Assembly: GCA_963805975.1 (NCBI GenBank)
Contig: CAWDVR010000001.1
Location: forward strand, 800,001-864,000
From: an uncultured Acidobacteriota bacterium
Lineage (GTDB): Bacteria > Acidobacteriota > Thermoanaerobaculia > Multivoradales > SZUA-115
Direction: 5' to 3'
DNA length: 64,000 nt
In this document: positions 1 through 64,000 of the stretch, piece by piece
Layout: every line of letters starts with the position of its first letter
Numbering within the stretch: the first letter of the stretch is position 1
The notes under the pieces: generated by a model
The model's database searches: none
Seen by the model: only the letters and a program-made list of their open reading frames with translations
What the model was told of the DNA's origin: nothing
Program-made: the position numbers and the translations under genes

Positions 1-538
1 TGCCCTCGATGGTCTGACCTTCGAGGGTCAGCTCGACGTCGCCCACGCCGGTGTCGAGCTCGACCGCACGCAGCGCGGCGGCGTCCATCGTCACCTTGAC
101 GTCGCCCACGCGGGCGTCGATCTCGACGTCGTGAGCCATGCCGCTGACCACGATGTCGCCGACCCCGGAGTCCGCGGAGAGGTGGGTGCCGCGCGGCACC
201 TCGACCTTGGCGGACATCGACAGCCCTTTGTCGCCGAACTTGGGGTAGCCCTGGATCTCGATCAGCAGCTCGTCCCCCCGCCGGCGGTCGCCGACGCTGA
301 TGTTTTCGGCGGCCTGCTTGCAGTCGCTGTTGTTGGGATCGGTGCAACGGATGTCGAGCTGCACCTTCACCTTGTCACCGGTGGTGCCGGTGATCACCAG
401 GTCACCGACGCTGATGTCCACCTGCACGAGGGTGGCGCCGGTCAGGGCGGCTTCGTTCTCGACTGTGCGGACGGTCGCCGCCGAGAGCGGGGAGGCGAGG
501 GCGGCGAGGAGTATTGCGGGCACGATCTTTGATTTCAT
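1..538 (-). CDS. Secreted DUF4097-like beta-strand repeat protein (runs off window start)
   Basis: Manual translation from ATG at 538: MKSKIVPAILLAALASPLSA (signal peptide), then repeated VGD(L/I/V) motifs; no stop before the window edge; missing from the ORF track. Confidence 0.65.
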   Translation of the reverse strand, partial: MKSKIVPAILLAALASPLSAATVRTVENEAALTGATLVQVDISVGDLVITGTTGDKVKVQLDIRCTDPNNSDCKQAAENISVGDRRRGDELLIEIQGYPKFGDKGLSMSAKVEVPRGTHLSADSGVGDIVVSGMAHDVEIDARVGDVKVTMDAAALRAVELDTGVGDVELTLEGQTIEG

Positions 539-628
539 GGTTCCTCCAAGTGGTAAAAAGGGTGCTGCAGCGGCAGATTTTGCCGCTCGGTGCTGATCCA
601 GGATCGTCACACGGAACGGAGAGCATCC

Positions 629-2110
629 ATGAGAATCGACTATGCAAGCTCCCGGCCGAGAAAACGGCCTTCGCTCTTCTTTGGTTTCACCGCTGCGACG
701 GCCCTCGCCCTGGCCTCGCTCGCGGCAGCGGGGTGCTCGACCAACCCGGCCACCGGCAAGCGCCAGCTCGCCGTGATCGGCGAGGCGCAGGAGATCGAGA
801 TGGGGCGGCAGGCCGACCGCGAGGTCCAGGGCTCGCTCGGCCTCTACCCGGACGACGACCTCCAGCGCTACGTGCAGGGCCTCGGCAGCCGGCTCGCCGC
901 GAGCTCCGAGCGACCCCAGCTCCCCTGGCAGTTCCGTGTGGTGGACGATCCCACGGTCAACGCCTTCGCGCTGCCAGGCGGATTCATCTACGTCACCCGC
1001 GGCATCCTGGCGCACATGAGCTCGGAGGCCGAGCTGGTGGGGGTGCTCGGCCACGAGATCGGCCACGTCACCGGCCGGCACTCGGTGGAGCAGATGAGCA
1101 AGGCGCAGCTCGCGACCCTGGGACTGGGTGTGGCCATGATCGCCAGCGAGGACGTGCGACAGTTCGGCGACATCGCCCAGGCCGGCCTCGGGCTGATGTT
1201 CCTGAAGTTCGGGCGCGACGACGAGCGCCAGGCCGACGACCTCGGCCTGCGGTACCTCACCCGTCTCGACTACGACCCCAAGGAGATGCCGAACGTGTTC
1301 CGCACCCTGGACCGCGTCGGCGCCGCCGCCGGCAGCGGCCGGGTGCCCAACTGGCTCTCCACCCACCCGGCGCCGCAGGACCGCGTCTCCCGCCTCAATC
1401 AGGCGATCTCCGCGCTGCCCGCCGAGGAGCAGCAGGGCGAGGTGAACCGCGACGCCTACCTCCAGAAGCTCGACGGCGTGACCTTCGGCACCGACCCGCG
1501 CGAGGGCTTTTTCAAGGGCAACGTCTTCTACCATCCCAGCATGGCTTTCCAGCTCACCTTCCCACAAGGCTGGAAGCTCTCCAACGAGAAGCAGGCAGTG
1601 GGCGCCATGAGCTCGCAGCAGGACGCGGCCGTGGTCCTGATGCTCGCCGCGGCGGGCAACGCGGACGAGGCGGCGCGGACGTTCTTCAATCAGCAGGGCG
1701 TCGAGCGCGGCCAGGCCTGGCGCCGCAACTTCTACGCCTTCCGCACCACTCCCGATCCCACCGGCCAGCGCCAGGATCTCAACGGCGTGGTGGGCTTCTT
1801 CGAGCACGGCGGCAAGGTGTTCCAGCTTCGTGGGATGTCGCTCGCCGGCCGCTGGACCGGCTACGAGCGGGCGGTGCTGGCGGCGCTCGAGAGCTTCGAG
1901 CGCTTGACCGACCCGCGCTACCTGAATGTCAAGCCCAAGCGCCTCGAGATCGTCCGCCTGCCGCGCGCCATGAGCTTCAACGAGTTCCTCGAGCGCTACC
2001 CCTCGACCGTCGAGGCGCAGGCGGTGGCGATCCTCAACGAGGTCGAGGCCACCACCCAGCTCGAGTCCGGCCGCATGATGAAGCGGGTGGTGGGAGGGGA
2101 GCTGCCGTAG
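629..2110 (+). CDS. M48 family zinc metalloprotease lipoprotein
   Basis: LAAAGC lipobox-like segment, VNAFALPGG, HEIGH zinc motif, ERQAD and STHP motifs; ATG 629 preferred. Confidence 0.9.
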   Translation: MRIDYASSRPRKRPSLFFGFTAATALALASLAAAGCSTNPATGKRQLAVIGEAQEIEMGRQADREVQGSLGLYPDDDLQRYVQGLGSRLAASSERPQLPWQFRVVDDPTVNAFALPGGFIYVTRGILAHMSSEAELVGVLGHEIGHVTGRHSVEQMSKAQLATLGLGVAMIASEDVRQFGDIAQAGLGLMFLKFGRDDERQADDLGLRYLTRLDYDPKEMPNVFRTLDRVGAAAGSGRVPNWLSTHPAPQDRVSRLNQAISALPAEEQQGEVNRDAYLQKLDGVTFGTDPREGFFKGNVFYHPSMAFQLTFPQGWKLSNEKQAVGAMSSQQDAAVVLMLAAAGNADEAARTFFNQQGVERGQAWRRNFYAFRTTPDPTGQRQDLNGVVGFFEHGGKVFQLRGMSLAGRWTGYERAVLAALESFERLTDPRYLNVKPKRLEIVRLPRAMSFNEFLERYPSTVEAQAVAILNEVEATTQLESGRMMKRVVGGELP

Positions 2111-2120
2111 GAGCACCGAA

Positions 2121-2139
2121 GCCCGGCGGACCGCCGGGC
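2121..2139. terminator. GC-rich hairpin between convergent genes
   Basis: gcccggcgg-a-ccgccgggc inverted repeat between stops at 2110 and 2151; no U-tract. Confidence 0.45.
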
Positions 2140-2150
2140 GGATCTCAGAA

Positions 2151-3452
2151 TCACCGCTGGAACGCAGGCTCGTGAACGCGTGGCGGTGCCGGCGGCAGCG
2201 GCAGGGCGGCGTAGACCTCGCGCCGCACCAGGCCCATCCAGGGATCGGAGATCGGGTCCCGGAAGAGCTGGCCGTAGATCCACAGGGTGAGTTTCTCGAG
2301 ATCCAGGTTCGCAGCCGAGGCCAGGTAGTCGCTCGCCAGGGCCATCAGAATCGCCCGCCGGTAGCGGCTCTCGTTGAGCACCTCGTCGAGCGCCATGTCG
2401 GCCTCGAAGCTCTCGATCAGGAGCAGGCCCTCGCTGTCCTCCACCGTGCCGTGCTTGCGGAGCAGGAAGGCGCGGCTGGTTTCGTCCATCCGTGCGCTCG
2501 CTCGCCGTTCCGCCACCAGGCGCTCGATCTCGGCGTCCGGCACCTCCAGGCCGAGGGCCCTGACCAGCGGCACCTCGGTGGCGACCTTGGCTACGGTGGC
2601 ACTGCCTACGAGGGTGGGCGGGGCGGCGACCGACGAGCCCGGCGGCGAGTCTCGCGGCGCGCCGCCGGCAGGGCGAGCGAAGCGGGCGTCGAGCCGCTCC
2701 CGGTTGGAGTCGTGGCGCTTCGTCACCCAGCCCCTGAAGGCTTCGCCCTCGAGCCGGTTGGCGGTCGCCACGGAATCGCGGGCCGCGCGCAGCTCGCGCT
2801 GGAAGGTCCCCGGCGTGTAGAGGCCGGGCAGCACGTCGAGAACGCGGCCATGGCTGTCGAGCAGGTAGTGCAGGCTGTTGCCGGTGACCGTCTGCCGGAG
2901 GGTCCTGCCGTCGCCGAAGTCGATCGTCACCTTGGGTACCGGCCGCACCGAGTGCCAGTGGAGCACGAACTGTTCGCGCAGCAGCTCGCCGATCTCGCGG
3001 TTCGGGTAGAGCGCGGTGCGGAAGAAGCGGCTGTTGGCGCAGGACAGCTCTTCGTCCAGCCGGCCGAGGAGGCGCAGAGACAGGATCGGTTTGCCGGTCG
3101 CCAGCGCCTCGGCCTTCGCCGCCTCGAGGTCGGTGTACCAGAAGAGGCGGATCGCGGCGCAATCGGCCACGCCGCACACCCGGTCGAGCGCGGCGCCGCC
3201 CACGCTTTCGCCGCGATCGAGCAGCGCCAGGACCGAGGCCATCCCGGCCGGGCCAGCCTCGCGCAGCAGCTCGATCGCCACATCGGTCTGCGGAGTCGTT
3301 TCCTGCAAGGCCGCGCGGGCCAGGGCCTCGAGGTCCTGCGCCGACGCGGCCTCGAAGGCGGTGGCGGCGGCACAGCCCGCGCCGGCAAGAGAAAGGGAGA
3401 CGACGATCGACGAAGCGGCGACGGCCAGGTTCTTGGGTTTCACGCTGCCCAC
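2151..3452 (-). CDS. Secreted hypothetical protein with thioredoxin-like segment
   Basis: N-terminal signal; WYTDLEAAKAEALATGKPILSLRLLG resembles the start of a thioredoxin-like fold; divergent from the two-component system. Confidence 0.65.
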   Translation of the reverse strand: MGSVKPKNLAVAASSIVVSLSLAGAGCAAATAFEAASAQDLEALARAALQETTPQTDVAIELLREAGPAGMASVLALLDRGESVGGAALDRVCGVADCAAIRLFWYTDLEAAKAEALATGKPILSLRLLGRLDEELSCANSRFFRTALYPNREIGELLREQFVLHWHSVRPVPKVTIDFGDGRTLRQTVTGNSLHYLLDSHGRVLDVLPGLYTPGTFQRELRAARDSVATANRLEGEAFRGWVTKRHDSNRERLDARFARPAGGAPRDSPPGSSVAAPPTLVGSATVAKVATEVPLVRALGLEVPDAEIERLVAERRASARMDETSRAFLLRKHGTVEDSEGLLLIESFEADMALDEVLNESRYRRAILMALASDYLASAANLDLEKLTLWIYGQLFRDPISDPWMGLVRREVYAALPLPPAPPRVHEPAFQR

Positions 3453-3608
3453 CTCCAGGCGCTGGTGGCGGCCTTCCTGACCGCCAGCGAAACCCTAGCG
3501 CCAGAGCGGGTGGCGCAACGTAACGCCTGCGTAACTCCTGCCGGCCGCTGTCGCGGACGGCCCTCCCGAGCGCGAGCGCTGCGCTAGCATCGGCGCGAGG
3601 AATCGACG

Positions 3609-4295
3609 ATGCCGCAGCGGACGATCCTGGTGATCGAGGACGACGTGGCCATCCGCCGCGGCATGGTGGCGGCGCTCCGCCACGCCTCGTTCGCGGTCCG
3701 CGAGGCCGGCGACGGTGCGGCGGGCGGTGAGCTGGCGCTCGGCGGCGAAATCGATCTGGTGCTCCTGGACCTCGTGCTGCCGCTCGTGGACGGGCTCGAG
3801 GTCCTGCGGCGCATCCGGCGCGAGGAGCCGGCTCTGCCGGTGATCCTGGTGACCGCGCGCGGCGCCGAAGACGACCGCGTGCGCGGGCTCGAGCTGGGCG
3901 CGGACGACTACGTGGTGAAGCCCTTCGGCGCCCGCGAGCTCCTGGCGAGAGTGGAAGCCCTGCTGCGGCGCTCACCCGAACGGCCGGCGGTTCTTTCGCG
4001 GCTCGACCTTCCCGGCCGCGAGGTGGACTTCGAGAGTTGCGAGGTGCGCTTCGAGGATGGCCACTGCGAGGCGCTGTCGAAGCTCGAAGGCGGCCTGCTG
4101 CGCTACCTGGCGAAGAGCCGCGAGCGCATCGTCTCCCGTGACGAGCTCCTCACCCGTGTCTGGCAGCAGAGGCCGCACCTGGTGGCGACCCGCTCGGTCG
4201 ACATGACTATGGCCCGCCTGCGCAAGAAGCTGCGCGACGAGAGCGAGGAGGTGCTGATCACGGTGCGCGGGAAGGGCTACAGGCTCCGATCGTGA
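3609..4295 (+). CDS. OmpR-family response regulator
   Basis: ILVIEDD, LLDLVLP, GADDYVVKPF, C-terminal TVRGKGY winged helix. Confidence 0.95.
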   Translation: MPQRTILVIEDDVAIRRGMVAALRHASFAVREAGDGAAGGELALGGEIDLVLLDLVLPLVDGLEVLRRIRREEPALPVILVTARGAEDDRVRGLELGADDYVVKPFGARELLARVEALLRRSPERPAVLSRLDLPGREVDFESCEVRFEDGHCEALSKLEGGLLRYLAKSRERIVSRDELLTRVWQQRPHLVATRSVDMTMARLRKKLRDESEEVLITVRGKGYRLRS

Positions 4296-5878
4296 TCCGC
4301 CGGCCGCTCCTGGTGGCTGCCGCCTTCGTCGCGAGCGCCCTGGTGCTGCTCGGCGCGCTGGCCTGGATCACATCCATGACGCTCGCCCTCGAGCGTTCGG
4401 AGATCGAAGCGCTCGGCAAGGCGATCGCCGAGGAGAACATCCGCATCGCGCTGTGGCGGATGGACGCCTCGCTCGCCGAGCTGTTGGCGCGCGAGAACCG
4501 CCGGAGCGCGGCTCAGCACCGTGCCGCCAGCCAGTCGCCGGCGGAACCAGGGCAGATCGTGCGGGCGCGCTTCGAGGTCGGGCCAAGACCGGCGCCGCCC
4601 AAAGGCCCGAGGTCGGCCGCGCCGCTACCGGACAAATCACTGGCTCTGGACGTGGACCGGCTGAACGCCAGTGCCAACGAAGCGGGCCAGCAGATGGCCT
4701 TCAGTCAGGAGGTGCTCAACTCCCAGGCCTTCCAGCGCCGGCAGGAGCTGGCGCAGCAGAACCTCGTGCTCTCCTCACCACCCCAGGAGGCGGCGCCTGG
4801 GCCGGTCCCGGCTGTGGAGCCGGTCGCCGAGGTGGAGTCTGCCTTCGAAGGACAGTGGGAGGGCGACGAGCTGTTGCTGCTGCGGCGGGTGCTCGAAGGC
4901 GACCAGCGGCTGGTGCAGGGCGTCCGGCTCGACTGGCCCGCGCTGTCGAGCGCGCTCCTGGCGCAGGTGCGCGAGGTAGTGCCGGGGGCACGCCTGGAGC
5001 GCTCGTCCGGCCCTGCCGACCCGAGTCGCCAGCTCGCGGTGCTGGCGCTGCGCCTGGTGCCGGGGCCGCCGCCCGAGCCCGCACCGCCGGACTGGACGCC
5101 GGTGCGGCTGACCCTGGCCGCGGCCTGGGGCGCGGCGCTGCTCTGCCTCGCCGGGGTGGGTGCGCTCCTGGCGGGCTCGGTGTCGCTCTCCCAGCGCCGT
5201 GCGGACTTCGTGTCGGCAGTCACCCACGAGCTGCGCACGCCGCTCACCACGCTGCGCCTCTACTCGGACCTGCTGGTCGAAGGCGCGGTGGCACCCGAGG
5301 AGCACCGCTCGTACCTCGCCACCCTGAAGCGCGAGGCCGACCGGCTCGGCCACCTCGTGGACAACGTACTGTCGTTCTCACGGCTGGAGCGGGTGCGCGC
5401 ATCCGGGGCGCGAGAGCAGGCGGCGGTGGGGGAAATGGTCGCACGGGCGCTGCCACGGCTCGAAGAGCGAGCGGCGCTCGCCGAAACGACGATCGAGGTC
5501 GAGGTTCCCGCCGAGGCGATCGGCGCGCTCGTCCGCACCGATTCCGCGGCGGTCGAGCAGATCCTCTTCAACTTGGTGGACAACGCTTGCAAGTATGGTG
5601 GCGATGCCGAATCGCCGGCGATCCGCCTGGCCATTGAGCTGCGCGGCAGCTACGCCGTGCTGAGCGTCTCGGACCACGGGCAGGGACTCGGCCCCCGCGA
5701 GCGCCGGCGCCTGTTCCGCCCCTTCCACCGCTCGGCGGCGCAGGCCGCCGGTTCGGCGCCCGGCGTGGGCCTCGGCTTGGCGCTCTCCCGCCGGCTCGCC
5801 CGCCGCATGGGCGGCGATCTTCAGCTGGCGAAGTCAGAGCAGGGAGCGTGCTTCGAGCTGCTGCTGCGGCGGGCGTAG
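4292..5878 (+). CDS. Membrane sensor histidine kinase
   Basis: Two TM segments, H-box HELRTPLT, N-box NLVDNACKY, G-boxes DHGQG and GVGLGL; 4-nt overlap with the regulator. Confidence 0.93.
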   Translation: MIRRPLLVAAAFVASALVLLGALAWITSMTLALERSEIEALGKAIAEENIRIALWRMDASLAELLARENRRSAAQHRAASQSPAEPGQIVRARFEVGPRPAPPKGPRSAAPLPDKSLALDVDRLNASANEAGQQMAFSQEVLNSQAFQRRQELAQQNLVLSSPPQEAAPGPVPAVEPVAEVESAFEGQWEGDELLLLRRVLEGDQRLVQGVRLDWPALSSALLAQVREVVPGARLERSSGPADPSRQLAVLALRLVPGPPPEPAPPDWTPVRLTLAAAWGAALLCLAGVGALLAGSVSLSQRRADFVSAVTHELRTPLTTLRLYSDLLVEGAVAPEEHRSYLATLKREADRLGHLVDNVLSFSRLERVRASGAREQAAVGEMVARALPRLEERAALAETTIEVEVPAEAIGALVRTDSAAVEQILFNLVDNACKYGGDAESPAIRLAIELRGSYAVLSVSDHGQGLGPRERRRLFRPFHRSAAQAAGSAPGVGLGLALSRRLARRMGGDLQLAKSEQGACFELLLRRA

Positions 5879-5882
5879 CAGC

Positions 5883-6266
5883 TTACTCCTGCGCGATCTG
5901 GATGAAGTTGCCGCAGGTGTCCTCGAACATCGCGATCTTCACCGGCCCGGCCTGGGTTGGCGGCATGCGGAACACGACGCCCAGCTTCTGCAACCGCTCG
6001 AACTCCTTCTGCACGTCGTCGACGCCGAACATCGTCCACGGGATGCCCTGGTCGAACATCGCCTTCTGAAAGGTCTTGGCCGCCGGGTTGCCATTGGGCT
6101 CGAGCAGCAGCTCGGTGCCGTCGGGATCGGCGGGCGACACCACGGTCAGCCAGCGCGCTCCGCCGGCCGGGACGTCCGTCTTCTTCACGAAGCCCAGCAC
6201 CTCGGTGTAGAACTGCAGGGCCTTCTCCTGGTCGTCGACCAGCACGCTGGTCACGATGATCCTCAT
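5883..6266 (-). CDS. VOC/glyoxalase family protein
   Basis: VDDQEKALQFYTEVLGF...FEDTCGNFIQI; purine-rich RBS before ATG 6266; an upstream start near 6362-6377 would add a signal-like leader. Confidence 0.88.
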   Translation of the reverse strand: MRIIVTSVLVDDQEKALQFYTEVLGFVKKTDVPAGGARWLTVVSPADPDGTELLLEPNGNPAAKTFQKAMFDQGIPWTMFGVDDVQKEFERLQKLGVVFRMPPTQAGPVKIAMFEDTCGNFIQIAQE

Positions 6267-6404
6267 CGAGCCTTTCTCCTTTCCCGGGGCGGGCGTCCCC
6301 AGGCTGTCCTGGGTTCCGAAGGTCGCGGTTGCGAACAATAGGGTGATCAAGCTTGCAAGCATCGTGGATCTGTTCACGGGCTCTCCTCGTTGGCCGGTTA
6401 GCTC

Positions 6405-6610
6405 TCGGCGCGACGGCTTGTCGAAGATCTTCTTCAGGGTCTCGGCCTGCTGGGGTGGGCGCGATCTGAAGTAGACACTTGGGGGCCACCGCAATGGGCA
6501 GAGGCTCGACACCAGGGTGATCAGCAGGCCGGCCAGGAAGCCCCGGCCGAAGCTCAGCCGGCCCGTCTGCTCGCGGTAGGAGGCCGAAGACCAGGATGCC
6601 GCCCAAGAGC
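6405..6610 (-). pseudogene. Possible frameshifted, deleted remnant of a DUF4199-like membrane protein gene
   Basis: GGILVFG in one frame continues after a shift near 6582 as SYREQTGRLSFGRGFLAGLLITLVSSLC..VYF..QQAETLKKIFDKP; family resemblance recalled, not searched. Confidence 0.4.
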
Positions 6611-6722
6611 CGGCGCCGCGACGCCGGAACGGTGTGGGTCGAGGTGGCCACGGCAGGTCGATGATACCGGCTCGCCTGCCCGGGAGCGTGCCGGAGATCG
6701 GCTATGCTCGGGGCGAGGGATC

Positions 6723-7289
6723 TTGCCCAACGAGACCATCACGGAGCTACTGGAGCGAAGCGGCGGGAGCGGCCCGGAAGTGGTCAACGAGCTGGTGCCG
6801 CTGGTCTACGAAGAGCTGCGCTCGATCGCCCATCGCTTCCTCGCCGCCGAGCGCCGGCCAAGGCAGACCCTCGACACCACGGCGCTGGTTCACGAGGCCT
6901 ATCTCAAGCTGATCGGCAGCCGCGGGCTCGCGGCTCACGGCCGGGCGTACTTCTTCGGCGCCGTGGCCCGGGCCATGCGGCAGGTGCTGGTGGAGGCCGC
7001 GCGGCGCCGCGGGCGGCTGCGGCGCGGCGGTGGCGAGGCGCCCTTGCCGCTCACCGGCATCGAGGCGGTGGCGGACGATCGCGGTGCCGAGGTGCTCGCC
7101 ATCGACGAGGCCCTGACCGAGCTCGCGACGATCTTTCCACGCCAGGCACAGGTGATCGAGTGCCGGTTCTTCGGCGGCCTGTCGGTGGAGGAGACCGCGG
7201 AAGCCCTCGAGATCTCGCCCCGCACGGTCAAGCGCGACGGGTCGCTGGCGCAAGCCTGGCTCTTTCGCGCTCTCCGAGGCGGCGCCTGA
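6723..7289 (+). CDS. ECF sigma factor (kinase-associated, TIGR02999-like)
   Basis: LVPLVYEELRSIA, TLDTTALVHEAYLKL, RFFGGLSVEETAEAL motifs; directly upstream of a Ser/Thr kinase. Confidence 0.92.
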   Translation: MPNETITELLERSGGSGPEVVNELVPLVYEELRSIAHRFLAAERRPRQTLDTTALVHEAYLKLIGSRGLAAHGRAYFFGAVARAMRQVLVEAARRRGRLRRGGGEAPLPLTGIEAVADDRGAEVLAIDEALTELATIFPRQAQVIECRFFGGLSVEETAEALEISPRTVKRDGSLAQAWLFRALRGGA

Positions 7290-7293
7290 CGCG

Positions 7294-9708
<2,415 letters not shown>

Positions 9709-9748
9709 TCGGCGGAGCGCGGCCCACGCCGGAGAGCCCGGTCCCGGC

Positions 9749-11020
9749 TCAAGGGAAAGTCTCGGTCCAGGCCGAGGTGTCGCCGCTCTCGAAGCCGTCG
9801 GCGAAGATCCGGTTGCCGAAGAACAGCACCGCGCCGGGGGTGCCGGGGTGCTCGGTGGTGTAGGGCGCCCCGGCGAGCACGCCGGCGGCTCCGAGAGCGA
9901 CGGTGGTGCCCAACTGGTCGTAGTCGAGCGGCTCGCTCCGCTTCAACCTGTGCACCAGATGCCAGCTCGAGGCGTGGGGATTGCCGGTGCGCAGGTAGCG
10001 GTACACCGCGCCGGCATTGACCCCGCCGTCATCCTCGCCGATCGCACCCGCCACCAGCTCCACGGACCCGGTCGGGCTCGCCGCCAGGTCGACGCTCCAG
10101 CCGAACCAGTCGTGGTCCGTCGCCTCGGCCGGCCGCAGCAGCGCCTGCAGCTCGAACTCTAGAAACGGGAGGGTCACGACCTCGTAGACGTAGCCGCCGC
10201 CCGCATCGGTGAGCGCTCCCGGCGCAGTGGTTCGGTCCAGGTACGGCGAACCGACGGCCAGGAGGTCGCCGTCGAGCGCCACCGCCCAGCCGAAGTCGGC
10301 GCCGGTCTGACTGGAGGCCGGAGAGACGATCTCCTGCAGCTCGATCCAGCTCCCCGCCCGGGCATAGACGTGGACGGCACCGTTGTCGCCCCGCCCCGGT
10401 GCCCCGGCGACGATCACCGGGCCGTCGATCGCCAGGCCCCGGCCCAACTGGTCGGCGAAGCCGCCCACGAAGGTCTTTGCCAGCATCCACGAGCCGGGGC
10501 TCTGCTGCTCGTAGATCCGCACCCGGCCGCTGCCGCCGAAGAAGTCCGGCTGCCCGATCGCCAGCGTCGTGCCGTCCATGACCAGCGCCCACACCCAGCC
10601 GCCGTCGATCCCCGATACCTCTACCTGGCCGCTGTCGGCGTGCCGGAGCGAGGTGGTGGCTCCTCCGGAGTCGAGCATCGCGTAGAGGAGATAGAAGCCG
10701 GCCGTCACCGGCAGGTATTGCGGAGCTGTCGGCAGGATGGGTGGATGAGAGACCCAGGAGGTGGCCCCCGGCCCGAGCGAGAAGCGCTGCGCGGCCCCCG
10801 CCTGCGGCGCGCCGACGATGGCGATCGAGCTGGCGTCTGGCGTGTCCGCGAGGGCGAGCGTGGCTCCGAAAGCGGGACCCGGCGGCAGCTCGGTGAGATA
10901 GTCCCAGAGCAGTGTCTGGTCCTCCGTGCGAGTGGGTACGGTGCCGGCGTGAGCCTCCGGCATCGTCGACACGACAAGAGCGAGCGAGAAGGTCAAAGCC
11001 TGGAAGCTAGGGTTGCGCAT
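9749..11020 (-). CDS. Secreted FG-GAP repeat protein, copy 1, with IFADGFESGD tail
   Basis: Signal peptide; FGWAVALDGDLLAVGSP and GAP repeats; ends IFADGFESGDTSAWTETFP. Confidence 0.85.
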   Translation of the reverse strand: MRNPSFQALTFSLALVVSTMPEAHAGTVPTRTEDQTLLWDYLTELPPGPAFGATLALADTPDASSIAIVGAPQAGAAQRFSLGPGATSWVSHPPILPTAPQYLPVTAGFYLLYAMLDSGGATTSLRHADSGQVEVSGIDGGWVWALVMDGTTLAIGQPDFFGGSGRVRIYEQQSPGSWMLAKTFVGGFADQLGRGLAIDGPVIVAGAPGRGDNGAVHVYARAGSWIELQEIVSPASSQTGADFGWAVALDGDLLAVGSPYLDRTTAPGALTDAGGGYVYEVVTLPFLEFELQALLRPAEATDHDWFGWSVDLAASPTGSVELVAGAIGEDDGGVNAGAVYRYLRTGNPHASSWHLVHRLKRSEPLDYDQLGTTVALGAAGVLAGAPYTTEHPGTPGAVLFFGNRIFADGFESGDTSAWTETFP

Positions 11021-11098
11021 GGCGTGGGGTTCCTCCTCTCCTCCCTGCGCCGGGAAGAGGTCGAAAGGGCCACGCCTGCTTTCGCCCGCCCTACGCCA

Positions 11099-12364
11099 CT
11101 AGGGCTCGACAGCGCTCCAGGCCGAAGTGTCCCCGCTCTCGAAGCCGTCGGCGAAGATCCGCGAGCCGAAGAACAGCACGACCCCGGAGCTGTTCTCACT
11201 GTTGACCACGCCATTGGGGGCGCCGGCCAGAACGCCGCGCTCGGTGATCGCGACGGTCGCCCCCAGGCGCTCGAACGGATGGGGATCGCTGCTGATCATC
11301 CGGGTCACCTCCACCCAGCTCGACGATTCACCCTCGCCCGTTCGAGCGTACTGATGGATCGCGCCCGCGTTGGTGGCTCCTTCCCCGTCCTCTCCAGGAG
11401 CCCCGGCCACCAGCCGGGCACTACCGGCCGCGGGCCCAAAGAGATCCACGCTGGTTCCAAAGAAGTCATGATTCGTGGCTCCCGCAGGACGCAGCAGGGC
11501 CTGCAGCTCGAACAGCAGAAACGGGAACGTCACCACCTCGTAGACGTAGACGCCGCCCACGTCGATCAGCGTTCCCGGCGCGGTGGTGCGGTCCAGCCAC
11601 GGCGAGCCCACGGCCAGGATGTCGCCGGCGAGCGCCCCGCCGAACTCGGCCTCGACCTGGCTCGCGGCGGGGGAGTCGATCACCTGGAGCTCGATCCAGC
11701 TCGTGGCCCGCGCATAGACATGGACGGCGCCGTTGTCCCCCCGGCCCGGCGCGCCGGCGACCACGGTCTGACCGTCGATTGCGAGCGCCGCGCCGAGCCG
11801 ATCGCCGAACCCGCCGCCGAAAGTCTTCGCCAGCACCCAGTTCCCGGTGCCGTGATCTTCGTAGATCCGCACTCGGCCGCTGCCACCGAAGAAGGCCGGC
11901 TGACCGATCGCCAGGATGGTGCCGCGCTTGACCAGGGAGAGCACCGGGCCGCCGTCGATCGTCGGGATCACCACCGAGCCCTCGGTGCGCCGGATGGTCG
12001 AGGTCGTCCCTCCCGGGTCGAGGGCGGCGTAGATCGCGAAGCCCTCGACCGACACCGGCACGAGCTGAGAGGTCGTCGGGTCGATCGAAGTATGTCCGTG
12101 CCAGAAAGTCTCGTCGGGCCTGAGCTCGAACAGCCGCGCCGCGCCGGCCGTCGAGCCGACGATCCCGAAGGTATAGCCCGCCTCAGTCTCGGCCATGTCG
12201 AGCGTGGCGCCGAAACCGGCGTTGGATGGCAGAAGGGGATCGAGGTCCCAGAACAGGGTCTCGTCCTGAGTAAGGGTCCCGGCGGCCCCGGCACCGAAGG
12301 CAAGTGCCCACAGGCTGGTGGTGATCGATGTGAGAGCGAAAATCCGCAGGCGGTGGTTGCGCAT
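11099..12364 (-). CDS. Secreted FG-GAP repeat protein, copy 2 (tandem paralog)
   Basis: Colinear with copy 1 (e.g. AGAPGRGDNGAVHVYARA identical); ends IFADGFESGDTSAWSAVEP. Confidence 0.85.
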   Translation of the reverse strand: MRNHRLRIFALTSITTSLWALAFGAGAAGTLTQDETLFWDLDPLLPSNAGFGATLDMAETEAGYTFGIVGSTAGAARLFELRPDETFWHGHTSIDPTTSQLVPVSVEGFAIYAALDPGGTTSTIRRTEGSVVIPTIDGGPVLSLVKRGTILAIGQPAFFGGSGRVRIYEDHGTGNWVLAKTFGGGFGDRLGAALAIDGQTVVAGAPGRGDNGAVHVYARATSWIELQVIDSPAASQVEAEFGGALAGDILAVGSPWLDRTTAPGTLIDVGGVYVYEVVTFPFLLFELQALLRPAGATNHDFFGTSVDLFGPAAGSARLVAGAPGEDGEGATNAGAIHQYARTGEGESSSWVEVTRMISSDPHPFERLGATVAITERGVLAGAPNGVVNSENSSGVVLFFGSRIFADGFESGDTSAWSAVEP

Positions 12365-12452
12365 GGTGGTTCCTCCTCCCCTCCCTGCGCTCTGGGGAGA
12401 GGGGGCGGGCCATCGTCATGGCAAGTAACTCAGGGATCGGCGGGTGCCGCCC

Positions 12453-12848
12453 TCATCGCGCCGGATCGACCCAGACGAGACCCTCCACCTGCTCGAAATG
12501 CCGGTCGAAGGAGATTAGATCGGCGCCGGTCTCCATCGCCTGGGCGGCGATCCAGATGTCGTTCGAAGGAATGGGGCAGCCCTTGCGGCGGAGCGCGTGG
12601 GTGATTCGGCTGTAGCGATCAGCAGTGGTGCGCGTCACCGGCAAGAGGCTCACGCGTGGAAGCGCCAGGAAGCGATCGAGCTCGAGCAGGTTCTGTTCCA
12701 GCCGACTCCCGCCGCGAAATCCAGCCAGTACTTCACCCACCACCACGGTCGAGAAGATCAGCGCCTTGGCGCCCATGACCAGCGCGCTCACTTTGGCATG
12801 CCCATGGCCCAGAGCCGAGTACGCGTTGGTGTCGAGCATGACTCTCAC
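12453..12848 (-). CDS. vapC: PIN-domain toxin VapC
   Basis: MLDTN, VVGE, NDIWIAAQA, SFDRHF; GTG start overlaps the antitoxin stop. Confidence 0.9.
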   Translation of the reverse strand: MRVMLDTNAYSALGHGHAKVSALVMGAKALIFSTVVVGEVLAGFRGGSRLEQNLLELDRFLALPRVSLLPVTRTTADRYSRITHALRRKGCPIPSNDIWIAAQAMETGADLISFDRHFEQVEGLVWVDPAR

Positions 12849-13111
12849 TTCCAGAGCTCCTCGTCGATCTCGTCGAAGATCTTGGTGGCCTCCTGGAACT
12901 CTTTCAAGTCCTGGTCGCTCCAGCTCCCGATGAACCAATCGAGCGAGTTGCCGATCACGTCCTCGTCGGGCTTGGGGGCGGCGAGCCCCGCTCCTCGCCG
13001 GAGCAACTTGAGAACGGCCTGATTCAGCGACAGGCCCTCGTCCTTCGCCAGGCTTCGGACCTTGCGGGCGAGGTCGTCGTCGAGGCCGCGGATCGTGAGC
13101 TGGTCAATCAT
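12845..13111 (-). CDS. Ribbon-helix-helix antitoxin (VapB/FitA-like)
   Basis: QLTIRGLDDDLARKVRSLAKDEGLSLNQ RHH-like N-terminus, acidic C-terminus, GAGG RBS, upstream of vapC. Confidence 0.85.
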   Translation of the reverse strand: MIDQLTIRGLDDDLARKVRSLAKDEGLSLNQAVLKLLRRGAGLAAPKPDEDVIGNSLDWFIGSWSDQDLKEFQEATKIFDEIDEELWK

Positions 13112-13122
13112 AGGCACCTCCC

Positions 13123-13165
13123 GCGAGTCAGGTATGACTCGCTCCGAGTCATTATCGTGACTCGG
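13123..13165. promoter_or_regulatory. Two tandem palindromes, probable antitoxin operators
   Basis: gcgagtca-ggta-tgactcgc (13123-13142) and ccgagtca-ttatcg-tgactcgg (13144-13165) just upstream of the antitoxin start. Confidence 0.7.
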
Positions 13166-13190
13166 CGGTGCAGGGTCAAGGGTGGCAGCG

Positions 13191-14279
13191 CTACCGCACC
13201 CGCTTGCGCCGGTTCTTGATGTAGTCGGCGAGCAGGAACTCGCCCAGGTTGTAGGGCGAGGCAAAGTAGGCGCGGCCGCGGTTGATGCGGGTCAGCTTGT
13301 CCACGAAGTCGGTCAGCAGCTCGTCCGTCGCCAGCATGAAAGTGGTGATGACCACGTTCTGCCGGCGGCAGAGGTCGGCCTCCTCGAGAGTGAGGTTGAC
13401 GATCCTCAGGTCGAGGCCGAAGGGGTTCTTGTACACCTGGCCGTTCTCGGTGATGGCCGAGGGCTTGCCGTCGGTGATCAGGAAGATCTGCTTGTTGGGC
13501 TGCTTCTGGCGGGCGAGCAGGCCGCGGGCGAGCTGCAACGCCTCGCGCGTGTTGGTGTGGTACGGCCCGGCCTGGATGTAGGGCAGGTCCGAGAGGTTCA
13601 CCCGCTCGGCCCGGTCGCCGAAGAGGATCACCGACAGGTGGTCCTTGGCGTACTTGGTGGTGATCAGCTCGGTCAGGGCGAGGGCCACCTTCTTGGCCGG
13701 CGTGATGCGGTCCTCGCCGTAGAGGATCATCGAATGGCTGACGTCGATCGCCACCACCGTGGCGCACGAGGTCAGATGCTCGGTCTCGTGGACCTCCAGG
13801 TCCTGCTCGGCCAGCTCCAGGCCGCCGTGGGTGCGCTTCATCGCGTTCTGGAGCGAGCGTGCGGCGTCCAGGTGGTGGAGGTCGTCGCCGAACTCGAAGG
13901 CGCGGGTCTCCGGCAGCCGTTCGACGCCGTCGCCGGGCGCCTGGATGGCGTGGTAGCCCGGCCCGGCCCGCTCCAGGCTGCCGAACACCTCCTCGAAGGC
14001 CGAGCGCCGCACCCGCCGCTCGCCCGAGGCGGTGAGCTGGGAGCCACCCTGGCCGTCGCGCTGGATGAGCTGCTGCTCCTCGAGGCTGGCAAAGAAGGCC
14101 TCGAGATCCACCGACTCGTCGATGTAGCCCTCCTTCTGCAGGTAGCGCATCCACTCCATGGCCTCGTCCACATCGCCGCCGGTGGCGAGCAGGAGCTGGT
14201 TGAAGAGGCGCAGCAGATCGAGCCCGGCAAGAAGGGCCTGGAGGAGAGCGGGATCGAGATAGGCGTAACGGTGGCGCAT
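13191..14279 (-). CDS. VWA domain protein
   Basis: MIDAS motif DVSHSM, HTNT, LITDG; paired with an AAA ATPase. Confidence 0.88.
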   Translation of the reverse strand: MRHRYAYLDPALLQALLAGLDLLRLFNQLLLATGGDVDEAMEWMRYLQKEGYIDESVDLEAFFASLEEQQLIQRDGQGGSQLTASGERRVRRSAFEEVFGSLERAGPGYHAIQAPGDGVERLPETRAFEFGDDLHHLDAARSLQNAMKRTHGGLELAEQDLEVHETEHLTSCATVVAIDVSHSMILYGEDRITPAKKVALALTELITTKYAKDHLSVILFGDRAERVNLSDLPYIQAGPYHTNTREALQLARGLLARQKQPNKQIFLITDGKPSAITENGQVYKNPFGLDLRIVNLTLEEADLCRRQNVVITTFMLATDELLTDFVDKLTRINRGRAYFASPYNLGEFLLADYIKNRRKRVR

Positions 14280-14306
14280 GGGATCTACGATCCGGGTCGG
14301 GGCAGG

Positions 14307-15809
14307 CTAGTTCACGTCTCTCTTACCCTTCGACACCGGGCGCTTCAACAACTGAAACTTGACCATCTCCTTGAAGCTGATCCGGCTGTCGAGATCCTGG
14401 CGTGCGAGCTTCAGGTGCTGGTGCAGACCCTCGAGCACCAGCTCGGCGGCGAAGGCGCGCTCCTCGGCGGTGGCGCCGCGGCGCTCGACGAGCGGCATCA
14501 GCCCCGGCACGCGCTCGAGCTCGCCGGCGTGCTCGGCGAAGGTCGACTCGTCGGAGAGCGTGATCGCGTTGCCCTCGGCAAACCAGCGGAGGACGCCGGT
14601 GTAGGGTCCGTGGTCCTCCTCGTTGCCGGTGCCCGCGTCCTTGCCGAGCTCGGGAAAGCGCTCGTCGAAGACCTTGCGGATCGCCGCCCCGATCAGCCGC
14701 CGCGCCACCACCTCGGCGCCCTGCTGCTCGCCTTCGTAGACCACCTCCACTTTGCCGGTGATGGCGGGGAGCAGCATCTGCAGATCGGCGAGCCGCGGGT
14801 AGACCTGCGCCTCGCCGGTCGCCAGTGCGCGCCGCTCGAGGTTCGAGGTCAGCAGCTCGAGCGCCGAGATCGACACCCGCGCCGAGACCCCGGAGCTCTG
14901 GTCCACGAGGTCGCTGGCTCGCGCCGCGAAGGAGATCTCCTCGACCAGCTCGCGGATCTCGTCCGGGATCACCACCCGGGTCTCGCCGCGCTCGGTCCAG
15001 GCCTCCTGGCGGGTGATCGCCGCCGCCGTGGCCACGTCCGGCGGATAGTGCGTCAAGATCTGCGACGCGATACGGTCCTTGAGCGGCGTGATGATGGTGC
15101 CGCGGTTGGTGTAGTCCTCGGGGTTGGCGGAGAACACCATCTGGATGTCGAGCGGGATGCGCACCGGGAAGCCGCGGATCTGGAGATCGCGCTCCTCGAG
15201 GATGTTGAACAGGCCGACCTGGATGCGGGGTGCCAGGTCCGGCAGCTCGTTGATGGCGAAGATGCCGCGGTTGGTGCGCGGAATGATGCCGAAGTGGATC
15301 ACTTCCGGGTCGGCGAAGGTGAGCTTGCGGGTCGCCGCCTTGATCGGGTCGATGTCGCCCAGCAGATCGGCGATCGAGACGTCCGGGGTCGCGAGCTTTT
15401 CGTTGTAGCGCTCCTCACGTCCCATCCAGGCGACCGGCGCGTCGTCGCCGGCGCGCGCGATCAGGCGCTGGCCGGGCACCGAGATCGGTGCCAGCGGGTC
15501 CTCGTTGAGCTCGCTGCCGGCCAGCACCGGCACCCACTCGTCGAGGAAGTCGGTCAGGCCGCGCAGGATGCGGGTCTTGGCCTGGCCGCGCAGGCCGAGC
15601 AGGATGAAGTCGTGCCCGGCCAGGATGGCGTTCACCACGCCGGGGATCACCGTACGGTCGTAGCCCAGGACGCCGGGAAAGAGGCTCTGGCCCGAGGCCA
15701 GGCGGGCGCGCAGGTTGTCGCGCAGCTCGCGCTTGACGCTCCGCGGCTGGTAACCGCTGGCCTTGAGCTCACCGAGGGTCGAGATCTTGGGGGGAGCGGT
15801 AGGGGCCAT
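14307..15809 (-). CDS. Mg-chelatase-like AAA+ ATPase
   Basis: Variant Walker A GLRGQAKT, FAINELPDL, SANPEDYTNRG. Confidence 0.88.
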   Translation of the reverse strand: MAPTAPPKISTLGELKASGYQPRSVKRELRDNLRARLASGQSLFPGVLGYDRTVIPGVVNAILAGHDFILLGLRGQAKTRILRGLTDFLDEWVPVLAGSELNEDPLAPISVPGQRLIARAGDDAPVAWMGREERYNEKLATPDVSIADLLGDIDPIKAATRKLTFADPEVIHFGIIPRTNRGIFAINELPDLAPRIQVGLFNILEERDLQIRGFPVRIPLDIQMVFSANPEDYTNRGTIITPLKDRIASQILTHYPPDVATAAAITRQEAWTERGETRVVIPDEIRELVEEISFAARASDLVDQSSGVSARVSISALELLTSNLERRALATGEAQVYPRLADLQMLLPAITGKVEVVYEGEQQGAEVVARRLIGAAIRKVFDERFPELGKDAGTGNEEDHGPYTGVLRWFAEGNAITLSDESTFAEHAGELERVPGLMPLVERRGATAEERAFAAELVLEGLHQHLKLARQDLDSRISFKEMVKFQLLKRPVSKGKRDVN

Positions 15810-16768
15810 CAGTCCAGCGCCTCCAGCCAGCGCTCGGCGTCGATCGCAGCCTTGCAGCCGGTCCCGGCCGCGGTCACCGCCTGGCGGTAGCTCGCGTCCA
15901 CGGCATCGCCGCAGGCGAAGACGCCCGGCACTCGCGTCCTGGTGGTGGGCTCCTCGACCTGGATGTAGCCGACCTCGTCGCGGTCGAGCTTGCCGGCGAA
16001 GAGCTCGGTGTTGGGCGAGTGGCCGATGGCGACGAACACGCCCTGGGTGGGAAAGACGCTCTCCTCGCCGGTGACCACGTTCTGGACCTTGACGCCAGTG
16101 ACGCTGGCTTCGCGGGTGCCCAGAACCTCGGCGACCACCGAGTCCCAGAGCCAGGCGATCTTCTCGTTCTTCATCGCCCGCTCCTGCATGATCTTCGAGG
16201 CGCGCAGCTCACGGCGGCGGTGGATCACCGTCACCTTGGAGGCGTAGCGGGTGAGGTAGTTGGCCTCTTCCATGGCGGTGTCGCCGCCGCCCACCACCAC
16301 GATCTCCTTGCCCTTGAAGAAGAAGCCGTCGCAGGTGGCGCAGGCCGAGACGCCGTAGCCCATGAGGTGGGACTCGGAAGGGATGCCGAGGAGCTTGGCC
16401 TGGGCACCGGTGGCGATGATCAGCGTGTCGCCGGTATAGGTGCCCTCGTCGGTCTTGACGGTGAAAGGCCGCTCCCCGAGGTCGACCTCGGTCGCGGCCT
16501 CGAACTTGACCTGGGCGCCGAAGCGCTTGGCCTGCTCGCGCATCTGGTCCATCAGCTCCGGGCCGAGGATGCCCTGGGGAAAGCCGGGATAGTTCTCGAC
16601 GTCGGTGGTGATGGTGAGCTGGCCGCCCGGCTGATGGCCTTCGAGCACCATGGGCTTGAGCTCGGCCCGCGCCGCGTAGAGCGCCGCGGTCAGCCCGGCC
16701 GGGCCGGAGCCCAGGATCAGCACGGGGTGGTGGTTGGGCGTGGAGGGGGTGGCTTCAGCCGTCGACAT
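15809..16768 (-). CDS. trxB: Thioredoxin reductase
   Basis: GSGPAG, GGQL, CATCDG redox motif, [10 protein letters not shown]; ATG 16768 with GAGG upstream. Confidence 0.97.
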
Positions 16769-16967
16769 TGAGGTGCGGACCTCCCGGAGGTTCGAGCTTA
16801 GAGGTTGGGATCGGCCGCCATCCGGCACGAACGAGGCGACGACCGGCTGGCAGTATAGCTGGAGCGCCAGATCGCTGGAGAGCCAGCAAGAGGGGAGAAC
16901 CGCCGCCGGCGCCGGGCGCATTCCAGGCCGGTGCCGGGCTCCTGCTACGCTTGGCGCCGGAGACTCG

Positions 16968-17471
16968 ATGAGCGCCCTATACCAGAGCAGCCTGCCCTGG
17001 AACCGGAAGAGGCCGCGCGTTCTGGTCGTCGCCTGCTCGGACGGCCGACTGCAGCAGAACCTCGACGAGTTCCTCACCCATCACCTCGGGATCCAAGACT
17101 ACGACCGCCTGTACGCGCCGGGAGGGCCGGGTGCCCTCGCCGGCACCGGTCTCGACTACTTGCGCAGCAGCCAGTACCGCGAGGACCTCGAGTTCCTGCT
17201 CCAGGTCCACGGCGTCGAGGAGGTGCTGCTGATCTTCCACGGCCCGGCCCCGGACGGGCCTGCCGAGGCGCTCTGCGCCGGCTACCAGCGCAAGCTGCCC
17301 TTCTCCTCGCCAGAGGAGATCCATCGCCAGCAGGAGCAGGACGCCCGGCGGGTGATCGAGGTCTGCACCGCCTGGGGCCAGCAGGTCCACTGCCGGGTGT
17401 TCCGCTGCGAAGTGGACTCGGCCGACCGTATCCGGTTCAACGAGCTGGAGGTGGCGGTCCGCGGGAAATAG
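16968..17471 (+). CDS. Beta-carbonic-anhydrase-like protein
   Basis: ACSDGR, later H...C putative Zn ligands, APGG segment. Confidence 0.55.
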
Positions 17472-17528
17472 CCCGCGCGGGGTAGGGCGCTGGGCCCAGC
17501 AGATACAATCCCCCCTTCGGCACCCGGC

Positions 17529-18908
<1,380 letters not shown>

Positions 18909-18990
18909 GGGCGGGTCCGGGGCGTCGCCGTGCCTGACGGCTCTGGCTCTGGAGGTGAGGGCCCGGCCGCAAACGAGCCTGGCCCGATCC

Positions 18991-19032
18991 CGCAAATCCG
19001 GAGAAGACTCCACTTCGGCCCGCCTCGATAAT
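18991..19032 (+). promoter_or_regulatory. Regulon motif site 1 with -10-like hexamer
   Basis: CGCAA-atc-CGGAGAAGAC, 18 nt, then GATAAT; upstream of the gene at 19111. Confidence 0.7.
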
Positions 19033-19110
19033 CCCAACAAGCAAAGCGTCGGCAGGCCCTCCTCCGGAACAAGAGGGCCGAAAAATTATTCTGGACCAAG
19101 GAGGTCCCAT

Positions 19111-20379
19111 ATGAAGCGAATCGCCATCCTTGCCTTCGCCTTGGCGTTGGCTGTCGTGGGTGCGTTCGTCGCCAGCGGAGGTCCGGTCTCTCCGGACGCC
19201 TCCATGGCGGCCAAGGCCATGCCAGCCTCGCAGCTCTTCGATCCGCTGGGCCAGGAGGCCGACGTGATCTACCTGCTGGCCAACTCCTCGGTGGTCTTCG
19301 GGCCCGACCCGCACGGCCGCAGCGAGGAGATCACTTTCATCGGCCCGGTGACCGTCCCCAAGTGGCCCATGAAGGGCTACGGCCGCCGCGTCCTTCCGGA
19401 CGGCAGCCAGCAGATCGACATCGAGCTGACCCAGTCCGACCTCACGGGTGAGAGCTATCTGATGGGCGGTCCGGTCATCCTCGGCGAGCACCCCGACCTG
19501 CGCTCGCTGGGAACCATCACCGAGCGTCCCGCGTCGAGCATGCGTCACGCCAGCAACAAGGCCGCGGCCACCAACGACGGCACGGCCGCCAGCGCCGAGA
19601 CCGCCGAAGAGGCCGAGGAAGTTCCGGCCGACTTCGTGGTCAAGCGGAAGGTTCTCCTGACCACCGCCAAGGGCATCCTCTACAACGAGACGGCGGTCCC
19701 GGTTCGTGGCCGCGTCGACGCCATTCCCCCGGTCAAGTTCCAGAGCACCCCGACCGGCGTCAACGTGTTCCGCGGCATGGAGCTGCCCGTTGCGCTGCTC
19801 GACAAGACCGGCAACGTGAACGGCTGGTTCTACAGCAAGGCGCACATGGCCTATGCCGTGAAGCCCGCCGCCATCGAGCGTTCCTTCCTCAAGGGCACGG
19901 TCGCGCTGCGCCAGGGCGACCGCACCGAGAACGTCGCGGTCAGCGGTCCGGTGGAGATCCACCACCTCGCGACCGGCACGTCGAAGAACGACGTCGAGTT
20001 CATGATCCTCGCGCTGCGTGGCCGCTCCGAGCTGCTGGGCGGCGACATCATGGTTTCCGAAACCTTCAGCGATCGCGATCACTTCTCCCGCGGCCAACTC
20101 GCGTGGCAGGGCGGGGGCGCCGGCCAGACCACGGCCGACCTCTTCCTCGACCTCTACACGCCGGCCACCAAGCTCACCACCCGCGAGCCGATCCAGCTCA
20201 AGGGCAACGTGAGCGCGTTCCACGAGGTGGGCAACCTGGACAAGGGCAAGCTCAGCCTGCCGATGTATCTCTCGAACGGGCAGTACTCGAGCTCCGGCGC
20301 ACGGACCCTCTATGACGAGTCCGAGAAGCCGGCGGTCGACGTGGTGAGCATCAACTTCAACCTCACCGAGCGGATGTAG
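19111..20379 (+). CDS. Secreted, internally duplicated beta-rich protein of unknown function (first gene of the cluster)
   Basis: AAGGAGG RBS, signal MKRIAILAFALALAVVG; two related segments EEITFIGPV..LTGESYLMGGPVILGE and ENVAVSGPV..LRGRSELLGGDIMVSE. Confidence 0.85.
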   Translation: MKRIAILAFALALAVVGAFVASGGPVSPDASMAAKAMPASQLFDPLGQEADVIYLLANSSVVFGPDPHGRSEEITFIGPVTVPKWPMKGYGRRVLPDGSQQIDIELTQSDLTGESYLMGGPVILGEHPDLRSLGTITERPASSMRHASNKAAATNDGTAASAETAEEAEEVPADFVVKRKVLLTTAKGILYNETAVPVRGRVDAIPPVKFQSTPTGVNVFRGMELPVALLDKTGNVNGWFYSKAHMAYAVKPAAIERSFLKGTVALRQGDRTENVAVSGPVEIHHLATGTSKNDVEFMILALRGRSELLGGDIMVSETFSDRDHFSRGQLAWQGGGAGQTTADLFLDLYTPATKLTTREPIQLKGNVSAFHEVGNLDKGKLSLPMYLSNGQYSSSGARTLYDESEKPAVDVVSINFNLTERM

Positions 20380-20414
20380 CTCGAGCCACCTCGCCCTGGG
20401 AGGGGCCGCGAGCC

Positions 20415-23400
20415 ATGCCGAGGTCCGGCCTCGCTCCAGATCGATCCAAGACCGAAGGCGGGTCCGGCCGCCTTCGTTTTGTTTTTTGGCGGCTGGCGCT
20501 CTGCACGGCGGTGGTGCTGGTCGCGGCTCCGGCCTGGCCCCAGCTCGGCTCCCGGAACGGACCGGCCTCGATCGAGACGCTCGCCGGCGGCGGCCCGGTG
20601 GGGGACGGGGGACCGGCGCTCGCGGCCCGGCTCAACCTGCCGGGCGGCGTGCTCGAGGCGCCGAACGGCGACCTCGTGATCATCGACTTCGGCAACCACC
20701 GCATCCGGCGCGTGGACCGGCAGACTGGGTTGATCGACACCATCGTCGGCACCGGCGAGGCCGGCTACAACGGCGACGGCATCCCGGCGCGGCAGGCGCA
20801 GCTCTCGCGGCCCGAGTACGCCACCTACGGCCCGGAGGGCGACCTCTACATCGCGGATTCCTACAACAACCGGGTGCGCAAGGTGGATCACGCCACGGGC
20901 CTGATCTCCACCGTGGCCGGCAGCGGGGAGCGTGGCGCGGCAGGCGACGGCGGGCCGGCCACCCGGGCGGAGATGCACTTTCCCGAGGGACTGACCCTCG
21001 ACCGCGAGGGCAACCTCTTCATCGGCGACACGGTGAACCGGCGTATCCGCCGGGTGGACGCCAAGACCGGCATCATCACCACCTACGCCGGTTCAGGCGA
21101 GGTCGGCGTCAACCGCGAAGGAACGCCGGCGGCGGAGGCCAAGTTCCTGCGTCTCGCCCGGATCGCCATCGACGGCGCCGGCAACCTCTACGTGGCCGAC
21201 AGCCCCACGCAGCGCATCCTGGTGATCGACGCCGCGACCCGGCAGGTGCGCACCTACGCCGGCACCGGCAAGCCCGGCTTCTCCGGCGACGGCGGGCCCG
21301 CGACCGCGGCCCAGATGCGCTATCCCGAGGGCCTCTTCGTGGCCGGGAACGGCGATCTCTACTTCGCCGACGTGGCCAACCACCGGGTGCGGCGGGTGGA
21401 GGCCAGGACCGGCCTCATCGACACCGTGGCCGGCAACGGCGAGAAGGGCTTCGCCGGCGACGGCGGCCCGGCCCGCGAGGCGCGGCTGTGGAGCCCCGGC
21501 CGCACCTGGCTCGACGCGCAGGGCAACCTCCTGATCTCCGACATCCTCAACTCGCGGATCCGGCGCGTGGACGCCAGGACCGGCGTGATCTCGACCGTGG
21601 CCGGCAGCGGCAGCTTCGGCGACGGCGGCCCGGCCAATCAGGCGGTGCTCTCGGTGCCGGGCGACGTGGTCTATGCGCACGGCAAGGTCTACGTCGCGGA
21701 CTACGGCACGCGGCGGGTGCGGGCCGTGGACCTGGCGAGCGGCGTGATCTCGACCGTGGCCGGCGGCGGCACCGGCTCGGAGGGCGGCATCCCGGCCACC
21801 GAGATCGAGCTGCTGCTGCCCGAGGGCATCGCCGTCGACGGCGGCCGGGCGCTCTACATCGCCGACAACCCGGCGAGCCGGGTGTGGAAGGTGGACCTCG
21901 CGACCGGCATGCTCTCCGTCTTCGCCGGCAGCGGGCAACCGGGCTACTCGGGCGACGGCGGCCCGGCGACGGCGGCCCAGCTCTACCTGCCGGGCGCGGT
22001 CGCCGTCGGAACGGACGGTACGATCTATATCTCCGACTTCGGCAACCAGGCGGTGCGCGTGGTGGATCCCCGGAGCGGCGTGATCCAGACGCTCTCCGCC
22101 GCGCACGCGCCCGGCGAGGGAGACCCGATCCAGGTGGGAGTGGTCAGCCTGGAGTCCACGCCCCAGGGGCTCTACCACTTGGTCCACGATCTCTCCGAGG
22201 TGCATCTTTTCCATCCCGAAGACCGCACGGTCTCCCCGGTTCCGCTGGCGCCAGGGGGCCTGCCGGCGGCGCGCTCCGGCGACACCCAGATGATCGACGT
22301 CGCCGTGCACGGCCGCGAGATCTATCTCGCCGACCCGCTGGGGCACCGCGTGCTCCGCTTCGAGCTGGGCGGCGCCACGGTCGACCTCCTGGCCGGCAAC
22401 GGCGTCCAGGGCTTCGCCGGCGATGGCGGCCCGGCGACCCAGGCCTCGCTCTTCCAGCCCGGCGGCGTGACGGTGAGCGAGGACGGCCGCGAGGTGTTCA
22501 TCGCCGATACCAAGAACCAGCGCATCCGGCGCGTGCGCCTGCCGGCGCCCGAGCGCCAGGCCGCGGGCCGCCGCGGCATCCATTCCTACGAGCTCTCGAA
22601 CGGCCTCGACCTGGTGGTCGCCGTGGCCCCGGAGCTCGATCTGGCAGCGGTGAACCTGACGGCGGCGATCGGCTCGATCGACGATCCGCCGGCGCAGTCC
22701 GGAATGGCGCACCTCTTGGAGCACGTCACCCTGGGCGGCTCGGTGGCGCTGGGCTCGCTCGACCCGCCGGCCGAGGCGGCGGCGCTCGCGCACCTCGACC
22801 GCGCCGATCGCAAGCTCCGCGAGGCGCGGCACGGTGGCGGGTCCTCGGTGGCGCCTGCCGGCACGCCGAGCCAGACCGAGGGGCCCGACCCCGACACCCT
22901 GGCAGCGCTCGAACGGGACTACGGCCAGGCGCTCGAGGCGGCGCGCAAGCTGGCGGAGAGCGGCGAGATCCTGGGCGGGCGCCTGGAGGCCAAGGGAGGG
23001 ATCGGTCTCAACGCCACCACCGGCAACGACGTCACCCAGTACTTCGGCTGGATGCCCGTCGAGCACTTGGAATACTGGCTCTCGCTCGAGGCCGATCGCC
23101 TGCAGAACCCGGTGTTCCGCCGCTTCTACAGCGAGCGCGAGGTGGTGTTGCAGGAGATCGAGGTGCTGACCGGCGGGCGCACGACCCTCCAGGACCGGGT
23201 GATGCAACAGGTCTTCCCCGGCGGGCCGCAGGCGCAGCCGCCGGCCGGCGATCCGGCGGAGACGCGCGACATCGACCGGCCGCTGGCGCTCGACTTCTTC
23301 TCCCGCTTCTATCGGCCCGAGAACCTGGCGCTGGCGGTGGTGGGCAACGTCGATCCCGCGGTGGTTCGGCGGCTGGCCGAACGCCATCTCGGCGCTTGGA

Positions 23401-23996
23401 AACCGGCCGCGGCCGGCGGGCCGCTGCCGGCGCCGAGCGAAAGCTCCACGGCGGCGCCGCGTGTCGCCAAGTTCAACAGCGTGCGCGCGCCGTTCGTCTA
23501 CTTCGCCTTTCCCAGGCCTGCTCTCACCGGGCAGGAGAAGGCCGGGCTCGAGGTGCTCGCCGAGCTCTTCAACTCGCCCGAGCTCTCGCCCTTGAAGCGG
23601 CGCCTGCTGGGCGAGGCAGGGATCGCCTGGGACGTGTTCGCCGAGGCCCTCTACCCCTCGCAGAAGCGGCCGGGCGCCTTCCTGCTACGGGTGAGCGGCA
23701 ACGGCGGGGTCGAGCACGAGGCGTTGATCCGCGAAGCCACCGGCGTGCTGCGGGCGCTCGATTCGACGCCCGAGGAGGATCTCGCCGGCGCGATCCTGCA
23801 AGCGGAGCTGCGCCTCGCGACCGAGCTCGACGATCCGCCCACGCTCGCCGCCCTTCTGGCACAGAATCAGGCGGTGCACGGCAACTGGAGCCTGCCCTTC
23901 GACCGGCTGGAGACCCTGCGCCACCTGACGCCCGCCGAGGTGCGCCGCACGGCGCAGAAGGTGCTCCAAGTGCCCGCGGACGGAGGAGGAAGCTGA
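20415..23996 (+). CDS. NHL-repeat beta-propeller fused to M16 zinc peptidase
   Basis: Signal-like N-terminus; many GDGGPA..A.L NHL repeats; C-terminal SGMAHLLEH (HxxEH), LNATT, EREVVLQE. Confidence 0.88.
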   Translation: MPRSGLAPDRSKTEGGSGRLRFVFWRLALCTAVVLVAAPAWPQLGSRNGPASIETLAGGGPVGDGGPALAARLNLPGGVLEAPNGDLVIIDFGNHRIRRVDRQTGLIDTIVGTGEAGYNGDGIPARQAQLSRPEYATYGPEGDLYIADSYNNRVRKVDHATGLISTVAGSGERGAAGDGGPATRAEMHFPEGLTLDREGNLFIGDTVNRRIRRVDAKTGIITTYAGSGEVGVNREGTPAAEAKFLRLARIAIDGAGNLYVADSPTQRILVIDAATRQVRTYAGTGKPGFSGDGGPATAAQMRYPEGLFVAGNGDLYFADVANHRVRRVEARTGLIDTVAGNGEKGFAGDGGPAREARLWSPGRTWLDAQGNLLISDILNSRIRRVDARTGVISTVAGSGSFGDGGPANQAVLSVPGDVVYAHGKVYVADYGTRRVRAVDLASGVISTVAGGGTGSEGGIPATEIELLLPEGIAVDGGRALYIADNPASRVWKVDLATGMLSVFAGSGQPGYSGDGGPATAAQLYLPGAVAVGTDGTIYISDFGNQAVRVVDPRSGVIQTLSAAHAPGEGDPIQVGVVSLESTPQGLYHLVHDLSEVHLFHPEDRTVSPVPLAPGGLPAARSGDTQMIDVAVHGREIYLADPLGHRVLRFELGGATVDLLAGNGVQGFAGDGGPATQASLFQPGGVTVSEDGREVFIADTKNQRIRRVRLPAPERQAAGRRGIHSYELSNGLDLVVAVAPELDLAAVNLTAAIGSIDDPPAQSGMAHLLEHVTLGGSVALGSLDPPAEAAALAHLDRADRKLREARHGGGSSVAPAGTPSQTEGPDPDTLAALERDYGQALEAARKLAESGEILGGRLEAKGGIGLNATTGNDVTQYFGWMPVEHLEYWLSLEADRLQNPVFRRFYSEREVVLQEIEVLTGGRTTLQDRVMQQVFPGGPQAQPPAGDPAETRDIDRPLALDFFSRFYRPENLALAVVGNVDPAVVRRLAERHLGAWKPAAAGGPLPAPSESSTAAPRVAKFNSVRAPFVYFAFPRPALTGQEKAGLEVLAELFNSPELSPLKRRLLGEAGIAWDVFAEALYPSQKRPGAFLLRVSGNGGVEHEALIREATGVLRALDSTPEEDLAGAILQAELRLATELDDPPTLAALLAQNQAVHGNWSLPFDRLETLRHLTPAEVRRTAQKVLQVPADGGGS
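20453..20487 (+). terminator. Intrinsic terminator-like hairpin with U-tract
   Basis: cgaaggcgg-gtccgg-ccgccttcg (perfect 9-bp stem) then ttttgtttttt; lies within the 5' end of the 20415 ORF. Confidence 0.75.
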
Positions 23997-23998
23997 CG

Positions 23999-25333
23999 AT
24001 GACGGGTGCCCTCCTGGGGCTCGTCCTTGCCGGCTGGGCCGTGGTGCCCGCCACGGTCGAGGCGCCGCCCGGCCTGGCGGCTTTCGAGCAGCTGACCCTG
24101 GACAACGGCCTCCGGGTGCTGCTCGGCACCCCGGCGCGGCCGGTGGAGCTCACCGAGGCCCTGCTCGTGGTCGAAGCGGGAACCCGCTCGCAGGGCTCGG
24201 GTGAGGAAGAGAGCGCCCGTGTGGCCGCCGAGGCCTTCTTGGGCGGCAGGCTGGCCGGCCAGGAAACGACGATCCGGCGCCAGCTCGCACGATCCGGCAT
24301 CACGCTGGACTACACCGTGGGCCGCGAGGTCGCGGTGTTCCGCTTCGCGGCGCCGGAGCGGCAGAGCGGCGCGCTGGTGCGGGCGCTGGCCGGGTTGCTG
24401 CGCCGCGAGAGCCCGGCCCCGGCCGTCTGGGAACAGGCGGTCGAGGCGCGGAAGCTCGCTGCCGCCGCCGAGGAAGCCGATCCCTGGCAGCGTTCGCTCG
24501 AGACGCTCGACGGCCTCCTCTGGCACGAGCCCGAAAGCGATCGCCGAGACGCTGGCGCCGCCCCCGACCTCGCCCGCCTCGAAGCCTTCCGCACCGCAAC
24601 CTACCGGCCGGACCGCATGGTGATCGCCCTGTGGGGCAAGGCCTCGGCGGCCGAGCTCGGCGCGCTGGTACGCGACGAGCTCGCGGCCCTCGCCACGGCG
24701 ACCGGCGGTGCGCCGGAGCCGGAGCCGGCCGAGCCCGAGCTGCGGCCGGCGGGTGGACTCCGTTGCCTGACCGATCCCGCCGCCCAGCCACCGGCCCTGC
24801 TGGTCGGTTTGGGCGCCGAGCTGCCGGACGACCGCGCTTTCTACGGCTGGCAGCTCCTGGCCCACATCCTGGGCGCCAGCCACACCTCGCGCCTCCACGA
24901 GCGCCTGCGGGTGCGCGAGCCCTTCGTCTACACGGTGGAGGCCACCTGCAGCCCGGTGGGCAGCCGCGGGATGACGCTCCGCATCAGTGCCCAGACCGCG
25001 GAGCTGGAGCGCGCTCGCCAGGTGGTGATGGAGGAGCTGCGGCGCCTGGTGAGCGAAGAGGTGTCGCAGCAGGAGCTGGACTTGGCGCGCGCCATCTTCA
25101 GGAGCCGGCTGCTCCTCGACCAGGGCTCGTTCCGCGACCAGTTCTACCGCCGGGCGCTGGCGCTGCTCTCCCCTCGGCCGCCCCGGGACCTGGCGCCCGC
25201 CGCGGTGGAGCTCGACGCGCTGACCCCGGCCTCGCTCCTCGCCATTCTGCGCCGCACGCTGCGGCCGGATCTCGCGACCACAGTCGTCGTCTCCGCCGCG
25301 GCCGAGCCGCTCTGCGAAAGGGCGCCGTCGTGA
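23999..25333 (+). CDS. M16 peptidase-like subunit lacking HxxEH
   Basis: LDNGLRVL, YRPDRMVIAL, ILG..TSRLHERLR M16 features; no zinc motif. Confidence 0.8.
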   Translation: MTGALLGLVLAGWAVVPATVEAPPGLAAFEQLTLDNGLRVLLGTPARPVELTEALLVVEAGTRSQGSGEEESARVAAEAFLGGRLAGQETTIRRQLARSGITLDYTVGREVAVFRFAAPERQSGALVRALAGLLRRESPAPAVWEQAVEARKLAAAAEEADPWQRSLETLDGLLWHEPESDRRDAGAAPDLARLEAFRTATYRPDRMVIALWGKASAAELGALVRDELAALATATGGAPEPEPAEPELRPAGGLRCLTDPAAQPPALLVGLGAELPDDRAFYGWQLLAHILGASHTSRLHERLRVREPFVYTVEATCSPVGSRGMTLRISAQTAELERARQVVMEELRRLVSEEVSQQELDLARAIFRSRLLLDQGSFRDQFYRRALALLSPRPPRDLAPAAVELDALTPASLLAILRRTLRPDLATTVVVSAAAEPLCERAPS

Positions 25334-26436
25334 GCCCGGCGGTACGGCGCCGGCTGGTCTGGAGCGGGCTGATCTGGGGCCGGCTGGCTTGTGGGCTGAG
25401 CCTGGCGCTGGTCGCCGGCTCGTCCTGGTGGGCCGTGGTCGCCGGCGGCGACCCGATGGACCTCGCGTCCGCGCACGCCCTCTTCCGCCTGCCGCCGGTC
25501 GGGGCGCCGGAGGAGAACCCGATCACCGAGGCCAAGGTGAAGCTGGGGAGGAAGCTTTTCTTCGATCCCGGCCTGTCGGCCGACGGCTCGGTGAGCTGCG
25601 CCTCCTGCCACCGGCCGGAACGCTTCTTCGCCGACGACCGGCCGCTCTCCTTCGGCATCGGCCACGCGGCCGGCGACCGCAACGTGCCGACGCTGCTCAA
25701 CGCGGTCTACTCTTCGAGCCTGATGTGGGACGGCCGCTCGACCAGCCTCGAGGACCAGGTCCGCTATCCGGTCACCCACCCGAACGAGATGAGCATGACG
25801 CCGGAGAAGGTCGAGGACTACCTCGCGGCGAGCCCGGAGTACACGGCGCTCTTCCAGGAGGCCTTCGACGAGGACTGGATCGGCTGGGAGCAGATCTGCC
25901 AGGCGCTCGCCGCCTTCGAGCGCACGCTCCTCTCCGGCAACGCGCCCTTCGACCGCTTCCTGGCCGGGGATGCCGGCGCCGTGCCGCCGGCGGCGCGCCG
26001 CGGCTGGGAGCTGTTCCGCGGCAAGGCGGGCTGCGTGAGCTGCCATCACCACAGCGCCGAGCAGCCGTTCTTCACCGACTTCGAGTTCCACAACGCGGGC
26101 GTGGGCTGGTCGGCGGAGAAGCCGGACCTCGGCCGCTACCAGATCTCCAAGGCGCGCGAGGACAAGGGTGCCTTCCGGACCCCCAGCCTGCGCAACGTGG
26201 CGATGACCGCGCCCTACATGCACGACGGCAGCCTGCCGGACCTGGCGGCGGTCCTCGAGCACTACGTCAAGGGAGGGGAGCCCAACCCCCTCCTCGACCT
26301 CCGCATCCGCCCGCTGGACCTGAGCGCGGGAGAGAAGCTGGACCTGATCGCGTTCCTGGAGTCGCTGACCGGCGAGATGAGCTACACGCCCGACCCGACG
26401 ATGGTCACGGCGAGCCGGGGCGCTCCCGACCCCTGA
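25330..26436 (+). CDS. Di-heme cytochrome c peroxidase family enzyme (MauG/MbnH-type)
   Basis: CASCH and CVSCH, LMWDGR, FRTPSLRNVAMTAPYMHDG with Tyr 14 residues after the His; GTG start overlaps the upstream stop. Confidence 0.9.
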   Translation: MSPAVRRRLVWSGLIWGRLACGLSLALVAGSSWWAVVAGGDPMDLASAHALFRLPPVGAPEENPITEAKVKLGRKLFFDPGLSADGSVSCASCHRPERFFADDRPLSFGIGHAAGDRNVPTLLNAVYSSSLMWDGRSTSLEDQVRYPVTHPNEMSMTPEKVEDYLAASPEYTALFQEAFDEDWIGWEQICQALAAFERTLLSGNAPFDRFLAGDAGAVPPAARRGWELFRGKAGCVSCHHHSAEQPFFTDFEFHNAGVGWSAEKPDLGRYQISKAREDKGAFRTPSLRNVAMTAPYMHDGSLPDLAAVLEHYVKGGEPNPLLDLRIRPLDLSAGEKLDLIAFLESLTGEMSYTPDPTMVTASRGAPDP

Positions 26437-26443
26437 GGAGAGG

Positions 26444-28441
26444 ATGATGCGCAGCCGACGGACGTTCTCCTTCCTTGTCTTGCCCGTGCTCTCGTTGCTG
26501 GGGGCGACGGCGCTCCTCGCCTGGGGCGAGAGCCAGGGCAGCGGCCGGCTGCGGGTCCCCGTCTACACCGCGGGCGGCCGGGTCGAGCTGGTCGCTGGCG
26601 CCGGCAACGTGCGCGACGGCGGCAAGGCGATCGAGGCCGTGATCACCGGCGTCGCCGGCCTGGCCGCGGACCGGGAAGGCAACCTCTACTTCAGCGACTC
26701 CGGCCACGGCCGTGTGCGCAAGATCGACGCGCGGACGGGCACCATCTCGACCGTCGCCGGCAACGGCCTGCTGATCAGCGAGGAGAGCTCGCTCCTCGCC
26801 ACCGAGCAGGCGCTGCGCACTCCCGGGCCGCTCGCCCTGGACGCCGAGAAGGGCCTGCTCTACGTGGGCGAGGTGGCCGGCCGCCGGGTACAGAGGATCG
26901 ATCTCGCGAGCGGCACCGCCCAGGAGCTGCCGGTGCCGGAGGGCGGCGGCTTCGGCAAGATCAGCGGCCTGGTCTGGACCCCGACCGGCCTGGTGGTGGC
27001 CGACGCCGAGCGCGGCCAGATCCTGAAGCTGGTCCGCAGCCTGTGGATCGACATGCTGCCGGCGGGCGCGGAGCTCAGGGGAGGCATCCGCTCCCTGGCG
27101 CGCGACGGCGTGGGCCACCTCTACCTGAGCGAGCCCGAGGGCCACCGCGTGCTCAAGCTCGACACCAACAGCGGCCAGCTCACCCCCTACCTGGGCACCG
27201 GCCAGGCCGGCAAGGGAAGCGGCGGCGGGCCCGCGGCGGCCACCGCGATCACCGCGCCGGACGGCCTGGCGTTCGACGCCGCAGGCAACCTGCTGGTGGC
27301 GGACCTCGGCAACCAGCGCATCCTCGAGGTGAACGGGCAGACCGGGGAGGCGACGGTCCGCCATCAGTCGACCGCCGCCAAGGGCAGCATCCTCGAATGG
27401 AGCCCCGGTTCGCTGGCGCTCGACGGCCAGGGCAACCTGTGGCTGGGCGACGTGCACCGGGACCGCGTGCTGCGCTTCGTCGTCGGCGCCACCCAGCCGG
27501 ACGTGATCGCCGGCGGTGCCGGCCTCGGCGACGGCGGCCCGGCCACCGCGGCCCATCTCGCCCAGCCCGGAAGCGTGGTGGCGGACCGCCGGGGCAACGT
27601 CTACATCTCGGACACGCTGCACCACCGGGTGCGGGTGGTCGAGGCCGAGAGCGGCAGCATCCGCACGCTGGTCGGCACCGGCAGCCCCGGCTTCAACGGC
27701 GACGGACTTCCCGGCGCCGAGACCCGGCTCGCCTACCCGGCGCAGCTCCAGCTCGACGAGGCGGGCCGGCTCTACATCGGCGACGACCACAACCATCGCG
27801 TGCGGCTCTACGACCCGGCCACGGACAAGGTCTCGACCCTGGCCGGGAACGGGGAGGTGGGGGAGGCGGGGGACGGCGGCCCGGCCAAGGACGCGTCGCT
27901 CTCCCACCCGTATGGCATCTACCTCGACGGGCCCGACACGCTGGTGGTGGCGAGCGCCGTGAGCTCGACGCTGCGGCGCATCGACCTGCGCAGCGGCCGC
28001 ATCTGGCACGTGCCGCTCCAGGACCCGACCGTGCCGGCGGACCGGGTGATCCAGGGCCTCGGCCGCTGGGACGGCATGCTGCTGCTGGCCATGCCGCGGC
28101 CGTCGCCCGGCTCGATCGACCTGCTGAGCAGGACCGGCAAGCTGACCCGCCTGTTCTCGGCACCGGACGTCGAGTCCCCCTACGGTGCCGCGGTCTCGCC
28201 GGAGGAAGAGCTCTTCGTCTGCGACACGGGCCGCAACCAGGTGCTGCGGTGGACGGGCCGGACGATGGAGGTGGTGGCGGAAGGCCTCGGCCAGCCGCGC
28301 GCCATCAGCTTCGATCCCCGGGGCAACCTGCTGGTGGCCGACACTCTCCACAACCGCGTGCTGCGCATCCTCCTGCACGAGCCGCCGGGCGTGCTGGCCT
28401 CCAACCCGCCGGCCACCTTCGCCTCGCCCAGCACGGTCTGA
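26444..28441 (+). CDS. Secreted NHL-repeat beta-propeller protein
   Basis: GAGGAGAGG RBS, signal peptide, repeated GNLY/ADxxNHRVR/GDGGPA motifs. Confidence 0.88.
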   Translation: MMRSRRTFSFLVLPVLSLLGATALLAWGESQGSGRLRVPVYTAGGRVELVAGAGNVRDGGKAIEAVITGVAGLAADREGNLYFSDSGHGRVRKIDARTGTISTVAGNGLLISEESSLLATEQALRTPGPLALDAEKGLLYVGEVAGRRVQRIDLASGTAQELPVPEGGGFGKISGLVWTPTGLVVADAERGQILKLVRSLWIDMLPAGAELRGGIRSLARDGVGHLYLSEPEGHRVLKLDTNSGQLTPYLGTGQAGKGSGGGPAAATAITAPDGLAFDAAGNLLVADLGNQRILEVNGQTGEATVRHQSTAAKGSILEWSPGSLALDGQGNLWLGDVHRDRVLRFVVGATQPDVIAGGAGLGDGGPATAAHLAQPGSVVADRRGNVYISDTLHHRVRVVEAESGSIRTLVGTGSPGFNGDGLPGAETRLAYPAQLQLDEAGRLYIGDDHNHRVRLYDPATDKVSTLAGNGEVGEAGDGGPAKDASLSHPYGIYLDGPDTLVVASAVSSTLRRIDLRSGRIWHVPLQDPTVPADRVIQGLGRWDGMLLLAMPRPSPGSIDLLSRTGKLTRLFSAPDVESPYGAAVSPEEELFVCDTGRNQVLRWTGRTMEVVAEGLGQPRAISFDPRGNLLVADTLHNRVLRILLHEPPGVLASNPPATFASPSTV

Positions 28442-28473
28442 GACCGCCGCCGCCCCAGCCGCCCCCGCCGACC

Positions 28474-30831
28474 ATGCGCCTGCGCCGCGCCATCCGTTTC
28501 ACGCTCGAGCACCCCCGCGCCACGGTCGCCGCGTTCCTGCTGCTCTCCGCCGGCTGGCTGCCGTTCGTCGCCGGGCTGCGGCTCGAGACCGACGGCCGCG
28601 ACCTCTTCTCGCCGCGCGACCCCGCCATCCGCTGGCAGGACGAGGTGGACCGGGAGTACGCCAGCTCGGACTTCCTGGTGGTGGGCCTCGAGGCCCTGCC
28701 GGGCCACGAGCTGTGGGCGCCGGCACCGCTCAATGCCGTGCTGCGCCTGTCGCAGCGGCTGGCGGCGCTGCCGGGCGTCGAAGGCGAGGATCTGCGCAGC
28801 CTGGCCACCGAGTTCTCTCCCGAGTGGATCGACGGCGCCCTGCACCTCGCGCCGCCGATCCGCGAGACGGTGCGCGATCCGGCGCAGGTGGAGGCGGTGC
28901 GCCGCGCCGCCCTCCGCGAGCCGCTCTTCGCACGCGTGCTCCTGGCGGCAGACGGACGCGGCACGGCGATCTACCTGCCGCTGGCGCTCGACGCCGACCG
29001 CCGCGCGCTCTACCATCAGGTCGAGGCGCTGCTCGCCGAAGCGTGGCAGGCCGACCCGGCGCTCGCGAGCGGCTACCGCTTCCATCTCCTCGGCCCGGCC
29101 GCCGCCGAGTCGCTGCTCGGCGAGCACGTGCTCACCGATCTCGGGCGCCTCCTGCCGCTGGCCTTCCTGGTGGTCGCGGCCACGCTCTGGCTCTGGTTCC
29201 GGCAGGGCTCGGTGGTCTGTGCCGGGCTGGGGGAGGGCGGCTCGATCGTGCTCTGGACGCTGGGCCTGATGGCGGCGCTGGGCAAGCCCATCTCGCTGGT
29301 CACGGTGGTGATGCCGGTGATCCTCGTCACCTACTGCGTGGCGGACACCATCCACCTCGCGCAGCACTTCAGCGCCCGCTGCGCCGCGAGCGCCGACCGC
29401 TCCTTCGCCGGCCGGGTCGAGGCCATGGACCGCACGCTCGACGAGGTGCTCTCCCCGGTGACCTTCACCTCGCTGACCACCGCCGTCGGCTTCTTCGCGA
29501 TCGCCGTCAGCCCCATCCCGCCGCTACGGGACTTCGGGCTGTTCTCCGGCCTCGGCGTGCTGATCGCGCTCGCCGTGTCGGTGTTCGTGGTGCCCGCGTC
29601 GCTCCTCGCCGGCGGCTTCGGCCGCCGCGCGGCCGGGGTCTCCGGCGACGGCTCCCCCCGCTTCGGGCGCCAGCTCGCTGCGCTCTCCACCGCCGCCGCC
29701 CGCGCGCCGTGGACGGTGGTGGCGGCGACGGCCTTGCTCACCACCGTGCTCGGCCTGGGAGCCCTGAAGCTCGAGATCCAGGACAGTTGGCTCCAGAACT
29801 TCAGCGCCAGAAGCCCGCTGGTACGCTCCGACGAGTGGTTCAACCGCGGCTTCTTCGGTAGCAACGTGGTCAACGCCGTGCTCACGCCGCCGCTGGGCAC
29901 GGTGCACGACCCGGCCTTCCTGGCGGAGGTTAAGCGCCTGCAACGCGAGCTCGGCGAGCTGGGCGAGGTGGGGGGAAGCCTCTCCCTTGCGGACTCGCTC
30001 GAAGCCGTGGCGCGGAGCCTCGAAGGCGCCTCGCGGCTGCCCCGGGACCGCCGCGAGAGCGAGGGCTGGGCCATGCTCTACCGCATGGCCGGAGGTAGCA
30101 ACAGCCTGGACTCCTACGTCGACCCCGGAGAGTCTTCGACCAACCTGTGGGTCTTCCTCAACCAGGCCGACTACCGGCGCACGGCGGCGGTGGTGGCGGC
30201 CCTCTCGCGCTTTGACTGGCGCCTCGCGGGCGAGGCCCGGCCGGAGGTCCGGCTCGCCGGCGATGCCTACCTGAGCTACCGCCTGGTCGACTCCATCGCC
30301 CGCAGCCAGCGGCGCAGCGCCTTCGCCGCCCTGCTGATGACCTTCCTCACGGTGCTGTGGATGCTCCGCTCGACCGCGACCTCGATGCTGGCGGTGGTGC
30401 CGGTCGCCCTCTCGGTGATCTGGAACTTCGGGTTCATGGGCTGGAGCGGCCTGCCGCTCGGGGTGGCCACCTCGACCTTCTGCGCCATCGCCTTCGGCAT
30501 CGGCGTCGACTTCGCACTGCACTGGATCGCCCGCCTGCGGCTCGGTCTCGAGCGGGGCCTCGGCTGGGAGGAGGCGATCCGCTTCACCGGCCGGACGACC
30601 GGCGGCGCCATGCTGCTCCAGGGCCTGGTCCTGGTGCTGGGCTTCGGCGTGCTCCTGCTCTCGGAGGCGCCGCCCAACCGCGCGCTGGCGCTGGTGCTGA
30701 CGGTGAACCTCGCGGCCTGCCTCGGCGCGAGCCTGCTGCTGCTGCCGGCCATGGCCACGCTCCTGGCGCGGCGGCTGGGCCTCGCCGGCGTCTCGGCGCG
30801 CTTGGTGGGCTCGGCGGAGGCCCCGGTTTGA
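28474..30831 (+). CDS. MMPL/RND family transporter
   Basis: Two-fold TM architecture; VADTIH and GIGVDFALH motifs, PIPPLRDFG. Confidence 0.88.
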   Translation: MRLRRAIRFTLEHPRATVAAFLLLSAGWLPFVAGLRLETDGRDLFSPRDPAIRWQDEVDREYASSDFLVVGLEALPGHELWAPAPLNAVLRLSQRLAALPGVEGEDLRSLATEFSPEWIDGALHLAPPIRETVRDPAQVEAVRRAALREPLFARVLLAADGRGTAIYLPLALDADRRALYHQVEALLAEAWQADPALASGYRFHLLGPAAAESLLGEHVLTDLGRLLPLAFLVVAATLWLWFRQGSVVCAGLGEGGSIVLWTLGLMAALGKPISLVTVVMPVILVTYCVADTIHLAQHFSARCAASADRSFAGRVEAMDRTLDEVLSPVTFTSLTTAVGFFAIAVSPIPPLRDFGLFSGLGVLIALAVSVFVVPASLLAGGFGRRAAGVSGDGSPRFGRQLAALSTAAARAPWTVVAATALLTTVLGLGALKLEIQDSWLQNFSARSPLVRSDEWFNRGFFGSNVVNAVLTPPLGTVHDPAFLAEVKRLQRELGELGEVGGSLSLADSLEAVARSLEGASRLPRDRRESEGWAMLYRMAGGSNSLDSYVDPGESSTNLWVFLNQADYRRTAAVVAALSRFDWRLAGEARPEVRLAGDAYLSYRLVDSIARSQRRSAFAALLMTFLTVLWMLRSTATSMLAVVPVALSVIWNFGFMGWSGLPLGVATSTFCAIAFGIGVDFALHWIARLRLGLERGLGWEEAIRFTGRTTGGAMLLQGLVLVLGFGVLLLSEAPPNRALALVLTVNLAACLGASLLLLPAMATLLARRLGLAGVSARLVGSAEAPV

Positions 30832-31628
30832 GAGGCACTCTCCGTTCGGGTCTCGCTCTCCTGCTTCTGGGCGCCCTGCTTCGTGGTGGGCTGGCGCTCG
30901 CCGGCGCGCCCCCCGCGGCCGAGCCCGCCGATGGCCTCGAGATCATGCGGCGGGTCAACGCGCGGACCCGGGGCCAGGCGGCGAGCCTGCGCCTGGAGAT
31001 GATCCTGCGCGACGAGAAGCGGGGCGAGTTCAAGAAGCACATCGACGGCCTCCGGCGGCTCTACCCCGACGGCTATCGCACCAGCTACGTCATCACCGCG
31101 CCCGATCACGAGCAGGGGATCGGCCTGCTGCTCTCCGAGGACCCGGCGCAGCGCGGGATGTGGATGTACTTCCCCGCCAACCGCCAGCTCCTGCACGTGG
31201 CCAGCCGCGGGCTCTCGGCGCTCGCCAGCGACTTCAGTTGCGAGGACCTGCTGGTGAGCGTGCCGCTCGCGGACTACGAGTTCCGCCTGCTCGAGCGCAC
31301 CACCCTCGACGGCCGCCCGGTCTCCAAGGTGGAGATGAAGCCCGCCACCGAGCGCCTGCGGCTGGAGCTGGGGTTCTCGCGCGCCATCGGCTGGGTGCGC
31401 GAGGACATCTGGCTGATCGCCCGCGCCGAGTACGAGGACCAGGCCGGCCAGGTCTTCAAGACCTTCCTCGCCGACGATGTGCGGCTGGTGGACGGCGTGT
31501 GGACCGTGCAGCGGTTCTCGATGCGCAATCTGCGCGCCCGCCACGCGACCGAGGTCACGGTGACCGAGATCGACTACTCGGCCAAGCCGCCCGCGGAGCG
31601 CTTCGCGCCCGCCACGTTCCACGAGTAG
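30828..31628 (+). CDS. LolA-like outer-membrane lipoprotein-sorting protein
   Basis: TTG start overlapping the MMPL stop; signal; WMYFPA, SDFSCEDL, EYED..GQVFKT, DGVWT motifs typical of MMPL-associated LolA-like proteins. Confidence 0.8.
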   Translation: MRGTLRSGLALLLLGALLRGGLALAGAPPAAEPADGLEIMRRVNARTRGQAASLRLEMILRDEKRGEFKKHIDGLRRLYPDGYRTSYVITAPDHEQGIGLLLSEDPAQRGMWMYFPANRQLLHVASRGLSALASDFSCEDLLVSVPLADYEFRLLERTTLDGRPVSKVEMKPATERLRLELGFSRAIGWVREDIWLIARAEYEDQAGQVFKTFLADDVRLVDGVWTVQRFSMRNLRARHATEVTVTEIDYSAKPPAERFAPATFHE

Positions 31629-31647
31629 GGAGCTGCGCTGCCCGCCG

Positions 31648-33843
31648 CTACAGCGGCAGCTTCACGGCGCGCAGCCGGCGATTCAGGCTGTCCGTGATGT
31701 AGAGGAAGCCGTCGTGGCTGAAGGCCAGGCCCCGCGGCAGGTTGAGCTGGGCCGCTCGCGCGGGCCCGCCGTCGCCGGCGTAACCGCGCACCCCGTTGCC
31801 GACCACGGTCTCGATCTGGTGGGACGCGGCGAGGATGCGGCGTACGGAGTGGTTGTTGGTGTCGGCGAAGTAGAGGTTTCCCTCGCCGTCGAAGAGCAGG
31901 CTGTCCGGGTGGCTCAGCTCGGCCTGCTCCGCCGGCCCGCCGTCGCCGGCGTAGCCCCGCACGCCGGTGCCGGCGAAGGTTCTGATCCGGCCCCCGGCGT
32001 CGATCCACCGGATGCGGTGGTTGAGCCGATCGGCGAAGTAGAGGCCGCCGGCCTGGTCGAAGGCGATCGAGGTCGGCCCCTGGAGGCGGGCGTCGCGCGC
32101 GGGCCCGCCGTCGCCGCCGAACCCGGCCTCGCCAGTGCCGGCCACGGTCGAGAGGCGGCCCTGCGCATCCACCTTGCGGAGCGAGTGGTCCGCCTCGCAG
32201 GAGATGTAGATCTCCCCGGTCCCCGGATGGCGGGCGGCGCGCAACGGCCCGGCCAGGCGCGTCGCGGTCGCCGCCCGGCCCTCCGCGAACACGGTCGCGC
32301 CCAGGTCGCCGGCGAAGGTGGCGACCCGCAGGCCGTCGTTGGTCATGCTCACCCGGCGGACCAGGTTCGCCCACTGGTCGGTGATGTAGAAGTTCCAGTC
32401 GCCGTCGAGCAGGATGTCGGTGGGCCGGGAGAGCTCGGCGAGATGCGGCGGCCCGCCGTCACCGCCGCTGCCCGGCGTGCCGGTCCCCATCAGGGTTTCC
32501 ACCACGCGCTCCGCCATCAGGATGCGGCGCACGGCGTGATTGCCGGCATCGGCCAGGAAGACGTTGCCGAAAGCGTCGACGGCCACCGGTCCGAGCTCGG
32601 AGAACTCGGCCTCCTTGAGCGGCACGCGGCTCGGCGCCGCGGCGCCCCCGGCGAAAGTGGTCGCCCGGCCCCCGGCGACCACCAGCACCCGGTGGTTGGC
32701 TTCGTCGGCGAGGTAGATCACGTCGCCGCGGCCGATCGCGACGCTGCCCAGCCGAGCCTCCTCGCGACCGGCGGTGAAGATCACGCGGTCCTCGCCTCCC
32801 CGATCGACCACGTGCAGCGAGCCGTCGAGGCGGTTGGAGTAGACGATCTCCTGCGTCGAGGTGATCCCCAGGCCGGCGATCGAGCCCCCAGCCGCCGGCC
32901 GGCTGGCGGCCACGGTCCCGATCCGGCCGGTCAGCCGGTCGATCTTGCGGATGCGCCCGTTGCCGGAGTCGAGCACGTACACGTTGCCGGTGGCATCGAG
33001 GTCGAGCTCGGTGGGAAAGGAGAGCAGGGCCTCGCGGGCCTGCCCGCCGTCGCCCGCGAGCCCGGCGGCGCCGGTGCCGGCGACGGTGCGGATCTCGCCC
33101 GGCCGCACCTCCACGGCGCAGACCACCACCGGCGAGGTTCCGCGGTTGACCACGCGGACGCGGTGGTTGCCCGAGTCGGCTAGAAAGAGGATGCCGAGGC
33201 CGTCGACGGCGACCCCGGAGGGGTAGTTGAGCTCGGCGTCCACCGCCGCGCCGCCGTCGCCGCTGAAGTGGCCGCGGGCGATCGTCTCGGCGGTGGCCGG
33301 CTCGCTGGGGAGGCTCTCGGGGGCGACCCCGCGCACCCCCAGGCCGGCGACGGTACGCACCCGCTGGCCGTCCGCGGCGACCGCCCGGATGCGATGGTTC
33401 TGGGTGTCGGCGACGAAGATCTCGCCGGTCCGCGGGTCGAGGGCGAGGGCCGACGGCGCGTGGAACGAGGTCTCGAGGCCGGGCCTGCCGTCGCCGTTGA
33501 AGCCGGCGCTCTCGCGTCCGGCCCAGGGCGTCACTGTGGACTCGGTACCGGTACCTTCGGCACCGGTTCCTCCGGGCTCGATGCGGAACACCATCCCGCG
33601 GGAGGTGTCGAGCACGTAGAGGGCGCCGGAGAAGAGGTCGGCGGTCAGCCCGGTGGCACCGTAGAAAGCCAGACCGCCGGCCGCGAGGCTCGCCGGCAGG
33701 GCACGCCCCCCGGCCACGGTGGCGATGATGCCGGGGCGCAGGCTCCGCCACGGCGGGCTGGGCAACGCAGCCAGTTGCAGGAGGCAGAGGAGACAGGCTC
33801 CCAGGAGCAGGCAACGGCCGCGCACCGGGCCTCCTTTCGCCAA
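31648..33843 (-). CDS. Secreted NHL-repeat beta-propeller protein
   Basis: Hydrophobic N-terminus; many GDGGPA and ADxxNHR repeats. Confidence 0.88.
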   Translation of the reverse strand: MAKGGPVRGRCLLLGACLLCLLQLAALPSPPWRSLRPGIIATVAGGRALPASLAAGGLAFYGATGLTADLFSGALYVLDTSRGMVFRIEPGGTGAEGTGTESTVTPWAGRESAGFNGDGRPGLETSFHAPSALALDPRTGEIFVADTQNHRIRAVAADGQRVRTVAGLGVRGVAPESLPSEPATAETIARGHFSGDGGAAVDAELNYPSGVAVDGLGILFLADSGNHRVRVVNRGTSPVVVCAVEVRPGEIRTVAGTGAAGLAGDGGQAREALLSFPTELDLDATGNVYVLDSGNGRIRKIDRLTGRIGTVAASRPAAGGSIAGLGITSTQEIVYSNRLDGSLHVVDRGGEDRVIFTAGREEARLGSVAIGRGDVIYLADEANHRVLVVAGGRATTFAGGAAAPSRVPLKEAEFSELGPVAVDAFGNVFLADAGNHAVRRILMAERVVETLMGTGTPGSGGDGGPPHLAELSRPTDILLDGDWNFYITDQWANLVRRVSMTNDGLRVATFAGDLGATVFAEGRAATATRLAGPLRAARHPGTGEIYISCEADHSLRKVDAQGRLSTVAGTGEAGFGGDGGPARDARLQGPTSIAFDQAGGLYFADRLNHRIRWIDAGGRIRTFAGTGVRGYAGDGGPAEQAELSHPDSLLFDGEGNLYFADTNNHSVRRILAASHQIETVVGNGVRGYAGDGGPARAAQLNLPRGLAFSHDGFLYITDSLNRRLRAVKLPL

Positions 33844-33878
33844 GGCAGGTTTCGAGAAGGTAGCAGGGCCCAGGAGAC

Positions 33879-34005
33879 ATTCTCCGGGCGCGCCTTGCTC
33901 GAGGTCTTATCCGCCCTTGCGCGGGCTCCCCGGACCGTGCGATGCGGCGGTCGAAGCGGCGGCGCAATCCTGGAGGTGACAGTCATGGCCCTCCTTGCAT
34001 ACCTT
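33879..34005. promoter_or_regulatory. Divergent promoter with regulon motif sites 2 (-) and 3 (+)
   Basis: Minus: CGCAA-ggg-CGGATAAGAC (33921-33904), 19 nt, GAGAAT. Plus: CGCAA-tcc-TGGAGGTGAC (33963-33980), 19 nt, TACCTT. Confidence 0.65.
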
Positions 34006-34130
34006 GCTCACTCAGGACGAGTGCTCGAAAAACCGCCGGTGGTGCAGTCGAAGCGTCGGAGGCGACGCACTGTTCGCGAGCGTTGCGCGGAGTGGGCTCC
34101 GCGCGGCGCTGCGGAACGAGGAGGCAATCG

Positions 34131-34973
34131 ATGAGAACAGTCGGGTTCGGTAGCGCGCTCAAAGCCGTCCTCGTTCTCGGCCTGCTCCTGGCGCCGATGG
34201 CGATCGGCGACGAGGTGCCGGAGAAGGCTCTCTGGGATCAATGGACCAAGAAGCTGAACACCATCGACCAGCAGCTCAAGGCGGGCCAGTGGGACGCCGC
34301 CGGCCCGCTGGCCCGGGCACTTTCCGATCAGATGGCGAACGGCAGCGGCGGCACCCTCGGCTACAAGCGGATCTACGCCGACCAGCTCGACGGCGCCCGC
34401 ATCGGCCAGGGCTACCTCGCGGAGGCGATGGCGCTCGGGCGCGTGGGCGCCTATCTCGCGCTCTGCAATGCGGCCGAGGGCAAGGAGCAGGAGGCCCGCT
34501 GGTACTGGTACGCGGCGCAGAACCTCGACAACCGCTGGATCGCGACCGACCTGACGGCCTACGGCAAGCCCGGAGCCTTCCTCGCCAAGCACCGCATCAA
34601 GCCACGGGACGAGCAGCACCCCGAGGTGGACGTGCTCGATCCGATCGTGCCCGAGGGCGCCAAGAAGGCCCGCTTCCAGGAGCCGGAGCGCACGCACGTC
34701 GTCTATCCGCTCCGGCCGCACGACCTCGCTGGCCTCGACCGCTTCTCGGAGGCCCTGTTCGTCCAGGTGACGGTGGAGCAGGACGGAACCCTCACCCAGC
34801 CGGTGCTGGTCGACGGCTACGAGTATCCCAGCCTGATGTACAAGGTTTTCGAAGCGATGAGCGGCTGGCGGTATCGCCCGGCCACCTACGACGGCAAGGC
34901 GATCCCCTTCCGCTACGTGGTTCCCGTGGTGTTCAAGGACGACCGCCCCGAACAGTCAGCGGTCTTCTTCTGA
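34131..34973 (+). CDS. Secreted helical protein with TonB C-terminal-like domain
   Basis: GAGGAGG RBS, signal; C-terminal VTVEQDG...WRYRPATYDGKAI..V.F TonB_C-like pattern. Confidence 0.75.
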   Translation: MRTVGFGSALKAVLVLGLLLAPMAIGDEVPEKALWDQWTKKLNTIDQQLKAGQWDAAGPLARALSDQMANGSGGTLGYKRIYADQLDGARIGQGYLAEAMALGRVGAYLALCNAAEGKEQEARWYWYAAQNLDNRWIATDLTAYGKPGAFLAKHRIKPRDEQHPEVDVLDPIVPEGAKKARFQEPERTHVVYPLRPHDLAGLDRFSEALFVQVTVEQDGTLTQPVLVDGYEYPSLMYKVFEAMSGWRYRPATYDGKAIPFRYVVPVVFKDDRPEQSAVFF

Positions 34974-35000
34974 AAGCTCTGAAAGGAAAAGGAGTCTGCG

Positions 35001-35579
35001 ATGAGAAAGCTCACTCTTCTCTGCCTCGTTGCGGTGGCCGTCGTTAGCCTGGTCACGGCCTCGGCCTACGCGCACAAATGCACCACCTGTCCCTCGTTCA
35101 AGAACACCAAGTCGCTAGCCGGCCAGAACCTGGCCAAGCTCCAGGGCTGCTGGCGGGGCACCAGCCGTGACGGCGTGCGCTCGGAGGTGTCCTTCGAGAT
35201 GGGCAGCGACGGCACGGCGCTGCTCGAGACGCAGTGGGTGGACGACTACCCGCCGGTCTACACCATGTACTACATGGACGGCAGCGGCATCTCGGCCCAT
35301 CACTTCTGCTCGATGGGCAACCAGGTCCGGATGAAGGGCAGCGCGGCCGCCGACGGCGGCATGCTGAGCTTCCGCTACCTGGACTCGACGAACATGCCGA
35401 GCGCCAACCAGCCGCACATGACGGGCGTGGTCATGAAGTTCGGGGACAGCAGCCACATCACGATGGAATGGGCCTCGTTCTGCGACGGCGGCGACGGCGA
35501 CGAGATCAACTCGTTCAGCTACGAGCGCGTCACCACCGGCTGCACGGTCGGTTCCGCCAAGAGCTGGTCTCAGAAGTAA
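35001..35579 (+). CDS. Secreted His/Cys-rich putative beta-barrel protein, paralog 1
   Basis: AAGGAG RBS; signal ending AYA, then HKCTTC; GCW, HHFCSMGNQVRM, PHMT. Confidence 0.85.
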   Translation: MRKLTLLCLVAVAVVSLVTASAYAHKCTTCPSFKNTKSLAGQNLAKLQGCWRGTSRDGVRSEVSFEMGSDGTALLETQWVDDYPPVYTMYYMDGSGISAHHFCSMGNQVRMKGSAAADGGMLSFRYLDSTNMPSANQPHMTGVVMKFGDSSHITMEWASFCDGGDGDEINSFSYERVTTGCTVGSAKSWSQK

Positions 35580-35710
35580 GCTCCGAGAGAGCCCGGCACG
35601 CGGCGGAGCGCGCCGGGCCTCGAAACCTGCCGCCGGGGCGAAGCCGGCACGGCGAGCCCCGGACCCAGCCGGTGCCGGTCGAGAGCTCTGAAGACGAAAA
35701 GGAGCCTGGG

Positions 35711-36295
35711 ATGAAGAAGCTCACTGTTCTCTGCCTCGTTGCGGTGGCCGTCGTCGGCCTGGTGACGGCCTCGGCTCACGCGCACAAATGCACCACCTGC
35801 CCCTCCTTCAAGAGCACCAAGTCGCTCGCCGCCCAGAACCTGGCGTCGCTTCAGGGCTGCTGGCGCGGCGCCAGCCGCGAGGGCGTGCGCTCGGAGGTCT
35901 CCTACGAGATGGGCAGTGACGGCACGGTGCTGCTCGAGACGCAGTGGGTGGACGGCTACCCACCGGTCCACACCGTCTACTACATGGATGGCACGGACCT
36001 CGCGGCCCACCACTTCTGCTCGATAGGCAACCAGGTGCGCCTGCGGGCGAAGTCCTCTCGCGAAGGCCGTCGGATCGATTTCCAGTTCCAGGATTCGACC
36101 AACGTGCAACGGCCTCGCCGCAAGCAGCCGCACATGACCGGCACCACGGTACAGTTCCAGGGCAAGGACCACATCACGGTCGACTGGGCTCTGTCCTGCG
36201 GCGACGGCACCGGCCTGATCACGAATACCTTCACCTACCAGCGGGTGGTCGAGGGCTGCAAGGTCGACACCCTCAAGCGCTGGTCGGAGAGGTAG
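35711..36295 (+). CDS. Secreted His/Cys-rich putative beta-barrel protein, paralog 2
   Basis: AAGGAG RBS; near-identical N-terminus to paralog 1; HHFCSIGNQVRL. Confidence 0.85.
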   Translation: MKKLTVLCLVAVAVVGLVTASAHAHKCTTCPSFKSTKSLAAQNLASLQGCWRGASREGVRSEVSYEMGSDGTVLLETQWVDGYPPVHTVYYMDGTDLAAHHFCSIGNQVRLRAKSSREGRRIDFQFQDSTNVQRPRRKQPHMTGTTVQFQGKDHITVDWALSCGDGTGLITNTFTYQRVVEGCKVDTLKRWSER

Positions 36296-36377
36296 GCCTG
36301 GAACTCGGCGCGCTCGCCGCCGCGCCTGACCGCCGGCGCGATGCGAGCAGAACGGCTGGCCCATCCTGGGCTGATCC

Positions 36378-38828
36378 ATGAAGGGGCTCGCCAAGGATCT
36401 CGCGCTCGCGCTCCGCGCGCTCCGCCGCCGGCCCGGTCTCACGCTCGCGGCGGTCCTCTCCCTGGCCTTGGGGCTCGGCTCGAGCATCGCGATCTTCCGC
36501 TTGGTGAGCGCCGCCTTCTTCCGGCCGCTCGGGGTGGGGGAGCCGGCCTCGGTGGTCGCGGTCTACGTCGCCCGCCAGCAGCGGCCGGACGACTACCTTT
36601 CGATCTCCTATCCCAACTTCCTGGATCTGGCCGAGGGCCAGCGCACGCTCTCGTCCTTCGCCGCCTACCAGTGGCTGCGGGTCACCCTGCTCGAAGGCGA
36701 GAGCACTAAGCGGAGCTACATCCAGATCGTGCGGCGTGAGTTCTTCGACGCCCTCGGCGTCCGGCCCGCCCTGGGCCGGCTGTGGGAGCCGGCCCAGGAT
36801 GCGCCGGCGGGCGGTTCGCCGATCGCCGTGCTGTCGCACGACTTCTGGCGGCGCGAGCTGGGCAGCGACCCGGCCGTGCTCGGCAAGACCGTCCGCGTCG
36901 CCGAGCGGGCACTGACCGTGGTGGCGGTGATGCCCCCGGGGTTCAAGGGCACCCGCACCTTCACCGGCGCCGAGCTCTGGGTGCCGATGGGCTACTACGC
37001 CGAGGTGTCGCCCTACGCCGCGGACTTCCACGAGCGCGGGGCGCAGATGTTCGAGATGGTCGGCCGCCTGCGCCCCGGCGTCTCCCTGCACGAGGCGGAG
37101 CTCGACCTCCAGGCCGGAGCCGCGCGGCTGGCCGGCCAGTACCCGGAGGTCAATCGGGAGCAGGGCATCCGGATCTTCCCGCTCTCCGAGACCGCCATCG
37201 AACCCTGGCAACGCCCGCTCTACGTGCGTGGCGCGATCATGATCGCGGGCGTGATGGGCCTCCTGCTGCTCATCGCCTGCGGCAACGTCGCGAGCCTGCT
37301 GCTGGCCCGCGGCCTCGAGCAGCGCCGCGAGGTCGCCATCCGCCTCTCGCTCGGCGCCGGCCGCGGCCCGCTGCTACGACAGCTCCTGGCGCAGAGCCTG
37401 CTGCTGTCCCTGGCCGGCGGCGCGCTCGGCCTGCTCCTGGGCCTGCGCGCCCCGGCACTCCTCTGGCGCTTCCGGCCGCCCGACTTCTTCACGGCGGACG
37501 CGTTGGACCTCAGCCTGGATGCCGAGGTTCTCTGGGTGACCCTGGCGCTGTCGCTCCTCACCGGCCTGGTGTTCGGCCTCGTGCCGGCGCTGCAGTCGAC
37601 CCGGCCACAGCTCGTGCAGGCGCTCAAGGAAGAGTCCGTGGCCGGCGCGGGGCGGCGCCGGATCGCGCTGCGCGATCTGCTGGTGGCCACCCAGGTGGCG
37701 CTCAGCTTCCTGGCGCTGGCCGGCGCCGGGCTGTTCGCCAAGAGCCTGGCGCGTGCGCACACGGTCGACCCCGGCTTCGAGGCGGACCGCATCCTGGTGC
37801 TCACCTACGGGCTCGCCGGCCAAGCCGGGAGCGCCGCCGAGCACGAGGGCCTGAACCAGCGGGTCCTCGACGGGTTGGCGAGCCTGCCCGGCGTCGAGCG
37901 CGCGGCTCTCTCCTCGTACCAACCGCTGACCGCGGGGCCTCCCGTCTACTGGCGCGTGGAGGCCGAGGGCGAGGCGCCCGCCGGGCAGCCCTCGCGCCGC
38001 ATGGTCATGACCACCGCGGTGACTCCCGGCTACTTCGCGACGCTCGGCATCCGCCTGCTCGCCGGCCGCGACCTCGGCGTGGCGGACCGACCCGGCACGC
38101 CGCTGGTCGCGGTGGTCAACGAGGTGCTGGCCCAGCGGCTGTGGCCGGAGGGCGACGCGGTGGGACGCCGGCTGCGGGTCGCCGAGAACGGCAGCGTGCT
38201 CGAGATCGTGGGGGTGGTGGCGGCCTCCAAGCACCACAGCGTCACCGAGGCGCCGCGCTCCGGCCTCTACCTGCCGCAGCAGCAGTGGCCGCGCCCGGAC
38301 GTGACCGTGCACCTGCGGACGGCGGGCGACCCGGCAGCGCTGATCCAGCCCGCGCGCCGGCGGCTGCAGGATCTCGCTCCGACCTTGACGCCCTACGCCG
38401 TGCAGCCGATGCGGTCCACGGTCAACGCCTCCCTGTGGGCGCAGCGCCTGGGGGCCGCCGTGCTCGGTCTCCTGGCGCTCCTGGCCCTGGTCCTGGCGGT
38501 GACGGGCGTCTACGCCGTGCTGTCCTACTCGGTCCGGCAGCGGTTCCGCGAGATGGCGATCCGCCTCGCCCTCGGCGCGCCGCCGGAGGCGGTGCTGAGG
38601 CTGGTGCTCCGGCGGGCGATGGTCGCCGTGGGAGTCGGGGTCCTCTGTGGCCTGGTCGTCGCCGTGGCCGCCGGGCGCTTCGTGGCGAGCCTGCTGTTCG
38701 GCATCCAGGCCAGCGATCCGCTGACTCTCGCCGAGATCGGCGTCCTGCTCGCCGCCGTGGCCCTCGCCGCCGGCTATGGCGCGGCGCGGCGGGCGACGCG
38801 CGTGGATCCGCGGGAGGCGCTGCGATGA
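36378..38828 (+). CDS. ADOP/MacB-like duplicated ABC permease (no ATPase adjacent)
   Basis: LALGLG, LLLIACGNVA, REVAIRLSLGAGR, REMAIRLALGA, VDPREALR. Confidence 0.92.
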   Translation: MKGLAKDLALALRALRRRPGLTLAAVLSLALGLGSSIAIFRLVSAAFFRPLGVGEPASVVAVYVARQQRPDDYLSISYPNFLDLAEGQRTLSSFAAYQWLRVTLLEGESTKRSYIQIVRREFFDALGVRPALGRLWEPAQDAPAGGSPIAVLSHDFWRRELGSDPAVLGKTVRVAERALTVVAVMPPGFKGTRTFTGAELWVPMGYYAEVSPYAADFHERGAQMFEMVGRLRPGVSLHEAELDLQAGAARLAGQYPEVNREQGIRIFPLSETAIEPWQRPLYVRGAIMIAGVMGLLLLIACGNVASLLLARGLEQRREVAIRLSLGAGRGPLLRQLLAQSLLLSLAGGALGLLLGLRAPALLWRFRPPDFFTADALDLSLDAEVLWVTLALSLLTGLVFGLVPALQSTRPQLVQALKEESVAGAGRRRIALRDLLVATQVALSFLALAGAGLFAKSLARAHTVDPGFEADRILVLTYGLAGQAGSAAEHEGLNQRVLDGLASLPGVERAALSSYQPLTAGPPVYWRVEAEGEAPAGQPSRRMVMTTAVTPGYFATLGIRLLAGRDLGVADRPGTPLVAVVNEVLAQRLWPEGDAVGRRLRVAENGSVLEIVGVVAASKHHSVTEAPRSGLYLPQQQWPRPDVTVHLRTAGDPAALIQPARRRLQDLAPTLTPYAVQPMRSTVNASLWAQRLGAAVLGLLALLALVLAVTGVYAVLSYSVRQRFREMAIRLALGAPPEAVLRLVLRRAMVAVGVGVLCGLVVAVAAGRFVASLLFGIQASDPLTLAEIGVLLAAVALAAGYGAARRATRVDPREALR

Positions 38829-40288
38829 CCGCGCGCCGGCGAATCGCACTTCTTTTCGCTCTTCTGGCCTGCCTCGCCGCGACGGGAGGCTGCCTCCACC
38901 AGCGGCCGTCGGCCCGCCCGGCGCCGGACCCCTCGGCCGCAGGCGGCGGCGAGGACTGGCCCCGCTTCCTGGGCCGCCGGGGGGACGGCAAGTCACTCGA
39001 GCGCGGCCTGCTCGCCGAGTGGCCGGCCGCAGGCCCTCCCGTGCTGTGGTCCAAGCCGGTCGGCCGCGGCTACAGCCAGGTGGCGGTGGCGCAGGGGCGC
39101 CTCTTCGTCTTCGAGCGGCGCGGGGACCAGGCGCGCCTGAGCTGCTGGCAGAGCGAGACCGGCGCCGAGCTGTGGCGCGCCGAGTACGCCACCGACTACA
39201 AGGGGCTGATCGAGGAGAAGGGCGGCCCGATGGCCAACCCGCTGGTGGACGGCGACCGCGTCTACACCTTCGGCGCCGAGGGCCGGCTGCGCTGCCACCG
39301 CGTGGAGGATGGGAACCTGCTCTGGGAGGTCGACACCGCCTCCCGCTTCGGCGTCGTCCAGAACCTCTACGGCGCCGGCTCGACGCCCTGGGTGGAAGGG
39401 GAGCTGCTGATCGCCATCATCGGTGGCAGCCCCCCCGGCAGCCCCGGCATCCACTCGGACAGGGTCGAGGGCAACGGCAGCGGCATCGTCGCCTTCGACA
39501 AGCGGACCGGCGAGGTGCGCTACCAGGTCTCGAACGAGCTGGCGAGCTACGCCAGCCCGCTGGTCGCCCCGGTCGGCGGCCGTCGTCTGGGCTTCGCCTT
39601 CACCCGCGGCGGGCTGCTGCTCTTCGAGCCACGGCTGGGAAAGGTACAGAGCTTTTTCCCCTGGCGCGACGTCGCCGGCAAGGGCGTCAACGCCGCGACG
39701 CCCGTGGTGGTGGACGACACGGTCTTCATCACCGAGGCCTACGGGCCCGGCGGCGCGCTGCTGCGCGTCGCGCCGGGCGGGTTGGAGCTGCTGTGGAAAG
39801 ATCCGCCGGGGCGCGGGCGCAGCCTGGCCGCGCACTGGTCCACGCCGCTCCATCACCGCGGGTATCTCTACGGGGTGAGCGGCCGCACCGCCGCCGAGGC
39901 CGAGCTCCGCGCGGTGGAGCTCCGCACGGGTCGGGTGGCGTGGCGGGAGAAGATCCGGAGCCTCGCGACGCTGCTCTACTTCGACGAGAAGCTCCTGGTG
40001 GTCACTGAGTACGGCCGCCTGATGCTCGTCGCGGCCCACCCCCGGCGCTTCGAGCTGCTGGCCGAGGCCGATCTGGGGGAGGAGAAGAAAGAGGCCGGCG
40101 CCGCCGAGGGCGAGCCGCCGGTGGCGCGGGCGCTGCTCAAGTACCCGGTGTGGAACGCGCCGGTGCTGGCGCACGGCCTGCTCTACGTGCGGGGGTGGGG
40201 GAGGCTGGTCTGTTTCGATCTGCGCGCCGGCGATCCTAGTGCCAGACGTCCGAATGGCGAACGTCACAGCCCTCGACCACCCGAGTGA
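38825..40288 (+). CDS. PQQ-binding-like beta-propeller lipoprotein
   Basis: ATGA coupling; DWPRFLG, TGAELW, SYASP, NAPVLAHGLLYVR; overlaps the convergent gene by 53 nt. Confidence 0.85.
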   Translation: MTARRRIALLFALLACLAATGGCLHQRPSARPAPDPSAAGGGEDWPRFLGRRGDGKSLERGLLAEWPAAGPPVLWSKPVGRGYSQVAVAQGRLFVFERRGDQARLSCWQSETGAELWRAEYATDYKGLIEEKGGPMANPLVDGDRVYTFGAEGRLRCHRVEDGNLLWEVDTASRFGVVQNLYGAGSTPWVEGELLIAIIGGSPPGSPGIHSDRVEGNGSGIVAFDKRTGEVRYQVSNELASYASPLVAPVGGRRLGFAFTRGGLLLFEPRLGKVQSFFPWRDVAGKGVNAATPVVVDDTVFITEAYGPGGALLRVAPGGLELLWKDPPGRGRSLAAHWSTPLHHRGYLYGVSGRTAAEAELRAVELRTGRVAWREKIRSLATLLYFDEKLLVVTEYGRLMLVAAHPRRFELLAEADLGEEKKEAGAAEGEPPVARALLKYPVWNAPVLAHGLLYVRGWGRLVCFDLRAGDPSARRPNGERHSPRPPE

Positions 40289-40805
40289 AAGGAAAGAGCT
40301 GGCGCAGCTCTTTGTGGTTCTGGTGCAGGCCCCAGTCGATGTCCAGGTGGTCCGGGTCCCGGAAGGTGAAGTTGATGTAGGTCATGTGGTCGTCGTCTTC
40401 GCGGCTCTTGATGTTGGTGGCGTCGACGAAGGCGAAATGCAGAACCTTGGGGTCGGTCTGCGGCTGGGCCCGGAAACGGATCTGGCTGCCGTAGGAGCAG
40501 AAGTGGTGGATCATCGGCGTCTCGCCGTCGATATAGATGGCGGAGTACATGGGCACCTGGCCCTGCTGCTCCAGGTACTCGATGATCACCGTGCCGTCGC
40601 TCGACAGGTCGTAGGATACCCGCGAAGGCGCCCCCCAGGGGTTCTTACCCACCCAGCAGCCGTTGAGCGACGCGAGCAGCTTGATCGCCGGGGTGTTGGT
40701 GATCTTGAAGGAGGGGTTGCCGGGAAACTCCTGCGCCCGCGCCGCGGTGGAGGAGAGAGCGAGGGCGGCGGCGAAACCGAGCGCCGCGCAGGCGGTTTTT
40801 CTCAT
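40236..40805 (-). CDS. Secreted putative beta-barrel protein, paralog 3
   Basis: Signal; shares PSFK, GCW, HHFCS, HMT and RVVEGC with the 35001/35711 proteins but lacks HKCTTC. Confidence 0.82.
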   Translation of the reverse strand: MRKTACAALGFAAALALSSTAARAQEFPGNPSFKITNTPAIKLLASLNGCWVGKNPWGAPSRVSYDLSSDGTVIIEYLEQQGQVPMYSAIYIDGETPMIHHFCSYGSQIRFRAQPQTDPKVLHFAFVDATNIKSREDDDHMTYINFTFRDPDHLDIDWGLHQNHKELRQLFPFTRVVEGCDVRHSDVWH

Positions 40806-40823
40806 GCGTCACCTCTGGCCCCA

Positions 40824-40941
40824 ACTATGCGGACCGGGGGCCTCCGAGTCTTATCCGAGGTTGCGGAGCTCCTGCCGCGAGGCCGACGGCAGGCCATCGC
40901 GCAAGCAGGGAGATGACCCCGCACCGGCGAGGCTCCATACT
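40824..40941. promoter_or_regulatory. Divergent promoter with regulon motif sites 4 (-) and 5 (+)
   Basis: Minus: CGCAA-cct-CGGATAAGAC (40865-40848), 18 nt, CATAGT. Plus: CGCAA-gca-GGGAGATGAC (40900-40917), 18 nt, CATACT. Confidence 0.7.
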
Positions 40942-40969
40942 GCGGCGAGCGGCACGCGTGAAGAGTCTG

Positions 40970-43957
40970 ATGCGACGGCACCGAGAGCGGCAGTCCCCGG
41001 CCCTCCTTCTGGGCGCCATGGTTTCCCTGGTGGCCCTCCTCGGCGCGGGCGCGAGCGGCCGGGGCCCTGCCCCGGTGGGCCTGCCGCCGGTTCCCATCCC
41101 GGCCGAGAATCCCCTGACGCCGGCCAAGGTGGCGCTCGGCGAGCGGCTGTTCTTCGAGACCGGCTTTTCGATCGACCGGCGGGTCAGTTGTGCCGGCTGC
41201 CACCGGCCCGAGGGCTTCTTCGTCGACGAGGAACGGTTCTCCAAAGGCATTCTCGGGCTGGACGGGGCGCGCAACACGGGCTCGGTGCTCAACGCAGCGT
41301 ACTCGCCCTTCCTGATGTCGGACGGCCGCGCCACCAGCCTGGAGGACCAGGTCAAGTACCCGGTCACCAACCCGCTCGAGCTCAACACCACGCAGGAGAG
41401 GGTGGTGAGCTTCCTCGCCGGCGAGCCCGCCTATGCTCCGCTCTTTGCCGCGGCCTTCGGCGACGCGAGCGTCACCTGGAAGCGGGTCACCGAGGCGATT
41501 GCTTCCTTCGAGCGCACGCTGATCGCCGGCAACTCCGCCTTCGACCGCTTCATGGCCGGCGACGGAGCGGCGCTGTCGGCGCCGGCGCAGCGTGGCTGGG
41601 AGCTGTTCCGCGGCGAGGCGGGCTGTGTGCGCTGCCACGCCTACCGCCCCGATCAGCCCTTCTTCAGCGACTTCGAGTTCCACAACACCGGCGTCGCCTG
41701 GTACCCGGACGACCCCCAGCCGTCCGTCCGCCACACCCCCGACCTCGGCCGCTACTGGGTGACGCGGGACCGGCAGCACATCGGGGCGTTCCGCACTCCG
41801 GGCCTGCGCAACGTGGCGCGGACGGCGCCCTACATGCGCAACGGCGAGCTGGCGACGCTGGCGCAGGTGGTGGAGTTCTATTCCAAGGGGCCGCGCAAGA
41901 ACCCGTTCCTCGACGCCCGGCTAGAGCCGCTCGCGCTCACCGCCGGGCAGCAGGCGGACCTCGTCGCCTTTCTCGAGTCGCTGACCGGCGAGGTCGGCTA
42001 CCAGCGGCCGGCGTCGCCGGGCGAAGGGGCGCCGCCATCGCCGGCGGCGCCCGCCACGCCGGTCTCGGCCGCTTCGGCCTCGGACACGCCAACCTCGGCC
42101 GCGCCGGCCAAGCCGAGCCCCGGCTACGGCCGGATCGAGGTGGTCGCCGGCGGCGGGGACGACGGTGACGGCGGCAAGGCGATGGACGCCGTGTTCGTCA
42201 ACGTCGGCGGTCTGGCGGCGGACCCCAAGGGCAACCTCTACGTCGTCGACTCGGGCGCCAACCGGGTGCGCAGGATCGATGCCGAGACCGGCCTGATCCG
42301 CACTGTCGCCGGGACCGGCCTGATGGTCGGCGCGCTCGATTCCCAGATCGCCATCGACCGGCCCTTGCGCGGGCCGGTGCCGCTGGCGATCGACGGCCCC
42401 GGGCGCTCGCTCTTCGTGGGCGAGATCCTCTCGCGGCGCGTGCTGCGGGTGGACCTCGCGAGCGGTGCGATCGAGGATCTCGGGGGACCCGCGGGCGGCT
42501 TCGGCAGCCCGGACGGCCTGCTCTGGACCCCGGCGGGCCTGCTGGTCGCCGACGCCCCCCGGGGCCAGGTGTGGCGGCAAGGGGTGGGCGGCGCCTGGAC
42601 CGGTCTGCTCTCCGCCGGCAGCGAGCTGGGCGACAACATCCGCACCCTGGCGCAGGACTCGAGGGGCCGGGTCTACGTCAGCGAGTACTTTGCCCACCGG
42701 GTGCTGCGCTGGGACCCCGCCACGGGTGATCTGGAGGTCGTGGTGGGAACGGGCCAGTCGGGGCGCGGCGCCGACGGCCTGCCGGCGCCGCAGGCTGCGA
42801 TCCGCACCCCGGATGGCATCGCTCTCGACCGCAACGGCCACCTCCTCGTCGCCGACAAGGGCAACCACCGGATCTGTCGCGTCGACCTCGCGACCGGTGT
42901 GCTCGAGACCGTGGCCGAGTCCCGCGAGAAGAAGGGGAGCGAGAAGCGGTGGACCCCCGGTCCCATCGCCGCCGACGCCCAGGGGAACCTCTGGATCGGA
43001 GACCTGGAGAGCAACCGCCTGCTGCGCCTGGCGCCCGGCGCCTCCGAGCCGGTGGTGATGGCCGGCGCCGGCGGCATCGGCGACGGCGGTGCCGCCACCG
43101 CGGCGCGGCTGGCCCATCCGGGCAGTGTGGTGGCCGACGCCCGCGGCGATCTCTACGTCTCGGACACGCTCCACCATCGGGTGCGGGTGATCGAGGCGGC
43201 GACGGGCCGCATCCGCACCCTGGCCGGTACCGGCATGCACGGCTACAACGGCGACGGCATCCCGGCGACCCAGGCCTGGCTGAGCTACCCCGCCGAGCTG
43301 CAGATCGACGGCAAGGGGCGCATCTACTTCGGGGACTACTACAACAACCGGGTGCGCGTGGTCGATCCCGCCACCGGCCTGATCTCGACCCTCGCCGGCA
43401 GCGGCAAGGCCGGGGAGGATGGGGACGGCGGGCCGGCGACCGGCGCCAAGCTGTTCAACCCCCACGCCCTGCTGCTCGAAGGGGACCGCTCGCTGCTGAT
43501 CGCGAGCGCCGTCTCCTCCCGGGTGCGCCGAGTCGACCTCGAGAGCGGGACGATCTCCAGCGTGGCGATGGGGGACGGGGTGCCGGCGGACCTCGCCTTC
43601 TACGGGATGGCGCACTGGGCCGGCGGCGTGGTCATGGCGCGACCCCGCCCCGGCAGCATCGAAGTGCTCCGCGACGGCAAGCTCACGCCGCTCCTCGACC
43701 GTCCGGACGTCTTCTTCCCGCAGGACGTCACCGTCTCGCCCCGCGGTGAGCTCTTCGTCTGCGAGACCGGCCGCAACCGCGTCATGCGCTGGACCGGCAA
43801 GAACCTCGAGCCGGTGGTCGAGAACCTCGGCAGGCCGGGCTCGATCAGCTTCGATTCCCAGGGCAATTTGTTGATCTCGGACACCTTCCACAACCGTGTG
43901 CTGAAGGTCTGGCTGGCGCCCGAGGCCACGGCACCGCGGTCACCCGTTTCGCCCTAG
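40970..43957 (+). CDS. MauG-type di-heme domain fused to NHL-repeat propeller
   Basis: CAGCH, CVRCH, Pro/Ala linker, then NHL region paralogous to 26444-28441; start moved from 40913 because that ATG lies in the promoter motif. Confidence 0.88.
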   Translation: MRRHRERQSPALLLGAMVSLVALLGAGASGRGPAPVGLPPVPIPAENPLTPAKVALGERLFFETGFSIDRRVSCAGCHRPEGFFVDEERFSKGILGLDGARNTGSVLNAAYSPFLMSDGRATSLEDQVKYPVTNPLELNTTQERVVSFLAGEPAYAPLFAAAFGDASVTWKRVTEAIASFERTLIAGNSAFDRFMAGDGAALSAPAQRGWELFRGEAGCVRCHAYRPDQPFFSDFEFHNTGVAWYPDDPQPSVRHTPDLGRYWVTRDRQHIGAFRTPGLRNVARTAPYMRNGELATLAQVVEFYSKGPRKNPFLDARLEPLALTAGQQADLVAFLESLTGEVGYQRPASPGEGAPPSPAAPATPVSAASASDTPTSAAPAKPSPGYGRIEVVAGGGDDGDGGKAMDAVFVNVGGLAADPKGNLYVVDSGANRVRRIDAETGLIRTVAGTGLMVGALDSQIAIDRPLRGPVPLAIDGPGRSLFVGEILSRRVLRVDLASGAIEDLGGPAGGFGSPDGLLWTPAGLLVADAPRGQVWRQGVGGAWTGLLSAGSELGDNIRTLAQDSRGRVYVSEYFAHRVLRWDPATGDLEVVVGTGQSGRGADGLPAPQAAIRTPDGIALDRNGHLLVADKGNHRICRVDLATGVLETVAESREKKGSEKRWTPGPIAADAQGNLWIGDLESNRLLRLAPGASEPVVMAGAGGIGDGGAATAARLAHPGSVVADARGDLYVSDTLHHRVRVIEAATGRIRTLAGTGMHGYNGDGIPATQAWLSYPAELQIDGKGRIYFGDYYNNRVRVVDPATGLISTLAGSGKAGEDGDGGPATGAKLFNPHALLLEGDRSLLIASAVSSRVRRVDLESGTISSVAMGDGVPADLAFYGMAHWAGGVVMARPRPGSIEVLRDGKLTPLLDRPDVFFPQDVTVSPRGELFVCETGRNRVMRWTGKNLEPVVENLGRPGSISFDSQGNLLISDTFHNRVLKVWLAPEATAPRSPVSP

Positions 43958-45178
43958 GCCGGGCTCGACGGCTTCCACCCGCTCCTCGGGCGCGGGGCCG
44001 AAATAGCGCTTGAGGCGGAGGAACCGCACCTCGAAGGCGTGGTAGAGGATCGCCGCCAGGAGCCAGGAGCCGGCGATCCCCACGCCCAGCCAGAAGAGCC
44101 GCTCCAGGATGGTGAACCGAACCAGGCTCAGCACCTGGCGGTAGACCAGGGGGTAGACCACGACGAAGGCCAGCAGGTGGAAGAGGTAGATGCCGTAGGA
44201 GTACTTGCCCAGTGAGGCCATGGGCCGGGCCTCGAAGAGCTTGGCGAGCACCGGGCCCTGGTCGAGCACCTTCGCCAGCAGCCCGGCCCAGCCCAGGGCC
44301 AGGAGGGAGTACCCCACCACTTGGAAGGAGGGGGTCTCCCGCACCTGATCGCCGGCCAGGAGCAGCCAGGCGCCCGCTGCCGGCAGGCAGACGAAGAGAG
44401 CGGCGCCGGACAGCCGGCGCCAGAGGTCGGGCCGGAACCGAGGCGAGCGCAGGTAGGCCGCCATCAGCCCCCCTGCCGCCAGGGTGTCCAGCCGGCAGGG
44501 GGTGAGGAGGAAGATCGACAGCCAGTGCCCGCCGCTGAACGCCAGGGCCGCCCGCAAGCCGACGGCACCGAGGAACACCGCCGCGATCACGCCCAGGAGC
44601 TTCTTGGGCGGGCAGAGCAGGATCAGGAAGGGCCAGACCAGGTAGAACTGCTCTTCGATCGCCAGGCTCCAGGTCAGGCTGTTGGCATAGCCCGGCGAGA
44701 AGTCCTCGCGGTCCGCCATCCACAGGTTCGAGGTGTAGGTCACGTACCAGGGCCAGGCAGCGGCGTCGGCGGCGTACTGATAGCCGGGCACGCGCTCGAG
44801 ATGCATGCGTTGAGCGTAGATGGGCATCAGCAGCAGTGTGGTCGCCAGGAAGAGGTAGTAGAGCGGAAAGATCCGCAGCACCCGCCGGGCGAAGAAGTTG
44901 CGGATGGAACCCGGGCGGCGGCGGGAGTCGATCAGGATGCCGGTGATCAGGAAGCCGCTCAGGACGAAGAAGAGGTCCACCCCCGCCCAGCCGAGCCGCG
45001 ACAGGCGGCTCAGCGCCTGGCCCAGCAGAGTGCCGTGCTCCGGGCGCCACAGATGGAGCACCAGCACCAGCAGAATGGCAAGGCCGCGCAGGCCGTCCAG
45101 GCCGCGGACCCGCCCGCGAAAGCGGGGGATAGTTGAGCGCAGCGATTCGCCGGCCGCCGGCTTCGAGGTCGGCTCCAT
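43940..45178 (-). CDS. Acyltransferase family 3 (OafA-like) membrane protein
   Basis: LDGLRGLAILLV, GVDLFFVLSGFLIT, RRVLRIFP, WSLAIEEQFY, SYGIYLFH. Confidence 0.93.
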   Translation of the reverse strand: MEPTSKPAAGESLRSTIPRFRGRVRGLDGLRGLAILLVLVLHLWRPEHGTLLGQALSRLSRLGWAGVDLFFVLSGFLITGILIDSRRRPGSIRNFFARRVLRIFPLYYLFLATTLLLMPIYAQRMHLERVPGYQYAADAAAWPWYVTYTSNLWMADREDFSPGYANSLTWSLAIEEQFYLVWPFLILLCPPKKLLGVIAAVFLGAVGLRAALAFSGGHWLSIFLLTPCRLDTLAAGGLMAAYLRSPRFRPDLWRRLSGAALFVCLPAAGAWLLLAGDQVRETPSFQVVGYSLLALGWAGLLAKVLDQGPVLAKLFEARPMASLGKYSYGIYLFHLLAFVVVYPLVYRQVLSLVRFTILERLFWLGVGIAGSWLLAAILYHAFEVRFLRLKRYFGPAPEERVEAVEPGLGRNG

Positions 45179-45194
45179 CGCCCGCGGCCCGCGC

Positions 45195-45545
45195 TCAGCG
45201 GCGCTCGATGACGTCCGCCACCAGGCCGAACGGGTCGACGAAGTAGAGCGCCTTCTCCGCCGCGGACTCGCGGAGAATGCGGCACCCGGCGGCAACCAGG
45301 TGCGCCTTGGCGCGCTCGAAGTCGGCCACCGCGTAGGAGGGGACGTAGGACATCACCCGCTCGTCGAGGTTGACCCAGAGCGTGAATGCCCCGGTCTCGA
45401 AAGCCAGCTTGTCCGGCTCGTCGAGAATCAGCCGAAACCCGAGGACGCCACCATAGAAAGCTTTGGCTCGCCCGAGATCGGGCAGGTGGATCGCGACCTC
45501 GGGTTGAGACCGGAAGGCCGGGGTGGCAAGCGCCGCGTCGCTCAT
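45195..45545 (-). CDS. Small VOC family protein
   Basis: DLGRAKAFYGGVLGF, YFVDPFG. Confidence 0.82.
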   Translation of the reverse strand: MSDAALATPAFRSQPEVAIHLPDLGRAKAFYGGVLGFRLILDEPDKLAFETGAFTLWVNLDERVMSYVPSYAVADFERAKAHLVAAGCRILRESAAEKALYFVDPFGLVADVIERR

Positions 45546-45588
45546 CCTGCGCTCCCTTCGAAAGCTTGCGGTCGGCTCTCGGCACCGC

Positions 45589-46398
45589 TCAGAGGCTGGC
45601 GGCGGCCACCGCCTGAGAGATCAGCCACGGCAAGGTGAGCAGGATCGGGGGGTCGGTCACCTCGGCGGGCCGGAGCGCGAGCTCGGTCGGCCCCTCGACA
45701 AGCCCGTCCCGGATCTCGATCGGTTCCGAGGTCGATCCGCCGCGCAGAGCCGTGTCGCAGAGTAGCAGCTCCCGCGCTTCGACGTCCCGCGGAAAGGCCA
45801 GGCTCAGGAGGTAGTACTGGCCGTCCGGCACGGGCCGTATCCGGAAACTCCCGGGCCGGTCCAGGATGGCGCAGCCCACCGGCCGGGAGTGGGGCAGAGG
45901 CGAGGAGAAGAGGCCGACGAAGATCAGCCCGGAGAAGCCTTCGGGCGCCCGCACCACTCCTCGGGGGCCCGGCCCGGCCACCGAATCGTCGAGCTGCGTC
46001 ATCTTGAGGCGCGGCCAGTTGACGGCACCCAAGCCGCGCGCCAGCCGGCGAAGATGGTGCGGAGACAGGCCGACGAAGGCCCGAAAACGCCGCGAGAACG
46101 TGCCCGGGCTCGCGAAGCCGACATCCAGACAGACGTCGATCACTTTCTGTCGCGTGGTGATCAGCAGCCTCCTGGCTGCCTGGATGCGCAGGGCGCTCAG
46201 GAAGTGGCCCGGGGGCATGCCGACGATGCGGTGGAAGATGCGGATGAAATGGAAGGGGCTGATGTACGCCGCCGCCGCCAGATCCTTGAGGCTCAAGCGT
46301 TGGTCCAGCCCCTCGTGCATCGTGTGGATGGCTCGCTGAATGGCGAGCCGATGGCTCTGGTCAGCCGCCTCTGAGGTGCAGCGCTCCGCCCCTGCCAT
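45589..46398 (-). CDS. AraC family regulator with N-terminal HTH and C-terminal beta domain
   Basis: SPFHFIRIF, VGFASPGTFSRRF...VGLSP; GGAGG RBS. Confidence 0.9.
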   Translation of the reverse strand: MAGAERCTSEAADQSHRLAIQRAIHTMHEGLDQRLSLKDLAAAAYISPFHFIRIFHRIVGMPPGHFLSALRIQAARRLLITTRQKVIDVCLDVGFASPGTFSRRFRAFVGLSPHHLRRLARGLGAVNWPRLKMTQLDDSVAGPGPRGVVRAPEGFSGLIFVGLFSSPLPHSRPVGCAILDRPGSFRIRPVPDGQYYLLSLAFPRDVEARELLLCDTALRGGSTSEPIEIRDGLVEGPTELALRPAEVTDPPILLTLPWLISQAVAAASL

Positions 46399-46622
46399 GG
46401 TCACCTCCCCTTGGCCCGACCTGCTGGTGCTGGCTACTTCTCTGGAGATCTATCCTCTAGCTTCTGAAGGGTTAAGTGCCGGCAATGCTAGCTACGGGAC
46501 ATTTCGGGGAGCTAAGCCAGATGGCTGCATGCATGGTTTGATTGCAAGGATCCTGTGCGGCTTGCGCCGAGCAACTCCGATAGAGTCGTCTCGACAACTC
46601 ACCCGCGCAAGGAGACCCAGCG

Positions 46623-47150
46623 ATGCTAAAACCCAGCGACACGCTGACGCAGGCTTTCAGCCAACAGATCGGCAACGAGATGGGCGCCTCGATGCAGTAC
46701 GTGGCGATCGCCAACTACTTCACTTCGGAGACCCTCCCCGAGCTCGCCCAGTTCTTCTACCGGCAGGCCGACGAGGAGCGGATGCATGCCATGAAGTTCG
46801 TCCGCTTTCTGCTCGACGTGGGCGCCTATCCGGAGATCCCCTCGATCCAGGCACCCAAGAACCGCTTCGGGTCGGCGGAAGAGTGCGTGGCGCTTTCGGT
46901 CGAGTGGGAAGAGACGGTCACCGAGCAGATCTATGGTTTGGTGGACCTGGCGAAGAACGACAACCATTACGTGGCGCTGCGCTTCCTCGACTGGTTCGTG
47001 ACCGAGCAGCTCGAAGAAGTGTCGTCGATGAGCGACCTGCTCGCCGTGGTGCGCCGCGCCGGCGTGCCTGGCCTGCTGCACGTGGAGGAGTACCTGGCGC
47101 GGAGCGGCGGCCGCATCCCGGTGGTGCCGCAGGAGAAGGGCGGAGAGTAG
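46623..47150 (+). CDS. Ferritin
   Basis: QIGNE, EERMHAMK, FLDWFVTEQLEE ferroxidase residues. Confidence 0.92.
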   Translation: MLKPSDTLTQAFSQQIGNEMGASMQYVAIANYFTSETLPELAQFFYRQADEERMHAMKFVRFLLDVGAYPEIPSIQAPKNRFGSAEECVALSVEWEETVTEQIYGLVDLAKNDNHYVALRFLDWFVTEQLEEVSSMSDLLAVVRRAGVPGLLHVEEYLARSGGRIPVVPQEKGGE

Positions 47151-47166
47151 AGGCCGGGTCGTACGG

Positions 47167-48141
47167 TTACATCGTGGGCAGCCGCAGCACCGCTTCGGCG
47201 ATCTCGGCGGCGTTGACCGCGCCGCCCACCGTCAGGTTGTCGACCACCGCCCACAGCCAATAGCCTCCCGGCTCACCCGGCTGCGGCGTGACGGTCCCCA
47301 CCAGCACCTCGCGGCGCGAGGCGACATCGACCGGGCTCGGCTCGTCCTCGGAGGAAAGGTCGAGCCGTGGGCTCTTGCCCAGCGCCTGGCGCAGGGCGTC
47401 CTCCCCCGGGTCGCTCGCGAAGCGCACGTAGAGGCTCGCCGCCACCCCGTGGAAGACGCCGCCCTGTACCACTTGCACGGCGAGCGGCAGCTCACCACCC
47501 TGGCGGGCGCCGCGGAGGGCTTCGCGCACCTGCGCCGCGAGGTCGACGGGAGGAGCGGCCGGCGGGTAGAGGTTGAAGGCGAGCTGACGGCCGAACACCT
47601 CTTGCGGTCGCTCGGAGCCGAAGGCGAGGAGCGCACGAGTCTGCTCGTAGAGCTCGTCGAGCGCCTGCTTGCCGAACACCGAGGCGGGCTGCACCAGGGT
47701 CGCCACCGCCTGCTGCGGGCCGAGCGGCAGGAGCGGTGCGAGGAGCTCCGCCAGCAGCACGGCGCCGGCGTTGGGGCTCAGGAAGACTCCGCCGGCGTGC
47801 GCCGAGTCGAGGTTCACGCCGGCCACCACGGGCTTGCCGTCGGCGAGCGCCGCGTCCGACGACAGGACGATGACCGTGGTGCGGGAGGGCAGCTCGGCGA
47901 GGAGCGGGCGGTTGGCCGCCATCGCCCCGCAGAAGAAGGCCACGTCCACGTCCTCCAGCTCGTCCGGGGTCAGGCGCTGCACCACGGCGGCGGCGCCGCG
48001 CATCTCGGTCAGGTTGCCGATCTCGGCCTCGTCGGTCGACAGCAGCCGCACTGCGCCGTCGAGCGCCGGCCGGCGGCCGATCTCGTCCCTGAGCTCGTCA
48101 CCCAAGAGGTCCGAGGGATGGAGGATGGCGAAGGTGGTCAT
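47167..48141 (-). CDS. Aspartate-semialdehyde dehydrogenase-like protein, probably non-catalytic
   Basis: AFNLYP, GVFHG, WAVVDNL..GGAVNA; catalytic PNC replaced by PNA, no GxxG nucleotide loop. Confidence 0.75.
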   Translation of the reverse strand: MTTFAILHPSDLLGDELRDEIGRRPALDGAVRLLSTDEAEIGNLTEMRGAAAVVQRLTPDELEDVDVAFFCGAMAANRPLLAELPSRTTVIVLSSDAALADGKPVVAGVNLDSAHAGGVFLSPNAGAVLLAELLAPLLPLGPQQAVATLVQPASVFGKQALDELYEQTRALLAFGSERPQEVFGRQLAFNLYPPAAPPVDLAAQVREALRGARQGGELPLAVQVVQGGVFHGVAASLYVRFASDPGEDALRQALGKSPRLDLSSEDEPSPVDVASRREVLVGTVTPQPGEPGGYWLWAVVDNLTVGGAVNAAEIAEAVLRLPTM

Positions 48142-48986
48142 AGCTTTTCGCGAGGCGTGCGCCCTTCGCTGGGAGAGACGATCTCCGCCGGGGTCGGGGG
48201 CACGCCGGCCTCGCGGTGCGTGAGCCGCCGCCACGCCCAGCCGAGCGGGCCGGACGCGGTGTAGATCGCGGCGATCGCCAGGAAGAACGCCGGCGGATGG
48301 TAGGCGACCACCAGGATCGCCGCCGCCAGCGGCAACAGCAGGCGGTAGCTCTGGCGGCGCCGGAGGTCGAGCTTCTTGAAGCTGTGGTAGCGGAAGGTGG
48401 AGACCATCAGCGCGCCGGCGGCGAGGAGCGAGCCCGCCACCAGCGCCTGGAGCCAGGGCTCCCCGGCATAGCCTTCGACGAAGAAGAGCAGCGAGCAGAT
48501 GAGGCCCGCCGCGGCCGGCGCCGGCAAGCCGACGAAGAAGCGCGAATCCACGATCTTGGTCTGCACGTTGAAACGGGCGAGGCGGAAGGCGGCGCCGAGC
48601 AGGAAGAAGAGCGGGATCAGCCAGCCGGCGCGGTCGAAGGTCTCCAGGCCCCAGTGGTAGCAGAGGAGTGCGGGGACGGCGCCGAAAGTGAACACGTCGG
48701 CCAGCGAGTCCAGTTGCTTGCCGAAATCGCTGTCGGTGCCGGTCATGCGGGCGATGCGGCCATCCAGAGTGTCGAGGATGCCGGCCACGAACACCAACAG
48801 AGCCGCGATCTGGAAGCGGCCGTGGATGCCCAGCACCACGGCGTAGAAACCGAGCAGCATGTTGCCGGTGGTGAAGAGGCTCGGCAGCAGGTAGGCGCCG
48901 CGACGCAGGCGCCGCCGCATGCGGCCGTTCGGCTCGTTCGGGCCGTTCAGCTCGTTCGGAAGGCTCTCGCTCGGCGGTGTCGTCAC
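48138..48986 (-). CDS. pssA: CDP-diacylglycerol--serine O-phosphatidyltransferase
   Basis: DTLDGRIAR..FGKQLDSLAD, RLARFN, GLPAP. Confidence 0.93.
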   Translation of the reverse strand: MTTPPSESLPNELNGPNEPNGRMRRRLRRGAYLLPSLFTTGNMLLGFYAVVLGIHGRFQIAALLVFVAGILDTLDGRIARMTGTDSDFGKQLDSLADVFTFGAVPALLCYHWGLETFDRAGWLIPLFFLLGAAFRLARFNVQTKIVDSRFFVGLPAPAAAGLICSLLFFVEGYAGEPWLQALVAGSLLAAGALMVSTFRYHSFKKLDLRRRQSYRLLLPLAAAILVVAYHPPAFFLAIAAIYTASGPLGWAWRRLTHREAGVPPTPAEIVSPSEGRTPREKL

Positions 48987-49696
48987 GGCACGGGCCTCAC
49001 GGTGTCCGGTCCCAGGGTATTCGCGGCGTCAGGCAGGCCGGGGAGCGCCACCACCGAGAGGCCGTTCTTCAGCCGGTCGCCTTTCTTCACCACCACGCGA
49101 TAGCCCGGCGGCAGCAGCAGATCGACCCGCGAGCCGAACTTGATGAGGCCCAGCCGCTCGCCGCGGGTCACGGTCTCGCCGGTCCGCAGGTAGCAGACCA
49201 CGCGCCTGGCGAGGAGGCCGGCGATCTGGCGCACACCGATGCGTCCGCCTCCGGGGTGCTCGGCCCCGGGGTGCTCAGAGGGGGGGGGCAGCTCGATCAC
49301 CGTCAGATGCTGCTCGTTGACTACCCCGGCGTCCGGCCGGAAGGCGGCCACCTTGCGCCCGCGGGAGAGCGCCGAGGCGATCACCTTGCCGCCGGCCGGC
49401 ACGCTCTGCACGTGGACGTCGAACACCGACAGGAAGGTCACCACCCGCTGGTAGCGCCCCGGCCCGACTGCCGGGTCCTCGACCTCGTCGACCAGGGTCA
49501 CCAAGCCGTCGGCCGGCGCCAGCACCGCCCCGGCCTCGCCCGTGAAGTGGCGGCGCGGGATGCGGAAGAAGAGCAGCACGGCGAAGGCGACCACCAGCGC
49601 GGCGAGCGCCCAGCGCGGATGGCCGGCTAGATAGAGCGCCAGGGCGATGGCGACGAAGGGCAGGACGAAGGGCCAGCTCTCGCGGGCAAAGGTCAT
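48983..49696 (-). CDS. psd: Phosphatidylserine decarboxylase
   Basis: APADG, FLSVFDVH, QIAGLLARR, IKFGSRVD autocleavage motif. Confidence 0.93.
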   Translation of the reverse strand: MTFARESWPFVLPFVAIALALYLAGHPRWALAALVVAFAVLLFFRIPRRHFTGEAGAVLAPADGLVTLVDEVEDPAVGPGRYQRVVTFLSVFDVHVQSVPAGGKVIASALSRGRKVAAFRPDAGVVNEQHLTVIELPPPSEHPGAEHPGGGRIGVRQIAGLLARRVVCYLRTGETVTRGERLGLIKFGSRVDLLLPPGYRVVVKKGDRLKNGLSVVALPGLPDAANTLGPDTVRPVP

Positions 49697-49728
49697 GAGA
49701 GTCGTCTTTTCGGCGCTTGGGAGATGGC

Positions 49729-49753
49729 GGGAGGGGCGATGTTCGCCCCTCCC
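49729..49753. terminator. Perfect 11-bp hairpin downstream of the DUF465-like gene
   Basis: gggaggggcga-tgt-tcgcccctccc; no strong U-tract. Confidence 0.4.
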
Positions 49754-49781
49754 AGGTTGCCCGGATTCGAACCCGCCGGGT

Positions 49782-50015
49782 CTAGACGGCGACGTGCGCC
49801 AGCTCGTGCTCGCGCAGCATCTCCGCCATGCGGTCCTTGAGGCTCAGCTTGTGCAGTTTGAGCCTTTTCTCTTCGATCTCGTCTTGCTGCGACAGGAGGG
49901 ACTTTTGGACCAGCTCGTCCAGCCGTCGCTCACACTCCTGGTGCTCGGTGTGCAAACGGCGGAACTCTTCATCCGTGGCCAGCAGGTCCTCTTTCAACGC
50001 GTCGCGAGTCGACAT
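49782..50015 (-). CDS. YdcH/DUF465-like small coiled-coil protein
   Basis: AAGGAGG RBS; EFRRLHTEH...EKRLKLHKLSLKD. Confidence 0.85.
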   Translation of the reverse strand: MSTRDALKEDLLATDEEFRRLHTEHQECERRLDELVQKSLLSQQDEIEEKRLKLHKLSLKDRMAEMLREHELAHVAV

Positions 50016-50241
50016 CGAATCGGCCTCCTTGTGGCGAGCGGTTCTGCCGCCGGTCGGTCGGCGGCGGAGGGACGAGGGAGGATGGGAGGGACCCGGCTCA
50101 CCAGCGCTCGAGCGTAGGGCGGGCACCGCGACGGGAGAACCTACGACCGTCGACGGGGGCTCGTCGGTTTGTGGAGGCGGGCCGCATAGGTTGGGACGAA
50201 GGCAGGCTACCACCCTCGGCAACGGCGAGCAACACCCGGAA

Positions 50242-50363
50242 CCCCTCACCCCGGCCCTCTCCCCGCTGTCTCGGGGCGAGGGTGCCACCGCCCGGCCCCG
50301 GAGGTCCGATCCGTTGGTCTGATCCCCTCTCCCCGCGTGCGGGGAGAGGGACAGGGTGAGGGG
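50242..50363. repeat. Inverted pair of REP-like palindromic elements
   Basis: cccctcaccccggccctctcccc...ggggcgaggg and cccctctccccgcgtgcggggagagggacagggtgagggg, each an internal hairpin and mutually inverted. Confidence 0.7.
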
Positions 50364-50381
50364 CCTTAGAATCCAGGCATC

Positions 50382-51296
50382 ATGGGAGGAGCAAAGGTAC
50401 GACCTCTGCTTGCCTGCAGCCTGCTGTGGGCCGCCCTCGCCGGCTGCGGCCACCGGGAGCAGGCTCTGAGCAGCCCCCAGGCCCTTGGCCAGTACGCCGA
50501 GCTCCTGCTGCGCTTCCATCACCCGCGTGCCGGATGCAAGGCGCTGGCCGGCGGTGAGGCCCTGGAATGTGGCGAGATGACGCTCGGTCTCGGCAATTTG
50601 TACCGCCACCTGAAGGAAGCGGAGGCCGATCGCGCCGAGATCGACCGCCGGTTGCTCGCCGAGTACGAGGAGGCGCGACGCCGCGCCGCGGCGGAGAAGG
50701 GAATGGCGCCCGGCTCGACCCCGAGCTGGGACCAGGCGCGGGCGCGGCTGCGGCCCCAGCTCGTGCCGGCCGAGTATGGCGCGCAGAATCCGGGCCTGCT
50801 GCGCCGCGCTTTCCTGCCCGGCGTGGAACTCGCCTATGCCGTGGACCAGCCGGAGCGCTATACCCTCTTGCTCGTTCCCCAGGCCGCCTCGTGGGGCGTG
50901 GACGCCGGGGAGGTCCACGCCGTGGCGCTCGCCAACCTCGAGGCCTTGTCCGACCCGCGGGCGCTCGCGGTCACCCTGCCCACCGATCCCAACGCCCGGG
51001 GGCGATGGCTCTCGATCGACGCCTCGGACGGCTATGCCGCGGCCCGTCTGCTGGTGCCGGCACTGCGGCGGCGCATGGCCGAGCTACTGGGCGAGCCGTT
51101 CTTCGTCGGCGTGCCGAACCGCGACTTCCTGGTGGCGTGGTCCCGCGACCTCACCTTCCACGCCGCTTTCGTGGACCGCGTGCGGCAGGACTTCGCACGC
51201 AAGCACCACCCGCTCTCGCCCGAGGTGTTCGTGGCCACCGCGGCCGAGGTCCGGCCGGCGACCGCGGCCGACCTGCCGCCGGGACCGCCGTCATGA
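50382..51296 (+). CDS. DUF1444-like lipoprotein
   Basis: LAGC lipobox; YAVD, A.ANL, DGYAAARLL, VPNRDFL, PLSPEVF. Confidence 0.7.
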   Translation: MGGAKVRPLLACSLLWAALAGCGHREQALSSPQALGQYAELLLRFHHPRAGCKALAGGEALECGEMTLGLGNLYRHLKEAEADRAEIDRRLLAEYEEARRRAAAEKGMAPGSTPSWDQARARLRPQLVPAEYGAQNPGLLRRAFLPGVELAYAVDQPERYTLLLVPQAASWGVDAGEVHAVALANLEALSDPRALAVTLPTDPNARGRWLSIDASDGYAAARLLVPALRRRMAELLGEPFFVGVPNRDFLVAWSRDLTFHAAFVDRVRQDFARKHHPLSPEVFVATAAEVRPATAADLPPGPPS

Positions 51297-51994
51297 GCCC
51301 CCCATCGGCGCCGCTCCTGCTCGCCCTCGACACCGGCTCGCCGCGGGTGAGCGTGGCGCTGGCGCGGGGCGGCCAGCTCCTCGCCGAGCGCTCGCTGGTC
51401 CAGGAGCGATCCTCGGCGGGGCTGCTGCCGGCGATCGAGGAGGTCCTCGCCGAGGCCGGCGCCACGCCGCGGGACCTGGGCGGCATCCTGGCGCTGCGCG
51501 GCCCCGGCAGCTTCACCGGCCTGCGGGTGGGTCTCGCGACCGCCTACGGCCTGCACCAGGCCTTGGGCGTGCCGGCCACCGGGCTCTCCACCCTGGCGGT
51601 GCTGGCCCACGCGGCCGGGGAGCAGCCGGGGAGGGTGGCGGGAGTGGTGGATGCGCTCCGCGGCGAGTGGTTCGTGCAGGAGCTGGCCGCTCTCGGGGCA
51701 GCGGGCGCTCCACCGGAGGCGCGCATTCTCCCCGCGTCCGCCCTCCTCGCGCTCGCCCCGGTCACGCTGGTGGGCTTCGGCATCGGTCGCGCCGTGGACG
51801 CCCTGGGGAGCGCCGCCCAGGGCCTGCGGACGCTCGAGCCGCCGCCGCTCGCCGCCGTGGCCCTCGCCTTCGCTGCGGCGGGCACGGTCGAGTGGGACGC
51901 GAGCCTGCTGACCCGGCCCCTCTACCTGCGGGCCCCGGCCGTGACGCCCCCGGCGAGCAGAGTCCCGGCGACCAGGGCCACGGCGGCAGGATGA
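51293..51994 (+). CDS. tsaB: tRNA t6A biosynthesis protein TsaB
   Basis: LLALDT, GPGSFTGLRVG, DALRGE, PLYLR. Confidence 0.92.
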   Translation: MSPPSAPLLLALDTGSPRVSVALARGGQLLAERSLVQERSSAGLLPAIEEVLAEAGATPRDLGGILALRGPGSFTGLRVGLATAYGLHQALGVPATGLSTLAVLAHAAGEQPGRVAGVVDALRGEWFVQELAALGAAGAPPEARILPASALLALAPVTLVGFGIGRAVDALGSAAQGLRTLEPPPLAAVALAFAAAGTVEWDASLLTRPLYLRAPAVTPPASRVPATRATAAG

Positions 51995-52428
51995 GCGCCG
52001 GGTCCGGCGTTCGGCAGGCCGAGCTCGGAGACCTCGGGGCGATCGTCGAGATCGAGCGCCTCTCGCTCCCGGACCCGTGGGGCGAGGCGGCTTGGCGCGC
52101 CGAGGTCGAGCACGCGGGCTCCCTGGTCCTGGCCGCGGGAGAGCCTCTCCAGGGCTATGCCGGGTTCCGGCAGGGGCCCGGCGAGGCCGAGCTGCTGCGC
52201 ATTGCCGTCCACCCGCGGGCGCGCCGGGGAGGCGTCGCCACCGCCCTGCTCGAGCAGGGCCTCGCCGACCTGCGCGCCGCGGACGCCGCGACCTGCCATC
52301 TCGAAGTGCGCGCCGACAACGGCCCGGCCCTCGCCTTCTACCGCCGGCACGGCTTCGCCGAGGTGGGCAGGCGGCGGCGCTATTACGCAGGCGGTGCGGA
52401 CGCTCTGCTGCTCTCCCGGACCCTCTGA
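51991..52428 (+). CDS. rimI: RimI-like GNAT N-acetyltransferase
   Basis: IAVHP.ARRGG, LEVRADN, GF...GRRRRYY; follows tsaB. Confidence 0.85.
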   Translation: MSAGSGVRQAELGDLGAIVEIERLSLPDPWGEAAWRAEVEHAGSLVLAAGEPLQGYAGFRQGPGEAELLRIAVHPRARRGGVATALLEQGLADLRAADAATCHLEVRADNGPALAFYRRHGFAEVGRRRRYYAGGADALLLSRTL

Positions 52429-52453
52429 GCCCCGCGGCTATACTGCCGCCGCC

Positions 52454-55069
52454 ATGCCGGCCCCAGCCAGCCTCACGCCCATGCTCCGGCACTACCTGGA
52501 GGTCAAGGCGGAGCACCCGGACGCCATCCTGTTCTACCGCATGGGCGACTTCTTCGAGCTCTTCTTCGACGACGCCGTCCAGGCGGCGCCGATCCTCGAG
52601 GTGACGCTCACCGCCCGCCAGAAGGGCACCGAGAGCGAAGCGCCGATGTGCGGCGTGCCCTTCCACGCCGTCGAGAGCTACATCGCCAAGCTGCTCGACG
52701 CCGGCCTGCGCGTGGCGCTCTGCGACCAGGTGGAGGACGCGGCCCAGGCCAAGGGCCTGGTCAAGCGCGAGGTGACGCGCATCCTGACCCCCGGCACGGT
52801 CTCGGACCCGGCGCTCCTCGACGGCAAGGAGGAGAACCTCCTCGCCGCCCTCGCCTGGCAGGGCGAGGCGGGCGCCGGCGCGTTCCTCGACGTCTCGACG
52901 GCGAGCTTCTTCGGCCGGCGCTGGGCGTCGCCCGAGCAGGCGGTCGAGGACCTCGAGGTGCTGCGCCCGCGCGAGGTGCTCTACGCGCCCGGCACCCTGG
53001 CGCCGGCGATCGAGCGCTGGATCGAGCGCCGTGGCGTCTGCGCGACGCCGGTCGCGGGCGACCGGCTGCTCGACCCTCGCCGCGCCGCCGATCTGCTCTC
53101 CCGGCAGCTCGGCGCCGCGAGCCTGCGCGGCTTCGGCCTCGAGGACGGCGAGCCCGCCGTGCTCGCCGCCGCCACTGCTCTCGCCTACGCCCGCGAGACC
53201 CAGCTCCGCGAGCTCTCGCACCTCAAGACTTTCGCCATGCAGGCGCCGAAGGACGCCCTGGCGCTCGACCCCACGACCCTCGCCAACCTCGAAGTGTTCC
53301 GCTCGCTGCGCGAGGGCGGGCGCAAGGGCACGCTGCTCTCGGTGCTCGACCGCACGGCGACGCCCCCCGGCGGGCGGCTCCTCAAGGCCTGGTTGCGCCG
53401 GCCGCTCACCGAGCCGGCGGCGATCGGCGAGCGCCACGACGCGGTGGGGGAGCTGGCCGGCAACGGGCCGCGCCGCGAGCGCCTGCGCGAGCTGCTGGCC
53501 CGCATGGGCGACCCCGAGCGGCTGCTCGCCCGGGCGGTGCTCGGCACGCTGGCGCCGCGCGAGGCCGCGGCCCTGCGCGACACCCTGGCCCGGGTGCCGG
53601 AGCTCCTGGCCGAGCTCTCGCTGTCGACGGCGCCGCTCCTCGTCGACCTCGCCCGGACCGATCCCCTGGCGACGCTGGCCGCCGACCTCGCCCGCATGCT
53701 CGAGCCGGAGCCGGCGGCGAGCCTCAAGGACGGCGGCGTGATCGCCACCGGCGTCGACGAGGAGCTGGACCGCGTGCGCTCGCTCGGCAAGGACAGCAAG
53801 CGCCACATCCTCGCCCTCGAAGCGCGGGAGAAAGAACGCACCGGCATCCCCTCGCTCAAGATCCGCTACAACCGGGTCTTCGGCTACTACCTGGAGATCA
53901 CGCACGCGCACCAGCACCGGGTGCCGGCGGACTACATCCGCAAGCAGACCCTGGTCAACGCCGAGCGCTACGTGACGCCGGAGGTCAAAGAGCTCGAGGA
54001 GCAGATCCTCTCCGCCGAGGAGCGGCAGGTGGCGCTCGAGGAGACGCACTACGCCCGCCTCCAGCAGGCCATCGCCGCCGGGGGGGCCGGCCTCGCCGCG
54101 CTGGCGCGGGCGATCGCCACCGTGGACGTGCTCGCCGCCTTCGCGGAGGTCGCCGTCCGGCAGCGCTACGTGCGGCCGAAGCTGGGCGCGATGGGGGAGC
54201 CGATCGTGATCCGCGACGGCCGGCACCCGGTGGTCGAGCTGGCGAGCCAGGAGGCCTTCGTGCCCAACGACACCGAGCTCGACGCCGAGCGCGCGCAGGT
54301 GGTGCTCCTCACCGGGCCGAACATGGGCGGCAAGTCCACCTACCTGCGGCAGGTGGCGCTCCTGGTGCTGATGGCGCAGGCGGGGAGCTTCGTGCCGGCG
54401 GCGGAGGCGGCGATCGGCGTGGTGGACCGCATCTTCACCCGCGTGGGCGCGAGCGACGACCTGGCGCGCGGCGAGTCGACCTTCATGGTGGAGATGATCG
54501 AGACCGCCAACATCCTGCACCACGCGACGGACAAGAGCCTGGTGATCCTGGACGAGGTGGGCCGCGGCACGGCGACCTTCGACGGCCTTTCGATCGCCTG
54601 GGCGATCGTCGAGCACCTGCACGAGGAGCGGCGGCCGAAGACCCTCTTCGCCACCCACTACCACGAGCTGACCGAGCTCTCGACCATCCTGCCGCGGGTG
54701 GTGAATCGCAAGATGGCGGTCAAGGAGTGGGAGGAGCGCATCATCTTCCTGCGCCGCGTGGTGGCGGGCAGCGCCGACAAGTCCTATGGCCTGCACGTGG
54801 CGCGGCTGGCCGGCCTGCCGGCGCGGGTGATCGCCCGCGCCGGCGAGGTGCTCGCCAACCTCGAGGCCCAGGAGTACGACTTCACCGGCAAGCCGCGGTT
54901 GGCGCGCGGCTCGGTGCCGGCCAGCAGCATCGTCGCCGCGGACCAGCTCACGCTCTTCACGCCCCCCGACCAGGTGGTCGCCGAGATCCTGCGCAACACC
55001 CAGGTCGACGCGCTGACGCCGCTCGCCGCGCTCAACCTCCTCGCGAGCCTCAAGTCGAGGCTGGGGTGA
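52454..55069 (+). CDS. mutS: DNA mismatch repair protein MutS
   Basis: TPML, RMGDFFELF, GPNMGGKST, STFMVEM, DEVGRGT, SYGLHVA. Confidence 0.97.
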   Translation: MPAPASLTPMLRHYLEVKAEHPDAILFYRMGDFFELFFDDAVQAAPILEVTLTARQKGTESEAPMCGVPFHAVESYIAKLLDAGLRVALCDQVEDAAQAKGLVKREVTRILTPGTVSDPALLDGKEENLLAALAWQGEAGAGAFLDVSTASFFGRRWASPEQAVEDLEVLRPREVLYAPGTLAPAIERWIERRGVCATPVAGDRLLDPRRAADLLSRQLGAASLRGFGLEDGEPAVLAAATALAYARETQLRELSHLKTFAMQAPKDALALDPTTLANLEVFRSLREGGRKGTLLSVLDRTATPPGGRLLKAWLRRPLTEPAAIGERHDAVGELAGNGPRRERLRELLARMGDPERLLARAVLGTLAPREAAALRDTLARVPELLAELSLSTAPLLVDLARTDPLATLAADLARMLEPEPAASLKDGGVIATGVDEELDRVRSLGKDSKRHILALEAREKERTGIPSLKIRYNRVFGYYLEITHAHQHRVPADYIRKQTLVNAERYVTPEVKELEEQILSAEERQVALEETHYARLQQAIAAGGAGLAALARAIATVDVLAAFAEVAVRQRYVRPKLGAMGEPIVIRDGRHPVVELASQEAFVPNDTELDAERAQVVLLTGPNMGGKSTYLRQVALLVLMAQAGSFVPAAEAAIGVVDRIFTRVGASDDLARGESTFMVEMIETANILHHATDKSLVILDEVGRGTATFDGLSIAWAIVEHLHEERRPKTLFATHYHELTELSTILPRVVNRKMAVKEWEERIIFLRRVVAGSADKSYGLHVARLAGLPARVIARAGEVLANLEAQEYDFTGKPRLARGSVPASSIVAADQLTLFTPPDQVVAEILRNTQVDALTPLAALNLLASLKSRLG

Positions 55070-56382
55070 AGGGCGGCGCCTTCCTCGCCGTCGGCCTGCC
55101 GGGCAAGGTGCTGGAACCGGAGAACGCTCGGCTCCTCACCCGGCTCGAGCCCGGCGGCGTCATCCTGCTGCCGCGCAACATCGAGGACGCCGGCCAGCTC
55201 GGGGAGCTCACGGCGTCGGTCCGCCGTGTGGTACCCGAAACGCTCCTCTACCTCGACGCCGAGGGGGGGAGGGTGGACCGCCTGCGCAACGTCCTGGGCC
55301 CGGCGCCCGGCGGCGACGTGCTGGCGAGGAACCCTCCTCGCCTGGCGGCGCGCGCCGGCCGTTGGGTGGGCGCCGGCCTGCGGTGCTTCGGCTTCGACGT
55401 GGATCTCGCCCCGGTGGTGGATCTCGATCACGGCCTGGAGAGCAATGCCCTGGACCGGCGATACCTGGGAAGGGCGCCGCGCGGCGTGACCGCGCGGGCG
55501 CGGTCTTTCCTCGCCGGCCTGCACGCCGCGGGAGTGAGCGGCTGCCTCAAGCACTTTCCCGGCCTGGGCCGGGCCGGCGAGGACACCCACGACCAAGGGA
55601 CGGTGATCGCGGCGAGCGAAGCGGCCCTGGCGCTGGACCTCGAGCCCTTCCGCCGGCTGGCGGGGGAGGCGGGAGCGGTGATGGTCAACCACGCCGCCTA
55701 CCCTGCGATCGACCCCTCCGGCCTGCCGGCCAGCCTGTCGCGGGAGATCGTCTGGCACCTTCTGCGGCGCCGCACCGGCTTCCGCGGCCTCGCGCTCTCG
55801 GACGACCTCGACATGCACGCCCTCGACCCCTGGGGGAACGCCGCCGAGCGCGCCGAGGCCAGCTTCGCGGCCGGCTGCGACGTGGTCTTCCTCTGCCAGT
55901 CCCCGGACGCCGCGCTGGAGGCGGCCCGCCGGCTCGGCCGTCCCGGGCTCGAGGCGCGCCGCGAGGAGGCGACGCGCCGGCTCGCGGCCTACCGGCGGCG
56001 GCTTGCGAGGTTGCGAAAGGCGGCCAGGCGGCGACGACCCGGAAGAAGTCATCCGCCGCCTGGCTTCCTTGCAGTAGCTCAGTGCCCCGAAGTCCTGGAC
56101 CCACTCGGTTCCGGCCCGTTGAAGTCCACCCAGGCGGTACCCACGTCGTACCCCCAGTCGAGCACCCCGGAGGTGTACGAAGGCCCGAAATCCGTACCCG
56201 CCGAGACCATGCACTCGAGGCGGCTCGACACGAAGTTCTCGTCCCCCACCCGCCGGCAGAAGTCCGCCCGGTGGTCGCCGTCGAAGTCCGTCCAGGCAAA
56301 CCCTTCAGGCCGCCCCCACTCGCGCACCTCACCCCTGGCGTTGGTCGTGCCCTCAGCGAAACCTCCGCCGGTTGACAAGTAG
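55066..56382 (+). CDS. nagZ: GH3 beta-N-acetylhexosaminidase with run-on C-terminus
   Basis: DAEGGRV, APVVD, KHFPG.G....DTH, SDDLDM; homology ends near 56030 but the frame stays open into the convergent gene. Confidence 0.85.
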   Translation: MKGGAFLAVGLPGKVLEPENARLLTRLEPGGVILLPRNIEDAGQLGELTASVRRVVPETLLYLDAEGGRVDRLRNVLGPAPGGDVLARNPPRLAARAGRWVGAGLRCFGFDVDLAPVVDLDHGLESNALDRRYLGRAPRGVTARARSFLAGLHAAGVSGCLKHFPGLGRAGEDTHDQGTVIAASEAALALDLEPFRRLAGEAGAVMVNHAAYPAIDPSGLPASLSREIVWHLLRRRTGFRGLALSDDLDMHALDPWGNAAERAEASFAAGCDVVFLCQSPDAALEAARRLGRPGLEARREEATRRLAAYRRRLARLRKAARRRRPGRSHPPPGFLAVAQCPEVLDPLGSGPLKSTQAVPTSYPQSSTPEVYEGPKSVPAETMHSRRLDTKFSSPTRRQKSARWSPSKSVQANPSGRPHSRTSPLALVVPSAKPPPVDK

Positions 56383-57395
56383 CAGACGACGAGCCGTACT
56401 CCTTGCCCAATCGGCGTGCAGTAGTCCGCCCGGCCATCGGCGTTCTGATCGGCCCATGCGCCCGGAAAGTACGTGGGATTGGGTTCGATCACCCCGGAGG
56501 TGAAGGTGAGTCCGAAACCCGTGCCGGTCGAGAGGGTGCACGTTGCCCACGTCAATTGATCGCTCGAGACACTGTCCCGCCGGCAGTAGTCCGCTCGGCC
56601 GTCGGCATTGAAGTCCACCCAGCCGAAACCGATGTCGTATCCCCAGTCGATCACGTCGGAGTAGTAGCTGGGTCCGAAGCCCGTGCCCGTCGAGACCGTG
56701 CACGCGACGTAGCTCGACACATAGTTCTCATCCCCCACGCGCCGGCAGTAGTCGGCTCGGCCGTCGGCATTGAAGTCCGCCCAGCCGACACCCACGTCGT
56801 ATCCCCACTCGATCACGTCGGAGTAGTAGGTAGGTCCGAAGCCCGTGCCCGTCGAGACCGTGCACGCGACATAGCTCGACACGAAGTTCTCGTCCCCCAC
56901 TCGGCGGCAGTAGTCCGCCCGCCCATCGACATTGAAGTCCACCCAGGCGACGCCCACGTCCAGTCCCCAGTCGATCACGTCGGAATAGTAGGTGGGCCCG
57001 AAGCCCGTGCCCTTCGAGACCGTGCATGCGACATAGCTCGACACGAAGTTCTCGTCCCCCACGCGCCGGCAGTAGTCCGCCCGGCGGTCGCCGTCGAAGT
57101 CCACCCAGGCGACGCCCACGTCTTGTCCCCAGTCGATCACGTCGGAGTAGTAGGTCAGTCCGAAGCCCGTGCCCTTCGAGACCGTGCACGCGATATGGCT
57201 CGACACGAAGTTCTCGTCCCCCACCCGCCGGCAGTAGTCCGCCCTGCTGACGAGGCCCGGCTGTGCATTGGCTGCTTGCGGCGGTGCAATACCGAAGGCG
57301 AGCAGCGCTCCGAAAGCCGCGGCAGCGGCGCGAAGGATGCGTTGGCGCAGGCTGCTCCCCAGCTCGTGCGCCCCATCATGGCTCTTGATCAACAT
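56079..57395 (-). CDS. Secreted seven-repeat FG-GAP/lectin-like beta-propeller
   Basis: Seven ~54-aa units (W.DF..D.RAD(Y/F)C) at 162-165 bp spacing; signal-like N-terminus. Confidence 0.82.
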   Translation of the reverse strand: MLIKSHDGAHELGSSLRQRILRAAAAAFGALLAFGIAPPQAANAQPGLVSRADYCRRVGDENFVSSHIACTVSKGTGFGLTYYSDVIDWGQDVGVAWVDFDGDRRADYCRRVGDENFVSSYVACTVSKGTGFGPTYYSDVIDWGLDVGVAWVDFNVDGRADYCRRVGDENFVSSYVACTVSTGTGFGPTYYSDVIEWGYDVGVGWADFNADGRADYCRRVGDENYVSSYVACTVSTGTGFGPSYYSDVIDWGYDIGFGWVDFNADGRADYCRRDSVSSDQLTWATCTLSTGTGFGLTFTSGVIEPNPTYFPGAWADQNADGRADYCTPIGQGVRLVVCYLSTGGGFAEGTTNARGEVREWGRPEGFAWTDFDGDHRADFCRRVGDENFVSSRLECMVSAGTDFGPSYTSGVLDWGYDVGTAWVDFNGPEPSGSRTSGH

Positions 57396-57751
57396 GGGCT
57401 TCTCCTTTCCACAGCGTCGCAGTTGTTTGTTCTGCCCAGAGGGCACTCGTGCGGGCTCGGATCACTCTCGAGCCTTGATGAGCAACTGCCGGCAGCGGGC
57501 GCTCTATCTCACTTGGGAGCAGCCCCGGCGCTGCTCGGGGGACTCACCCTCAACACCGAGTGCACCGGATTGAGCGGCGCGCGGCGCGCTCTGTAACGAG
57601 CCGCCGCGGGTAGCGCCCAATTCGATCGTTCGACCAGCTCCCTCGAAAACGCACGGCAGAGGCCGGCGCTTTCCTGGGAGCGCGGCAACGCCAGTCTCAA
57701 ACCGGCCGCGCCCCGGCCCCGGGGCCAGCGGCGTCCGAAGGAGGTTCTTCT

Positions 57752-58318
57752 ATGTCTGGTCGAGGACAGGTTGCAGCGTCTCTCTTGGCCCTCGCCGCCC
57801 TTGCGCTGCCGGCGAGCGCTTCGACGTTCCTCGCTCTCTCCCACCAGGAGCTGGCCGCAGAGGCCGGTGCGGTGGTGGAGGCGCGGGTGATCGCCGTGCG
57901 GTCGTTCTGGAACGCGGAGCGCACTGTGATCGTGACCGAGGCGCGGCTGGCCGTGGACGACGTGGTGGCCGGCGACGCGGCGCGGGATCTGGTGGTGCGC
58001 ACCTTCGGCGGCACGGTGGCCGGCTACACCATCCAGGCGCACGGTTTCCCGACTTTCCGCACCGGCGAGCGCCAGCTTCTCTACCTGGTGCAGGAGCCGA
58101 AAGACGGCAGCGTCCGCGTGCTCGGCTACCAGCAGGGCCAGTACCGGATCGTGACCGGCGACGACGGCGTCGAGAAGGCGGTCCCGGCGGTGGGAGAGGG
58201 CGCCCGCTTCGTCACCCGCGACGGCCGGCCCGCTCCGGCCGCCGAGGTCGTGTCGCTCGCAGAGCTCAAACAACAGATCCGCGACGGCGCTCGAGGTGTC
58301 GAGCGCCCGGCGGCCTAA
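57752..58318 (+). CDS. Secreted protein upstream of matrixin protease
   Basis: AAGGAGG RBS; signal ending ASA, then STF; VRTFGGTV, GFPTF.TGE; resembles accessory domains seen beside matrixins. Confidence 0.75.
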   Translation: MSGRGQVAASLLALAALALPASASTFLALSHQELAAEAGAVVEARVIAVRSFWNAERTVIVTEARLAVDDVVAGDAARDLVVRTFGGTVAGYTIQAHGFPTFRTGERQLLYLVQEPKDGSVRVLGYQQGQYRIVTGDDGVEKAVPAVGEGARFVTRDGRPAPAAEVVSLAELKQQIRDGARGVERPAA

Positions 58319-58341
58319 GCCCCGCGGCAAGGAAGGAACCG

Positions 58342-59304
58342 ATGATGACTACGAACGCGCTCCTGCGCTCCTCCCTGGCGGCGGTGCTCGGCTTCGTCCT
58401 GGCAGCCGGCGCCTCGGCCTACGTGCTCCTGTCCCCGGCCCGCACCTGGAACGGCCCTCCCAACTACATCGTGGACAGCGGCGGCCTGGCATCCGTCCTC
58501 GACGGCAACGGTGGGCTGACTCGCACCCTCAACGCCATCACCAGCTCGGCAGCTTGGAACGGCGCCGGCTCGGCGACCGTGCTCACCGCCAGCTCCGGCT
58601 CGACCGCCGGCATCGCGCTCGGCGACGGCGTCCCCATGCTGCGCTTCAGCGACCCGTTCGCGGCCTGCACCGGCACCTGTCTCGCCGCCACCTTCACCGG
58701 CTACTACAGCCTGCGCGGCGGCACCTCCTACCAGATCGACGACGCGGACATCGTCACCAACTCGACGGGCTACAACTGGACCTCGCAGGGGGAGGACCCG
58801 GGCGGCGTGGGCTGCGCGAGCGAGATCTACGTCGAGGGTGTGATGGTGCACGAGGTCGGCCACGCGCTCGGCCTCGGCCACACCGGGGTCGCCGGCGCCA
58901 CCATGGCGTCCTCGGTGTCCTACTGCAACAACAACCCGGCGACCACCGAGGCCGACGACGAGAGCGGTCTCGTGGCCCTCTACGGCAGCGCGCCCTGCAC
59001 CGGCTGCGCGGTGTACACCAACTACCTCTCCGGTACCGGCGTGACCCACTACGAGCCGCTCAACACCTACTATTTCAGCGCCGCCGCGGGCACCCACCAG
59101 GGCTTCCTGGTCGGTCCCGCGGGCACCGACTTCGACCTCTATCTCTGGAAGTGGAACGGTTCGGCGTGGGCTGTGGTGGCGAGCGCCACCACAGCCTCGT
59201 CGACCGAGACCATCAGCTACGCCGGCACCTCGGGCTACTACCTGTTCGGCGCCTACTCCTACAGCGGCGCCGGCCAGTATCACTTCTGGCTCAAGAAGCC
59301 GTAG
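58342..59304 (+). CDS. Matrixin (M10) metalloprotease with C-terminal PPC-like domain
   Basis: HEVGHALGLGH, Met-turn ATM, DFDLYL..W, ETISY. Confidence 0.9.
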   Translation: MMTTNALLRSSLAAVLGFVLAAGASAYVLLSPARTWNGPPNYIVDSGGLASVLDGNGGLTRTLNAITSSAAWNGAGSATVLTASSGSTAGIALGDGVPMLRFSDPFAACTGTCLAATFTGYYSLRGGTSYQIDDADIVTNSTGYNWTSQGEDPGGVGCASEIYVEGVMVHEVGHALGLGHTGVAGATMASSVSYCNNNPATTEADDESGLVALYGSAPCTGCAVYTNYLSGTGVTHYEPLNTYYFSAAAGTHQGFLVGPAGTDFDLYLWKWNGSAWAVVASATTASSTETISYAGTSGYYLFGAYSYSGAGQYHFWLKKP

Positions 59305-59311
59305 GCCGTCC

Positions 59312-59336
59312 GCGGCGGGTACGCGGTACCCGCCGC
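59312..59336. terminator. Hairpin between convergent genes
   Basis: gcggcgggtac-gcg-gtacccgccgc, 11-bp stem. Confidence 0.6.
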
Positions 59337-59342
59337 TCTCCT

Positions 59343-61742
59343 CTACTCCAGGTATCCCAGCGCCCGCAGGGTCTCGAGCTGATCGCTCTCGATCCCGCCG
59401 GCGGCGGCGCGCGGAAACTTCTTGGCCAGTGCCAGGTGCTCGAAGAGCTGCCTTTCGAGCCGTTGACGGAAGGTCTTGGCGAGGTCGGGCCGCTCGGCCT
59501 GGAGGCTCTTCAGACAGTAGGGATCGGAGGCGAGGTCGAAGAGCAGCAGATCCTCCTCGGGCCTGCCCTCGCCGCCCACGGCCAGCGAAGCACCCCAGCT
59601 CCCGTCGATCATCTCGATCACCCCGGAGAGGCGCCCGGTCTCGGGGTCGGCCGTGAACTCGTCGATCACCACCGGGCGCCGCTCCCAACCCGGCTTGCCG
59701 AGCAGCAGGGGAGCGAGGGACTGCCCCTGTAGGTACGCCGGCTTCGGCTGGCCCGCGAGGTCGAGCACCGTGGGCAGGAGGTCGAGGAGTGACACCGGCT
59801 CCTCGAACCGGGAGCCGGGGCGGATACGGCCCGGCCAAGTGAAGACCAGCGGTACCCGCGTAAGGTAGGCGTTGAGGTAGGGGACCCGCGCTTCCGGGTC
59901 GAGGCCCGAGAGCAGGCCGAGGCCCGGCCAGTCGCCGTGATCCGCGGTGACCACGAGCAGCGTGTTCTCCCACTCGCCGCGTGCCCCGAGCTCCGCCACC
60001 AGGCGGCCGAGCTGGTGGTCGTTATGAAGGAATGCCTCGTCGTAGGCGTCGCGCGCCGCTTCGAAGTACGCACGGCGGTCCACGCCGGCGCGGGTGAAGA
60101 GGCCCGCCGGCGCGCGCAGCGCCCACGAGCGGCCGATGCCGCCGCTCGCGCCGCCGAGCTTGCGCTCCATCTCCTGGAAGCGCTCGCGAGCGTCCGTGGA
60201 GAGGAAAGTTCCGGCGGTGGGCTCCACGGCTTCCCACGGCCAATGCACGTCCGTGGTCTGGAAATGGACCCAGTACGGCTGGCCGGGGTAGGCGTCCCGC
60301 CAGCGGAAGAACTCGGCCTGGAGCGCGGCCGAGGAGGCGGAGCTCGGACCGGCCACGGTCTCGCGCAGCTCGTCCACGCCGCGCTCGAGGCTGCTCATGG
60401 TGCCGCACCAGGTGTTCGAGGTGAAGACCGCCGTCTGGTAGCCGGCGCGGTGCAGGATCTCGGCCATGGTCCCGGCCGACTCGGGCAGTGGGTCCGAAGG
60501 AGTCGCGTAGCCGCCCAGCACGCTGTGCTGCAGCGAGGTCATGAACGAGGTGGTCGAGGGCTTCGACCAGCTCGAGTTGCTGCGTGCGTTCTCGAACAGC
60601 CCACCGCGGGCGGCGAGCTTCTCGAGGTTGGGCGTGGTGGGGCGCGGGTAGCCGTAGGCGCTCGCGTACTCGGCGCCGCCGGCGTCGATCACGTAGAGGA
60701 CGACGTTCGGCGGGCGCTCCGCCGCGCGGCCCGAAAGGGTAGGCGCCGCCCACAGCGCCACGGCACCGCGGCGCTCGGCCCGGCTCTCGAGCGCGAGAGT
60801 GACGGTCCTTCCCGCCCAGCGGGCGAGGTCCACCGAGCGCTGCGCCCAGCGCTCGGTGGTCGAACAGGCCTCCTCGAAGACGGTCTCGGGTGCGCTCCTG
60901 CCGGCGCCGACCTCGACCCGGAAGGTGACCGGTGCATCCGCGCGCAGCACGCCGAGGCCGAGATCGAGCCGGGCGCCCTCCGGCAGGCGCACGCGGTACT
61001 CGAGGCGCGAGGGAGCGTGAGTGAAGAGCGTTCGCCGGTGGAGCTGGTCGCGCGGCTCGGTGACCACGCCGGCCGGAGCGCCGGCAAAGCGGGCTTCCTT
61101 GGGGACGAGCTCCACGGAGAGCAGCTCGACGCTCGCCGGTGCCGGCGAGGTGAGCACCAGGGCGAGCTCCGTCCAGGGGTCTGAGCCCTCAACGGAGTCG
61201 GTCCAGTCGGCGCGCAGCAGGTAGCGGTGCGTTGCGCCGGCGGCCAGCAGGTCCACGGCCTCCCCGCGGAGCAGGAAGGGCTCGTGGTCGAACACCATCT
61301 CGCCGGCCTGCCGGCGGCGGTTGAACCATGCCGTCAGGCGCGCGTCTCGAGTGCTGGCCCGCGCCTCGACGACGATGGATGCCCAGTCCTCGCGGTTCCA
61401 GCCCGGCAGCTCGACGAAGGCGCCGCCGTAGAGGCCCCGGCGGGCGCGGTGAGCCTCGGTCAGCGAGATGCGGAGCGCGCCGTTCTGCTGCGACACCAGG
61501 GCCGGAGCGCGGCCCGGGTCCAGGGGCTGGGCGGCCTTCCAGGCTGGTTGCTCGACGTCGAAGGCCCAGATCTTGGGCGCCGGAAGGTCCGCCGGTACGG
61601 CTGAGCCCTCCAGCCGGGCGGAGCCCCAATGCTCTTCGAGATGCAGTGGAAGGTCCGCGGTGAGGGGCGCCGGACCCGGCTGCGGGCAGGCGGCGAGGAA
61701 AACCACCGCGACGGCGAGACCGAGGCGTCGTAGGGCTGGCAT
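59343..61742 (-). CDS. Sulfatase-like lipoprotein
   Basis: LAAC lipobox; PNVVLYVID, TTPNL, WSKPS, DVHWP, TADHG, LETLRALGYLE tail. Confidence 0.85.
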   Translation of the reverse strand: MPALRRLGLAVAVVFLAACPQPGPAPLTADLPLHLEEHWGSARLEGSAVPADLPAPKIWAFDVEQPAWKAAQPLDPGRAPALVSQQNGALRISLTEAHRARRGLYGGAFVELPGWNREDWASIVVEARASTRDARLTAWFNRRRQAGEMVFDHEPFLLRGEAVDLLAAGATHRYLLRADWTDSVEGSDPWTELALVLTSPAPASVELLSVELVPKEARFAGAPAGVVTEPRDQLHRRTLFTHAPSRLEYRVRLPEGARLDLGLGVLRADAPVTFRVEVGAGRSAPETVFEEACSTTERWAQRSVDLARWAGRTVTLALESRAERRGAVALWAAPTLSGRAAERPPNVVLYVIDAGGAEYASAYGYPRPTTPNLEKLAARGGLFENARSNSSWSKPSTTSFMTSLQHSVLGGYATPSDPLPESAGTMAEILHRAGYQTAVFTSNTWCGTMSSLERGVDELRETVAGPSSASSAALQAEFFRWRDAYPGQPYWVHFQTTDVHWPWEAVEPTAGTFLSTDARERFQEMERKLGGASGGIGRSWALRAPAGLFTRAGVDRRAYFEAARDAYDEAFLHNDHQLGRLVAELGARGEWENTLLVVTADHGDWPGLGLLSGLDPEARVPYLNAYLTRVPLVFTWPGRIRPGSRFEEPVSLLDLLPTVLDLAGQPKPAYLQGQSLAPLLLGKPGWERRPVVIDEFTADPETGRLSGVIEMIDGSWGASLAVGGEGRPEEDLLLFDLASDPYCLKSLQAERPDLAKTFRQRLERQLFEHLALAKKFPRAAAGGIESDQLETLRALGYLE

Positions 61743-61932
61743 GGGAAGCGAAGCCTATCCTTCGCACCCTCGAGCCGGTGAAGCAAGCATCAGCCTCGAT
61801 ACGTGATGAGGCCCGTTGCCACTACCAAGAAGAAGCCGATGCTGTCTCGATAGCGCAGGTGTCCGAGCCACGCCAGCGCCATCAGGCAGCTCGCCAAGAA
61901 CATACACACAGGGACCACGACTGCCTTCATCT

Positions 61933-62856
61933 CTAAATTCTCCGGCCCGCCAGGTGAGCGTCGAGCCAGTCGAGCGCCGCTGCGTCGACGTCGAGATCGA
62001 ACTTGCGCGCGAAGTAGTAGCTGCTGGCGACGAGGGCGGGGCAGTCGGCGTAGGTGAGGATTCGCGGGTGGCCGTTGCGGTCGCCCTGGAAATCGACGAA
62101 GCGCAGGTTGTCGTTGAACAGGCGAAAGCTGCCGTCGTTGATCAGTACGGTTTGGGCGAAGGCCTCGTCAGGGCATACCGTGCGCTCGAAGTGGACCACC
62201 ATTTTGCCGCGGCTACGGGCCGTTGCGAGGAGCTGCTCGGCGCAGCTACGGCGGAGGGTCGTCCATTGCGATCCGACGAAAGGAGCCTGCCCTGCTGCCG
62301 CGCCGGGGAATCGCGCCCGGATTCCCAGCCGTGGCCCATAGGTGAGATGGACGTTGAAGCCGTTCTGGAGCTTGTTGAGCGGGCGCACGAAGCGCAGCGC
62401 CGCCTCCCACCCGGGCAGCTCGAAATAGCGGTACAGGTAGCGCACGCGCCCCTGCCGCCGGCGGCCATCGGGGCTCCGTGCGTCCATCGGCCTCCAGGTG
62501 AGGTAACCGTCGTAGTCGGTCGCGGCGAGCACCGTTTCGAGCTCGGCCAGCGGCCGAATCGGATAGTCCTGGCCGGACAGGTACACCAACCACTGGTAAT
62601 CGCCAAGCTGGTGAGAGAGTAGCTCTACGGCGTCGAAGTAGGGCTCGAGCAGCGACCAGTAACCGCGGTGACATTGTTGGCGATGGGAAAAATGCACCAC
62701 GCCGAGGGCGTCGAGCACGGCGGCGTTCAGAGGCTCGCCGGCCAGGCAGTGCCCAACCACCAGGAGCGCATCGGGGCTGCCGCGGCGGAGGGCGCCGAGG
62801 AGGCGCTCGACCTGACGCGGGCTGCGATGACTCTGCACGAAGTAGGCGACGCGCAC
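61933..62856 (-). CDS. Core-2/I-branching (GT14-like) glycosyltransferase
   Basis: AYFVQSH, LSGQDYPI, GSQW, PDE.F.QT, NDNLR, FARKFD. Confidence 0.88.
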   Translation of the reverse strand: MRVAYFVQSHRSPRQVERLLGALRRGSPDALLVVGHCLAGEPLNAAVLDALGVVHFSHRQQCHRGYWSLLEPYFDAVELLSHQLGDYQWLVYLSGQDYPIRPLAELETVLAATDYDGYLTWRPMDARSPDGRRRQGRVRYLYRYFELPGWEAALRFVRPLNKLQNGFNVHLTYGPRLGIRARFPGAAAGQAPFVGSQWTTLRRSCAEQLLATARSRGKMVVHFERTVCPDEAFAQTVLINDGSFRLFNDNLRFVDFQGDRNGHPRILTYADCPALVASSYYFARKFDLDVDAAALDWLDAHLAGRRI

Positions 62857-62883
62857 GATGGCATTTGCTCTGGGCTAAGGCTA

Positions 62884-63594
62884 TCAGCCGCCGGGAGCGG
62901 GTGTCGTGCTCGGAGGTGCAGCAGAGTCGGGCGCGCCTGCGCCACGGCTGTGCTCCGCGAGCCAGGCCTCCACCTCCTCGGGATGGAAGCCGAAGGGGCC
63001 CGGCTCGCCCTTGTAGGCGATCCGGCCGTCCGCGCCGATGATGTAGAAGCGCTCCGGCCAGCCCGCGTAGAGCTTCTCCACCTGATTGTCGATGTCGTCG
63101 ACGCCGAAGGGCAGGGTGTAGTCGAAGCGCTTCACGAAGTCGTTGGCGATGACCAGGCGGTCGGCCAGGGTCTTGGGTTGGCGGTAGCACACGTCCTCCT
63201 TCTCGTTGGAGGTCATCTGCCACTCGTCGAGCGGATGGGCTTCCTTGATGTAGACGGTGAGGAAGCTCGCCGTGTCCCGATACTTCGCTTGCATCTCTTC
63301 CAGGCGCTCGACCGAGCGCCGGAAGGGCGGTCAGGTGAAGCTGCCGAAGACCAGCACCAGCGGCTGAGTGCCGATCCGATCGGCCAGGCGCACGGTCGCT
63401 TCGCCGTCGAGGGCCCTGAGCACGCCGTCCGGCGCCAGGTCCCCGACCTTGAGGTCTCCCTCCCGGCGCTGGTCGTAGAGCAGCATGCCGATGACGTTGC
63501 GCGGGCCGATCTTCATCACCATGTAGCCGGCCGCGAGGAGCACCAGCCCCAGCACGGAGAGCAGGATCCGCTTGGCGAGAACGACTTTCCTCAT
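62884..63594 (-). CDS. Iodothyronine deiodinase-like selenoprotein (UGA read as Sec, codon 88)
   Basis: One frame reads PLVLVFGSFT-TGA-PPFRRS...VYIKEAHP.DEW...YAGWPER; TGA at 63333-63331; GGAGG RBS; N-terminal TM segment. Confidence 0.9.
63297..63325 (-). promoter_or_regulatory. Putative bacterial SECIS element
   Basis: CUUCC-GGCGCUC-[GGUC]-GAGCGCC-U-GGAAG hairpin; G-initial loop begins after 17 nt following the UGA. Confidence 0.8.
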
Positions 63595-63791
63595 GCCACC
63601 TCCCGGGTCGTCGGGCGAGCGTAGAGCCTCGCCGCCGCGGGTGCAAGATGCCGACCAGCGGCAGCATTGCCGGAGCGCCGGGATCTTGCCCTGCATCGGC
63701 CTTGCAGGAGGCCGTGTGATCCGCGAACGCTCATAGAACCCATGCATCGGCTGCGGTCGCCGCCACCGGCCGGGCGAGATAAAGTCTGCGC

Positions 63792-64000
63792 ATGCCCACT
63801 CCCGTCCGAGCTGTCGCCGTCCTGGGTTTCGCGCTGCTCCTCGCGCTGCTGACCGCTTGCGGCGGGGCCGAGAAGCCGGCCGCCAGCCCTCCCGCCTCCG
63901 AGCCGCCGCCGCCGCCGGCCGCCGAGGAACAGGAGGCCATCCCTCTCGACCCCGAGCGCGCCGTTTTTTCCCATGCCTGCCTGGACCTGAAGCCCGCCGA
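63792..64000 (+). CDS. Lipoprotein (partial)
   Basis: MPTPVRAVAVLGFALLLALLTAC lipobox, then Pro/Ala linker; runs off the window. Confidence 0.65.
   Translation, partial: MPTPVRAVAVLGFALLLALLTACGGAEKPAASPPASEPPPPPAAEEQEAIPLDPERAVFSHACLDLKPA

Follow-up and report, generated by a model that had tools for sequence, protein, structure and literature searches.

We postulate that five copies of a short asymmetric box, located within a 64,000-nt stretch of acidobacterial DNA (hereafter, the window), are likely single sites for an AraC-family protein of the SgcR2 type. From there, this protein would activate five promoters of sigma70 type in what is predicted to be an accessory cluster of the enediyne type, a reading derived from sequence comparison. 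In the proposed mechanism, one AraC molecule would contact each sub-box with one of its HTH motifs, beside RNA polymerase, and AraC would offset a weak -35 element by class II activation, in analogy with MarA/Rob/SoxS-type sites. Enediyne pathways of clinical relevance are known to be positively regulated by SgcR2, TnmR7 and UcmR7, and no DNA site of any of the three was described in the literature that we searched.

The original prediction had placed the pattern CGCAA-N4-GGAKRWGAC at 18991(+), 33921(-), 33963(+), 40865(-) and 40900(+), and exact matching returned precisely these five copies, both in the window and in the whole 5.36 Mb genome. Shuffling gave a mean of 0.01 and a maximum of 1 exact match (100 shuffles), a figure that by itself overstates the significance, since the pattern had been fitted to the five sites; with up to two mismatches allowed, the window contained 6 matches against 2.79 expected, the one extra match being in coding sequence. 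When the genome was ranked by a model built without the window sites, four of the five copies appeared among the top six box-plus-10 matches, and the copy at 33963 was weaker (rank 15, score 18.7) and did not exceed the reversed control, whose scores reached 20.4. The genome holds about six strong box-plus-10 sites in all. A look-alike at 16885(+) was rejected for its wrong -10 spacing.

Each copy is oriented toward a gene start some 60-170 nt away and, as had been claimed, points into the first gene of a transcription unit; the five hexamers proposed as -10 elements were likewise all found 18 or 19 nt past the motif. At all five, the 3' end of the box lies over a poor -35-like hexamer, which is followed at a spacing of 17-18 nt by a -10 of the form xAnnnT. 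Box 1 (18991..19008, + strand), which has the top genome-wide score, overlaps the -35-like AAGACT and is followed over a 17-nt spacer by the -10-like GATAAT (19027..19032, +). Box 2 (33904..33921, -) carries AAGACC and, after 18 nt, GAGAAT (33879..33884, -), while box 3 (33963..33980, +), the weakest of the five, has the best -35 (GTGACA), with TACCTT (34000..34005, +) also at 18 nt. Box 4 (40848..40865, -) combines AAGACT with CATAGT (40824..40829, -), and box 5 (40900..40917, +) combines ATGACC with CATACT (40936..40941, +), both with 17-nt spacers. At class II promoters, the activator site overlaps the -35; the fixed orientation, the -35 overlap and the constant distance to the -10 seen here are of this type. 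In one soil metatranscriptome study, contigs of a close relative cover 19055-20557 (depth 38) and 34050-34825 (depth 8), and both start just 3' of predicted -10s; as contig matches without a silent-stretch control, they do not establish where transcription starts or that the genes are expressed, and are not counted as support.

Comparison with other acidobacterial loci revealed that the true consensus is looser than the one claimed, namely MGCA(A)-N4-RRAGAWG: the core of the earlier pattern stands, but its terminal AC, present in 26 and 24 of 38 acidobacterial sites, falls outside the conserved core. By column counts, the box is an asymmetric two-box site of 16 nt that begins with a GCA element and closes with RRAGAWG, a size that fits the about 15-20 bp of AraC-type class II activator sites. 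Using a model built from window and C-1027 sites only, 35 of 38 upstream regions of orthologous unit-first genes scored above 11 (the other three had no site), whereas none of 38 coding controls did and shuffles gave a mean of 0.84 (maximum 4); the 38 regions include near-identical loci and were picked after many matches were known, hence they are not 38 independent tests. A pattern search of five whole genomes gave 17 matches versus 1 in the control, and since 8 of the 17 lay near no cluster gene, the exact pattern of the original prediction is a poor scanner. Moreover, with the -10 columns left out of site picking, 19 of the 38 acidobacterial sites had the A of xAnnnT at motif position 38 and 13 had it at position 39 (other offsets, at most 5), while in the C-1027 enediyne cluster it was at position 39 in 13 of 19 sites; the best-fit hexamers (n = 57) have the A in 54 cases and the T in 54. 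The box could instead represent a -35 region recognised by an alternative sigma factor of the ECF class, e.g., the one encoded at 6723-7289, with AraC merely travelling along. The box indeed occupies the usual -35 position, the ECF gene lies in the window, 12 kb upstream, and ECF genes are found in or near two orthologous clusters; however, the -10 is sigma70-like, the -35 hexamer is preceded, at a distance of about 10 nt, by the conserved GCA, the C-1027 cluster, where the box is densest, has no annotated sigma factor gene, and the box tracks AraC in held-out genomes. We regard a sigma factor site as very improbable.

Like the two-box sites of the AraC/XylS family, the box is asymmetric, spans about 15-16 bp and comprises a GCA-containing 5' box plus a second box, but the second box and the spacing here (GCA-N5-GGAGA) differ from those of XylS (TGCA-N6-GGNTA), AraC (TAGC-N7-TCCATA), Rob (GCAC-N7-CAA) and SoxS (GCAC-N7-TAAA; PMC4514859, PMC5481539). 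A second copy within 40 nt upstream was not found at any of the 38 sites (best score 7.0). Given this single copy with no upstream tandem, the box is closer to the monomer-type sites of MarA/Rob/SoxS than to those of XylS or AraC.

The likely binder of the box, judged from homology, is the AraC-family regulator encoded at 45589..46398 (-), which has an N-terminal double HTH (Pfam HTH_18, 79 bits against a cut-off of 33.6). The original prediction had assigned the motif to this protein and missed that it belongs to the SgcR2 type of enediyne-cluster regulator. It is the best match to SgcR2 in the genome (38% over 244 aligned residues, E 2e-39; next match 2e-4), and the homology is full-length, the C-terminal domain included; as the SgcR2 query, we used the AraC gene located 25 bp after a StrR-like gene on plasmid SGLP1, which fits the description of sgcR2 (PMC2657911). 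Among the C-1027 regulators tested (StrR-like, AraC, TylR-like and HTH/HxlR-like), SgcR2 alone has a homolog here or in the acidobacterial loci, the other three giving none in this genome at E 1e-5. A full-length AraC ortholog is present in all five tested genomes that carry the cluster with the DUF6004 gene, the first gene after box 1 (E at most 7e-90). UcmR7 is an SgcR2 homolog (PMC8210685), and in the case of TnmR7, deletion abolishes production and lowers tnmD over 350-fold, TnmR7 was deduced to promote tnmDFGH, and the protein was insoluble, with no EMSA (PMC9464397). The acidobacterial protein shares the N-terminal double HTH with SgcR2 (C-1027), TnmR7, UcmR7 and DynR7, and the C-1027 cluster carries the same box; on the other hand, the host is different, the sequence comparison was made with SgcR2, and the predicted regulated genes are envelope-type, without clear homologs in the examined Streptomyces loci. 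AraC might bind the box as a repressor, covering the -35 until the block is relieved by a molecule of the pathway. This appears scarcely probable: a site over the -35 is the usual repressor position and the C-terminal domain of AraC is without assigned function, but the fixed orientation, the fixed -10 spacing and the poor -35 hexamers fit an activator, as do the production loss upon TnmR7 deletion (PMC9464397) and the citation of SgcR2 as a positive regulator (PMC8210685).

The activator reading gains from the Streptomyces enediyne clusters themselves. When EM was run de novo on nothing but the C-1027 cluster (42 upstream regions), it yielded tgcGCA-N5-GgAGatG, with a log-likelihood of 144 versus 60-65 in three shuffles; 19 C-1027 regions scored above 17, mostly with the box 83-141 nt ahead of the start. 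The sgcR1R2 promoter carries no box. In three further Streptomyces enediyne clusters, the box was present in 8/24, 5/19 and 4/17 upstream regions (shuffle maximum 2). When 20 window proteins were compared with 13 plasmid loci, the matches were AraC and one weak acyltransferase match, and in the examined Streptomyces enediyne loci, clear homologs of window genes were limited to that of AraC. Since AraC is the only well-conserved gene that the box-bearing Streptomyces clusters share with the window, the assignment of the box to this protein is supported. With the box spelled out and about 19 of its targets predicted in the C-1027 cluster, the SgcR2/TnmR7/UcmR7 regulons become directly testable.

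The assignment is also supported by co-occurrence. Held-out AraC-bearing genomes, which lack DUF6004 or in which none was found, contained 14 box-plus-10 sites in seven regions (274 kb), with at least one site in 5/5 genomes. No box-plus-10 site was found in the 201 kb made up of six cassette regions from five AraC-less genomes and a second cassette that is unlinked. Three AraC-bearing genomes had just one site near AraC, and one AraC-bearing genome had no box on the contig of its enediyne PKS cassette. Alternatively, the box may be bound by a different regulator, global or cluster-situated (StrR-, TylR-, HxlR- or LuxR-type), that co-travels with AraC. Co-occurrence cannot fully separate linked genes, LuxR genes stand ahead of the cassette in one acidobacterial genome, and at five non-enediyne loci with distant full-length AraC homologs the box was found in 0/15, 0/18, 0/20, 0/21 and 2/11 regions. 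Neither the recognition helices nor an AraC tree separated box-positive from box-negative homologs, and in two acidobacterial genomes that have a second AraC paralog, the relaxed pattern was not matched near it. However, a global factor would be expected to have many sites rather than about six strong ones in 5.36 Mb, the other three C-1027 regulators lack homologs here, the cassettes of AraC-less genomes have no box, and the asymmetric two-part site resembles known AraC/XylS sites (PMC4514859). Hence, we consider a co-travelling regulator quite improbable.

The genes behind the five boxes are of envelope type. Box 1 is followed by genes for the DUF6004 protein with two predicted beta-barrels (19111..20379, +), a protein joining NHL repeats to an M16 peptidase-like domain (HLLEH; 20415..23996, +), an M16 inactive-domain protein (23999..25333, +), a di-haem MauG/MbnH-like protein with two CxxCH motifs, under the NCBIfam cut-offs (25330..26436, +), an NHL-repeat protein (26444..28441, +), an MMPL/RND transporter (28474..30831, +) and a LolA-like protein (30828..31628, +). 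Box 2 precedes the gene of a further NHL-repeat protein (31648..33843, -; start codon uncertain), and box 3 those of a TonB C-terminal domain protein (34131..34973, +), two small barrel paralogs of the HHFCS motif family (paralog 1, 35001..35579, +; paralog 2, 35711..36295, +), an ADOP-family duplicated permease (36378..38828, +; above cut-off) and a PQQ-like/BamB-like beta-propeller (38825..40288, +). Box 4 is followed by the gene of a small 10-stranded barrel protein, paralog 3 (40236..40805, -), and box 5 by that of a di-haem MauG/MbnH-like domain fused to NHL repeats (40958..43957, +; start uncertain). The small barrel protein had no significant PDB match by sequence search, and in the Atlas it matched unnamed clusters only. 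Beyond these lie genes for an Acyltransferase_3 protein (43940..45178, -) and, 3' of the AraC gene, a glyoxalase/bleomycin-resistance-like protein (45195..45545, -). The idea that the motif ties the whole cluster together holds for five of six transcription units, since the AraC gene and, in this genome, the acyltransferase gene showed no box ahead of them.

The predicted structure of the DUF6004 protein, the first predicted regulated protein, has DynF/Sgd15 (dynemicin Orf15) as its best structural match (Foldseek E 1.4e-6; Z 16.8, rmsd 2.9, 161 aligned), which suggests a DynF-like protein, although the DynF fold is a common 8-stranded barrel and the next Z was 13.0 (OmpA/OmpW). It differs from DynF in its length of 422 aa, its two predicted barrels and an identity of 19%. 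When a broad DUF6004 profile was searched against the PDB, DynF was the top match at a non-significant E of 0.11, and a narrow profile and two single distant homologs gave no significant match there by sequence. The hydrophobic N-terminus, judged by eye, suggests export. DUF6004 had no match in plasmids, was not found in 60 related genomes and occurs in one other genome among 300 of the class sample. The nearest known parallels of the DUF6004 protein are DynF/Sgd15 and anthraquinone-fused enediyne clusters. TnmF is the DynF homolog. Its gene lies within the unit deduced to be TnmR7-promoted (PMC9464397), and Sgd15 is essential for sungeidine (PMC8725005).

No cassette genes are present in the window; this genome carries the full cassette (PKSE, thioesterase, E3, E4 and E5; PKSE 49% to SgcE) on contig C3 (C3:326310-336438), and AraC and the enediyne PKS, unlinked here, are neighbours in several orthologous loci. 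In two other genomes, and likewise on three metagenome contigs, the cassette lies inside or adjoins the orthologous cluster, while in a third genome it stands beside AraC. All six tested genomes with the orthologous cluster carry the PKS, whereas the E5 marker occurs in 11/301 genomes sampled from the class. The predicted regulated genes probably handle the product of the cassette across the cluster family and, with somewhat better than an even chance, in this genome as well. Since the unlinked cassette here has no box, its E4 gene is split over two frames and cassettes in the class (11/301 genomes) are mostly without DUF6004, it may serve another pathway. There is a considerable possibility, short of an even chance, that the regulation is as proposed but the cluster here, as an envelope module (redox, lipid handling) that has been orphaned or repurposed, is unrelated to the cassette. 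Cassettes also exist without this cluster, even in a same-family genome, and a KS tree with an unresolved backbone places this PKS together with two others that are likewise unlinked and separates it from in-cluster PKSs. An orphan module is, however, at odds with the consistent presence of the PKS in cluster genomes, and the deduced AraC targets in tiancimycin, units such as tnmDFGH, are not core PKS genes either (PMC9464397).

The regulon indicates that Acidobacteria have an enediyne-associated set of genes that is as yet uncharacterised; according to one survey, enediynes have been reported only from Actinobacteria and ascidian extracts (PMC10308959). Rather speculatively, and with more doubt than confidence, the box could be a cross-phylum signature of SgcR2/TnmR7-type activators that marks a Gram-negative acidobacterial enediyne-type pathway with late steps outside the cytoplasm. 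The MMPL and LolA-like proteins would then export the PKSE polyene, and its maturation would fall to the exported two-barrel DynF-like protein, the di-haem MauG/MbnH-like oxidases, the NHL propellers and the small barrels, a gene set that would be unlike the actinomycete clusters examined. The box also marks cluster borders and can join split clusters, as one other genome carries it at an unlinked cassette.

An exact pattern scan of the window located CGCAA-N4-GGAKRWGAC at 18991(+), 33921(-), 33963(+), 40865(-) and 40900(+), as originally noted; each copy is directed into a gene start approximately 60-170 nt away, and no exact match exists elsewhere in the 5.36 Mb genome. The 3' bases of the box form -35-like hexamers (AAGACT, AAGACC, GTGACA, AAGACT and ATGACC, respectively), and at each copy the -10-like hexamer named earlier lies 17-18 nt from them. 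When two mismatches were allowed, the window scan yielded a single additional match, which is coding. A weak look-alike at 16885 (+), 5' of a carbonic-anhydrase-like ORF, was rejected owing to unfit -10 spacing. The shuffled-sequence mean for the pattern was 0.01, a figure insufficient alone because the pattern had been fitted to these very sites; hence, we sought independent tests.

Searches with DUF6004, encoded by the first gene after the first box (19111-20379 (+)), matched 7 loci in genomes and 26 in metagenomes, all with the window's gene set in a different order. Unit-first genes of acidobacterial loci are preceded by a relaxed consensus, MGCAA-N4-RRAGAAG; the terminal AC of the pattern as first written varies among acidobacterial sites and is not part of the core. 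Since the 38 consensus sites were picked by likeness, their core columns are inflated, and a fairer test used 38 regions chosen by gene identity (redundant loci included) and a scoring model into which those 38 sites did not enter. The box was found in 35 of these regions, against 0/38 coding controls and a shuffle mean of 0.84; the three box-negative orthologous regions precede two TonB-C genes and one acyltransferase gene. Moreover, the xAnnnT -10 pattern, which played no part in picking the 38 consensus sites, occurs at two adjacent offsets in 19/38 and 13/38 of them, and in five or fewer at any other offset. All five DUF6004-cluster genomes searched whole (of six named) contain both an enediyne-type PKS and an ortholog of the window's SgcR2-type AraC-family regulator (45589-46398 (-)).

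Plasmid matches of this AraC led to Streptomyces enediyne clusters in all three cases first inspected. In the C-1027 plasmid, a StrR-like gene is followed after 25 bp by the AraC gene, the arrangement that PMC2657911 gives for sgcR2. The best match of SgcR2 in the genome holding the window is the window's AraC (38%, E 2e-39; runner-up 2e-4), and SgcR2 alone among the four C-1027 regulators has a homolog there. De novo, motif-blind EM on 42 regions lying upstream of genes in the C-1027 cluster recovered tgcGCA-N5-GgAGatG (log-likelihood 144 vs 60-65 in three shuffles); 19 regions score >17, and 13 of these 19 sites carry xAnnnT at a single offset. The box precedes a gene annotated as glucose-1-phosphate thymidylyltransferase (sgcA1 by annotation) and a unit that probably holds tyrosine aminomutase (sgcC4 by annotation), two genes whose transcripts drop together with sgcR1R2; in this EM scan the region upstream of sgcR1R2 itself lacks the box. 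Three further Streptomyces clusters were box-positive in 8/24, 5/19 and 4/17 upstream regions, and a Serratia cassette without the AraC in 0/14. When a Streptomyces-only model scanned the window, two of its boxes ranked top and the other three fell within the best nine. Evidence against a link between AraC and box comes from five loci with less closely related homologs of the AraC: four showed no box, and a comparison of recognition helices offered no explanation. These full-length homologs (L096-L100; box at L097 only) lie in non-enediyne clusters, namely sets pairing glutamine synthetase with adenylosuccinate lyase, one meroterpenoid-like set and one ATP-grasp/PKS set; in Paenibacillus the homolog adjoins a glyoxalase gene. 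A Sinorhizobium symbiotic plasmid (L094), not among the AraC matches listed, encodes an enediyne-type KS (45% to SgcE) and E4.

Of 301 genomes of the class (not independent, as kin are included), 11 carried the cassette marker E5, 7 the AraC and 2 DUF6004; AraC scoring covered eight candidates per genome, and three AraC-negatives were rechecked in full. Five AraC-bearing genomes outside training held 14 box-plus-10 sites in seven regions, at least one per genome; none was found at one second, unlinked cassette or in six cassette regions taken from five genomes without the AraC. This held-out contrast singles out the AraC, rather than DUF6004 and its companion genes or the PKS cassette, as the correlate of the box.

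The box is a real, conserved promoter element, and is likely the site of the window's AraC. It is a single asymmetric two-part site of fixed orientation that overlaps a poor -35, with no upstream repeat found. According to PMC4514859 and PMC5481539, the two HTH motifs of AraC/XylS proteins read two sub-boxes, and monomeric members bind a single site roughly 15 bp long. At the window's promoters, a lone AraC molecule would occupy about -49 to -33 and act by class II activation. PMC9464397 describes TnmR7 as required both for production and for transcribing tnmD and tnmO; the parts of that paper searched yielded no promoter sequences. No SgcR2-type binding site was described among the literature matches listed, most subscription papers lying outside the search, and one may have been published. 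The literature search returned no publication on DUF6004, and none of the matches listed describes this cluster. The element is an AraC two-box kind of site, and the predicted regulon, of SgcR2 type, comprises an unusual set of acidobacterial genes.

The proposal that the box ties the whole cluster together holds for five units, but not for a sixth, AraC-glyoxalase-acyltransferase, which lacks it. The box-preceded units comprise DUF6004, NHL/M16, M16-like, di-haem MauG/MbnH-like, NHL, MMPL and LolA-like genes (unit 1); a single NHL gene (unit 2); TonB-C, two small proteins, an ADOP permease and a PQQ-like propeller (unit 3); a third small protein (unit 4); and a di-haem/NHL fusion (unit 5). 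Hydrophobic N-termini, judged by eye, suggest that many of the products are exported. The cluster was not found in the 60 relatives searched. Named homologs and the ADOP permease suggest that the host is a member of the Thermoanaerobaculia within the Acidobacteria.

The DUF6004 predicted model (mean pLDDT 80) has DynF (dynemicin Orf15) as its best structural match, and a broad DUF6004 profile also placed DynF first in PDB, at a non-significant E of 0.11 and in the other half of the protein. Two genomes and three metagenome contigs have the PKS cassette within or next to the orthologous cluster, and one further genome has it beside the AraC. In the window's own genome, a cassette on contig C3 (325025-336438; E3, E4, E5, PKSE, thioesterase and a divergent AhpD-like gene) is unlinked and box-less, with E4 split across two reading frames; its KS groups with those of two other unlinked cassettes. 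Given the DynF match and cassette placement, the cluster family is likely tied to enediyne-type chemistry; within this genome, considering the state of its cassette, the same link is predicted with only slightly better than even chances.

Several genomes carry two DUF6004 genes flanking the PKS cassette (L004/L005, L013/L015 and L016/L024), and the promoter boxes of each pair look identical. Outside the window, the box-plus-10 match ranked second in the genome (contig C1, 667879 (-); L139:7879) lies 139 nt 5' of three paralogs in tandem, which belong to a family of large and seemingly secreted proteins; no counterpart was seen at 20 homologous loci in other genomes, and it is only a candidate sixth regulon target. 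Within the window, an ECF sigma factor gene (Pfam Sigma70_ECF) immediately precedes one for a TPR-repeat Ser/Thr kinase (6723-9708). The three small-protein paralogs (35001-36295 and 40236-40805) share an invariant HHFCS and conserved cysteines, and their predicted model is a 10-stranded barrel, about equally similar to nitrobindin, RsfG and the spirocyclases OssO/OlmO.

What the first reader, a model, noticed from the sequence alone, without database searches (positions are those of the whole stretch)
62884..63594. Hidden selenoprotein: bacterial deiodinase-like gene with UGA-Sec and SECIS
Seen: two ORF-track fragments are in one frame, separated only by a TGA in FGSFT*PPF, and a strong hairpin with a GGUC loop follows. 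Known: animal iodothyronine deiodinases have FGSCT-U-PSF/PPF and YIEEAH motifs, and bacterial SECIS elements lie just 3' of the UGA. Inference: a 236-aa membrane-anchored Sec enzyme, possibly a dehalogenase or redox enzyme, that pipelines would split. Bacterial deiodinase-like selenoproteins have been predicted before, but I know of no defined substrate.
Basis: partly seen in the sequence, partly recalled or inferred. Interest (0 to 1): 0.75.

Follow-up and report, generated by a model that had tools for sequence, protein, structure and literature searches.

The report
Bacterial deiodinase-like selenoprotein gene
This is one gene whose internal stop codon very likely encodes selenocysteine, giving a predicted membrane-anchored bacterial relative of the animal thyroid-hormone deiodinases; the family has been known since 2005, and what it acts on is still untested.

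Summary
Confirmed, on the minus strand (63594-62884). Reading TGA 63333-63331 as Sec gives a 236-aa PF00837 protein whose Sec88 aligns with the catalytic Sec of mouse Dio3/Dio2. The genome has selA, selB, selD, tRNA-Sec and a Sec-type formate dehydrogenase with a similar hairpin. All 80 closest genome loci keep TGA. The GGUC hairpin meets the bacterial SECIS model, covaries, and has the two most frozen wobble positions. A nested Cys-codon clade has lost the stem. Public gene calls cut the gene in two.

The family is known (2005), and this scan found it twice before on other DNA. One feature I did not find in print: this subfamily lacks both resolving cysteines of Dio3 and the UxxC motif that reviews list. 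It has an invariant Cys136 in the deiodinase loop (154 of 154 close TGA loci), lost in the Cys-codon clade (one event) but also missing in 17 distant Sec forms. Deiodinase-type halogen removal (0.4) and general thiol redox (0.35) cannot be told apart; there are no conserved neighbour genes. New member of a known kind.

The parts
62884..63594 (-). Deiodinase-like selenoprotein CDS, 236 aa with U88
   Evidence: PF00837 E 1.5e-35; Dio3 4tr3 E 2.3e-22
63599..63603 (-). GGAGG Shine-Dalgarno-like site, 4 nt before the ATG
   Evidence: sequence; function inferred
63517..63567 (-). Hydrophobic helix, residues 10-26; predicted membrane anchor (or signal peptide), N-in/C-out inferred
   Evidence: hydropathy 2.5; 4 K/R before and 2 after; helix 2-29 in the model
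63331..63333 (-). In-frame TGA = Sec88, aligned with Dio3 Sec170
   Evidence: 80 of 80 homologous loci TGA
63297..63325 (-). Bacterial SECIS: upper stem 63320-63314 with 63309-63303, GGUC loop 63313-63310; lower stem poorly conserved
63181..63240 (-). Deiodinase omega-loop (residues 119-138) after the invariant Y115/E118, with H120 and W125
   Evidence: alignment to Dio3 loop-D (PMC7506546 passages); conservation
63187..63189 (-). Cys136 (TGC), the only cysteine; candidate resolving cysteine
   Evidence: 80 of 80, 74 of 74 TGA loci and 0 of 5 Cys-codon loci; absent in 17 distant TGA forms
63055..63057 (-). Pro180, aligned with the Pro of a thioredoxin GVPETF motif; Phe258 in Dio3
   Evidence: 80 of 80; 151 of 153 distant domains

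Best explanation
One gene with an in-frame TGA and a conserved downstream hairpin very likely makes a 236-aa selenoprotein of the deiodinase family, predicted to be anchored in the membrane with its catalytic domain outside the cytoplasm, which would work like animal deiodinases: Sec88 would pull a halogen off a small haloaromatic molecule held by the deiodinase loop, and Cys136 would then resolve the oxidised selenium. Shown: frame, TGA conservation, hairpin covariation, Sec machinery, family, conserved residues. Predicted: fold. Inferred: SelB-dependent Sec insertion (about 0.97), outward topology (about 0.7), a Sec88-Cys136 selenenyl-sulfide recharged by a DsbD/thioredoxin-type donor (about 0.45), haloaromatic substrate (about 0.4). 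Thyroxine itself is unlikely to be the substrate.
For: Decoding: selA 534 bits, selB 356, selD 255, all over cut-off; tRNA-Sec(UCA) 71 bits. TGA in 80 of 80 loci, 74 of 80 in a sister set, 47 of 50 class genomes with the family. The six-pair stem is 94.9% paired with 38 both-side changes, 0 of 500 shuffles reaching it. Wobble positions of codons 94 and 95 are the least variable of 75 fourfold columns (entropy 0.10 against a median of 1.17). In the sister set the stem sits one codon further: 65 of 74 TGA loci have 5-6 of 6 pairs, 0 of 5 Cys-codon loci do. The genome's formate dehydrogenase has TGA plus a GGUCU-loop hairpin. Chemistry: model pLDDT 91.7; best Foldseek hits are Dio3 (E 4.8e-15, rmsd 1.9) and Dio2. 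Equivalents of Dio3 Ser167, Thr169, Tyr197, Glu200, His202, Trp207, Gln218, Glu259, Arg260, Gly276 and Pro277 are invariant in 80 of 80, Arg225 in 79 of 80; Ser167, Thr169 and Glu200 mutants lose activity in Dio3 (PMC7506546 passages). Cys136 is in all 154 TGA loci of the two close sets and all 111 split C-terminal fragments among 120 protein hits. Topology: more positive charge before the helix in 49 of 70 proteins, equal in 15, after it in 6; 11 set aside.
Against: No expression, Se labelling or activity data. Dio3 Cys168, His219, Cys239, Phe258 and Arg275 are not kept (F86, P140, no Cys, P180, P198). 120 of 153 more distant family domains have Cys rather than Sec at the site, which fits general redox better, as Cys is poorer at halogen abstraction (my knowledge). 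After the two Dios the closest folds are ResA/TlpA/DsbE thiol-disulfide oxidoreductases. No neighbouring halogen or aromatic pathway recurs. Cys136: 17 of 20 more distant TGA forms lack it; three protein records have Cys at both sites (P0003, P0017, P0126; DNA not seen); its loss with Sec is one event; the Sec88-Cys136 distance could not be measured. The covariation counts rest on few events: the C-G to G-C swap is one clade of 18 rows, the U-A to G-C swap needs 2-3 changes. The lower stem is poorly kept. selA is in 199 of 201 class genomes and DsbD in 10 of 14 control genomes, so their presence discriminates little.
Confidence: 0.4

Rival explanations
1. The same selenoprotein is a general envelope thiol-redox enzyme (ResA/TlpA- or peroxiredoxin-like) that reduces peroxides, reactive halogen species or oxidised protein thiols, with Sec88 and Cys136 as the redox pair.
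For: Membrane anchor and thioredoxin-type Pro180; ResA/TlpA/DsbE and Prx folds rank next after the Dios; sub-threshold Redoxin and AhpC-TSA matches; mostly Cys at the site in distant members; a plant GPx carries its resolving Cys in the neighbouring alphaD helix (PMC7506546 passage); PMC1088965 suggested a redox role; no pathway neighbours.
Against: The deiodinase-specific loop and its Tyr/Glu/His/Trp/Gln network are invariant, which a generic oxidoreductase does not need; no CxxC or UxxC (F at +3 in 80 of 80; no Cys at +3 in any domain); the genome already has 9 AhpC-TSA matches over cut-off (10 matches).
Confidence: 0.35
2. A real selenoenzyme with a deiodinase-type pocket but another small-molecule substrate (for example a sulfoxide, N-oxide or quinone), or with Cys136 serving a structural or protective role only.
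For: Substrate-contact residues of Dio3 (Arg275, Phe258, Asp211, His219) differ; distant Sec forms lack any Cys in the loop; distant Cys members are fused to EF-hand, TPR or CMD domains.
Against: No positive evidence for any such substrate; Cys136 is strictly kept in the subfamily.
Confidence: 0.22
3. The TGA is a nonsense mutation, or the two halves are separate genes.
For: Gene callers list two ORFs; a 136-aa C-terminal product is on record on a contig of the same length as C1.
Against: The same TGA at the catalytic residue in 80 of 80 and 74 of 80 loci, both halves conserved, the hairpin conserved and covarying; the break would cut the fold at its active site.
Confidence: 0.02
4. TGA is reassigned to Trp or Gly genome-wide.
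For: Some protein records show W at the site (P0006, P0008, P0022); one metagenome locus has TGG (L161).
Against: TGA ends mutS, prs, selD and this gene (4 of 11 genes checked); the only UCA-anticodon tRNA is tRNA-Sec; the position is Cys or Sec in the family.
Confidence: 0.01

Closest known systems
Bacterial deiodinase-like (DI-like) selenoproteins, Pfam PF00837 (PMC1088965; listed in PMC9312934 and PMC13188914)
   Same: PF00837 over cut-off, UGA at the catalytic site, bacterial SECIS, both Sec and Cys forms, function untested.
   Different: The two reviews give the motif as UxxC; here it is S-F/Y-T-U-P-P-F with a loop cysteine (Cys136). Hosts are named mostly as Acidobacteriota/Thermoanaerobaculia; I found no paper on these.
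Animal iodothyronine deiodinases Dio1-3 (PDB 4tr3, 9h48)
   Same: Fold (rmsd 1.9 over 173 columns, 34% identity), N-terminal membrane helix, omega-loop, Ser/Thr/Tyr/Glu/His/Trp network.
   Different: No Cys168 or Cys239; His219, Phe258 and Arg275 are each Pro; the SECIS is in the coding region. The catalytic domain is predicted to face outward (animal Dio1 and Dio2 face the cytosol, recalled).
NCBIfam NF038285 deiodinase_rel
   Same: E 1e-60 over model positions 177-339.
   Different: 206 bits is below the 250 cut-off; the first half of the 347-position model is not matched.
ResA/TlpA/DsbE membrane-anchored thioredoxins and atypical 2-Cys peroxiredoxins
   Same: Thioredoxin fold with N-terminal extension, anchor, Pro at the thioredoxin position.
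   Different: No CxxC; has the deiodinase insertion; 13-25% identity, E about 1e-9.

Membership tests
Bacterial selenoprotein gene | In-frame UGA at a conserved position that is Cys in homologues | tested here: met
Bacterial selenoprotein gene | [quoted passage not shown] | tested here: met
   GGUC loop, 7 bp, 17 nt, -15.9 kcal/mol; covariation. Checked by hand; the bSECISearch program was not run.
Bacterial selenoprotein gene | selA, selB, selC, selD in the genome | tested here: met
Bacterial selenoprotein gene | Selenium incorporated in the product | not testable with these tools
   needs 75Se labelling or mass spectrometry
Deiodinase-like family (PF00837) | Profile match over cut-off and Trx fold with the deiodinase insertion | tested here: met
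   123 bits against 27
DI-like selenoprotein as tabulated in reviews | UxxC motif | tested here: not met
   UPPF in 80 of 80; no Cys at +3. The motif comes from the review tables, not from the profile.
NF038285 deiodinase_rel | Score of at least 250 bits | tested here: not met
   206.1 bits
Iodothyronine deiodinase (Dio1/Dio3 type) | Cys at -2 (SCTU) and distal Cys239 | tested here: not met
   F/Y at -2; no Cys at the Cys239 column
Iodothyronine deiodinase (Dio1/Dio3 type) | Ser167/Thr169/Tyr197/Glu200/His202/Trp207 network | tested here: met
   80 of 80 each
Iodothyronine deiodinase (Dio1/Dio3 type) | His219 and Arg275 | tested here: not met
   Pro140 in 80 of 80; Pro/Thr at 198, with Lys next to it in 50 of 80
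Iodothyronine deiodinase (Dio1/Dio3 type) | Reductive deiodination activity; homodimer | not testable with these tools
   no assay; no dimer prediction was obtained
ResA/TlpA thiol-disulfide oxidoreductases | CxxC or UxxC active site | tested here: not met
   UPPF; NF002854 24.5 bits against a cut-off of 170

The most novel reading that the evidence does not exclude
A widespread Acidobacteriota subfamily of outward-facing selenium dehalogenases that strip iodine or bromine from natural haloaromatics and recycle through a cysteine placed in the deiodinase loop (Sec88-Cys136), a recycling route unlike that of any animal deiodinase. It would be the first bacterial deiodinase-family enzyme with a substrate and a model for where thyroid-hormone chemistry came from.
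Probability: 0.25. Interest if true: 0.7.

Novelty: new member of a known kind. Interest (0 to 1): 0.32.

Why it matters
It corrects a systematic mis-annotation: 111 of the 120 best protein hits are C-terminal fragments without the active site, and the family is in 50 of 201 sampled genomes of this class. It gives a compact, single-cysteine candidate for testing the question left open since 2005, what bacterial deiodinase-like proteins do. It is also a clean case of a coding-region SECIS steering amino-acid change (SVER, AVAR, SVDR, SVGR; EVGY, EIGN in the sister clade).

Tried and rejected
Conserved neighbourhood: none. Among ORF clusters from 80 loci plus the window's own, the recurring ones are unrelated families (protein kinase, PKD, Nramp, two-component, peptidases) or have no Pfam match (40 representatives scanned). 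The window's own neighbours recur as a block only in the closest relative L022, which lacks the glycosyltransferase and sulfatase genes; across 190 loci the glycosyltransferase had no hit and the sulfatase one weak hit. An operon link to those two genes is therefore rejected. Promoter scan found 0 sites; the one terminator-like site lies inside the next gene and is at chance level. RNA runs: no RNA holder listed. A loose SECIS test of my own was non-specific (73 of 74 TGA but also 4 of 5 Cys-codon loci passed) and my first shifted-stem count was mis-indexed; both were replaced. A TGA-plus-hairpin scan of the genome was too unspecific to list a selenoproteome. A second structural alignment and a dimer prediction were not obtained, so dimer state and the Sec88-Cys136 distance remain open. 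Literature searches for a characterised bacterial member: only PMC1088965; 0; 0; reviews and surveys; the library lacks most subscription papers and no supplements were read, so survey tables may already list these genes.

Full report
Observation. The feature is on the minus strand. From ATG 63594 the frame runs 87 codons to a TGA (63333-63331) in FGSFT*PPF and then 148 codons to a TGA stop at 62886-62884. With TGA read as Sec it gives 236 aa. A GGAGG lies 4 nt upstream. The ORF finder lists the halves separately. A 136-aa C-terminal product is on record on a contig of the same length as C1, so public gene calling splits it.

Family. Pfam PF00837 matches residues 44-213 (123 bits, cut-off 27). 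NCBIfam NF038285 matches at 206 bits, below its 250 cut-off. Among solved structures the sequence matches are mouse Dio3 (E 2.3e-22), Dio2 (6e-20) and a thioredoxin-family protein (7e-5), with residue 88 on the catalytic Sec position. An AlphaFold model from a 75-row alignment has pLDDT 91.7. Foldseek ranks Dio3 and Dio2 first and ResA/TlpA/DsbE proteins next. PF00837 has one match in this genome.

Sec machinery. selA, selB (model positions 1-579 of 581) and selD score over cut-off, and a tRNA-Sec with UCA anticodon is at C5:605469. TGA is an ordinary stop here (4 of 11 genes checked). A formate dehydrogenase alpha-type gene has TGA in CNRT*HAP, followed by a hairpin with a GGUCU loop one base further from the UGA than ours, an internal positive control.

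Homologues. A genome scan found 166 relatives and kept the best 80, titled mostly Thermoanaerobaculia or Acidobacteriota; all 80 have TGA at the site. In 201 genomes of the window's class, 50 have PF00837 and 47 of those matches contain one TGA; the other three have Ser or Cys codons. selA is found in 199 of the 201, and the two misses are not among the 50; because selA is nearly universal there, this co-occurrence says little. In 301 phylum genomes, 37 match the protein at E 1e-10 or better. These tallies include unpublished genomes (G004 and G178; also G174; G004); without G004 and G178 reads 48 of 199 and 45 of 48. Of the 120 listed protein hits, 111 lack the active-site motif. The wider family is large (3,200 clusters at E 1e-10 or better), and among the 153 domains of the 150 listed representatives 120 have Cys at the site.

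SECIS. The hairpin meets the four constraints of the bacterial model quoted in PMC13188914 (passages; fold). Its stability alone is modest. Across 79 distinct sequences the six apical pairs are 94.9% paired, with 38 both-side changes, and no shuffle or slid control reaches that. The lower stem is weak (72.4% over all 12 pairs). The swaps change amino acids in pairs (SVER, SVDR, AVAR, SVGR). On a tree they are few events: one clade of 18 for C-G to G-C, 2-3 changes for U-A to G-C. The third bases of codons 94 and 95 are the two least variable of 75 fourfold columns. A metagenome scan with a Cys-form query (326 relatives, best 80 kept) gave 74 TGA, 5 Cys-codon and 1 TGG loci. There the stem sits one codon further out: 65 of 74 TGA loci have 5-6 of 6 pairs and no Cys-codon locus has more than 3. 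The Cys forms are one well-supported clade nested among TGA forms in a FastTree tree of 74 rows (14 of the first 80 and 20 of the 74 TGA loci sampled at random): one Sec-to-Cys change with loss of the stem.

Active site. Dio3 numbering follows the alignment and passages of PMC7506546, PMC12025243 and PMC11592359. Kept in 80 of 80: Ser167, Thr169, Tyr197, Glu200, His202, Trp207, Gln218, Glu259, Arg260, Gly276, Pro277; Arg225 in 79 of 80. Not kept: both proposed resolving cysteines (Cys168 is Phe/Tyr; Cys239 absent), His219 (Pro140), Arg275 (Pro198) and Phe258 (Pro180, which aligns with the Pro of a thioredoxin GVPETF motif; that this is the thioredoxin cis-proline is my knowledge). The only cysteine, Cys136, aligns with Val215 at the neck of the loop that borders the Dio3 active site. 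It is present in 80 of 80, 74 of 74, 29 of 29 class loci (overlapping the first set) and 111 of 111 fragments, and absent in the Cys-codon clade. Against a general rule: 17 of 20 TGA forms among 25 more distant loci lack it, and three protein records have both cysteines. So Cys136 marks a subfamily, and its resolving role is a hypothesis.

Topology and context. A hydrophobic helix lies at residues 10-26. Charge bias favours N-in/C-out in 49 of 70 scorable proteins, which would put the catalytic domain in the periplasm; a cleavable signal peptide was not tested. A DsbD transmembrane-domain gene exists. No neighbour family is shared across the subfamily.

How it most likely works. SelB-GTP-Sec-tRNA binds the GGUC hairpin and decodes UGA 88 (established pathway, inferred here). 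The selenolate attacks an electrophilic atom of a small substrate held by the loop, Cys136 closes a selenenyl-sulfide, and an external reductant reopens it (all inferred). The invariant deiodinase network tips me slightly toward halogen removal from a haloaromatic (0.4) over general thiol or peroxide redox (0.35); other substrates 0.22; non-Sec readings 0.03.

What is known. PMC1088965 (passages) reported Sec and Cys deiodinase-like proteins with bacterial SECIS in 2005 and suggested a redox role. PMC9312934 and PMC13188914 (passages) list the family with motif UxxC and functions largely untested. Preprint 10.1101/314781 (one passage; supplements closed) notes DI-like selenoproteins in fungi, protists, invertebrates and bacteria. 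PMC12013277 has no mention of deiodinase in its main text. Searches showed no characterised bacterial member and nothing on a loop cysteine; subscription papers and supplements were not seen. Two earlier reports of this scan on other genomes reached the same family verdict.

Verdict. Real and well supported, a new member of a known kind. Interest 0.32, carried by the open function and the testable Sec88-Cys136 pair.

Noticed in passing
G000:C2:810250-812148 (L139), TGA at 810499: Formate dehydrogenase alpha-type gene with in-frame TGA (CNRT*HAP) and a GGUCU-loop hairpin: a second likely selenoprotein of this genome.
   Followed up: partly
G000:C5:432085-433011 and upstream (L010): SelD is a Cys form (CGGCAAK) fused behind a long N-terminal domain that looks like an FAD-dependent oxidoreductase (domain label from my reading, not scanned).
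   Followed up: partly
window 59343-62856 (-): A Core-2/I-branching glycosyltransferase (PF02485) and a 799-aa sulfatase-domain gene follow the selenoprotein gene; both are missing from the otherwise syntenic relative L022, so they look inserted here or lost there.
   Followed up: partly
window 56079-57446 (-): Protein with a signal-like start and about seven near-identical FG-GAP-like repeats of about 52 aa.
   Followed up: no
window 57752-59304 (+): 188-aa secreted-looking protein with no Pfam match, followed by an M10 metalloprotease; the protease is 84% identical in L022.
   Followed up: no
L161:3001-3689: Member of the Cys clade with TGG (Trp) at the catalytic site, probably inactive or a sequencing error.
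   Followed up: no
L132 (G125), P0124, P0127: Ser at the catalytic position (FGSYTSP) in anchored family members: possible non-redox paralogues.
   Followed up: no
P0123, P0129, P0133, P0137, P0139, P0140, P0141, P0160, P0223: Distant members are tandem two-domain forms with a degenerate second site, or are fused to EF-hand, TPR, CMD or ceramidase-like domains.
   Followed up: partly
homologue alignment, residues 30-46: A highly conserved stretch just after the membrane helix (G30, G36, Y40, R43, G46 invariant in 80 of 80) outside the Pfam match; may be a dimer or partner surface.
   Followed up: no
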